From positions 1 through 34,282 of IMG/VR virus record IMGVR_UViG_3300032212_000104: 34,282 bases of DNA; one strand, written 5' to 3'. A model generated the notes under the pieces. The model saw nothing but the letters and a program-made list of their open reading frames with translations, did no database searches and was not told where the DNA came from. Both the position numbers and the translations under genes were made by a program. Of this stretch, positions 1 through 34,282 are shown piece by piece (within the stretch, counting starts at the first letter, position 1; the number at the start of each line of letters is the position of its first letter). This DNA comes from a virus. Its lineage: Duplodnaviria > Caudoviricetes.

Positions 1-22
1 TCTTTAAAACTAAACTAATTTA
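1..22. other. Putative left telomere half-site
   Basis: TTAAAACTAAACTAATT (4-20) resembles the reverse complement of the right end (TTAAAATTAAAACTAATT); AT-rich non-coding terminus. Confidence 0.45.
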
Positions 23-236
23 TTTTATTCAACAAAAGCTAAGTAAACTTACGCATCAAGATAAATTAATTACAAAACAGCAATACAAGCCTCCTATGAC
101 CTATTCTAATTTAATCTTATTTTAAGCTACTTTATGCAGTTAGGCACGTTTTAAAGATATCTTAAGAAAAACCATTATTTAAGCATAACAATTAAGTTTC
201 AAACCGATATTATCTTAAAAAAGTGTATTTTAATTG

Positions 237-282
237 AATTTAATAATACTTAATTCATTTAAAGTTAATTTAATAATACTTA
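237..282. repeat. 16-bp direct repeat AATTTAATAATACTTA x2 upstream of the par operon; possible centromere/operator
   Basis: Identical copies at 237-252 and 267-282, starts 30 bp apart. Confidence 0.5.
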
Positions 283-331
283 CTGTACACTTTTTATATA
301 AATTCAAAACAGAAAGAAAAGAGGTGTAAGT

Positions 332-559
332 ATGGTACGAGACACAGCGAGTAATTTACTTTCAGAATTATTATTTATGGATGGGCTACACGAGGACGCT
401 TTGATCGTTGACGCTCTAAACCAAAACCGATATGATCTCATTATCAAGTTAGCTCATATTGCAGAAGAACACGACAAGGCCAACCACTTAAGCACAGACT
501 TAAAGCAACGTAGAGATAAGATCTCAGCCCAACTAAGCACACATCAAAAGGAAAATTAA
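332..559 (+). CDS. Hypothetical protein, first gene of the partition operon
   Basis: GAGGTG RBS upstream; stop directly precedes the parA start. Confidence 0.7.
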   Translation: MVRDTASNLLSELLFMDGLHEDALIVDALNQNRYDLIIKLAHIAEEHDKANHLSTDLKQRRDKISAQLSTHQKEN

Positions 560-560
560 A

Positions 561-1172
561 ATGTCAGTAATTAGCGTAATATCACAAAAGGGAGGCGAGG
601 GGAAAACCCCTATTAGCTTCAACCTAGCGAACGAATTAGGTAGCAGAATCTTAACTAATGATAATGATATATTAGAGCTTATTTTTGCCCCTAATGCAAA
701 GATTATGCCTTTAAAAGAGATAGCGAGTTATGATCTAAAGAACTCTGGCAAAGACTTTGTTATCGATTTCGGGGGGTTCGTAGAGGCTGAGACAATCAGC
801 ATCATTAAAGACTCTGATCTCGTAATCGTTCCAACACGTAACAACCCGTCAAGCATTAAGCGAGGCTATCAGACGATACAGGAGCTACAGAAGCACAATA
901 AGAATATTATCGTAGTTGTAACAATGACAAAGAAAGACCGAGATTTCGGGCAAGTGCAAAAGCACTTTAAAGATTTAGAGATCAAAGCATTTTATGAATT
1001 AAAGCTTACAGAGCTGTTCGGTTACTCTATGGAAGTGGGGCAAACGATAAACGAGTACGTTAAGGACTCTCCGTTAATGCTTCACCGATACGGACGTCGT
1101 GAGGGGCAGATAAACGACTCTATTTTAGAACAATGGGACAATCTAATGACATATATCAAGGGGGCTTTATAA
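561..1172 (+). CDS. parA: ParA-family partition ATPase (short, type Ib)
   Basis: Deviant Walker A SQKGGEGKT, FVIDFGG Walker B, SDLVIVPT motif; no N-terminal HTH. Confidence 0.9.
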   Translation: MSVISVISQKGGEGKTPISFNLANELGSRILTNDNDILELIFAPNAKIMPLKEIASYDLKNSGKDFVIDFGGFVEAETISIIKDSDLVIVPTRNNPSSIKRGYQTIQELQKHNKNIIVVVTMTKKDRDFGQVQKHFKDLEIKAFYELKLTELFGYSMEVGQTINEYVKDSPLMLHRYGRREGQINDSILEQWDNLMTYIKGAL

Positions 1173-1173
1173 G

Positions 1174-1461
1174 ATGGAAGTAGAACAAGATAACTTTATG
1201 AGTGACGTACTAAGCGACGTCAAGAAAAAAGGGGATAGTAGCTACGAGACAGCCGATAACAAACCAAAGGCAGGGCGTAAGCGTTTACCGCAAGAGGAAA
1301 AGAAACAACGCCGAACGGTATTTTTTACGCCTGAGCAATTAGATCTATTAAATCAGGCCTGCGAGTATGAAGCCCTAGAAGATAATACTTTTATCATCAG
1401 AGCCACGATCAAAGAAGCTCGACGGGTTATCGCTGAACACACACCAAAAGAAGAAAACTAA
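1174..1461 (+). CDS. Putative ribbon-helix-helix centromere-binding partner of ParA
   Basis: Immediately after parA; flexible N-terminus, then RRTVFFTPEQLDLLNQAC strand-helix pattern. Confidence 0.6.
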   Translation: MEVEQDNFMSDVLSDVKKKGDSSYETADNKPKAGRKRLPQEEKKQRRTVFFTPEQLDLLNQACEYEALEDNTFIIRATIKEARRVIAEHTPKEEN

Positions 1462-1462
1462 A

Positions 1463-1822
1463 ATGGAAAAAATAAAGAATATAGATATTAATTTAGATAA
1501 GTTCTCAGAATCAATATATAAGCAGTTGCTAGAGTTTGGGAAACAAGGGGGCAAAGACACTTCTGACTTAACCCCGCATGAGTTACGAGCAACTATAAAT
1601 ATATGTTTTCAAAACACAAACCCAGACTACGCAACCCTAAAAGAGCAAGGGAAACAAGCTCAGAAAATTATCAAGAATGTTTTAGACGTGAAACTAAGCA
1701 ATTTCTATAATATTATAGCTATAGCTCTAGGTTTTAAAAATCACAACACACTATCCGACGCTATGGAATGGGAGACAAGGCAAGACAAAGGGGAGAGCTA
1801 CAAGAGAGGTCAAAAGCTTTAA
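1463..1822 (+). CDS. Hypothetical helical protein (C-terminal half resembles the 'glyoxalase superfamily'-annotated helical domain)
   Basis: LKEQGKQ...IIAIALGFKNHNTLS pattern; tightly coupled to upstream gene. Confidence 0.5.
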   Translation: MEKIKNIDINLDKFSESIYKQLLEFGKQGGKDTSDLTPHELRATINICFQNTNPDYATLKEQGKQAQKIIKNVLDVKLSNFYNIIAIALGFKNHNTLSDAMEWETRQDKGESYKRGQKL

Positions 1823-2040
1823 TCTTCTGGCTCTTTATAGTGACAATGTAATTTAATTATATGGTTTTATTAGTCAAGGTTTTTACAAGGGGTGAAAATC
1901 GGGTAGGTGATTTTTGTCACTAAGATAGTCAAAAGATGAGTTGATCCGAGAGGGTTATAAAGGTGAAACGATAAAACGCAAATAATATCGTTTCGGTGTG
2001 TTCTGGTACGAACACCGTATTATATCATAAAGGGTATAAA

Positions 2041-2172
2041 ATGGATAATCAAGTAATTCAAGGGCTAATATTCGTTACAGTAGTTTTATCATTTACAGGA
2101 GTGTTTATGGCCTTATTAACAAAGCTTACGCAACCATTCCCCACGACAACAGCCTCTAAAAAGGAAATTTAA
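2041..2172 (+). CDS. 43-aa single-TM membrane peptide (not in the ORF track)
   Basis: Translates MDNQVIQGLIFVTVVLSFTGVFMALLTKLTQPFPTTTASKKEI; AAGGG RBS; stop 2 nt before dut start. Confidence 0.65.
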   Translation: MDNQVIQGLIFVTVVLSFTGVFMALLTKLTQPFPTTTASKKEI

Positions 2173-2174
2173 AA

Positions 2175-2708
2175 ATGTTCACACTAGAAACAGGCTTAGA
2201 CAACAGCTATTTACCCACAGCTCAGACGGAACACTCCGCAGGGTTTGACGTTAAAAGCAGAGTCGATATCACCATCAAACAGGGCGAGACGTCTCTTGTC
2301 CCTACAGGCGTCTTTATAGATCAAGACTTTTTTAGAGATATGTTTGAAGTCGAGGACTTTTTTAGAGATGATGCAGAAGCGATCGCAGATCATAGAGGGC
2401 TTTTTAAATGGAGAGAGTGCGAGAGCTTTTTAAGCTCTCATTACATAGCGTTTCATCTTAGATCGTCTCTAGGTGTAAAAGGGCTTATCCTCGCTAATGG
2501 CGTCGGGGTGATCGACCTAGATTATAAGGGCGAGGTCTGCGGGATCATTCACAACACAAAAAGCGAACCATTCCAAATAGATAAAGGCGATCGGATCGGA
2601 CAGCTGTTAATCATGGAGCATAAAGGGGCGTTTCTACCTGACGCCTTTAGAAAAAAATCGAAAAGGGCGGGCGGGTTTGGTAGCACCGATCAAGAGGCCA
2701 AAGTTTAA
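2175..2708 (+). CDS. dut: Trimeric dUTPase with insertion
   Basis: Motifs AGFD, RSS, GVIDLDYKGE, RIGQL, RAGGFGST. Confidence 0.95.
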   Translation: MFTLETGLDNSYLPTAQTEHSAGFDVKSRVDITIKQGETSLVPTGVFIDQDFFRDMFEVEDFFRDDAEAIADHRGLFKWRECESFLSSHYIAFHLRSSLGVKGLILANGVGVIDLDYKGEVCGIIHNTKSEPFQIDKGDRIGQLLIMEHKGAFLPDAFRKKSKRAGGFGSTDQEAKV

Positions 2709-2723
2709 CAAATCTAACAAATA

Positions 2724-2774
2724 ATGAAAATAATTTTCATTTTTCTTGACTTTATGAAAATAATTAGATAAGAT
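2724..2774 (+). promoter_or_regulatory. Promoter/operator cassette copy 1
   Basis: Palindrome ATGAAAATAATTTTCAT 2724-2740; TTGACT 2746-2751, 17 nt, TAAGAT 2769-2774. Confidence 0.85.
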
Positions 2775-2802
2775 TTAACTATCTAAAAACAAAGGTCAAG
2801 AA

Positions 2803-3198
2803 ATGAAAAGTTTAAGTGATTACACACAACAGGCACAAACGAAAGCGTTTGACGATAACGGGGCGTTTTTTTCGTTCGGTCAAAAACAATTTGACGAGAA
2901 AAAACAAGAGGGCGTTAAATATGCTCACTTAGGATCTGGACTTATCTGTCCTAGCGAAAACGCTCAAACTCTTATCGATCAACTCGATACTATCCACACC
3001 ACAGCCATTAAGCAAGATATCGCGGAAAACGGCGTTAAAAACATCATTCACAGAGAGTTAGCAAACCACGAGACGCAAATCACGCTTAATTTTACAGACA
3101 CGATCGAGGCTTTAGAAGATTACGGGATCACCGCAGAGCAGATTAAGGCAGAGTGGAAAGAGTATTACGACGAGTGTGTCGCTAACGATTGGTTTTAG
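2803..3198 (+). CDS. Conserved-looking acidic phage hypothetical protein
   Basis: AAGG RBS; AFFSFGQKQF and ELANHE motifs seen in uncharacterised phage proteins. Confidence 0.8.
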   Translation: MKSLSDYTQQAQTKAFDDNGAFFSFGQKQFDEKKQEGVKYAHLGSGLICPSENAQTLIDQLDTIHTTAIKQDIAENGVKNIIHRELANHETQITLNFTDTIEALEDYGITAEQIKAEWKEYYDECVANDWF

Positions 3199-3231
3199 GC
3201 TTCGGCCTAAACGAGCCTATAAGGAAAAAAT

Positions 3232-3528
3232 ATGACTTATACAGAATTTATCGATCATTTAGAGTGGTGTATAGTTGAAATAGATCATTGGAGCAAATTA
3301 TCAAAACGTGTCAAACAAGGCGAGACGATAGAAGATAACAAGCCCGAATATATCGAGCAACAGCTTAACCATTGGGAGGCGGAGCAAGACGTCACAGCCA
3401 AGATCGCAAACATTAACCCGCTTAACGTGCTAAACATACTCGCCTATGATCCAGAGAACCGAAAACGGCTTTTTATGAAAGCGAAACGACTTAAAAACAA
3501 AAGATTACTAGATATTAACAAATTATGA
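3232..3528 (+). CDS. Hypothetical protein
   Basis: AAGGA RBS; preceded by TAGGC-TTCG-GCCTA hairpin. Confidence 0.75.
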   Translation: MTYTEFIDHLEWCIVEIDHWSKLSKRVKQGETIEDNKPEYIEQQLNHWEAEQDVTAKIANINPLNVLNILAYDPENRKRLFMKAKRLKNKRLLDINKL

Positions 3529-3575
3529 AAATTATTTTCATTTCTCTTGACATTATGAAAATAATTAGATAAACT
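3525..3575 (+). promoter_or_regulatory. Promoter/operator cassette copy 2
   Basis: ATGAAAATTATTTTCAT 3525-3541; TTGACA 3547-3552, 17 nt, TAAACT 3570-3575. Confidence 0.85.
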
Positions 3576-3604
3576 TACTACATATAAAAAGAAAAGGACT
3601 TAAG

Positions 3605-3814
3605 ATGATCGAGGACATTAACTTTACAAATAAGCAAAAAGAGCAAGTTGAGATAATGCTATCTCCTTTAAACGATGCGTTTACTATTTACGTTAATGAT
3701 GATTGTGTCACTTTAGACGGTCAGTCCTTTTACTTTAAATCATGGGGTGAGTTTATAGTGTTTCAAAGTGGCATAAAGTATGTATTAAGACAAAAAACAG
3801 ACCTAGTAAAATAA
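3605..3814 (+). CDS. Small hypothetical protein
   Basis: AAGGA RBS downstream of promoter copy 2. Confidence 0.75.
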   Translation: MIEDINFTNKQKEQVEIMLSPLNDAFTIYVNDDCVTLDGQSFYFKSWGEFIVFQSGIKYVLRQKTDLVK

Positions 3815-3844
3815 AGGGCTTAAGCCCCGCCATTAAAAGGAAAA

Positions 3845-4081
3845 ATGATGAAAACCTTAAATGTATATTTCAAGCTAGAACTCGCAAAAATGGGCTGTGA
3901 CTTTTGGGACTACGACCAGAGCGAGACATGGACGCACTGTATAGCGATAGACAAAAACGACAAGCACTATAAAACAGCGATAGATCTCTTTTGGGAAACA
4001 GTAAAAAAAGCAGATGCTAGAGAGGTATTACAAACAACAATCAAACATGAGGACGGAGATTTCACCGTCTTAAGTTTTTAA
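3845..4081 (+). CDS. Small hypothetical protein
   Basis: AAGGA RBS within a repeated 22-bp start cassette. Confidence 0.75.
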   Translation: MMKTLNVYFKLELAKMGCDFWDYDQSETWTHCIAIDKNDKHYKTAIDLFWETVKKADAREVLQTTIKHEDGDFTVLSF

Positions 4082-4083
4082 AA

Positions 4084-4392
4084 ATGCCTAAAGTAAAAAG
4101 CAATATCTATAGAGTTTTAAAACCCTGCTCTAACTGCCCGTTTTTAGATAACGGTAAAGAGATACACTTAAACTCTGGACGGGTTGACGATATCAAAGAG
4201 ACGCTTTTAAGCTCAGATCGTGAAAGCTTTAATTGTCACAAGACCGTCTATGATCTTGACACCCAGATGAACAGCACCGACAAACAAGAACTAAAAATGT
4301 GTGCGGGGGCTTATCAGTTTTTAAAAGATCAAAAGCGACCTAACCTACAAATGAAATTTGCTCTCTCTATGGGTATCGAAAAAGAATTATGA
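4084..4392 (+). CDS. Cys-rich putative metal-binding phage protein
   Basis: KPCSNCPF...FNCHKT...MCAGA motif pattern. Confidence 0.75.
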   Translation: MPKVKSNIYRVLKPCSNCPFLDNGKEIHLNSGRVDDIKETLLSSDRESFNCHKTVYDLDTQMNSTDKQELKMCAGAYQFLKDQKRPNLQMKFALSMGIEKEL

Positions 4393-4439
4393 AATTTATT
4401 TTCATTTTTCTTGACTTTATGAAAATAATTAGATAAAAT
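4389..4439 (+). promoter_or_regulatory. Promoter/operator cassette copy 3
   Basis: ATGAAATTTATTTTCAT 4389-4405; TTGACT 4411-4416, 17 nt, TAAAAT 4434-4439. Confidence 0.85.
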
Positions 4440-4469
4440 TAGTGTATATAAAAAGAAAAGGATCTCAAA

Positions 4470-4721
4470 ATGGCTTCATTCATAATTACAAAAGATAAGA
4501 TCAACGACGGCGAAAGCAACGGGTATAAAAGCGGGAACGAGGATTATATTAACGCGGGTAAATGTAAACATAAATTCAGACTCCTAGACGACGACGGAGA
4601 AATTTATTTTTATGGGTGTAGTGGGAACTCAAGCAGTTTCGAGCCTTTGGATCTTTTTGGATCAGCTTTCGGCTGTACAGAAATACAATACCGTGAAAAC
4701 GGCAAATATGAGACGCTTTAG
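4470..4721 (+). CDS. Small acidic phage hypothetical protein
   Basis: AAGGA RBS; FRLLDDDGEIYFYG motif. Confidence 0.8.
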   Translation: MASFIITKDKINDGESNGYKSGNEDYINAGKCKHKFRLLDDDGEIYFYGCSGNSSSFEPLDLFGSAFGCTEIQYRENGKYETL

Positions 4722-4742
4722 CCTCAGCCATTAAAAGGAAAA

Positions 4743-4991
4743 ATGATGTTTACTTTAATACATAGATGCAGAAAAGGCATGACAAACGATGAACTTTTAG
4801 AGATGTATATAGACACTCTACAGGAAAGTATAGAAGTTTATAGAGATAATTTAAAAGAGCTAAGACTCGCTCAAAGCGTTAACGACCTATACGGCGAAGG
4901 CATGGCAAAAAGTTTAATTATCCGTTATCGGGTTTTCATAAAAGCTATTATTATCGAGATCAGAAAAATACAAAAGGGAAACAATGCCTAA
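4743..4991 (+). CDS. Small helical hypothetical protein
   Basis: Same 22-bp RBS/start cassette as 3845. Confidence 0.75.
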   Translation: MMFTLIHRCRKGMTNDELLEMYIDTLQESIEVYRDNLKELRLAQSVNDLYGEGMAKSLIIRYRVFIKAIIIEIRKIQKGNNA

Positions 4992-5250
4992 GCTAAAAGC
5001 AACCGATAAAAATATCGCTGAGGCTTACGACCTCACGCCTCAATCGCTAAGAAATTGGAAAAAATCAGACGACGAGAAATTAGTAAGACGCTATAACGCT
5101 CTTAAGGCCTCTTTCGAGCGTGACAATGGTCTACTATTAGATTTCACTTTTAAAGACGCCTCGACGAGTATAGTTAGCATTAACGACGTAAAAGAGCAGA
5201 TTGAGGCGAACGCAGACACGATCGAGACAATTTCGATAAGAGAGGGTTAA
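4984..5250 (+). CDS. Small HTH DNA-binding protein, candidate repressor of the cassette promoters
   Basis: TDKNIAEAYDLTPQSLRNWKK helix-turn-helix pattern. Confidence 0.7.
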   Translation: MPKLKATDKNIAEAYDLTPQSLRNWKKSDDEKLVRRYNALKASFERDNGLLLDFTFKDASTSIVSINDVKEQIEANADTIETISIREG

Positions 5251-5252
5251 TT

Positions 5253-5477
5253 ATGAAAAATGAAAAATGTAACATTATACTTGGAGAAATAACACTATGC
5301 GAAGAGTTATATCATTTAGTTACTAACCTTGATACCAAAATTGAAAAAGTTAATATGGTTCACATGAAAGATATAAATTACGACTTCATCGGTGCAATTA
5401 CTTTTAGATATGGTAGAAAAAAGAATGATATTATTGCTTTATCATTTTGCCCTATATGTGGTGGAAAATTAAGATGA
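5253..5477 (+). CDS. Small Cys-containing protein
   Basis: N-terminal Cys residues and C-terminal FCPICGGKL zinc-knuckle motif. Confidence 0.7.
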   Translation: MKNEKCNIILGEITLCEELYHLVTNLDTKIEKVNMVHMKDINYDFIGAITFRYGRKKNDIIALSFCPICGGKLR

Positions 5478-5511
5478 AGTTTATATTATTTAGCTCTAAG
5501 AGGGGTATATA

Positions 5512-6852
5512 ATGGAAACTCTTAACACCAAACAAGAGCTTAACAACTCTTTCGAGTTCTTTGTTAATTACATACATAAACGCTTAACAGGCGAGGCGTT
5601 TACGTGGCACGATCATAACAAGGCCATTGTTAAAGATCTGCTTTCTGTTTACAAATTAGAGCTTATGTTTTTAATTATCAACATTCCCCCACGTCTAGGA
5701 AAGTCTACGCTGATCCTTTACTTTATCGCGTGGACTATGTTTAAAAACAAGCTGACATATAATAACTATTACACTTATTCTGATCTACTCGTCGCCAGAG
5801 CTTACAAGATCGTAAGCGATATCTTTGATATCCCAGACGTAGAAGCGGGGGCAGATCTGGCCTATAAAAGAAAAAAAGACGACTTTAGCAACGACAAAAA
5901 CGGTGGGCTTTTTGCTATGACGACGCTAGGGCAGGTAACAGGTTTCGGGGCAGGCCGTAAGGACAAGATAGACGAGTTTAACGGCTGTATCGTGATAGAT
6001 GATCCTCTAAAGGCAAACGATAGTTTTTTACGCCAAAACAACGCTAACAAAGCGATAAAAAGTGCGGTACTTACCCGTAAGAATAACTCTAAAGTTCCGA
6101 TCGTTCTTATCATGCAACGCTTAAGCCTTGAAGATACGACGGCCTTTATTAAGAAGATCTACGGAAAGCTTTTCGAGAACGGCAAGGCGAAACACCTTGT
6201 TATCCCTGTACTGAAAAACGGCGTTTCTATCTCTGAGAAAGAGTACCCGATCGAGTTACTAGAGATCGAGAGAGAGAACGATCCCGCGACCTTTTACGCT
6301 CAGCTTATGCAAGCACCGCAAAATATAGAGGGGGGGATTTTTACCGAAAAGATCTTTGATTACAGCTCACCAGATCCAAGCAAACAGGGATCAATCGCGA
6401 CAATCCATTTTAATAAAGAAGATACGACTCAGCCTGTCGTCTTTTTAGCCTTTAAAAAAGAGGGTAAAAACCTTTTGATCTTAGACTATGCAGAGGACGA
6501 GCCGAACCCTGAGACGTTCTTTAATGATCTTAAGATCTTCTGTACTAAAAACGGCGTGAAAGTTCTACATATACCCCAGACCTTAGACGCTGAGGTTTTA
6601 ACTGAAAGCCTGCGACCGATCAAAACAAAAGCGATCACCGAAAAAGAGGATATTTCACTAAATGCCTTTTATGCTCTGGCTCAGCTAAGAGATAATAAAA
6701 TCGTCATTCAATACGACGAGGATCAAGAGGCCTTTAAAAAAGAGTTAAAAGCTTTTCCAAAGGCAAACAGGGACTTTTCAACAAAGGCGATCGTTAACGC
6801 GATTAATATTGCTTTAGGTGATACTAGAGGAAAAATAAGCAGGGCTATATAA
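5512..6852 (+). CDS. terL: Terminase large subunit; ATPase motifs intact, nuclease domain apparently degenerate
   Basis: IINIPPRLGKST Walker A, GQVTGFGAG, CIVIDDPLK Walker B, IMQRL coupling motif, AQLMQAP..EGGIF linker. Confidence 0.9.
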   Translation: METLNTKQELNNSFEFFVNYIHKRLTGEAFTWHDHNKAIVKDLLSVYKLELMFLIINIPPRLGKSTLILYFIAWTMFKNKLTYNNYYTYSDLLVARAYKIVSDIFDIPDVEAGADLAYKRKKDDFSNDKNGGLFAMTTLGQVTGFGAGRKDKIDEFNGCIVIDDPLKANDSFLRQNNANKAIKSAVLTRKNNSKVPIVLIMQRLSLEDTTAFIKKIYGKLFENGKAKHLVIPVLKNGVSISEKEYPIELLEIERENDPATFYAQLMQAPQNIEGGIFTEKIFDYSSPDPSKQGSIATIHFNKEDTTQPVVFLAFKKEGKNLLILDYAEDEPNPETFFNDLKIFCTKNGVKVLHIPQTLDAEVLTESLRPIKTKAITEKEDISLNAFYALAQLRDNKIVIQYDEDQEAFKKELKAFPKANRDFSTKAIVNAINIALGDTRGKISRAI

Positions 6853-6859
6853 AGGGGAT

Positions 6860-7111
6860 ATGATGGAAATTAAATACCAAAGAAAAGATTTAGAGCGGAT
6901 GCTTAATGAAAAAAACGAGCAGTTATCAATATACAGGGATACAATCAAGGGGCTAAAAGCAGAACTATCTACCTGTAAAGAGAAAAACTGTTCAAACTGC
7001 ATACACTTTAAAGCAGATCCCAACACTCAAGATCGGGGGATATGCAAAAACGAAGTTATAACAGGAGGGGTTACAGATGCACTATGCTGTTGCGAACACA
7101 AACCCATTTAA
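6860..7111 (+). CDS. Coiled-coil plus Cys-rich hypothetical protein
   Basis: GGGG RBS; CSNCIHF...C...CCCEH. Confidence 0.7.
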   Translation: MMEIKYQRKDLERMLNEKNEQLSIYRDTIKGLKAELSTCKEKNCSNCIHFKADPNTQDRGICKNEVITGGVTDALCCCEHKPI

Positions 7112-7259
7112 AAAAGAGTTATGTAAAAGCGAGTTTTTTAGATGCGGGCATTGTCAAACAGGATATACAATAAATACGAAAGACTTAATAATAGGCGAGG
7201 CATATCTAAGCTGTAGATATTGCTATAAAGAAAGCACGATTATAATAAACAAGGCTTAA
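7077..7259 (+). CDS. Possible small zinc-ribbon protein (start uncertain)
   Basis: CGHC and CRYC pairs; fills the gap between neighbours. Confidence 0.5.
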   Translation: MHYAVANTNPFKKELCKSEFFRCGHCQTGYTINTKDLIIGEAYLSCRYCYKESTIIINKA

Positions 7260-7261
7260 CA

Positions 7262-7708
7262 ATGAAAAAAGAAACCGATCCATACAAAGAAGTAAAATTA
7301 TCAGAGGTATTAAAAGACGGATATCTAGTAGCCATCGAGGGCGACAACTCTTTATATGACGAAGATTTAGACAAATGGCTAAAAGAGAACGTAAAAAACT
7401 ACATTCTATTAAATAACATATACGACAATCCAGAAAAGCTTTTTCAACTCAAAGACATTAAAATAGACGCGTTCATATTTCAAACGACAGGCTTAAACCC
7501 AAAACTAAAAAGCCTAATTTCTTTATATACCACTGAAATAGGCAATTATCCGAAGCATTTCATTACAGTGTTTAGAGATAGTGAGGATTTTTTTTGGGAA
7601 GTCTTTAGAGAGCTAAAAGAGTATGAAGTCTATCAATATAACGAAGTAGATAAAAATGATTTACACATGACTAGGCAAGATCATTCTTGCAAAGAAAAAG
7701 AGGCTTAA
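7262..7708 (+). CDS. Hypothetical protein
   Basis: AAGG RBS; last gene of the + strand block; stop overlaps the endolysin stop. Confidence 0.75.
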   Translation: MKKETDPYKEVKLSEVLKDGYLVAIEGDNSLYDEDLDKWLKENVKNYILLNNIYDNPEKLFQLKDIKIDAFIFQTTGLNPKLKSLISLYTTEIGNYPKHFITVFRDSEDFFWEVFRELKEYEVYQYNEVDKNDLHMTRQDHSCKEKEA

Positions 7709-8214
7709 GCCCCCTCTCTAATCACTCTCGCGTAATTCTTACAGCGTCCCGTCGTCTGCTTATAAAGATCGCTATGCTCTGTTTTTGTGATCCCGTTTTT
7801 ATAAAGGATCTCATCAGAAGCCCTCTGAAAGTCTCCCTCCTCTAAAGCTTTAAGCATTGAGGGGAAACCGAGCAGGCCGTCGACGCCAAGCTGATACGAC
7901 ATTTCGATAACAGTTAGATATCTCATATTAGAAAGATTTTTGATAAAAGGCTTACGCTTGATAAGAGCTTTTATATTGCTCTCTACGCGTTTTCTAACGA
8001 TTATCATACTTTCGTCCTCAGTAATCCTTAAAACGTCCATATCGGGCGATAAACCACGTTTAACGCGGTCGTTTGCGATAAGCTCTAGCTCATCAGGCAA
8101 AAGAGGCATTTTTAAGCCGTGTCCGATCGTCTCAAAGCCTAAAGTATCTATATACACTACAGGGCGAAACCCCTCTCTTTTTGCGATCCCGCCGAACAAA
8201 TTATAACTAGACAT
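7705..8214 (-). CDS. Endolysin, T4-lysozyme-like (GH24)
   Basis: REGFRPVVYIDTLGFETIGHG with E-x8-D-x5-T catalytic triad; MSYQLGVDGLLGFPSML. Confidence 0.9.
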   Translation of the reverse strand: MSSYNLFGGIAKREGFRPVVYIDTLGFETIGHGLKMPLLPDELELIANDRVKRGLSPDMDVLRITEDESMIIVRKRVESNIKALIKRKPFIKNLSNMRYLTVIEMSYQLGVDGLLGFPSMLKALEEGDFQRASDEILYKNGITKTEHSDLYKQTTGRCKNYARVIREGA

Positions 8215-8665
8215 TATCGGCCTTTAAAAAACGAGTTAGATAAACCCTTACAGACTTAAAAAGCAACGGGAAAACGTCGAACTCTTCGACCTCTATTTTA
8301 GTAAACATAGTATAAAGATTTGCGACAATACTATAAGCCTCACTCATTAAGAAAGCGTTTAAAACGATAAGTAAAAGGACTGTAGCATCGAACGATAAGC
8401 CCTGTGCGGTTATAGCTAAAACGAAAACAGTACAAAGCACTAAAAGCTTATACTCTAAACCGATATTAAATCGCTTTGAAGTCGGCTTAATTCCAAGTCT
8501 AAAAGACTTCCCGACACCTGTTACGATATCAATAACGAACAACACACTTAAAACCGTCAAGAACGAGATACTTAAATTTAAGTGGATAGACAACCATGTA
8601 AAAATTGCCGAGCCTGTAAAGGCCAAGGGTTTAGATACTGTCGCGGTTACTGTTTCTTTAATCAT
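8207..8665 (-). CDS. Holin
   Basis: Several TM segments, DIVTG and EAYSIVANL motifs; adjacent to endolysin. Confidence 0.8.
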   Translation of the reverse strand: MIKETVTATVSKPLAFTGSAIFTWLSIHLNLSISFLTVLSVLFVIDIVTGVGKSFRLGIKPTSKRFNIGLEYKLLVLCTVFVLAITAQGLSFDATVLLLIVLNAFLMSEAYSIVANLYTMFTKIEVEEFDVFPLLFKSVRVYLTRFLKADNV

Positions 8666-9044
8666 CTTTTTTCCTTACTTTTGAGTTATTATCAGAGATT
8701 AAAACCTGATAGTCATAGATCACGCCCTTAAGTTTTTCGATACAGTTAATCACGTTTTCAACCTTAAAACGCTCACCGATATAAAGCTCGTCAAAGATCA
8801 TTTTAGACATAGGAACAGGCAGAAATACAAAAGTATTACCCGCCATATCTAAAGCGTCGATCGTGACGTTTGCGTCAGATCCTAAAACGACTGTTTGCCC
8901 AAACTTAACAGGCGTCATATCACCACAAACGGGCATATCAAAAAGGGGCATTTTCGCCCGCGTCTCAAAATAGATCTTTTCACTACAGGCCGTTAAAACA
9001 AGAAGTGAAAAAAGTAAAAAGCTAGTGAGTTTTATTGTTTTCAA
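8658..9044 (-). CDS. Lipoprotein, putative o-spanin
   Basis: Signal peptide with lipobox LTAC; in lysis cassette. Confidence 0.65.
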   Translation of the reverse strand: MKTIKLTSFLLFSLLVLTACSEKIYFETRAKMPLFDMPVCGDMTPVKFGQTVVLGSDANVTIDALDMAGNTFVFLPVPMSKMIFDELYIGERFKVENVINCIEKLKGVIYDYQVLISDNNSKVRKKDD

Positions 9045-9273
9045 AATTAAACCTTTTCATCGTGTCAAGTTGCTTGACTCTTTTAACGATCCGATCTGCT
9101 GTCGCCTGATCGTTCGCTCTGATCTGCTTGATAATCCCTGAGCTGTTATCCTCAGCATGAATCACAATAGGATCATCTTTAAGGCATTGAACAAAACAAG
9201 CCAAACATAAAGCCACTAAAAGAAAAACTACAGCGAAATAAACGCCATGTTTACCACTTAACAAAGCAAGCAT
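9022..9273 (-). CDS. Putative i-spanin (start moved to ATG at 9273)
   Basis: N-terminal TM then helical periplasmic part; overlaps the lipoprotein gene. Confidence 0.55.
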   Translation of the reverse strand: MLALLSGKHGVYFAVVFLLVALCLACFVQCLKDDPIVIHAEDNSSGIIKQIRANDQATADRIVKRVKQLDTMKRFNFENNKTH

Positions 9274-9274
9274 A

Positions 9275-9721
9275 TTAAACCCCCACCGCGTCGAGACAAT
9301 GACGGTCAGAGTCACCATCAAAATAAGAGAGAGACTTACAAAGCTTACGCTCTCTTTTCGTCGCTAAACCCTGTTCGCGTCTAACACCCATACGGTGGGA
9401 AAAAGTACGATCTGGATCACCATAGATAAAAGCGTTTCCTGTTTGATCTAAGGATAGAGAGATATCTCCTAAAACATCAGAGAGGTTATAAAGCCTAGCT
9501 TTCTCAGCTAAAACAGAAGCAACATAGAAGATGAAAGCCTTTAAAAAGAAAATAGCGAAGATAGAAGTTAACAGAGGCAAAAAGAATTTAAATCTAAATG
9601 GCTTGCTCTCATTTGTCAAACCAAAAGCAAGAGATACAAGCAGAACCAAAGACCAAAAGGCTAAAACAATAAATTTACGAACAGGCTCAAAAGCGAGAGC
9701 TAAAAAAACAAGAACTACCAT
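9275..9721 (-). CDS. Phage membrane protein
   Basis: Hydrophobic N-half; DQTGNAFIYGDPDRTFSHR motif common in uncharacterised phage proteins. Confidence 0.7.
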   Translation of the reverse strand: MVVLVFLALAFEPVRKFIVLAFWSLVLLVSLAFGLTNESKPFRFKFFLPLLTSIFAIFFLKAFIFYVASVLAEKARLYNLSDVLGDISLSLDQTGNAFIYGDPDRTFSHRMGVRREQGLATKRERKLCKSLSYFDGDSDRHCLDAVGV

Positions 9722-10266
9722 GTGATCGCCTTTACCGCATCAATAGACGCTAAAGCCTTAACTTCAGTTGAGCCATCGAATACAACCGCCTTAATCGCAT
9801 TAATACGCTCTTTATAGGTATAAAGATCAGTTTCATATCTGTTACTTACAGCAAGTACCACCAAAATAGCGTCAGCCATTGTGAACGTATATGTCACATT
9901 TGCAACGTCAAAAAACTTCACATCATCTGTCGGGATAATATTAAGAGCTTTTGACTTCTCAGTCGTTCTCTGCTTTCCGTCCAAAGCCTGAGCCGATGAT
10001 CTCCCCCCGTGAAATGAGACATCTCCCTGAGCTGTAGTAACGACTACAGGTAAAACCTCTGCCTCTAAAAAAGAGTTTTTGATCTCTGTCTCTTTATCCG
10101 TTACCGCCTTATTAAAAAGCTCCTGATTTGTTTTATATGCTTCAATTGTTCCACCATCTAACACCCATTGTTTTATCTCTGGAGCATCAGCTACTATACT
10201 GCCATTATCAAATATTACTATCGTATTTTCAGCATTAGCGTATTTTACTGTATTTAAAATCATCAT
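9715..10266 (-). CDS. Tail-fibre-associated protein (DUF4376-like)
   Basis: Follows fibre gene; WVLDGGTIEAY and C-terminal VKAITW signature. Confidence 0.65.
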   Translation of the reverse strand: MMILNTVKYANAENTIVIFDNGSIVADAPEIKQWVLDGGTIEAYKTNQELFNKAVTDKETEIKNSFLEAEVLPVVVTTAQGDVSFHGGRSSAQALDGKQRTTEKSKALNIIPTDDVKFFDVANVTYTFTMADAILVVLAVSNRYETDLYTYKERINAIKAVVFDGSTEVKALASIDAVKAITW

Positions 10267-11801
10267 AACTCACATCCTGTAAAAATAATTTTTCCACCGT
10301 TTAAAAGCATACTAGCGTTACCAGCTACTAACCCTGTAGCATCTATTGTATGAAAAACAACATGAGATTTTGAAGTCCATGTAAGTGAAAAAGTTCCACC
10401 TCCATTTCCTCCATTTGCCTGACCTACTGTTATACCTCCAGTTAATTGTATAAACCCCGTTGGTGCGACTCTAGCGGGTACGTTTAACCTAACTGGATAT
10501 GCTCCAGTAGTTGCACCAAATGCTTGTCCTGCCACAGCATAGCCACTTAGTTCGGCTATAGGTAAGTATCTCTGACATAATAAAAGCTCTAAACCTATAG
10601 GTCTTCGCTCAAATGCTGTTGCTATAGAACCTTTTTCAAGTTGCCATCCTGTAGTTCTATAAGAAGTGTCACCCACAACTGTAACTTTTACAATAGCCTC
10701 TAATCCTTTAGAAATATCAGAGGGCATAACATTTGTCGAAGTAACAGTTTTTAGCCCGTCTGATAAATCAGCTATATTAACTGTCTCTATTAACGTACTT
10801 AATGTATAATCATCTTCCGCAGTAGGATAATGAAACTCAACGTCAATAGCTGAAACTGTCCCGCTTACATATTTGTATTGAAACTGAAAGGTCACATAAT
10901 CACCAATCAAACTAATGGCATCTTTGCTCTCAATTCTTTGGCTACATTGGGCTACGCCATTACTACTTCTATTAACAAGAGCATTTCTATAAAAGTTTGC
11001 AAAACCTGTGGAATTTTCACTAACAAGTGTCACGCCTATAAAAAGCATTCTGTCGGCAACGTACCCACCCGATCCGCTTGCACCTCTTTGCCATATATCG
11101 AAACCACCATTAATAAAGTAGTTCTTTAAGCCTACGGACTTAGCGTCTATCTCAGATTTTTGATAAACCATATCGTTAAGTAAAGAGGCATCTGCATAAA
11201 CATTTACAAACTTATTCCCTGAGTATTTCAAAACGACTGTATCGCCTGTAGAAAAAGAGTTATAACTCAACAATAAAGTTTTTTCGCCTAGTCCGTCAAT
11301 ATTAACAGTTAAGTTATCAGCATAAGTGTAATTATTATCAAGCTTAAACATAACGGTAAGACCATCACTTAAAGCTGTAATAGATTTTTTCAAACTTGTT
11401 AAAGTAATAATACTTTTTGATGAGGGGACATCATTCACAAGCGTACACGAACATTTAGATATAAACTCATCTTTTAGGCTTAAAAACTCCAACCATCTAT
11501 CAGGGTTAGTTGCAGGGCTTACGCCTGCCACGATTTCCGTCTGCCTTTTTATGTAGATAATATCACCTAGTTTCGCAACTTGATCGACCTTATAGATTTT
11601 CGTAGCTTCATAATCAAAAAAGCCATACTCTTTTATAAAGTTAAGATTTTGAAAGATCATATTATAAAGAGCATTGATATCTAAACCATGAGGGGCGGGA
11701 CGCTGTTCGCTGTAGCCTATATCAATCAGCTCTTGATCTAAAGTTAGATCATTTTTTGCACCGCTGATCGCAAAGCCATCGATAAGAGTAGGGTTTTGCA
11801 T
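10263..11801 (-). CDS. Tail fibre / receptor-binding protein
   Basis: Baseplate-attachment-like N-terminus; KNYFINGGFDIWQRG...QLEKGSIATAFERRPIGLELLLCQRY module. Confidence 0.85.
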   Translation of the reverse strand: MQNPTLIDGFAISGAKNDLTLDQELIDIGYSEQRPAPHGLDINALYNMIFQNLNFIKEYGFFDYEATKIYKVDQVAKLGDIIYIKRQTEIVAGVSPATNPDRWLEFLSLKDEFISKCSCTLVNDVPSSKSIITLTSLKKSITALSDGLTVMFKLDNNYTYADNLTVNIDGLGEKTLLLSYNSFSTGDTVVLKYSGNKFVNVYADASLLNDMVYQKSEIDAKSVGLKNYFINGGFDIWQRGASGSGGYVADRMLFIGVTLVSENSTGFANFYRNALVNRSSNGVAQCSQRIESKDAISLIGDYVTFQFQYKYVSGTVSAIDVEFHYPTAEDDYTLSTLIETVNIADLSDGLKTVTSTNVMPSDISKGLEAIVKVTVVGDTSYRTTGWQLEKGSIATAFERRPIGLELLLCQRYLPIAELSGYAVAGQAFGATTGAYPVRLNVPARVAPTGFIQLTGGITVGQANGGNGGGTFSLTWTSKSHVVFHTIDATGLVAGNASMLLNGGKIIFTGCEL

Positions 11802-11810
11802 AAATTCACC

Positions 11811-12482
11811 TTATAGGATATAAGTGTATTCCTCCGAAGCATCAAAGTTATACGCTGTTCCTGTAAGCGTATCAAAGCTATAGCGAAAAACTTTCCCTAA
11901 GCTATAAGAAAATGAATTTTTAACCGTAGGTATTTTAGGGACAATACTCTCAAAAAGTGGCTTATCAATCGTAAGATTTCTCGTATCTTCTACGATAAAA
12001 GATAGATCCCCGTAGATATCCGTAAAAATAAAGGCACTCATTCCGAAAACCGCCTTTAAAAAAGAGTTGTATTCTGGCCTACTCCCTGAAAAATTAGAAA
12101 GCTCAGCGAAAGCTTTAAGCATTATCCTATAGTCCGCGTCAATCATAGAGATAAAAGCCTTTGACTCGATCTGGTAAAGCTTAGAGGCTACAGCGTCGAA
12201 GCTATAACTATCTCCTGTAATTGCATCAAAGCTATATTTAAAGTATTGATCGATCCCATCATCTACGACCGTATATTTAGGACGCTTTAAACCTAAAAGT
12301 AAACCCAACCAATCAAGCTGTAAGCCTTTAGCTTGATCCAAGTCCTTAAAGACCTTAAGATATAAAACCTCCTGTTTCGCCTGCTCCTTTATCCCTGCGT
12401 GGATCTCTAGCAAGGTCAAAAAGAGAGAGCCTTTGCTTAAGCTTTCAGGGGTTCTACTTTTTGCGAGGCTGATTAAGTCCAT
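11811..12482 (-). CDS. Baseplate protein (DUF2612-like)
   Basis: DLDQAKGLQLDWLGLLLGLKR and DADYRIMLKA motifs; follows baseplate J. Confidence 0.8.
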   Translation of the reverse strand: MDLISLAKSRTPESLSKGSLFLTLLEIHAGIKEQAKQEVLYLKVFKDLDQAKGLQLDWLGLLLGLKRPKYTVVDDGIDQYFKYSFDAITGDSYSFDAVASKLYQIESKAFISMIDADYRIMLKAFAELSNFSGSRPEYNSFLKAVFGMSAFIFTDIYGDLSFIVEDTRNLTIDKPLFESIVPKIPTVKNSFSYSLGKVFRYSFDTLTGTAYNFDASEEYTYIL

Positions 12483-12492
12483 ACTTCACCCC

Positions 12493-13641
12493 CTACACTA
12501 AAGCAGTTACGATCGTGAGATCTGCGTCATTTAAAACCGCGATCTTATCGTAAGCGATCGGCACGTTTAGCACGTCAGCATCTAAAGCGATATCAAGAGA
12601 AACAATACCTTTAAAAGAAGAAAGCTCGCTGTTATAGTCTAAAAGTATCGGGATCGATAACTTATCAAAAACAACCGCGTCCCCGATCTGAAAAGTATCA
12701 GAAAAATAGTTTAGGATCGACTCCCTAATAACCCCCACGTCGTCAAGGTTAAAAGTGGCGTCACGGCTGATCGTGATATCAAGCGTGACAAGTTGCTCGA
12801 TCGGGCGTGAGAAATAGATAATAAAGTCATTTCCAGAGATCGGATCGCTTGTCGTTTCTGAACTAGTCCCAAAGGTTCTTAAGTTTGCGGGTGACTCGTA
12901 GATCGCTCTAGCGATATCCTTAGACGTCCCACCCAAAACCACACACGAAAGGCTTTTAGGATCGATCCCGTTTGCGTCTGGCGTAAGCTCACTATTTGCC
13001 TTGACTTTGACATATTTAACATTATTGATATTACTTAAAAGGGTGTAGATCTTTCGTATAGAGTTCTGATCGCTTTCAGCATTTAAAAGGCGGGATCTTA
13101 AAGAGCTGTTAGACTCTAAAAGATAACCTGTCACGCCGTCGCTGTTGTTAATAACTGAGCTTACACCTGTAAGTGTCACGCTGTTAACATTTCCAGAGCT
13201 TGCCGAGATCTCGCCTACGTTCTGAGCTGTAGCGTAGACCTCAAAAACACCGCCCGCGATCGTGCCTGCTTCATCAGTTAAAAAGATCTCATTTGTCGCG
13301 GTATTTTTAACCTCTGTAGCTTTGGGTATAATCGTACCATTTACGCCTATAAAAGAGAGGTATACGACTGTATGCTCGTTCTTTTTTCTCTTAAGCCCTG
13401 CAAGAAAACAGAGACTTTCTAAGCCCTCATCGATCGCGGTATAAGGCGACTGTTGAGCGACAGCAAACTGTAAAGCCTCATCTGCTCGTTTTTTCATCTC
13501 CGAAGTGATCGCCAGATCAGCCCCTAAAGCAGAGGACGCCTCAACGTCAACGATCCCTAACTTTTGTTCGTAAAGAGCCTTTAGCTCTCTGATATTTTCG
13601 TCAAGTGTCGGGATCTTTAAAAGTCCATTTTCAAAAGTCAT
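12493..13641 (-). CDS. Baseplate J/gp47-like wedge protein
   Basis: PYTAIDEGLESL, ESNSSLRSR, VLGG..DIARAI, FSRP motifs. Confidence 0.88.
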   Translation of the reverse strand: MTFENGLLKIPTLDENIRELKALYEQKLGIVDVEASSALGADLAITSEMKKRADEALQFAVAQQSPYTAIDEGLESLCFLAGLKRKKNEHTVVYLSFIGVNGTIIPKATEVKNTATNEIFLTDEAGTIAGGVFEVYATAQNVGEISASSGNVNSVTLTGVSSVINNSDGVTGYLLESNSSLRSRLLNAESDQNSIRKIYTLLSNINNVKYVKVKANSELTPDANGIDPKSLSCVVLGGTSKDIARAIYESPANLRTFGTSSETTSDPISGNDFIIYFSRPIEQLVTLDITISRDATFNLDDVGVIRESILNYFSDTFQIGDAVVFDKLSIPILLDYNSELSSFKGIVSLDIALDADVLNVPIAYDKIAVLNDADLTIVTALV

Positions 13642-13651
13642 TATCTACCCT

Positions 13652-14011
13652 TTATAGTTTAAAATCTTTAATAACTGCGATCTCACTATCTTTAGAGATC
13701 ACCAAGAAGCTTACATAGATCGTTTTAGCCTTTAGATCAAAAGAGGCCTGAAACTCTGAAACTCTCTCGAAGCTGTCGAGCTGTTTTAATCCCTTGATAA
13801 AAAAGCCCTCTAAATAACGAGAGTTAAACGTCTCACTTAAGGCCTTTTTATAATCCATACCAGAGCCAAGATCATAGACAAACTCACCCCGCCACGTATT
13901 TAAAAGTAGTAAAACTCTCTGGTTAAAACTCGCCACCGCTTCAAAGGTCGGGTTATAGTCAAAATAGCCACTCTCTAGCTCTATAAGTTCAAAATCAAAA
14001 GGGTTAGGCAT
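13652..14011 (-). CDS. Baseplate wedge / sheath initiator (gp25-like)
   Basis: LNTWRGEFVYDLGSGMDY motif; synteny. Confidence 0.7.
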   Translation of the reverse strand: MPNPFDFELIELESGYFDYNPTFEAVASFNQRVLLLLNTWRGEFVYDLGSGMDYKKALSETFNSRYLEGFFIKGLKQLDSFERVSEFQASFDLKAKTIYVSFLVISKDSEIAVIKDFKL

Positions 14012-14597
14012 TAAATGATCCTATCTTAGTTATAAGTGGCTCTAAAACAGTAAGCGAAGTCACCAGATCAGCAGAGCATGAAAGCTGAGCAGAGGGGGGA
14101 CACGTCGCCGTCGATAGTGCCAGAACTACTTTTTTTAGTTCTAAAACTGTATCGTGAATATCGCGAATAAGATCCGCTGTATCATTTTTAATTGTCAACT
14201 TCTGACACTTAATCTCTGTTGCTACATGGTTATAAGTAAAGGCCTGATCTAAAGTGAGAACGCCTGTAAGAAAAAACGCGTTATTTAGAGAGAAGTTTGC
14301 GACGGGTTCTAAGTCCGTTCCTGTTTCAAGCCACTTTAAAAGATCATATTTAGAAAAGAGTAAAAGCCCTTTAGTGCCTAAGACCATCGTAGGCGTGGTT
14401 ATATAGTTTGTTGCTGATCCTAAAAGAGCGATACTTACATCGGCGATCGTCTCTCCTGTATGATCGAGTTTTACCGTAAGCGTGTTATCCGCATCGTTAA
14501 AGCTTTGGATCGTACAGGGTTGCGAGGTGTAAAGATCGTCGAAACGGTCGCTTAAAGCACCCTCTAAAAGCTTATAAAGCTCTAAGTGTTCATTCAT
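14004..14597 (-). CDS. Baseplate central spike (Gp138/gpV-like)
   Basis: TSQPCTIQSF, GTKGLLLFS, FSLNNAFFLTG; synteny. Confidence 0.75.
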   Translation of the reverse strand: MNEHLELYKLLEGALSDRFDDLYTSQPCTIQSFNDADNTLTVKLDHTGETIADVSIALLGSATNYITTPTMVLGTKGLLLFSKYDLLKWLETGTDLEPVANFSLNNAFFLTGVLTLDQAFTYNHVATEIKCQKLTIKNDTADLIRDIHDTVLELKKVVLALSTATCPPSAQLSCSADLVTSLTVLEPLITKIGSFNA

Positions 14598-15451
14598 ATT
14601 CTGATCCCTTTTAGAACCGTTTTAGCGACGGCTGTAGTGTGATTATCAAAAGAGTGTGAAAGCTCCACGATCTTAAAGATCTTTTGATCCAGATGATTTT
14701 CAAAAGTGTAGGGGTTCTTAAGCTGTAAGGCGATTGATTTAGAGTCGATCTTAAAGCCGACTCCTAAGCGGTAACGGTTATTAAGCGGAACGGTGACGCT
14801 GATATCTTTATCACTTAATCGAGGCGGTTCACTTATGAACTTTTTAAGCGTTAAGGGCGTGTTCGGGTTGGTCGTTTCCGCCTTATCTATAATCGAGACT
14901 TTACCGTTTTCTTTTATCACCTCTTTGTTACAAGCCTTAAACATATTCCCGATCGCTTTCATAATATCGCTCTCTTTTCGGTACTCTATAACTAAAGATT
15001 TCAGAAGCGATTTATCCTTAGATATACAGTTTGAAAAAGGGTTAAGATCGATTTTAACGTCTGAGATCTTTTCGATCATCGAACTTAAAAGCTCGCCTGT
15101 TGTCTGGCCTTTAGAAAAGAGTAGTTTCTCTTTTTTAACTGTAGGTAAAAGCTTGATATCACTACAATAGATCTCACATTTCCACGTCGGGGCTTTATAG
15201 CTATTTACTGCATTGTAAACCTTACCTGTAAAATAAGTTTGACCGTCTACTTTAAGCTCTATTTCGGGGCGTTTTTCAATAAAAGAAAAGGTTTTAGGGC
15301 TGAGCTGTCGGATCTCTAACTTACAGGAGTTAGGCAGGGCAACCCGCGAGGCTGTCACGACGGCTTTAATCGAAAGATCAGAGGGGATCGTTACAGTTTT
15401 GCCCTTAAAAGAGAATATCACCTCTATAAGACGCGTTGATCGGTTAGACAC
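14594..15451 (-). CDS. Baseplate hub protein (start moved to GTG at 15451)
   Basis: PNSCKLEIRQLS, YFTGKV motifs; GAGG RBS before the GTG; synteny. Confidence 0.7.
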   Translation of the reverse strand: MSNRSTRLIEVIFSFKGKTVTIPSDLSIKAVVTASRVALPNSCKLEIRQLSPKTFSFIEKRPEIELKVDGQTYFTGKVYNAVNSYKAPTWKCEIYCSDIKLLPTVKKEKLLFSKGQTTGELLSSMIEKISDVKIDLNPFSNCISKDKSLLKSLVIEYRKESDIMKAIGNMFKACNKEVIKENGKVSIIDKAETTNPNTPLTLKKFISEPPRLSDKDISVTVPLNNRYRLGVGFKIDSKSIALQLKNPYTFENHLDQKIFKIVELSHSFDNHTTAVAKTVLKGIRI

Positions 15452-15689
15452 TCTTAACCTCGATAGTAAAAAGTGTGACTGTCTCAAGCGTGGCAGAATC
15501 AGCCGACGAAGTAAAAGAGACAAAAGAGCTATTATAGTTATTTACAATCGGAGTATCGCCCTTAACTAAAGATCCATAATAATAGACATTAAAATAAAAA
15601 TAGTCATAACTATCGTTATATAAAACCTCTACTTCTGTCCCGCTATCTACACTTACATATCTTTGGAAAAGTTCATCTGTTAAGTTCAT
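15444..15689 (-). CDS. Small baseplate protein
   Basis: LYNDSYDYFYFNVY motif; position before hub gene. Confidence 0.6.
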   Translation of the reverse strand: MNLTDELFQRYVSVDSGTEVEVLYNDSYDYFYFNVYYYGSLVKGDTPIVNNYNSSFVSFTSSADSATLETVTLFTIEVKSV

Positions 15690-15690
15690 T

Positions 15691-16218
15691 TTATCCCCTT
15701 ACGCTTTGGTTTCCGACCTCGCTAGAGAGTGTCGGTTTTTTTATATTTGAGCTGATAAGCACCTGTGTTAATTTAGCTGTAAATTGCAGAGCCTTTAAAG
15801 AGGTAACTTCTACCTCTATACTCTCAATCGCCAGATCTTTAAAAGTGTCCTCGCCATTGATCGGTGAAGTAATAGAGATAAGCTGTTTATCTTCCCAGAG
15901 CTTATAGAGCTTTTGCCACCCCTTAACCGACTTTGAAGCAGTTAAGGCCTTAGAGGTAAAAACAGCTGTAACCGCCTCAGCGATCATCTCTAATTCTTCT
16001 TTATAGTTTTGAGCCAGATCAGAGATCAAACCCTTAACGGTGATCTGCATAGGCTGATTAACGATCGCATCAGCTAAAACCTCGCCTGTCTCTAAAGCAT
16101 CTTTAGAAACGAGGCTGTTTAGGGTGATCTTCTGCTCTGTATAGGCGTCAAGTTCTAAAGATCCAAACTCGTTTTTTTCAAAATCAAAATAGTTGATATC
16201 TAAGGAGTCAATTATCAT
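15691..16218 (-). CDS. Tail tube initiator / distal tail-like protein
   Basis: LETGEVLADAIVNQP motif; directly after tape measure. Confidence 0.7.
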   Translation of the reverse strand: MIIDSLDINYFDFEKNEFGSLELDAYTEQKITLNSLVSKDALETGEVLADAIVNQPMQITVKGLISDLAQNYKEELEMIAEAVTAVFTSKALTASKSVKGWQKLYKLWEDKQLISITSPINGEDTFKDLAIESIEVEVTSLKALQFTAKLTQVLISSNIKKPTLSSEVGNQSVRG

Positions 16219-17648
16219 TACTCATAACCTCGCTCGTTTAGATGGTTTACGACGTCGCCTACACCCTGACCGTCTGCGTTTACGTGGATCGTGTTGTGAT
16301 TAATAACCTGTTTTGGCGTGTCATTTGTCGCCCAAACACTCGTCCCATCTGCTTTATAAGCGTCAGGATCACGCGGGGCGTTAAGGTAGGCCGTAGGATC
16401 TGCGTATCGTTTCGGACTAATCTTATCCGCCAGAGCAGGGATCGCGTAGTTATCCATAAGATCAAAAGCCTCATAAGCAAGAGCAAACATTCCCGCCCCC
16501 TTAAGACCTTTTCCAAGCATAGAACCTTTACCGCCTTTACCCCCTGCCCCAGAGCCTAAAGCCTCAGCTACGCCCAGAGTACGCCCGATCTTACGCGTGG
16601 CTAACATAGCAAGCTTTAACGCTCCAAAGGCTGTCACAATGGCTAAAACTGCTTTTTCTACACCGTCTAGAGATTTGATAAAATCACCTAGTAGAGAGGG
16701 CTGGCCTTTAAAAAAGGACATAATATCATCGAAAAGGGCTAAAACTGCGACTAAGATCCCCACCGATAAAAGCAGAGGGGACGCCCAAAGAGCAAAAGCA
16801 CCCGCGACGGCTAAAACGATCGTTTTAAACCCGCCTAGATGATCTGATACCCTGCCTAAAAGTTCGCCGAAGTACTTAAGCCCGTCTGTTATGCCTGTAA
16901 GAAAAGATCCGATACCTGAGACGATAAGATCTTTATTTGCTTTGATCCACGCGTTAAAAGAGCTAAGAACGTCTTTGATAACAGGGGCAAGCTCGACCAT
17001 GACTTTAGAGAGCTGACCTTTTAGGATCGTAGTAGATTTAAGCAGTTCGTCGTTAAACTCAGCACTCTTTTTAAAGTCTGTCTGGTTAAGCAAAACTCCG
17101 TAAGATTTAAGCTCGTTTTTTTGATTTTTTAGGGCGTCGCTCCCGCCGTCGATAAGTGGCTTTAAGTTTGAGTTTCCTAAGAGTCTTTGAGCGAGTTCGG
17201 CTTTAACCGTCTCGTCCTTAACGCCTTTGAGTGAGTCTATGACTGAGTAAAACATAGACTCTGTATCTGTGAACTTTTGAGGGTTAACACCAAGCAGAGC
17301 AAAGGCCTCATAGTCTGCCGTTCCTCTGGCAAATTTAGCCTTTTGATCTTCTAAGTTTTTTAAGACGCCTGAGACGTCCGATCCTGCAAGCCCCGCAGAT
17401 TTAAAGCTATACTCTAAAGACTGTAAAGTATCGATCGCGATATCACGGTTACGGGCTGTTTTGCCGAGTTCATCGTTAACGGCTGAAAAAGATTTAACTA
17501 AAGCAAAGACGCCCGCCCCTGCTCCCACGCCTACGGCTGTCGTTTTAGCGATAAACTTACCCAGATCGCCAAGATCTGACTTGATCCCCTTAAGGCTTTG
17601 TTTGTCCCACTCCATACCTAAAGCATAAAATAACTCACCGACTTTCAT
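16218..17648 (-). CDS. Tape measure protein (short)
   Basis: VGELFYALG start; Ala/Gly/Leu-rich helical sequence with hydrophobic stretches; follows chaperones. Confidence 0.85.
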   Translation of the reverse strand: MKVGELFYALGMEWDKQSLKGIKSDLGDLGKFIAKTTAVGVGAGAGVFALVKSFSAVNDELGKTARNRDIAIDTLQSLEYSFKSAGLAGSDVSGVLKNLEDQKAKFARGTADYEAFALLGVNPQKFTDTESMFYSVIDSLKGVKDETVKAELAQRLLGNSNLKPLIDGGSDALKNQKNELKSYGVLLNQTDFKKSAEFNDELLKSTTILKGQLSKVMVELAPVIKDVLSSFNAWIKANKDLIVSGIGSFLTGITDGLKYFGELLGRVSDHLGGFKTIVLAVAGAFALWASPLLLSVGILVAVLALFDDIMSFFKGQPSLLGDFIKSLDGVEKAVLAIVTAFGALKLAMLATRKIGRTLGVAEALGSGAGGKGGKGSMLGKGLKGAGMFALAYEAFDLMDNYAIPALADKISPKRYADPTAYLNAPRDPDAYKADGTSVWATNDTPKQVINHNTIHVNADGQGVGDVVNHLNERGYE

Positions 17649-17658
17649 ACTAAACCCT

Positions 17659-17883
17659 TTATGCTACTGATCCCGTACCGTCGCCGTTATTAATGATTTT
17701 AAAACCGCGTTTAGCAGGGGCAGAAGTTGCGTTATTTTGTGCCTCTGAGCTGTGAACAGCCTCGATATCACTTTTTAAGGCGTGATAACTCTCTAAGCGT
17801 TCAAAAAGATCATAAGGCATCTGTAAAAGCTCCGTAAGAGATACAGAGGTTTTATCCTGTAGAGAAAAGAGCCTAAGCTCCAT
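17659..17883 (-). CDS. Tail assembly chaperone, frameshifted C-terminal part (gpT-like)
   Basis: In the -1 frame of the upstream chaperone, open from the slippery site. Confidence 0.75.
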   Translation of the reverse strand: MELRLFSLQDKTSVSLTELLQMPYDLFERLESYHALKSDIEAVHSSEAQNNATSAPAKRGFKIINNGDGTGSVA

Positions 17884-17915
17884 AACATTAAGAGGACACT
17901 CTTTTAAAAGATCTC

Positions 17916-18290
17916 TTACCGCTTTTGAGACTGTGGCAGGCTGTCCCCCGCCTCTGGCTTTCCCTGAGCTTTGAGTCCCAACTCAAAAACCACCATAAAA
18001 GCTAAGACAAAAACGATCTGAATATCAGAGATAAAATCTCTCTCATAATCAATCGGATCGCCATTTTTTAAAGTGATAAAAGTTGTCACGAAATATTTAA
18101 CTTTTTCAGGATCAAGCAGGGGCATAATATCGTTGAGATCTAAGTCGTCCATCGTGTCAGGATCAAAATTTAAGCCATTAAGAAAGAGAGCCATGTTACG
18201 TGTGAACTCGATCGCCTCGCTTGTCGTAGCAAAGGGGCGAACGGTATAGCGTTCTTTTGCTTGTTGAGCTATTTCGTTATTTTCCAACAT
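17916..18290 (-). CDS. Tail assembly chaperone (gpG-like)
   Basis: Between tube and tape measure; contains GGGAAAG slippery site. Confidence 0.8.
   Translation of the reverse strand: MLENNEIAQQAKERYTVRPFATTSEAIEFTRNMALFLNGLNFDPDTMDDLDLNDIMPLLDPEKVKYFVTTFITLKNGDPIDYERDFISDIQIVFVLAFMVVFELGLKAQGKPEAGDSLPQSQKR
17958..17964 (-). other. Programmed -1 ribosomal frameshift site G GGA AAG
   Basis: Same heptamer as lambda G/T, in Gly-Lys phase; -1 frame has no stop up to 17659. Confidence 0.85.
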
Positions 18291-18682
18291 TACAGGCCTT
18301 TAATTTCGATAAAGTTAGTCAGGCGACAAGTGAACTCGATAGTAGGCGTTTTTTCTTCAATCGTCACCCCGTTCGTCTCTCTGACGTCGCACTCTAAAGC
18401 AAAGATCTTAAAACCAAAGTCAGGCCAAGAAAAGTCAAAAGGGACTAAGGCGTGAGATTTTTCGAAGCCCTTCATAATAAGAACTGAGGGCGAATCAGCC
18501 CTGAGTCTTACAACCACCTCTAAGATCTGAGATTTAGGGTTTACTACCATACGGCTAACGCCGTCGATCCCTTTAGTCGTGACGACGTTATCGGGCAACT
18601 CTGGCAGATCAAAAGGCGTCTCACCTAAGCCTGTAAGAGCATGAGTGCCAACAACACAATTTAAATTTCTAATATCTTCCAT
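18290..18682 (-). CDS. Tail tube protein
   Basis: TKGIDG, LRADSPS motifs; follows sheath. Confidence 0.75.
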   Translation of the reverse strand: MEDIRNLNCVVGTHALTGLGETPFDLPELPDNVVTTKGIDGVSRMVVNPKSQILEVVVRLRADSPSVLIMKGFEKSHALVPFDFSWPDFGFKIFALECDVRETNGVTIEEKTPTIEFTCRLTNFIEIKGL

Positions 18683-18684
18683 AG

Positions 18685-20046
18685 TTAGGCCTTATTAATA
18701 TAATATTCGTCTGCATCGATTGAAGCAGAGAAAGAGAGATCGATCCAATCAACCGAACCAGATTTAAGGTAAGAGACTTTAACATTACAGCTCCCGCCTG
18801 CTTGATCTGTCACTAGATCAATAGTAAAGGCCTCGCCATTTTGCGGATCATCTAAAGCGATAATCTTCTGAGCCTGAGCCTGTCTTAATTTAGTCGTAAC
18901 TAAAACGCGTAAGAGGTTAAGATCATCAGCATCAAAAGAGATACGATCGTTATTTAAAAGTAGCTCATACATACCCTCGATACTTTTAACCGTGATAAAG
19001 ATCTCACCCGCTACAGACTCGATTTTTTTACCAGAGCAGGCCGTTCCTTGTTTAGTAAAAAGGTAACGCTTTCGCTCTTTAGTGTAAACATTTGCGTTTT
19101 TAGCTAAAACATTTGTAAGCTCTGTCGAGGTTAAAGTATCAGGAGTAACGCCCTTAAGCTCCATAGTTTTAGCGTTAATCAGACCGATATCAAGGCCTAA
19201 AAACGCCGATAAAAAGGCAATATCTGTGCGATCTGTAGCATGATAAAAAACCGAAGTTTTCTCGTAAGCTAAGGCTTGTAGTTCAGAGGCTAGATCTGTC
19301 GTCGCTGTGCTTATCGCTACAGGTGAGTTATCATATAAAACACACATAGCATCTTGCGACTCGACATATAAAGCGAGATCTTTAAGATCTGTTTGCGTCT
19401 CATCTGAGAAAACTAATACACCGAAATAGTCTGTGTTTGCCTCATCTAAGGCGATAAGATCCGCTTTGATCGTTTGGCCTGTGCTACCTGTATCATTTGC
19501 CGTTAAAAAAGAGTTTAAAGAGGCTGAGATATCCGTACCAACTGCGACGGCGATTGCTGTGATCGCTGTGATCGCACTTGTGTCTAAGGTTTCAACTGTT
19601 CTAAGCTCTACAACCGTCGGGCTGATATCATAAGCCACGATCGAGGGATCTAAAACGAGGTTTAAAGCCTCCGCTTTTGTACCTGTAGTGAAGTTAATAC
19701 CCGTAAACTCAAAAGTCGCACCGTTTACCGTGACTTTAAATTCACCATCTGCAACCGCATCTAAAGAGTTGTCAAAAGTAAAAGAGGCGATCGCAGGCTG
19801 AGGCTTAGAACGCTTAGCTAAGATAAAAGTTTTTGCTCTGATTTGCTGAGCGAAGCCGATAGACATATAAGCTTGCAGATCTGCGTCGCTGTTTTCAGAT
19901 GATAAGGCCGTGAGATCTTGATAGGTACGCGTAGCCTCTGGAAACGTCACCTTATCGGTTAAAACGAGGATCGTGTCAAAAGTTGACTGAGGGTAGGTTC
20001 TTTGCGATACGAGTGTCGCGTTAACGCTGTTTTTATTTTCTGCCAT
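18685..20046 (-). CDS. Tail sheath protein (DUF3383-like)
   Basis: KTMELKGVTPDTLT..KNANVY, QGTACSGKKIE motifs; size and synteny. Confidence 0.85.
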   Translation of the reverse strand: MAENKNSVNATLVSQRTYPQSTFDTILVLTDKVTFPEATRTYQDLTALSSENSDADLQAYMSIGFAQQIRAKTFILAKRSKPQPAIASFTFDNSLDAVADGEFKVTVNGATFEFTGINFTTGTKAEALNLVLDPSIVAYDISPTVVELRTVETLDTSAITAITAIAVAVGTDISASLNSFLTANDTGSTGQTIKADLIALDEANTDYFGVLVFSDETQTDLKDLALYVESQDAMCVLYDNSPVAISTATTDLASELQALAYEKTSVFYHATDRTDIAFLSAFLGLDIGLINAKTMELKGVTPDTLTSTELTNVLAKNANVYTKERKRYLFTKQGTACSGKKIESVAGEIFITVKSIEGMYELLLNNDRISFDADDLNLLRVLVTTKLRQAQAQKIIALDDPQNGEAFTIDLVTDQAGGSCNVKVSYLKSGSVDWIDLSFSASIDADEYYINKA

Positions 20047-20061
20047 AGTGGGAAGTCCTTT

Positions 20062-20547
20062 TTATATTAGTTCTACAGTCGCACTCTTAACAAGGGAAAC
20101 CGTATCGACTGCGATATCAGCTACAGAAAAAGAGATCTCTATAGCTTTGGCCTCTTTGGTATAAGTGTTTCTATGCTCTGAAACGTCGATAACCTTACCT
20201 TTTCCGTAAAAGCCGATCGTTTCACTCTCGTTAAATGCCTCTAAAGAGGATAGTGTAATGAAACTATCGCGAAAAAGTTTCATATTTGCCCTACAATTTG
20301 CCCCCTTAAAAGATATCAGAGCGTCAACATAAAAAAGCTCTTTATAGCTTTTCGTTTTTGTCTCGTTTTGTGTGTCGATAGTGGTAGAGATTAGGTTCTT
20401 ATGCGGGCTATTACTGTATAACTCAGGTATGTAAAAAGTAGCATAGTCGCCCGTATCAGAAAAGGGGTATTTTGCGTCATAAACTTTAATATCTGGTAAA
20501 AGGCCGTTTATATAGGCTATGATAAAATCTGCAAGATCATCACTCAT
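20062..20547 (-). CDS. Neck / tail terminator protein (start moved to ATG at 20547)
   Basis: Synteny before sheath; DYATFYI motif. Confidence 0.65.
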   Translation of the reverse strand: MSDDLADFIIAYINGLLPDIKVYDAKYPFSDTGDYATFYIPELYSNSPHKNLISTTIDTQNETKTKSYKELFYVDALISFKGANCRANMKLFRDSFITLSSLEAFNESETIGFYGKGKVIDVSEHRNTYTKEAKAIEISFSVADIAVDTVSLVKSATVELI

Positions 20548-20857
20548 TAAAATCGCCCTCCCACTTAAAAAGGTCGTCCATTTGAACAAAAGAGATGATC
20601 TTATACTCTAAGCCGTTATAGCTGATCGTGTCGTCTATGTTTAAGGCCATATAGTCAGAGGCGATATCAATAGAGGCCATTAAAAAAGAGTCTGTTCTTT
20701 TCTGGCGTTTTCTAGCTAAGGGGGACACGGTTTGGATCGCGACCTCGACCACATTAGGAGCAGGCGTTAAGACCTCCCTACCATGTTCGAGCGTCTTTGT
20801 GTAGCTTGTAGCGTTATAGCTTTTTTTCTCATCTTCTATCGAAAGAGCTAAACTCAT
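20540..20857 (-). CDS. Putative head closure protein
   Basis: DDTISYNGLEYKII motif; synteny. Confidence 0.6.
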   Translation of the reverse strand: MSLALSIEDEKKSYNATSYTKTLEHGREVLTPAPNVVEVAIQTVSPLARKRQKRTDSFLMASIDIASDYMALNIDDTISYNGLEYKIISFVQMDDLFKWEGDFNE

Positions 20858-21276
20858 TTACTCTCCTTTATGTAGTAGCTGATCGTAGAGTCAATCGTCC
20901 CTGCTGAGCTGTTAGCGGGGGCTATTTTAAACTCTCGCAAAACGACTTTGATATCGGCTACCATCTCACGGCCTAAGTCCTCTTTTAAGGCTCTGGCTTT
21001 CGCTCTGTTTTTAGCTTTAGCTATGGCTATGATACGGCCTTGATATTTCTTTTCGTTTCGCTTGTAGGCTACCTTTACATAAGGGCGATATCCCTCGTCT
21101 GAGTAGTTAATACAGACGGCCTTATCTAAAGCGGTGTAACCGTTTTCATCTACTTCAAAACTTTGTTTATTCTCTTTAGGATAACCCGCTTTAATTGTTC
21201 CCGCGATCGCTTTGATCTGTTTAATAACCTTTGAGTTTGTACTCACTCGAGAGCGTTTGACTTTTGACTTAATCAA
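20854..21276 (-). CDS. Putative neck protein
   Basis: IKAGYP, RPY, PANS motifs; basic; synteny. Confidence 0.6.
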   Translation of the reverse strand: MIKSKVKRSRVSTNSKVIKQIKAIAGTIKAGYPKENKQSFEVDENGYTALDKAVCINYSDEGYRPYVKVAYKRNEKKYQGRIIAIAKAKNRAKARALKEDLGREMVADIKVVLREFKIAPANSSAGTIDSTISYYIKESK

Positions 21277-21625
21277 GGATATAAGCCCCCGCTTTTAAAG
21301 GGCTAACAATAGCTAAGAACTGCTGACCGTAAAAGGAAAGAGAGAGGTAGGCTTCACGGTGATTTTTAGCTAAGTTTTGCATCGATACAGAGTGACCGAG
21401 GCCACTTCTAGACGTTACTATTTTAAAGGCTTTTTTAGGGTTGGTACGTTCTAAAAGTGTCAGTTCGTGAGCCACTAAAAGAAAAATACCAGTTTCAAGT
21501 TTAGTCCCTAAAATAGTATCGCTTACATAGTCGGACGATTTTAGTAAAAGGGCATCTACTACGGCGTTTTCCACCGTATCAAACTCAGGGTAAGAGGTTT
21601 TAAAGTCTACCGTAGTAAGTGCCAT
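21269..21625 (-). CDS. Head-tail adaptor (DUF4054-like)
   Basis: FKTSYPEF, LLVAHEL, SFYGQQFL motifs. Confidence 0.85.
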   Translation of the reverse strand: MALTTVDFKTSYPEFDTVENAVVDALLLKSSDYVSDTILGTKLETGIFLLVAHELTLLERTNPKKAFKIVTSRSGLGHSVSMQNLAKNHREAYLSLSFYGQQFLAIVSPLKAGAYILD

Positions 21626-21628
21626 TTT

Positions 21629-22000
21629 TTACGCTCCTAAGATCAGATCAACAAGAGCTGTCTCGTCTAATTTGCTATAGCCTTTTAAACCTGATCCTTT
21701 ACAGATCAGTTTAAGATCAGCTTTTGAGTAAGCTTTTAAAACTTCTTCTGTAAGCTGTTCTGGCAGGCCGTCAAGTAAAGCGTTAATCTGAGCCGTTTCA
21801 GCCTCAGCTTTAGAGGCATCTTTTGCCCCGCCTGTTACGATCTCGATAGATCCACGTTTTACATGAGCCTTAACATCGTTCTCAGTAATAAGAGGGTTTT
21901 CGCTTACGCTCCCTGCTCCGATACGGATATTTACGATCCCGCCGTCCTCATCAAGAGGACAAAGAGAGATAGCTTTAGTTGAGATATTTTTTACTTTCAT
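21629..22000 (-). CDS. Protein with C-terminal Rho-N/HeH-like domain
   Basis: SKADLKLICKGSGLKGYSKLDETALVDLI. Confidence 0.7.
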   Translation of the reverse strand: MKVKNISTKAISLCPLDEDGGIVNIRIGAGSVSENPLITENDVKAHVKRGSIEIVTGGAKDASKAEAETAQINALLDGLPEQLTEEVLKAYSKADLKLICKGSGLKGYSKLDETALVDLILGA

Positions 22001-22002
22001 AA

Positions 22003-22965
22003 TTACGCTCCGATTAAATCATACATAGAGTTAGGGTTACGGTTTACCGTCCCGCCTATAGAAAAAGATCCCGCTACTTCTAGCGTTAAATTGTTCGCCT
22101 GTGGTGCTAAGAATTTTGGAGTGTCACCCCAATAAAAGCAGACTTTACGCTCATCTTTTTGGTAGATACGAACATCTACAGCCTCAGCCGAGCTAATGAT
22201 CTTATCTTTACCTGTTAACCACATACAATGCTCAGCTAAATAGTCTAAGACTGTCTGGCCTGTCACGGTATTAATGATCTTAGTCGCTAAGATCACATAA
22301 AGAGCCGTCGGAACAATCAAGCGGTTACGTGGATCGTTTGGCTTAAACTCCACCTGTTTAGAGTTTGCGTAAGCTGTCCCAAAAAGGTTATTAAGATCGC
22401 CGTTGATATCTACCGCAGGCTTAGCAGACCAAGCAATACCCCCAGAAACCGTTAACTCTGGAACGTCTGGATCATTATAAAAGCCTGTGATACCACGATC
22501 AGCATCACCAAAATAAGCGATCTCCTGAGCTAAACGTAAAGCCGACTCCATAGAGATCTCAGCCTTTAAAGGATCAAGCTTAGCACCAAGTTTAGAAGCA
22601 CGACCTAACTCTTTATAGGAGTATTTATACCCGACATTACCATCATGTAAAGGAACTGATTTTGTACCGATAAACGCGTCGATCCAAGAGATCTCGCCTG
22701 TCTCGCCTGCAAGTTTAGCCTTGCCCGCTTTTTGAACATAGCTGTACTCAAACGACGTCGCAAAAGGATCGCCGAGATTTTTAACAGGCAGAATATCCAT
22801 AAAGGTAATATCTACATACTCAGCCTCGTAAACTGTTTTTTCAACTGCCACTAAAGCAGAAGAAGCGTTAGCTGTCGCGTCTACGATTGCGTCATTTGCT
22901 AACGTGCTGTCAAGTGCTAAAACCTGAGCTGTAGCTACACTTAATAAAGTTTGTCTTTTACTCAT
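22003..22965 (-). CDS. Major capsid protein (DUF2184-like)
   Basis: VYEAEY, GYKYSYKEL, IAYFGDADRGITGFYNDP, TVLDYL motifs. Confidence 0.9.
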   Translation of the reverse strand: MSKRQTLLSVATAQVLALDSTLANDAIVDATANASSALVAVEKTVYEAEYVDITFMDILPVKNLGDPFATSFEYSYVQKAGKAKLAGETGEISWIDAFIGTKSVPLHDGNVGYKYSYKELGRASKLGAKLDPLKAEISMESALRLAQEIAYFGDADRGITGFYNDPDVPELTVSGGIAWSAKPAVDINGDLNNLFGTAYANSKQVEFKPNDPRNRLIVPTALYVILATKIINTVTGQTVLDYLAEHCMWLTGKDKIISSAEAVDVRIYQKDERKVCFYWGDTPKFLAPQANNLTLEVAGSFSIGGTVNRNPNSMYDLIGA

Positions 22966-22976
22966 TATAAGATCCC

Positions 22977-23426
22977 TTAAATTAGATTTGGTGTGATTTG
23001 AACTAAGCCCGCAACTGCTGACTCTGTGAAAACTGCGTTAATTTTTACCGCGTTAACGCCGTCTACTGTCGTCGTCACGTCGCCAACTGTTCCCGCCCCT
23101 GCAAGACAACGAGCGAAAACGGGCTGACCTTTAACGACGTCTGTATCTGAGTTCACCCAGATATCGCCAGACTTAGCGATCTTTCCGATCTCGCCAATAG
23201 CTAAAGTTGCAGAGCTTAAAGCGTCCTCTCTAATAAGAACACCGTCGATCGTGTCTGTTACTGCTGTAAGAGCTGTGATCTTACCTGTAGCGTCAACCTT
23301 CACAAGTGATCCGCGGTTTAAAGCGACGCCTGCCTCGTGTTCTGCTGAGCGTACAGGTTTAGAACTTGCCACTCCGCCTAAAATACCTTTAGCTACCTCG
23401 TAGCCTGCTTGAATTGCTCCACCCAT
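22977..23426 (-). CDS. Capsid decoration/cement protein
   Basis: GDIWV...VVKGQPVF motif; between protease and capsid genes. Confidence 0.75.
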   Translation of the reverse strand: MGGAIQAGYEVAKGILGGVASSKPVRSAEHEAGVALNRGSLVKVDATGKITALTAVTDTIDGVLIREDALSSATLAIGEIGKIAKSGDIWVNSDTDVVKGQPVFARCLAGAGTVGDVTTTVDGVNAVKINAVFTESAVAGLVQITPNLI

Positions 23427-24541
23427 TACTCACCTCCGATTTTTTTTGTAAATGCGTCTAAAGCGACGTTTAGATCGTCTGGCTTTTCATCTTTCCCGAT
23501 AACTGTAGGGATAAGACCTAAGCCTGTTTCGTAAGAGTCTTTCGCCTCGTTTAACTGCTCTGTTAAAGCGTCAAAAGCGTAAGCGATATACTCTGGACTT
23601 TTGCCGTCTAAGGCCATCTCTGGCTTATGTTTAGTAAGCACTTGACGTTTGATCGTCTCTGCGTCCTTGCCTTTAAAGCAAGCTGTATCGCCTAAAGCGT
23701 CTTTAGCTACAACCATAACATGAGCGAGATCAAACGCCTTAACCGCGATCGTTTTATCGTTCGCCTCTTTGATCTCGTCCTCTGAGGGCGTCATATCACT
23801 TTTAGCCTGTAGCTCGTCCATATCTTTAGCGTTTTTAACTAAAGCGTCCGATAGGCTTTGAGAGTTTGCGTAAGTAGCATCGGCGACGGCCTGCATAGCC
23901 TCGCTTTGATCTTCTGGAACATCAACCGAACTAAGCTCGATCTTTTCGCCTTTGGCATTAGTGCCGTAAAAGGTAATTTTCATTTTCTTAATCTCCTGTT
24001 TTAAATTTGAGTCCATACCAATAGAGCATGAACTACCACACCGCCCCGCATCAACAATCGCGATATGGTTAGGTATGATGTTAGTTTGCAAATAGTCATA
24101 ATCTGCATGATCGACCAACTCCAACGCGTACAGATAACCCGCTGAAAGTTCAACTTTTCCCGCTTGTATTTTCTCTATGATCTCCTTATCTATGATAGTT
24201 ATTTCACATTGTAAATGTGTGTTTTCTACTGCTTTAACCTCTGAGCTTACAAAGCCGATCAGATGATCTTTTGTGTTTTGTGCGTCGAGTAAGACCTCGG
24301 GGTGATCGTCGGTTAAGACAACGGTACGAAAGCCCTCCAAAACAGAATCTTTAAAAACCTCGTCGGGGCTACGGTACTCTTTATAAATCTTATCTGGCTC
24401 AAAGTCGGGGCTGATCTCTGATCCTAAGCGTTTTTGAATACCTACACGAGCAAAACGACAGGAGATCACTAAATAACCTCTGTCGTTTATAGACTCAGAT
24501 AGAAACTCAACCGCAGAATCTAAACCTAGAAAATTAAGCAC
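23426..24541 (-). CDS. Prohead protease/scaffold (DUF2213-like)
   Basis: ARVGIQ, YRSPDEVF, TDDHP, ELSAGY, NHIAIVDAGRCG. Confidence 0.92.
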   Translation of the reverse strand: MLNFLGLDSAVEFLSESINDRGYLVISCRFARVGIQKRLGSEISPDFEPDKIYKEYRSPDEVFKDSVLEGFRTVVLTDDHPEVLLDAQNTKDHLIGFVSSEVKAVENTHLQCEITIIDKEIIEKIQAGKVELSAGYLYALELVDHADYDYLQTNIIPNHIAIVDAGRCGSSCSIGMDSNLKQEIKKMKITFYGTNAKGEKIELSSVDVPEDQSEAMQAVADATYANSQSLSDALVKNAKDMDELQAKSDMTPSEDEIKEANDKTIAVKAFDLAHVMVVAKDALGDTACFKGKDAETIKRQVLTKHKPEMALDGKSPEYIAYAFDALTEQLNEAKDSYETGLGLIPTVIGKDEKPDDLNVALDAFTKKIGGE

Positions 24542-25871
24542 TTTCAGCTCCCTTCTCTTTATCTCTAGCCTCTAAAAAAGAGAATCTTTTATCATCTCTG
24601 ATCGTGGCCTCTCTGATCTCATCTTTTGAAAAGACCTCATTTGTAATATAGATCGCGTCGGTTTCTGCCTGAGTCTTTTTTCTGTCTGTTGTTTCTGCTA
24701 AGGTTTCCTGTTCTAATGAGAGCCATTCTGTTCCACACTCAAAAGGGTTTCCGAAAGTAGAAAAGGCTATGATCTCATCTAAGGTGTTAAGCTTAGGCTC
24801 TAAGCTTGTCTGTTCTGCTGAGATACGATCGTTAAAGTTTCTCGTGTCGCTTGCTCCTGTGGCGTTCATGCCGTCAGGGGAACGTCCCCAGAGACGCGTC
24901 GCGGGGATATCTGCCGAGCCTGCGACGTGAATCTGAGCTGATACATCGATATTATGCAGATCTTTAAAGTCGTTTGATTTTTTTAAAAAGTCGTCTTTAG
25001 CATCTAAGACAACGGCGTTAAGGTAAGATTTCATCTGATCGACGATCTTTAGGCGTGAGATAATGGCCTCATCTTCACCGTTGATCGCCTGCTCCGTAAG
25101 TTCCTCTAGTTTGTAGACGTTGACGTTTGCCTCGTCAAGCATATTTATAATAGCGTGGATTGTTTTATCTGATTTAATGATCGGTTCGATCGATCGCTGT
25201 ACTTTTGAGCCACCCCAGAAGTTATACTCACGTTTTTTATGCTCTGTGGCTTTAAGGCCTTTAAAGATAAGTAATCGTGATTTGTGGATCGTTAAGGTTT
25301 CGCCCAGACCTTGAACTCTAAAAAGCTCAGGCTCACCCAGACCATAATTAACAGGGAAAATATGACGCGGATCAAAAACTCTAAGGCGGAGAGATCCTTT
25401 TTTTATATTATGCTTTTTAAGGGGCTTATCCTGACTCTGACCGTCGTTAACGATCATGTGAATAGCTGAGCCTCCGAAAAGATCCGCCCACGTTATAGCC
25501 TCTTTAAAATGCTCTTTAACGTCAAGCTCTTTTTGTGCCTTTAAAAAGAGATCTAAACGCTCTTTTGTTTCGCTTGATACAATGTTACGCCATTTACGCG
25601 TAATCTCTGAGGCGGGGATATCTGCGATCTTACCGACAAGCCAGTTTTCAGAGTAAAGATCATCAGCTAAAGCGGGGTTATGATTTAGGTTAAGGTGAAA
25701 GCGGTAAAAAGAGGTATTTGTCAGAGAGTCTTTAAGACCTCCGATCCCTTTCATTACATTTGAGAAGCCATCAAAAGCGGGAATAGTCGGAGGTGTAGCG
25801 GGCGGGGTAGCTTTATCTAAAGCTAAAGCACGTCGTTTGCCTAGTTTGTTTCCGTCTTTTTTGCGTTTCAA
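24534..25871 (-). CDS. Portal protein (DUF1073-like)
   Basis: LYSENWL, LFGGSAI, IHKSRL, WGGS, ADIPATRLWGRSPDGMNATGASD. Confidence 0.92.
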   Translation of the reverse strand: MKRKKDGNKLGKRRALALDKATPPATPPTIPAFDGFSNVMKGIGGLKDSLTNTSFYRFHLNLNHNPALADDLYSENWLVGKIADIPASEITRKWRNIVSSETKERLDLFLKAQKELDVKEHFKEAITWADLFGGSAIHMIVNDGQSQDKPLKKHNIKKGSLRLRVFDPRHIFPVNYGLGEPELFRVQGLGETLTIHKSRLLIFKGLKATEHKKREYNFWGGSKVQRSIEPIIKSDKTIHAIINMLDEANVNVYKLEELTEQAINGEDEAIISRLKIVDQMKSYLNAVVLDAKDDFLKKSNDFKDLHNIDVSAQIHVAGSADIPATRLWGRSPDGMNATGASDTRNFNDRISAEQTSLEPKLNTLDEIIAFSTFGNPFECGTEWLSLEQETLAETTDRKKTQAETDAIYITNEVFSKDEIREATIRDDKRFSFLEARDKEKGAESA

Positions 25872-25925
25872 ATTCTGACCTTAATAGTTTATCTATTAAC
25901 ATCATAAGCACTCTATCGCGAAAAA

Positions 25926-26213
25926 CTAACAGCGACCTAGCATGAAATTTAAAATTGTCTCTCTTTTGCCTTTAGGGATAGAGTTATCAAACTGTGTCAA
26001 CCAATAGGCATAAAACTTATTATTATAATACTCTGTAGCGTCTGGCTTATCTAATCGAGGGGGGATCTTAATATCTTTAACAACAAAAACGCCCTCGATC
26101 ATCTGCATACTATCTTTTTTCGCCTGTACTGCCTCGCCGTGTGTTTTGATCTGATTAGGTTCTAAGTCGGGTAATTTCCATCTTAATAGTTTACTGTGTT
26201 GGTTTTCGCTCAT
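25926..26213 (-). CDS. Hypothetical protein
   Basis: Coupled to upstream ORF; lies just before the portal gene. Confidence 0.65.
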   Translation of the reverse strand: MSENQHSKLLRWKLPDLEPNQIKTHGEAVQAKKDSMQMIEGVFVVKDIKIPPRLDKPDATEYYNNKFYAYWLTQFDNSIPKGKRETILNFMLGRC

Positions 26214-26431
26214 ACTTTACCCTTTATCAAAACACACACCTTATTTATATCAAAATTACGTCTTATACTGCTCTTATGCTTGATAATCAAACAGATCTTA
26301 TTTGGCATATCTTTAAACGGCTTTCTCACGCCTAAGACCTCCCAGAAAACAGCCTGTTTACTATTTGAGATCTTTACTCTATCCCCTGCGGTTATCCGAT
26401 CTTCTGCGGGTATTGTTATCGCTTTTGTCAT
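26210..26431 (-). CDS. Small basic hypothetical protein
   Basis: ATGA-type overlaps with both neighbours. Confidence 0.65.
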   Translation of the reverse strand: MTKAITIPAEDRITAGDRVKISNSKQAVFWEVLGVRKPFKDMPNKICLIIKHKSSIRRNFDINKVCVLIKGKV

Positions 26432-28611
26432 ATCGGGAACACCTGTTGATCGTGGCGATCCCCGTAAAGCTGTTCGTTCATATCGTCGATAGCTCTCTGG
26501 ATATCTTCGTTTGTTCGTGTCTCTTTTTCTTTGTCAGGGTTTAAAAAAGTGATATCAACCTCGTCAGGGGAAAAGAGGCCTTTAATGCAGTACGACCAAA
26601 CATTAGTCGTGCCAATATGCTTAACTTGTTTAGCTTTTCGTTTATTTTGCTCTTTAGAATCGGGGTTATATTTAAGCATATCACGCGTTAATAATTCAGT
26701 TATAACCTCTTTAGGTGGGAACTTCTGATCCTGACACCACTTGTTAAAAACAGGGACGCTTATCTCAACAAGATCATTTTCTATATTAATACGTCCGAAT
26801 ATTTTAGGGTTTCGACCTACAAAGACAACACCACCCGAAGCGTTTAAGTGAACATAAGACTCTCGATCACTTGAAAGATAAGAGACAAATTCATCTTTGA
26901 ACTTAGAAAAAATATCTTTTGCATTGTTAAACTCTGAGGCTGATTTTTTGGCTAACTCTCTAAGATATTTAAACTGTCTTGTATAGATAGTCTCATCTAT
27001 AAAATTCATCTCTTTTAAAATTCTCAGAGCTGTTGTCATTAGTCCGAAGCGGGTATTAATAGTTTCGCCGACTTCTACAATATCAGAAAAAAGCTCGACG
27101 CTTGAATCAAAGAGGTCTAAAACTCGATCTCTATTTTTTTCTAAATAGTCCAAAAAGTCAACGCCTAAAATGCCATGTGCTGAGTGCATAAGTCGGCCTA
27201 CTTTTCTTTTATCTACACCGTCCCAGATACCACGTGCGGGAACGTCTAAAACCCTACGAACTGAACCAATCGGATCATTCCCTCTTTTACTTTGTGCAAC
27301 TACATCGAGCCAAGACTTTTCACCTGTAGAGATCATCACGCCTTTAAAAGAAAGGATCTCTCTTGTCACCATGTCGCCCTCTTCATCTATCCTATTACGG
27401 CCTTTTCCTTTTCTGTCGGCAAACATATACGAAACGCTTATAGCCTTATCCACGTTATCGGCGTCCTCTATATCATCTACGAGTGTCACAACGCCGTAAT
27501 TTTCAGACAAATAAGACTCAACCCTCGCGAGGGTAGTATTCCACTTCTGGCCTGAGTCGAAAGGCTCACAATAAAAACTAAGGCCTGCTTTACCAGCAAA
27601 ACTCTTTCCTAATCCCGTACGCCCGCCTAAATGGATAATAAAGTTTAGATCAGTAGGGACAAGATCAAAAAGGCTTGCAGTAAATGCTCCCAGAGCTGTA
27701 ATAAAAACTTTTCCTTTTCCCATTTCTTCTAAAAGCTCTAACTGTGTCGAACGCTCACCTTTGATCGTGTAGTTTTTTTCTAAAGCTTTATTTAACCAGA
27801 TAGCCCCCTGTTCACGCTGAGGAATATAGAAAGTGTCATCAACCCAACCAGTCCTTTTTACGCCCTTTTGATCGAGGATTAAGTCAGGGTTATTAGCTAG
27901 ATAATCAGCAAGGTAAGTCATAGTTTTACCAATTCTAGGTTTATCTAAATAAACTTTATTATTTCCGAACACTTTAGCGAAACGATCAGCCTTTACAAAA
28001 GTTGACATCGGGTGTAAGATCTCTCTTATCCCTGTTCGTGTTTTCATAGCTAATCTAAGATAGGTTTTCGCCTCTCCCTCGTGGACAATCTCGATCTGAG
28101 CTTTAGGGACAAACATAGCACAAAGTTTATCTGTTCCCTTGTCGTCGTCATATCCTAACATACCAGACTCATAGATATATTTACCCTGTATAACAGGGGG
28201 AACGTCAAGGTCAAAATGTCTTTGCAAGATCTCTGGCAAACCTGAATAACGCTCTTGTTTTATATCGCTGATACGTTTCTCTTTATGAGATTTAAAAGCA
28301 CGTTTCACTATGGCTATTTTAAGCTTATTTTCTGAGATAAAAGCGTCTAACTCTAGCTCATTTTCAAACTCGCTTTGCTCTTTGTTAAGCATATCATCAA
28401 AGAAATTTATATAATCAGAGGGCGAAAGAGTGGCGGGCTTAGAGGCCTCTTTTATTTCGGCTTTTTTTGCATCAGTAAAAGCCCTATAAGCTTCACGAAG
28501 CCCAGAAACAGGGATCTTTTTAGCCTTTGAAAGAAGCTTAAAAAAGCGTTTTTCTCGTTCTTTTGATACAGTAGTAGCCTCTAAGGGCATAAAATAAGTT
28601 ACTAAATTCAC
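26428..28611 (-). CDS. DUF927-type replicative helicase/ATPase
   Basis: RTGWVDDTFY, Walker A GRTGLGKS, WNTT, LVDD Walker B, GKGR, ISTGE, GSVRRVLD, HGILG. Confidence 0.85.
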   Translation of the reverse strand: MNLVTYFMPLEATTVSKEREKRFFKLLSKAKKIPVSGLREAYRAFTDAKKAEIKEASKPATLSPSDYINFFDDMLNKEQSEFENELELDAFISENKLKIAIVKRAFKSHKEKRISDIKQERYSGLPEILQRHFDLDVPPVIQGKYIYESGMLGYDDDKGTDKLCAMFVPKAQIEIVHEGEAKTYLRLAMKTRTGIREILHPMSTFVKADRFAKVFGNNKVYLDKPRIGKTMTYLADYLANNPDLILDQKGVKRTGWVDDTFYIPQREQGAIWLNKALEKNYTIKGERSTQLELLEEMGKGKVFITALGAFTASLFDLVPTDLNFIIHLGGRTGLGKSFAGKAGLSFYCEPFDSGQKWNTTLARVESYLSENYGVVTLVDDIEDADNVDKAISVSYMFADRKGKGRNRIDEEGDMVTREILSFKGVMISTGEKSWLDVVAQSKRGNDPIGSVRRVLDVPARGIWDGVDKRKVGRLMHSAHGILGVDFLDYLEKNRDRVLDLFDSSVELFSDIVEVGETINTRFGLMTTALRILKEMNFIDETIYTRQFKYLRELAKKSASEFNNAKDIFSKFKDEFVSYLSSDRESYVHLNASGGVVFVGRNPKIFGRINIENDLVEISVPVFNKWCQDQKFPPKEVITELLTRDMLKYNPDSKEQNKRKAKQVKHIGTTNVWSYCIKGLFSPDEVDITFLNPDKEKETRTNEDIQRAIDDMNEQLYGDRHDQQVFPI

Positions 28612-28631
28612 GAAAAACCTTTATTATGCTA

Positions 28632-28660
28632 TTGCATTTTCAAAAAGGTTACGTTAAAAT
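28632..28660 (+). promoter_or_regulatory. Possible antisense promoter in the helicase leader
   Basis: TTGCAT 28632-28637, 17 nt, TAAAAT 28655-28660; no + strand ORF downstream. Confidence 0.4.
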
Positions 28661-28713
28661 ACGAATAACTACAAACGTGGTTTTTAACGAAACCGATTGC
28701 TTAAGCGTCCTGC

Positions 28714-29070
28714 TTAAGCTGTTCTCACACCCTTTTCAATCAAAAACAAAGTAAGTAATTTTTCAACGATACCGCTTTTACTATACTTATGCAGATCCGC
28801 GTAGCTCTCCATGTTTTGAAGTGCATCAGCCGAAGCCGTTAAGGTTCTTTTTGTCTTATTTGTTTTTGATTCAAAAGCTGTCTTGATCTTTTCCTGACTC
28901 TCTAAATCTAAAGGTAGACGTTTAAATAAGTCTGAAATAACCTTAGTCTTTTTTAGACCGTTTGCCTCTGTAAAATAATCAAACTCTTTTAAGATCTCTT
29001 TGTCTAAACTGTAAGTCTTAGACACGTTTGAATATTCAACATCAAAAAGCGGTTTAGTTGCGATTGTCAT
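28714..29070 (-). CDS. Tandem ribbon-helix-helix (CopG-like) regulator
   Basis: Two repeats: KTYSLDKEILKEF...KKTKVISDLF and KRTLTASADALQNM...SKSGIVEKLL. Confidence 0.7.
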   Translation of the reverse strand: MTIATKPLFDVEYSNVSKTYSLDKEILKEFDYFTEANGLKKTKVISDLFKRLPLDLESQEKIKTAFESKTNKTKRTLTASADALQNMESYADLHKYSKSGIVEKLLTLFLIEKGVRTA

Positions 29071-29096
29071 TAATTCCCTTTTTTATTTTATAAGCT

Positions 29097-29125
29097 ATTA
29101 TAATTATTTTTTATTATAAAGTCAA
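29097..29125 (-). promoter_or_regulatory. Near-consensus sigma70 promoter for the RHH-helicase operon
   Basis: TTGACT, 17 nt, TATAAT on the minus strand. Confidence 0.8.
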
Positions 29126-29159
29126 TACTTTAGCAATAAATAATAATAATATGTAGTTA

Positions 29160-30272
29160 TTAAGCCTCTAATTTAAAAAGAGTATTAAAATCTAAGTCAC
29201 TCGCTACTAAACTTTTTTGATCTGCCATGTAATCCGCAAAATCTAAACCACTATCAAAAGAGAAAAGATTTTTAAAGTCCTTTTCAAGCATCTTTTTAAG
29301 TCTCTCATATCCGCCCCGTCCTTTCGTAAATTTTTCGCCGTCATATCCGCCGTCGCCGTCAAACGCTCCGATCATCTGTTTCGTTTTACTTAGCTCTTTA
29401 ACGTAGTCGATAAGCTCGTCGCTGATCCCAGATGATACGCTCTCGATCGAGATATAAGGGACACCAAACACAAACGCGACCAGAGCGTTTTTAAGCCCCT
29501 CGCCTATAAAAAAGAAGTTATGACGAGAGATAAGTATTTTCATTTCAAAAGAGAGGGGAAAAAGAAAGTCCTCGCCTCTGTTGTCAAGGGTTTTTTCTGA
29601 TCCTTGATAGAGGTACTTAGAGATAACTTTCCCCTCTTTTGGATCTATGGCTCGATACTTTGAGATATCAGCGACCTTACGCTTATCGTCTCGCATGATG
29701 ATCGCGGGGCATTTAAAAAAATCGTCATAAGCTAACAGCTCAGAGGTGATATAGTTTAGACGCTTTAACGCGGGTTTATCGACTCTAAAAGTGCTATGCT
29801 CTAAGAGCTTTTCAAAGACAGGAGAAACCGCGATTATATCTGAGTTATCGATAGGTATAAAGATCGTAAAGTCTTTATTGTTTGCTAGGAGTTTGTTAGC
29901 TTTAAAAGCTAGATCTTTTTTGATCTTTACGGCGTCTTTAGCGGGCTTTTCTTTTTTTGGGAGGGGGTTATGTCGTTGCGGGCTGTTTTCCTCACGTTCA
30001 CCGCCTGCGTAGGCTAAGGCCTTTTCTTTGGCCTCCATTTTACTAACGCCGTGGTATAGTTCTATAAAGTCAAAGATATCACCACCTTTACCACAGCCGA
30101 AACAATGGCATATCTGTTTAGTAGGTGAAACGCTAAAGCTTGCTGAGTCCTCAGAGTGAAAAGGACAAGGGGCGACAAAGTTTGCTCCTTTTTTTACTAG
30201 GGGAATAAAGTCTGATATATAGTCAACTATATCGATCGCGTCTTTAATCTCGCTCATTGATTTTCTAGCCAT
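29160..30272 (-). CDS. DnaG-like primase (CHC2 zinc finger + TOPRIM)
   Basis: CPFHSEDSASF...CHCFGCGKGGD; IGEGLKNAL; AFDGD; DFADY. Confidence 0.88.
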   Translation of the reverse strand: MARKSMSEIKDAIDIVDYISDFIPLVKKGANFVAPCPFHSEDSASFSVSPTKQICHCFGCGKGGDIFDFIELYHGVSKMEAKEKALAYAGGEREENSPQRHNPLPKKEKPAKDAVKIKKDLAFKANKLLANNKDFTIFIPIDNSDIIAVSPVFEKLLEHSTFRVDKPALKRLNYITSELLAYDDFFKCPAIIMRDDKRKVADISKYRAIDPKEGKVISKYLYQGSEKTLDNRGEDFLFPLSFEMKILISRHNFFFIGEGLKNALVAFVFGVPYISIESVSSGISDELIDYVKELSKTKQMIGAFDGDGGYDGEKFTKGRGGYERLKKMLEKDFKNLFSFDSGLDFADYMADQKSLVASDLDFNTLFKLEA

Positions 30273-30409
30273 TATAAAGCCCCCATTTTATTAAAGCATT
30301 TTCTATCGTAGAAGTAGAATTATATCTATATACAAACGTAATACGCTCAATCGTAAACCCTTGTTTATATAGAGATATAATCGCGTCTTTTTGACACTCT
30401 AAGGCGTGT

Positions 30410-30610
30410 TTAAATAGCAATGCGTTTTCCTTTGTTTGACTTTCTCTCTGTATGAAAATAGTTTTTTAAAAAGTCGTCAAAATCTTTCTGGGAGACTCTA
30501 TAGTCACGGCCATTTTTTTCACCTTTGAGATAGCCTTTTCTTATCATATAAGAGACTGCCCCCTGCGTTCGTTCTAAAATGGTCGCAATTACTTTAGTTT
30601 CATAATACAT
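30410..30610 (-). CDS. Excisionase-like HTH protein
   Basis: YETKVIATILERTQGAVSYMIRKGYLKGEKNGRDYRVS. Confidence 0.8.
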   Translation of the reverse strand: MYYETKVIATILERTQGAVSYMIRKGYLKGEKNGRDYRVSQKDFDDFLKNYFHTERKSNKGKRIAI

Positions 30611-30620
30611 AGCTTTGCCT

Positions 30621-30821
30621 TTAAGAGAAAGTAGTTATTTTTGTTTGTTCGGTGATCCATTTCTGAATATTTTTCCACGCATCGAACGGAATACCATAAA
30701 GTTTTTCAAATTCTTGTCGATTATCTGCATTAGGCTTTCTACGCCCACACATGATCGATCTGATCGAATCTTTCTTATACTCCTTTGAAACCAATAACTC
30801 TTTAATACTTAAATATGTCAT
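30621..30821 (-). CDS. Cro-like HTH protein (start uncertain, probably 30821 or 30836)
   Basis: SIRSIMCGRRKP...YGIPFDAW; divergent from repressor; the longer ORF start runs through operator DNA. Confidence 0.7.
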   Translation of the reverse strand: MTYLSIKELLVSKEYKKDSIRSIMCGRRKPNADNRQEFEKLYGIPFDAWKNIQKWITEQTKITTFS

Positions 30822-31002
30822 GTACAAATTGTACATATAAGAATATAAATAAAATCTTAAATTAAAGAAAAGTTTAAAACTTGTGTACTTAATGTACATT
30901 TATTTCACTTTTTCACACTTAATATATTTTAAATAACTTTTTTCATCTTAAAAAAATACTCTATATTAATAATTATTTTTTAATGTATGTACATTATGTA
31001 CA
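30821..31002. promoter_or_regulatory. Immunity region with three 15-bp operators TGTACW-N3-TGTACA
   Basis: TGTACAAATTGTACA 30821-30835, TGTACTTAATGTACA 30884-30898, TGTACATTATGTACA 30988-31002. Confidence 0.8.
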
Positions 31003-31037
31003 CATTATTTATTTTTCTGTATACTTACGCTAAATGA

Positions 31038-31751
31038 GTGACGGAAAGGTACAAAGTGAACACTTTTAGGCAGGAAGTTGCTGACAGACTAAACAACCTC
31101 ATAAAATCAACACCCAATCAATCAACTAAAACGATACATGAATCACTAGCCTACATGGGGTACGAGGTAAGCGAGGAATCTATAGGCAAGTATAGACGAA
31201 ATGAGAGGAGTATACCTATAGAGTTTCTTTATCTTACCTCCTTGATACTGCTTAAGCCTGTTAGCTACTTCCTAGAGGGAGAGGAAGGGGACAATAAAGA
31301 TCTAGTTCTATCTTCTACACTTACACCTATAAAGATGATTAACCCCCGTCGCATTAATGGGCTAGACAAGCTAGAAAAAAACACCTTTGAGTCAAAATAT
31401 ATAGACAAACTGCTTTTAAAAGAAGATGATAGAGACAAGCCTCTTTTTGGACTTATCGCTCACAAAAGAATGGGATCGCTTATCAAGTCGGGAGATCTTC
31501 TCTTGTTTCAGTTAATAAAGTACGACTACAAAGGGTTAGCAGTCGAAGAACCAGAAGATGATTACTATATTTATGCTACGCCGTACGGAGTACAAATAAA
31601 ATACACTAGGTTTTTAATAGATGGGACAATAAACATTTATGATAAAAAGCCTAAGACTATAACAGAAGAAGTTATAGCCGAAAACTACGAAAAAGGAGGG
31701 GGAAACTTTAAGATCATTGGTAAAATTAAATATAAATTTTCAGAATTTTAA
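31038..31751 (+). CDS. CI-like repressor (XRE HTH + degenerate S24-like domain); start may be GTG at 31056
   Basis: VSEESIGKYRRNERSIPIEFL...VSYFLEG HTH; C-terminal LIKSGDLLLF, QIKY, FKIIGKI. Confidence 0.8.
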   Translation: MTERYKVNTFRQEVADRLNNLIKSTPNQSTKTIHESLAYMGYEVSEESIGKYRRNERSIPIEFLYLTSLILLKPVSYFLEGEEGDNKDLVLSSTLTPIKMINPRRINGLDKLEKNTFESKYIDKLLLKEDDRDKPLFGLIAHKRMGSLIKSGDLLLFQLIKYDYKGLAVEEPEDDYYIYATPYGVQIKYTRFLIDGTINIYDKKPKTITEEVIAENYEKGGGNFKIIGKIKYKFSEF

Positions 31752-31807
31752 ACGCTTAACCCTCTATTTTTTTTCTTCACAGCTCAGAAAACCCCTTTTT
31801 TATTCAA

Positions 31808-32179
31808 ATAACCACCAAGTAACCAACACAGTAACCACGCCGTAACCAAAAAAACGTCCACCAAAAAAGCAACAAAACCCCCTTAAAATCGATATCTAAA
31901 AGCCTATTTAGGATCAAGTAACCAAAGTAACCACTTTTTTGCATAGGGGGTGGGGGTATTGTAAATATTTTATTTTTCAAAAAAAAATAAATTTTACCCT
32001 CATCTCAAAATTATTTTTTTATTTTTTTTATTTTTTTTGTCTTTCTATATATACCCTATATATTTATGGTTACTTTGGTTACTTACTATATATATACTCT
32101 TTTATATCCCTATATTTAGGGCTTTATCTCAGTAACCATTTTATGAAATTGTCTGGTTACTCGTGGTTACTCTGGTTAC
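31808..32179. repeat. GTAACCA/TGGTTAC heptamer array around an AT-rich core; putative replication origin
   Basis: 11 exact copies plus one variant; perfect 18-bp inverted repeat 31916-31933 / 32067-32084. Confidence 0.75.
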
Positions 32180-32244
32180 TGTACTGTTTCGGTGGGTTCT
32201 TTTGCCTATAAAAAGGGATCATTTTTTATTTTCAACTAAAAGCG

Positions 32245-32253
32245 TGTTATAAT
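32245..32253 (+). promoter_or_regulatory. Extended -10 promoter
   Basis: TGTTATAAT upstream of AAGGTGG RBS. Confidence 0.6.
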
Positions 32254-32272
32254 GTTTTAAAAAGGTGGTGAA

Positions 32273-32632
32273 ATGAAACGAGTTATTTTATTTATAATGA
32301 TGGTAGGCTTAGCAAACGGGGCAACACCTCCGAACTGCTTAACTCACATAGAGGATAAAGAGCTTATGCAGAGATACGGGGCGACGTACTTAAGTAAAGT
32401 CTTTGACTATAGATATGATCTCTGTATGGCTGACAAGCTAAACGACGCGATGGGGGTATTATCTTACGATAAGGCTAAAACGTGCGGTAAGAGGCTTAAG
32501 AGAGCCGATAAGATGATAAGTAAGGTCAAGACTCACATTATAGAAGATGATCCCGCTCTGCTCAGGAGTGACTTAAAGCAGGCGGTAAGTTATTTAAAGA
32601 TGTATAAGAAGTGTGTAGCGAGTAAGATCTAG
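32273..32632 (+). CDS. Exported helical protein with four Cys
   Basis: Signal peptide MKRVILFIMMVGLANG/A; own promoter and RBS. Confidence 0.75.
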   Translation: MKRVILFIMMVGLANGATPPNCLTHIEDKELMQRYGATYLSKVFDYRYDLCMADKLNDAMGVLSYDKAKTCGKRLKRADKMISKVKTHIIEDDPALLRSDLKQAVSYLKMYKKCVASKI

Positions 32633-32633
32633 T

Positions 32634-33866
32634 TTACATTAGAGCTTGTTTCGCTTTTTTTAGATATCCGTGGATATCGAAATACTCTGATATAATATTT
32701 CTTTTATAGTAGTGCTTTAAGGCTTCATAGTCTTTATCTTCATGCCCTAATATTTCTTGCATATATGTATCTTGACGCTTTTTATTAGCGTCTCTAGGGT
32801 TATTCTGATTATAGATAAACTCGCAAGTCATAGCATAAAGGCCTCTAAAGCTTGTCGTTTTCCCATCTACTAATAAATCACTATCTATTTTGTTCCATTT
32901 TAGCAAGTTGTGAGCGTGTTTAGCTCTATTGTTATCCTCTCTTAATGTTTTCGGGATTGACGATCTTAAAGTCTCGATAACTTTTAATGTCTCGTCAGCC
33001 GTTAAAAAAAGAGTGGGGATCACGATCGATTTTACATTACTCGTCTCTCTCTTTTTCCCGATCCCTATTACTTTGATTTTGTAGTCGTTTACTTTTTCAA
33101 AATCTGATAAGACAATAAGCTCTTTCAGTCTTCGACCGCAGGCCAAAGAAACCATTGTCACAAGTTTAGTAAACACCTCAGCTTTGTTTTTTTTAGGAAT
33201 CTCTTGACCTATTAGTTTTTTATTTAGTTCTATAAAATGATGTATCTTGCCTATAGCGATAGGTTTATCGCTTGTTTTCATTCTGCTTGACTTTAATACT
33301 CTCACCCCCTCGTTAAGGTAATCATGTACTCGCTTAGGAACAGTGAAGAAAGAGAGAGCATAGTCTCTTTTATTATCTTCTATCTCTGACTCTTTAATTT
33401 TATTTCTAATCTTTTTAAGATGATCCAAAACTGTATTAAACTCGTAAAAGTGGGTAAAGAAATAAACGTACTCGTTAAAAATATAAGGTATAGCCTCTTT
33501 CTTTTTTGTCTGTATGTCTTTTACTATTTGTATGGCTATATCTTCGATCGTATCCGCGTCATACATAGCTAAATGTTCAATATGCTGTTTTCTGGGTGTA
33601 GCCTTAAGTTGATCCTCTAGCTTTCTTTCCCTATCTCTTAGCTCGTTTATCTTTCGCATATACAAATCATTTAAGAGCGTAGAGGCAAAATCTGCTTTTA
33701 AGGTGTTAACGTATGTTATGGCGGTATCTAAGGAACACCAAAATATATCTTTTGACTGTTCAAAAGATATATATTCGTCTGTTTCTTTTATGTAGTTCTT
33801 AATTCTAGTATTCCATCTAGCTTTATTATCATACTGCATCAGGTAAGAAGTGAGATTCATTTTCAT
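32634..33866 (-). CDS. Protelomerase / telomere resolvase (TelN/TelK/ResT family)
   Basis: Ordered catalytic motifs LACGRRLKEL (R), GIGKKR (K), IPTL, SFRGLYA (R), EILGHED (H), LKHY (Y); terminal position. Confidence 0.9.
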   Translation of the reverse strand: MKMNLTSYLMQYDNKARWNTRIKNYIKETDEYISFEQSKDIFWCSLDTAITYVNTLKADFASTLLNDLYMRKINELRDRERKLEDQLKATPRKQHIEHLAMYDADTIEDIAIQIVKDIQTKKKEAIPYIFNEYVYFFTHFYEFNTVLDHLKKIRNKIKESEIEDNKRDYALSFFTVPKRVHDYLNEGVRVLKSSRMKTSDKPIAIGKIHHFIELNKKLIGQEIPKKNKAEVFTKLVTMVSLACGRRLKELIVLSDFEKVNDYKIKVIGIGKKRETSNVKSIVIPTLFLTADETLKVIETLRSSIPKTLREDNNRAKHAHNLLKWNKIDSDLLVDGKTTSFRGLYAMTCEFIYNQNNPRDANKKRQDTYMQEILGHEDKDYEALKHYYKRNIISEYFDIHGYLKKAKQALM

Positions 33867-34261
33867 AAGCGTCCTTTTAATACAATTATTTTACAGTAAA
33901 TTACATTAAAAACACTTTAAATAAATTAACTTAATTTAAAATGTATTAAATTAATTTAAAGTTAATTTAATTGTAGTTTTTTAAATATAACTTAAATTAA
34001 GATTGAAAGCAAAATACCTATAAACTTAAGCGAGATTATGCTCATATTCACTGATAAAATCTTAAATATACTATCATAGAAATACTTAAAAAACACTTAA
34101 TAAAAAAATGCTAATAGAGGCCTCCTGTGGCCTATTTTTAACAACTTACACCACGTAAACCTAAATCATAACTATACTTAAATTAAAATTAAAATTATTA
34201 TCTAATTTAATTTTTAAGGTAGCATATTAGCTTAAGAATATCTGAGGTTAACCTTAATTCA

Positions 34262-34282
34262 TTTAATTAGTTTTAATTTTAA
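34262..34282. other. Putative right telomere half-site
   Basis: AATTAGTTTTAATTTTAA is an imperfect inverted copy of the left terminus; lies upstream of the protelomerase gene. Confidence 0.45.

Follow-up and report, generated by a model that had tools for sequence, protein, structure and literature searches.

A contractile-tailed phage genome with a protelomerase and a ParA pair, likely a linear hairpin-ended plasmid of a Campylobacterota host

In this study, we analysed a stretch of viral DNA of 34,282 bp, here called the window, which is apparently the complete genome of a contractile-tailed phage. Besides its own primase and helicase it encodes a protelomerase and a ParA pair. Our favoured reading, in which we have good confidence, is that it likely persists as a linear hairpin-ended plasmid, with Campylobacterota as its likely host. 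A protelomerase gene that occurs together with a plasmid partition pair and a likely origin rich in repeats makes such a life likely. Seen directly in the DNA are which genes it has and how they run from end to end, the inverted arms at its termini and the cluster of repeats.

Genome layout and terminal arms

The features near the two ends of the window are as follows.

1 to 331: left terminal arm (parA side), a degenerate inverted repeat of the right arm
332 to 559: ORF of 75 aa preceding the ParA gene
561 to 1172, + strand: short ParA ATPase, 203 aa (Pfam; PHROG 164, E 6.8e-14)
1174 to 1461, + strand: small likely ribbon-helix-helix (RHH) partner of ParA (weak Pfam and Atlas matches)
32634 to 33866, - strand: protelomerase (telomere resolvase), 410 aa (Pfam, fold matches, catalytic residues)
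33867 to 34282: right terminal arm, an inverted repeat of the left arm

The protelomerase and ParA genes lie at opposite ends and are both directed inward, and no integrase or recombinase family was found among the 58 ORFs scanned with Pfam and PHROGs. This confirms the arrangement described in an earlier note on this DNA. Two full-length relatives, G001 (33,773 bp) and G002 (32,332 bp), have the same layout, with the protelomerase gene first and the ParA gene last, and they match 28 and 25 of the 58 window genes, respectively. The gene start is included in six of the nine non-self protelomerase loci, each time at most 510 bp from a contig end; in the other three the contig starts inside the gene. 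All four ParA loci lie within 510 bp of a contig end. The AT-rich context described earlier is only moderately so in the window (GC 38.9%), and the relatives have 32-33% GC.

These contigs bear on a rival reading, in which the element integrates as a prophage or is only part of a larger phage and the enzyme acts as an integrase. Protelomerases share the tyrosine-recombinase fold, with lambda integrase at Foldseek rank 9 for the window model, and CheckV gives G001 and G002 a completeness of only 37-38%. However, host DNA was present at none of the fetched contig ends, and the window has a partition pair and a likely internal origin. For either end gene, the largest contig (18 non-self protelomerase clusters and the 43 best ParA clusters) was 35,005 bp, and eight non-self ParA contigs measured 31.7-35.0 kb. 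We consider an integrating or fragmentary element extremely unlikely.

The window arms align over about 300 bp with a score of 91.5 vs 51.6 +/- 8.3 for shuffles, none of 200 shuffles scoring as high, and the left arm probably lacks its outermost bases. When the end was joined to the start with zero gap, the best symmetry centre fell 33 nt inside the right end, on a 10-bp palindrome at 34245-34254, which we propose with low confidence as a candidate tel centre. Should this centre be correct, an uncut tel site is crossed by the contig, and a circular or virion form would fit this too. The terminal inverted repeat is exact over 99 bp in G001 and 95% identical over 116 bp in G002; these arms are near-perfect and the contigs stop short of the tel centre. 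A long perfect palindrome of the kind seen in the tel sites of N15 and phiHAP-1 is absent from the window arms. Logan contigs end at 10 and 34282; no loose ends were seen at these positions, and no end-to-start joint either. Run X1 may be the source of the window and is therefore not independent.

Three further candidates were rejected. A terminal 18-nt end match was considered as tel half-sites, but 0.7% of 39,882 random arm pairs scored equally and the whole-arm alignment sets the ends 64 nt out of register. An imperfect repeat near 34181-34216 was dismissed as a hairpin apex, its outer bases matching neither a fold-back nor the left arm. AT dropout was discarded as an explanation for the ends, since assembly succeeded through internal 100-bp windows with 9-14% GC.

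The element could instead be a circular phage-plasmid, with the enzyme a dimer resolvase or inactive and the contigs opening at an AT-rich inverted repeat for assembly reasons. The window, G001 and G002 contigs show no fold-back at their ends, which fits this, as does the palindrome-centred symmetry of the zero-gap join. Long inverted repeats break assemblies of circles too, and the exact repeats in G001 and G002 would break any assembly. On the other hand, the window arms have diverged too far to interrupt an assembly. Two assemblies nevertheless end there, and more AT-rich internal stretches were bridged. The catalytic residues of the enzyme (see below) are all invariant, the integrase HxxR motif is absent, and a 68-bp fold-back exists on one Campylobacterota protelomerase contig, a plasmid of the same phylum. 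A circular form is thus unlikely in our judgement.

The protelomerase

The 32634-33866 product matched PF16684 with E 5.7e-14 and 52.5 bits (cut-off 27), and ResT was its only PDB sequence match. In the structure search, all eight Foldseek matches at E<=0.001 were TelA, ResT or TelK; the predicted model has a mean pLDDT of 70 and TM-scores to TelA of about 0.33-0.41. R246, K271, R341, H375 and Y386 are invariant in 10 sequences of 20-39% identity. The catalytic tyrosine stands at H+11, the same spacing as in ResT and TelA; the TelA positions (H394/Y405) and the list of catalytic residues are from an excerpt of PMC3558466. The earlier note had set a grouping of the protein with ordinary integrases as evidence against its reading; TelA, ResT and TelK outrank lambda integrase, and the motif typical of integrases is missing. 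These results indicate that the product is a telomere resolvase by family, fold and catalytic residues, and it is predicted to form hairpins.

An AU test against a single clade with the protelomerases of known telomere phages gave p 0.0006 (35 rows, LG+G4), for a group chosen after a first tree had been inspected and in a run without a mixture model. The split of the lineage from the TelN/TelK/VP882 clade recurs in two other trees. In the first tree, 20 of 96 rows were dropped since their domain could not be cut by motif. ResT, a long branch, has an unstable tree position. The closest cultured protelomerases, from Vibrio phages, are 26-29% identical over the catalytic domain. The lineage's own protelomerase profile matched none of 401 Campylobacterota genomes, and an alignment search of assembled genome contigs with the protelomerase gave no match. 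Campylobacterota genomes do contain protelomerase plasmids. Direct descent from the plasmid enzymes L066 and L090 was considered and is not claimed; a weak grouping in a quick tree was lost in careful trees.

Gene content, host and proposed life cycle

The replication genes, the regulatory locus and the likely origin occupy the right part of the window.

26428 to 28611, - strand: DUF927 / Cch-like helicase (DUF927 match)
29160 to 30272, - strand: CHC2-TOPRIM primase (CHC2 finger, TOPRIM motifs, fold)
30621 to 31751: likely cro/cI switch, divergent genes at 30621-30899 (-) and 31038-31751 (+) with TGTACA repeats between
31819 to 32179: likely replication origin with an A/T-rich core between two opposed arms that hold 11 GTAACCA repeats

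The separate primase and DUF927-type helicase described in the earlier note were both borne out. The GEG and DGD TOPRIM motifs of the primase are invariant in 22 sequences, and its best fold match is DnaG. For the helicase, the sole PDB sequence match was 5dgk, labelled 'active helicase', and the match to an SCCmec Cch1 model was below the cut-off. Within the lineage the primase is not always paired with a DUF927 helicase: G002 and L028 have a DUF5906 helicase instead.

All 11 GTAACCA copies in the window fall within 31819-32179, against 2.45 expected window-wide, and the cumulative GC-skew minimum lies at 32137. Counterparts of the cluster are found in G001 and in three further relatives (L004, L006 and L007). 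The cluster is therefore a likely replication origin as judged from its repeats, and this assignment, with its counterparts, is new here. The cro/cI-like locus corresponds in position to the HTH_3+S24 repressor of G001 and G002; the cI-like protein is weakly similar to that repressor (23% over 145 aa, E 0.004). Five of seven TGTACA copies lie within 30800-31030.

ParA is 48-52% identical to its G001 and G002 counterparts, and a small gene after parA is kept in G001, G002 and L017. In the claimed ParA+RHH system the short ParA stands, and the RHH call for the partner is weak: its match to TacA1 (E 8.5e-4) was below the cut-off, and Atlas gave RHH look-alikes at 0.92 with 149-160 shared features.

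The remaining genes encode the virion, lysis and other functions.

2175 to 2708, + strand: dUTPase (Pfam, PHROGs)
2720 to 5477, + strand: variable small-gene region with three 78-nt promoter/operator-like repeats, missing from G001 and G002
5512 to 6852, + strand: terminase large subunit (PHROG 38, E 3e-34), apart from and opposite to the head operon
7705 to 9321, - strand: lysis genes, namely endolysin, holin and two likely spanin-type genes, the latter from position only (Pfam, PHROGs)
9715 to 20589, - strand: contractile tail with fibre, baseplate, tape measure, tube, DUF3383 sheath and terminator (Pfam, PHROGs), syntenic in G001 and G002
20540 to 25871, - strand: head and neck with portal (PF06381), DUF2213 protease, cement, major capsid (PF09950) and DUF4054 (Pfam, PHROGs)

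The contractile virion of DUF2184/DUF3383 type was recovered as claimed, with the capsid family PF09950, which we take to be DUF2184, together with the sheath, baseplate and portal. A single-protein scan of the capsid gave no match. The best cultured portal matches are only 31-33% identical, and portal relatives occur in 8 of 401 Campylobacterota genomes at no more than 38% identity.

The terminase large subunit gene has the same position in G001, G002, L017 and L023. It bears on a further reading, in which the hairpin-ended linear DNA itself is packaged and a joined tel site never exists, unlike in N15. That gene lies apart from the head genes, no terminase small subunit or cos site was recognised in the window, all three full-length contigs open at the tel region, and our searches found no contig and no fetched locus spanning it. 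However, cell-fraction metagenomes would presumably look alike for an ordinary telomere phage, and if the right end does read through by 33 nt, this speaks for a joined form. We regard packaged hairpins as very unlikely.

The host is probably a sulfur-oxidising member of the Campylobacterota, which the earlier note had offered as a guess. Fourteen kb of a G002-like phage lie inside a Sulfurimonas MAG, MAG binning being weak host evidence, and an Epsilonproteobacteria MAG has a ParA at 53% identity. Among ParA-matched plasmid records, 244 of 252 are from Campylobacter, Helicobacter or Aliarcobacter, at only about 30% identity. Among named full-length relatives of the primase from outside the lineage, that of Arcobacter peruensis is the best. 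One label dissents, G001-type proteins being named from a Thiotrichales MAG. The left half of the window yielded no CRISPR spacer in 194 Sulfurimonas genomes; there were weak matches in 59 of them, and none of the 14 loci checked (of 15 fetched) lay in an array.

For a linear hairpin-ended plasmid, we propose the following cycle. By analogy with N15, TelA and ResT, the injected DNA would circularise, and a protelomerase dimer would cut at the tel site that separates parA from the protelomerase gene and seal two hairpins; the hairpin ends and the activity of the enzyme are thus taken from these systems. The GTAACCA cluster would likely serve as an internal start of replication, for which the phage would supply primase and helicase and the host the polymerase, and the protelomerase would resolve the replicated telomeres. 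ParA and its small partner would segregate the copies. The likely cI/cro switch would govern the operon with the primase, helicase and virion genes, and on induction the terminase would package DNA with an intact tel site.

Comparison with known systems and wider meaning

At E<=1e-3, only one or two of the 58 window genes match each of N15, PY54, phiKO2 (50,000 of 51,601 bp covered), VP882, phiHAP-1 and HY01. In the annotation of each of these six telomere phages there is a single large replicase gene, or one gene of comparable size. As in N15, PY54 and phiKO2, the tel site would lie between the partition and protelomerase genes, an integrase is absent and the likely switch is of cI/cro type. 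However, those phages have SopAB-type partition (SopA 387 aa) and non-contractile lambdoid tails, neither of which is in the window, and their RepA, about 1,325 aa long and transcribed on the side of the repressor, has no match in the window. Their protelomerases have 628-640 aa and an H+9 tyrosine, whereas the window enzyme is shorter with H+11, and this protein alone matches, at 22-26%.

The Hapunavirus group (Vibrio phage VP882 and Halomonas phages phiHAP-1 and HMP1; 38-39 kb; gammaproteobacterial hosts) resembles the window in that the protelomerase gene diverges from that of a short ParA, which has a small partner, and in that the tail is contractile. The ParA of VP882 has 212 aa and its partner 87 aa, and the tail of this phage is contractile and P2-like; phiHAP-1 is similar. 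The group differs in a single RepA of 1,239-1,347 aa in place of a separate primase and helicase, a P2-like rather than DUF3383-type tail, and a long perfect palindrome rather than degenerate arms. Only ParA (weakly, E 2e-5 to 1e-4) and the protelomerase match VP882 and phiHAP-1; head, tail and RepA do not. The module set is therefore unlike that of the N15 and VP882 groups overall, as claimed earlier, but the ParA with a small partner and the contractile tail are not unique in kind because VP882 and phiHAP-1 have both.

The window enzyme is most like Borrelia ResT and Agrobacterium TelA, its best sequence and fold matches, which are also compact and lack a C-terminal extension; those serve host replicons, whereas this one sits in a phage. 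The portal, protease, capsid, cement and sheath families are those of Klebsiella phage JD001 and relatives (DUF1073-type portal), which are distant in portal sequence (31-33% identity) and absent from the 13 phage records matched by the protelomerase search. Sulfurimonas prophage SNW-1 is temperate, of similar size and from the likely host group, but it encodes an integrase, and the text describing it mentions no plasmid, telomere or partition (PMC11290706). The gene matches and the AU test support a separately assembled lineage, its modules likely put together apart from those of the N15 and VP882 groups.

Published reports cover ten linear plasmid phages, all but one from Gammaproteobacteria (PMC9170930, 2022), and our literature search found no report of hairpin replicons in Campylobacterota. 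We lean slightly towards a broader reading, in which these are independent Campylobacterota telomere phages. The protelomerase, the ParA pair and a replicon of iterons, primase and helicase would have come to a myovirus from an unreported pool of hairpin plasmids within the phylum. It would have become a widespread lineage of 32-35 kb among sulfur-oxidising chemolithotrophs, in which helicase-origin pairs can be swapped and most relatives examined have a diversity-generating retroelement on the tail fibre. The surprise is limited because protelomerase chemistry is already known. These results suggest that another replicon and another virion can support the telomere-phage lifestyle, and the lineage is a source of new protelomerases of compact size and of a candidate origin, and could serve as a vector backbone in Sulfurimonas-type bacteria.

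Protelomerase and gene content

The protein encoded at 32634-33866, which the earlier note had read as a protelomerase, matched PF16684 with 52.5 bits (cut-off 27), and ResT was its sole sequence match in the PDB. An AlphaFold model of the protein (mean pLDDT 70) was searched with Foldseek. All eight matches at E<=0.001 were TelA, ResT or TelK, with lambda integrase ranking next, and the TM-scores were low. In alignments, R246, K271, R341, H375 and Y386 occupied the positions of the TelN/TelK and ResT catalytic residues, and they were invariant across 10 sequences sharing 20-39% identity. The His-to-Tyr spacing is 11 in the window enzyme, as in ResT and TelA, whereas six phage enzymes have 9. 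By all sequence and structure tests, the enzyme is a predicted telomere resolvase. In the protelomerase of the type found in G002, a full-length relative, about 90 inserted aa interrupt the catalytic domain (L015:167-1696).

The complete virus record is 34,282 bp long with a GC content of 38.9%. ORFs were listed, and 58 were then scanned against Pfam and PHROGs.

Positions of the ParA and protelomerase genes (Pfam/PHROGs scan) and of the terminase gene
561-1172, inward-pointing, ParA
5512-6852, strand opposite to the head genes and apart from them, terminase large subunit
32634-33866, inward-pointing, protelomerase

The ORF listing and the scans agreed with the inventory proposed earlier, with protelomerase at one end, parA at the other, both inward, and no integrase family among the 58 ORFs in Pfam or PHROGs. 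The scans also found the proposed separate CHC2 primase and DUF927 helicase and a sheath-bearing virion set (portal, protease, capsid, sheath, baseplate and fibre), together with holin and endolysin genes for lysis. No terminase small subunit was recognised in the 58 ORFs by either database.

Three 78-nt repeats, spaced 801 and 864 bp, lie at 2720-4462. Each stands at the head of a small-gene cassette and includes a palindrome of 17 bp that overlaps a promoter-like site. Stretches resembling these repeats are present in several Sulfurimonas genomes.

Relatives, termini and likely origin

Eighteen other protelomerase clusters were 36-40% identical to that of the window. The full-length relatives G001 and G002 keep the protelomerase-to-ParA order and have 28 and 25 of the 58 window genes, respectively. 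The gene start was present in six of nine non-self protelomerase loci, always <=510 bp from the contig end; in the other three, the contig begins inside the gene. ParA was also <=510 bp from the end in 4/4 loci. Contigs with these protelomerases or the best 43 ParA clusters reached at most 35,005 bp, and eight non-self ParA contigs measured 31.7-35.0 kb. The end placement of both genes and the absence of any contig above 35,005 bp suggest that the element is complete at 32-35 kb and is not integrated, contrary to the CheckV completeness of 37-38% for G001 and G002.

A diversity-generating retroelement, absent from the window, lies behind the tail-fibre gene in G001 (L014:5748-8853) and G002 (L016:5583-8685). 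It comprises bAvd, a reverse transcriptase and a 117-nt repeat pair, whose mismatches fall at adenines in 7/8 and 9/9 cases, respectively. Similar genes occur in two further relatives (L017, L023). In G001, the place of the window's small-gene region is taken by three DNA methyltransferase genes, two for adenine and one for cytosine (L014:11035-13514).

G001 ends in an exact terminal inverted repeat of 99 bp. The G002 arms share 95% identity across 116 bp; the arm on the parA side of G002 is 96% identical to the end of another relative, L008, over 224 bp. The window arms form a degenerate inverted repeat of about 300 bp (score 91.5 vs 51.6 +/- 8.3 in shuffles, reached in 0/200); in direct orientation they scored 78, a value reached by 6/200 shuffles. 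A single sequencing run, X1, a microbial mat metagenome and possibly the source of the record, contains the sequence. Its contigs end at 10 and 34282, with neither a joint nor a loose end at the window termini, and they bridge internal stretches that are more AT-rich. When the end was joined to the start, the best five of 180 symmetry centres fell at 34248-34252, over a perfect 10-bp palindrome at 34245-34254. This palindrome is a tentative telRL candidate; if it is telRL, the contig would read 33 nt through an uncut site. The window ends contain no fold-back, and the hairpin ends of this element are therefore inferred.

The GTAACCA heptamers of the window, 11 in all, are confined to 31819-32179, with 2.45 expected window-wide and 11 reached in 0/100 shuffles. 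Around an A/T-rich core, five copies stand on the left on one strand and five of the six on the right on the other, an arrangement of opposed iterons that we take to resemble the P4 origin. Cumulative GC skew reaches its minimum at 32137, although gene strand switches could also produce it. From its sequence, 31819-32179 is likely the replication origin. The earlier note did not mention this origin-like cluster. GTTACCA or GTTCCCA repeats in the same arrangement lie just downstream of the protelomerase in G001 and three relatives' loci (L004, L006, L007). The arrangement is missing from G002 and L009, the latter having a different repeat. Since the repeat-bearing G001 and L004 encode a DUF927 helicase and the repeat-less G002 a DUF5906 helicase, the origin and the helicase seem to have been exchanged as a pair in these few cases.

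Relatives and plasmids (G002, L008, L017, L089, L090) carry a dyad motif, CCTA-N3/4-TAGGGCTTT, <=280 bp from their ends; the window shares it, at 32108-32125 within the likely origin.

Comparison with known telomere phages

The window was compared with N15, PY54, phiKO2 (50,000 of 51,601 bp), phiHAP-1, VP882 and HY01 by tblastn (E<=1e-3). Two of the 58 genes matched in phiHAP-1 and VP882 and one in each of the others; the protelomerase matched in all six and ParA additionally in two. In a 35-row catalytic-domain tree (LG+G4), the lineage formed a clade with 100/99 support. Its union with the N15/VP882 enzymes in one clade, a grouping chosen once a first tree had been seen, was rejected (p-AU 0.0006). 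Two other protelomerase trees showed the same split. These results uphold a module set unlike that of N15, PY54, phiKO2 or VP882. Two of the proposed differences did not hold in full: in VP882 a ParA of 212 aa is already paired with a partner of 87 aa and the tail is contractile, and phiHAP-1 has a similar pair and likewise a contractile tail. The window is distinct from the six phages in its replicon, which has separate primase and helicase genes and sits in the cro-side operon. Its virion module is different, its terminase is detached, its enzyme is compact and ResT-like, and its likely host differs. The element probably functions as a telomere phage, and it belongs to neither the N15 nor the Hapunavirus group.

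Probable host, and hairpin replicons in Campylobacterota

A Campylobacterota-like host had been guessed. A Sulfurimonas MAG contains about 14 kb of a G002-like phage at 83-99% identity, on two contigs that cover its parA end and its tail region. ParA matched 252 plasmid records at about 30% identity, 244 of them from Campylobacter, Helicobacter or Aliarcobacter, and its profile matched in 49/401 genomes of the class holding these genera. Named relatives included the ParA of an Epsilonproteobacteria MAG and the primase of Arcobacter peruensis. Against this, G001-type proteins were assigned to a Thiotrichales MAG, and no CRISPR spacer match was found between the left half of the window and 194 Sulfurimonas genomes. 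On balance, we consider a Campylobacterota host probable.

PF16684 was above cut-off in 2/401 genomes of the phylum, and a broader protelomerase profile matched in 2/191 genomes of the Sulfurimonas family. The 10,916-bp contig L066 (G359:C8:1-10916) is bounded by terminal inverted repeats of 173 bp. One of its ends holds a protelomerase gene, and the contig also encodes a 500-aa likely helicase, a VirD4-like coupling protein and StbB; it is apparently an entire linear plasmid of 10.9 kb from a Campylobacterota genome. Its protelomerase had no match in PLSDB. In L090 (G662:C54:1-140), from a Sulfurimonas-family genome, the contig opens with a perfect fold-back of 68 bp that has a 3-nt loop. Downstream of it are a coupling-protein gene and a protelomerase that shares 43% identity with the L066 enzyme. 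This fold-back, a hairpin telomere captured in assembly, is direct assembly evidence that a plasmid-type element with hairpin ends exists within the likely host group. The L066 and L090 enzymes are not the closest kin of the phage protelomerase. Protelomerases in other Campylobacterota genomes adjoin a ParA-like gene in L089 (G588:C81) and two GTPase-like genes plus a likely helicase in L067 (G284:C17).

In the literature searched, with subscription journals mostly outside coverage, we found no publication on protelomerase phages of Campylobacterota, telomere resolvase phages of Sulfurimonas or hairpin linear plasmids of Arcobacter; other searches led to groups that are already known. The terms 'telomer' and 'linear' are absent from the main text of PMC11531552 and those of its supplements that were searched. 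The hairpin-telomere mechanism is already known; the lineage, its replicon and the likely host phylum are new within the literature searched.

Follow-up and report, generated by a model that had tools for sequence, protein, structure and literature searches.

From alignments and a structure model, the virus described here appears to belong to a new group of protelomerase-bearing phages with a genuine, conserved large terminase (TerL) in which the nuclease is dead. The terL gene (5512..6852, plus strand) is the sole terminase gene of the window, by which we mean the entire 34,282-nucleotide stretch analysed, itself the whole virus record (G000). Its product keeps an intact packaging ATPase and is likely to act as a pure DNA pump that loads unit-length genomes. 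The reading we favour, and hold to be reasonably probable, is that this motor packs hairpin-ended unit genomes, resolved by the protelomerase, without cutting them, in the manner of phi29 save for the hairpins.

The terminase retains a conserved ATPase

The terL reading frame encodes 446 residues with no internal stop. Residues 8-416 match the phrog_38 family of terminase large subunits (E 3.1e-34), and no Pfam family is matched at E<=0.01. An AlphaFold2 model of the protein (mean pLDDT 88) gives terminase matches along the whole chain. The ATPase domain (residues 1-273, 5512..6330), delimited by motif alignment and by the structural match to the ATPase of T4 gp17 (2o0j: Z 19.1, rmsd 3.2, 240 aligned), contains the Walker A (5686-5706), Walker B (5989-6003) and MQRL (6112-6123) motifs, all on the plus strand.

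A homologue search returned 166 proteins, and the alignment and counts given here rest on the 120 that were listed, comprising 96 outgroup proteins and a clade of 24 that includes the window's own. Clade members are 44-52% identical over the whole length, and the next listed homologues stand at 36% or lower. Among these listed homologues, residues K64, D163, D164, R189, Q202, R203, D208, Q264 and Q267 are present in 24/24 clade and 96/96 outgroup proteins; R61 and K167 are likewise invariant in the clade and occur in 81/96 and 93/96 of the aligned outgroup, respectively. The last two residues of Walker B are DD in place of DE, and since the same DD is found in 96/96 listed outgroup proteins it is the norm of the family. 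The phrog_38/PF17289 terminases of Acinetobacter phage AM106, Iodobacter phage PhiPLPE and Bordetella phages IFTN are 24-29% identical to the window TerL and share its INIPPR..GK, IIDDP and MQRL motifs. Terminases of this kind retain the nuclease acids (94/96 listed), unlike the window clade, and in PhiPLPE terS adjoins terL, again unlike the clade. No isolated phage or plasmid of the clade was found in the phage and plasmid collections, where the best TerL matches have 24-32% identity.

The nuclease domain keeps its fold and has lost its catalytic acids

In the AlphaFold2 model, the C-terminal domain (residues 274-435, 6331..6816, plus strand) superposes on the G20c nuclease (5m1q: Z 14.6, rmsd 3.0, 152 aligned) and on the SPP1, RB49 and herpesvirus nucleases (Z 12-13); on this prediction its RNase H-like fold is retained. 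In G20c terminase D294, D347 and D429 are reported to be indispensable, and mutants at these residues are the least active; D300 is dispensable, and H427 and D428 help (PMC5389553). We located the equivalent positions with a profile of 47 outgroup terminases, whose DYxV, IEDK and HDD motifs were aligned to G20c D300, D347 and H427-D429, and placed the clade on this profile by two profile-profile alignments. The equivalence of N301 to D294 comes from these alignments and from the six-residue spacing to D300. By this mapping G20c D294, D300, D347, H427, D428 and D429 correspond in the window to N301, Q307, P355, R420, D421 and F422, and K425 stands at the last Asp of the HDDxxD motif. The replaced acid positions are thus N301 (6412-6414), P355 (6574-6576), F422 (6775-6777) and K425 (6784-6786), all on the plus strand.

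The replacements are a property of the clade. Across its 24 listed members, position 301 is Asn in 18 and Asp in 6; position 307 is Glu in 19, Asp in 2, Gln in 2 and Lys in 1; and position 355 is Pro throughout. Arg is invariant at 420 and followed at 421 by Asp (18), Glu (3) or Asn (3), position 422 is Phe (16) or Tyr (8), and 425 is Lys (22) or Arg (2). No acid of the catalytic triad is kept in 18/24 of these members and one is kept in the other 6/24. The 96 listed outgroup proteins have all three acids in 94 cases and two in one case, the last being a 321-residue fragment that lacks the domain. Judged on these alignments, the loss of the triad in the clade relative to the outgroup is far above chance. 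A second outgroup, from a profile search, gave 117 full-length proteins of 143 (26 were left out by length), and scoring of three acidic columns found three acids in 102, two in 13, one in 2 and zero in none; the low scorers look mostly like misalignment in the printed rows. Segment 416-426 carries a mean net charge of +1.4 among clade members, as against -2.6 for the other proteins.

Misalignment of the first acid was considered and rejected as an explanation. In strand 1 the MAFFT and hhalign placements are four residues apart, the former putting T297 and the latter N301 at the first Asp, and there is no window acid either way; the MAFFT column holds no acid in 24/24 listed clade members.

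The first-pass annotation of this DNA had read the Walker A, Walker B and MQRL motifs as intact, most metal-binding acids as missing from four C-terminal segments, and the length of the nuclease domain as kept. The first of these is borne out by the ATPase residues invariant in 24/24 listed clade members. It had also picked the right segments, the triad positions in the window being N301, P355 and F422, and the kept length agrees with the retained fold of the AlphaFold2 model and with the full-length clade members.

The nuclease was lost once and the domain is under selection

All 24 listed clade members are full length, with within-clade identity of 56% in the dead domain and 65% in the ATPase. 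For the dead domain, dN/dS equals 0.04 in both the L001-L021 and the L021-L029 pair, compared with 0.04 and 0.05 for the ATPase of the same pairs; it is 0.09-0.40 in more distant unsaturated pairs, and saturation affects many of the pairs that include the window. These codon comparisons indicate that the dead nuclease domain is under purifying selection. Pseudogene decay is ruled out by the full length in 24/24 listed members and the dN/dS of 0.04 in close pairs, and sequencing error by relatives that show the same loss and by a public run (X1), which may be the source of the window sequence, with no differing letters.

In a quick tree built from the ATPase only (80 rows, with 15/24 listed clade members) the clade forms one branch with a long stem (SH-aLRT 100). 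A single branch indicates that the nuclease was lost once and the loss then kept under selection, and the association with the protelomerase described below therefore counts as one data point.

terL lies with the partition genes, far from the portal

The minus strand of the window carries a set of contractile-tail genes, identified by Pfam and PHROG matches, that runs from the portal protein (24534..25871), which opens the head-tail operon with neither terS nor terL before it, through the head maturation protease (DUF2213, 23426..24541) and major capsid protein (22003..22965) to the endolysin (7705-8214). The portal gene runs directly into the protease gene, and 5/5 records have no Mu F-like minor head gene. 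Replication and immunity genes occupy 26-32 kb, the former including separate CHC2 primase and DUF927 genes. On the plus strand, a ParA partition ATPase (561..1172) points inward from the left end and is followed by a small partner (1174..1461), probably ParB/ParG-like, which lies between parA and terL and is kept in 8/8 loci compared. terL itself has the same orientation, sits 5 kb in from the left end and is separated from the portal by 18 kb. In all eight loci it stands behind parA and the partner, on the strand opposite to the late genes, and these three are the only genes common to the eight left ends; the genes around terL vary.

Clade loci account for 3/20 from IMG/VR, 1/3 from genomes (a Sulfurimonas MAG) and, besides the window record itself, 7/19 from metagenomes. 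Two relatives, G001 (32.3 kb) and G002 (33.8 kb), have the window map end to end, protelomerase included, and G003 (21.5 kb) corresponds to the left part of the same map. Several further clade proteins sit on contigs of 31.7-35.0 kb, which fits a single genome size. CheckV estimates the completeness of the three long records at 36-38%; we read this low score as reflecting a poor reference because independent records end at one and the same pair of genes. Alternatively, assemblies could break at the record ends on account of inverted repeats rich in AT (13-23% GC). The hosts are probably relatives of Sulfurimonas, on the basis of a single MAG, although a member is labelled Thiotrichales in another source.

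A protelomerase faces inward from the opposite end

At the right end of the window lies a protelomerase of the ResT/TelK family (32634..33866, minus strand), and the first-pass annotation was correct in recognising one: the match to PF16684 has an E of 5.7e-14 and 52.5 bits (cut-off 27). Residues R244, K270, R339, H373 and those of the Y385 region are invariant in 13/13 aligned proteins (P0121 numbering). Dead terL and a far-end protelomerase occur together in 3/3 records of at least 32 kb (the window, G001 and G002), which share one origin, and a reverse search of IMG/VR with the protelomerase alignment returned two records, G001 and G002, both with dead terL. The Sulfurimonas genome G004, which carries terL on a 7.9-kb contig, has no protelomerase match. 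A search of 353 genomes from the family to which G004 belongs found the terL clade in one and a distant protelomerase in one other. The latter is a divergent protelomerase-like gene in an operon with parA and a small partner on a short contig (L053, G029:C81, 2594 nt), for which no viral relative was found. The protelomerase of G001 (P0139, L046:167-1693) has an insertion of ~90-100 residues inside its catalytic domain.

ParA and the protelomerase face inward from opposite ends of the window, whereas in the virion genome of the telomere phage VP882 they diverge from the middle, and we therefore take the window layout to be that of the linear prophage. Nine of ten distinct related loci (L021 and L028 counted as one) start 87-510 nt before parA, which begins at 561 in the window, and the tenth starts after parA; no protelomerase sequence precedes parA in any of the ten. 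The AT-rich left (1..331) and right (33867..34282) ends of the window are putative telL and telR regions, with the tips not captured. An exact terminal inverted repeat of 99 nt is present in G002, and a second, of about 100 nt and shortened at one end, in G001; neither is equalled in 300 shuffles (0/300). The window ends are weakly alike, with 10/300 shuffles as good over 40 nt and 3/300 over 420 nt.

No hairpin tip sequence was captured in the contigs, and contigs of one run (X1) contain no right-left end junction, stopping at 10 and 34282 at a depth of about 14. These stops, seen in contigs of a single run, carry no weight; a prophage would give the same picture, and assemblies would in any case break at a long palindromic junction. 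A short GC-richer motif lies near both window ends (89-110 and 34119-34142) in direct rather than inverted orientation, and G001, L021 and L034 have a related motif close to their left ends.

Search for other terminase components

A single terminase match per record, and no second terminase, was found in 4/4 records. The HNH family (PF01844) was detected in 0/5 records (10/14 known control genomes), Terminase_2 TerS (PF03592) in 0/5 (1/14 controls) and the Mu F family in 0/5 (5/14 controls). In 4/4 records that hold the region there is no terL ahead of the portal gene. G357, a fifth record and a 24.8-kb fragment, likewise lacks terL at that place.

TerS families are very diverse. Our searches found no conserved terS and no conserved neighbour of terL, giving weak HTH matches only. 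A 26-residue stretch of the ORF at 4984-5250 weakly matches a TerS profile (E 0.0034), and this ORF is not kept in relatives. The HTH protein at 30410-30610, whose orthologue in G002 matches a TerS profile through its HTH (E 1e-8), was rejected as a TerS and judged a regulator on account of its position next to cI/cro and of the match between its C-terminal half and a late-activator family. Outside the partition, structural, replication and regulator genes, no small ORF is common to the window, G001 and G002. The many small ORFs without a family could include a nuclease or a TerS, and a nuclease could also come from the host. Co-folding of TerL with the protelomerase scored 0.00 in two runs, which has no weight either way.

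A model for packaging without cutting

The element would be a linear plasmid prophage whose map is bounded by parA on one side and the protelomerase on the other and whose ends are presumed closed. In N15-like phages, replication yields telomere-joined dimers from which the protelomerase resolves monomers. Telomere-joined dimers would be resolved in the same way here, and the resulting monomers would be the packaging substrate in lytic growth; with monomers as substrate, neither a cos or pac cut nor a classical TerS would be needed. The dead domain has been retained, and by analogy with phi29 may serve in portal docking and DNA holding, with the basic residues R420 and K425 in place of His and Asp. 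Injected DNA would already have the prophage form, making circularisation unnecessary, and terL, no longer needing a linked cos or pac site, would have been free to leave the vicinity of the portal. In its fullest form, which we judge slightly better than an even bet, the virion DNA would be the same as the plasmid prophage, a linear molecule covalently closed by a hairpin at each end, protelomerase action would replace cos or pac cuts, TerL would be a cut-free pump with no need of a classical small subunit, and circularisation of the genome would never occur.

Cut-free packaging had been put forward in the first-pass annotation. The loss of the residues, the retained fold, the link to a protelomerase and the searches that found no second terminase, conserved terS or HNH protein all speak for it; the hairpin ends of the virion DNA are a part that we infer. 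Nuclease-dead T4 gp17 has been reported to pack linear and not circular DNA in vitro, with no need of the small subunit, and on substrates shorter than 200 bp its translocation is blocked by hairpin ends (PMC3012670). By analogy, this block counts against packaging of closed ends, although it concerns another motor and short DNA. It also counts against the model that a linear map is equally expected from the prophage of a cos-cutting telomere phage.

Other accounts of the same data differ in where they place the cut or the motor. Unit genomes might be packed uncut after a host or phage enzyme has opened their tips, giving open virion ends that are resealed after injection. The T4 hairpin block and the absence of tip sequence in the contigs would both suit this account, which we nonetheless consider unlikely: the shared genes hold no conserved candidate nuclease, and the block was seen on short DNA with a different motor. 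Alternatively, concatemers might form as usual and be given a cos- or pac-like cut by a separate, unrecognised phage or host nuclease, TerL serving only to translocate. Known telomere phages do inject cos-ended DNA and circularise through their cohesive ends, after which the protelomerase cuts telRL into two hairpins (PMC10612081, PMC9170930), and many small ORFs here are unannotated, but the want of a small ORF shared by the window, G001 and G002, of HNH proteins in all five records and of terL in the portal operon makes such a nuclease a poor prospect.

The position of terL behind parA and its partner in 8/8 loci, opposite in strand to the late genes, would also be explained if a helper phage terminase did the packaging and TerL had been repurposed, either for DNA movement with the partition system or for interference. 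The complete head-and-tail gene set with its own portal, and the invariance of the terminase ATPase motifs, render this quite improbable. Least credible of all is that the C-terminal domain still cuts DNA with relocated acids. Clade-specific acidic columns at 303, 328, 374 and 411 are indeed well kept, and most clade members retain D421 and an acid at 307; yet the canonical positions are Asn, Pro and Phe/Tyr, the retained acids match non-essential or helper residues of G20c, and the window itself has Q307.

Comparison with known systems

The N15-like phages (N15, PY54, phiKO2, VP882, PhiHAP-1 and NAR688) resemble the window in that the protelomerase gene and the partition genes face inward from the two ends of the linear map and the virion gene set is full. 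They differ in carrying TerS and TerL at the virion end and in having cohesive ends, the prophage being ~50% permuted relative to the virion (PMC10612081), whereas the window has terL without catalytic acids in the par operon, and replicates with a CHC2 primase and DUF927 helicase. VP882 has a Nu1-like terS-terL pair at its virion left end; its TerL is of the lambda gpA type, as opposed to phrog_38, with a full match to the gpA nuclease and three acidic motifs visible by eye. A survey of telomere phages gives TerL and TerS as usual parts and, in its main text, makes no mention of Campylobacter (PMC12042878).

A functional parallel for uncut packaging is with phi29 gp16 and asccphi28 gp11, which like the window TerL keep the ATPase and have a C-terminal domain derived from RNase H without catalytic acids. 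phi29 packages unit-length DNA, and its vestigial nuclease domain still binds DNA (PMC7672431); a unit-length substrate is thus demonstrated for phi29 and presumed for the window. The ends of phi29 DNA bear terminal protein from protein-primed replication and its nuclease domain is reduced (PMC7672431), in contrast to the full-length domain of the window, which is nearest to active terminase nucleases. No protein-primed polymerase or terminal protein family was found among the window ORFs scanned, which include contractile-tail genes and the protelomerase instead. We regard the likeness to the vestigial nuclease of phi29 as one of analogy and not descent, the fold match to phi28 gp11 being much weaker than those to terminases. 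Reviews name phi29-like phages as the tailed phages with a non-cutting motor (PMC7672431, PMC13595956), and the second of these uses phi29-type phages as its example of nuclease-free motors (PMC13595956, 2026). Among the papers listed by our searches of an open-access library, none couples a protelomerase to a dead TerL; supplements of large phage catalogues may hold such genomes.

If the cut-free model is correct, these phages represent a second, independent route to packaging without cutting, tied to hairpin telomeres, and a new type of phage genome end. Their portal motor would be able to accept a closed hairpin end, which would make it a naturally nuclease-free motor with which closed linear DNA could be packed, and the closed ends of injected DNA would offer host exonucleases no free end. 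Tools that infer packaging mode from TerL family or read pile-ups may misread such phages, and near-whole genomes may be scored as one-third complete.

Additional features of the genomes

Three relatives have a reverse transcriptase and Avd of a diversity-generating retroelement (L001:7351-8996 in G001, L002:8124-9766 in G002 and L003:5524-6845 in G003) adjoining the tail-fibre gene; the element is absent from the window. A two-HTH regulator of 150 residues in G001, G002 and G357 appears in the window to be split into two short overlapping frames (30272-30610, minus strand). Inverted repeats at 30860-31026, between the cro-like and cI-like genes, are likely operators of the immunity switch. 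Upstream of terL, three copies of a 78-nt element (2720-2797, 3521-3598 and 4385-4462), each with a palindrome directly before a sigma-70-like promoter, head variable cassettes of small genes and are likely to be repressed promoters or recombination cassettes.
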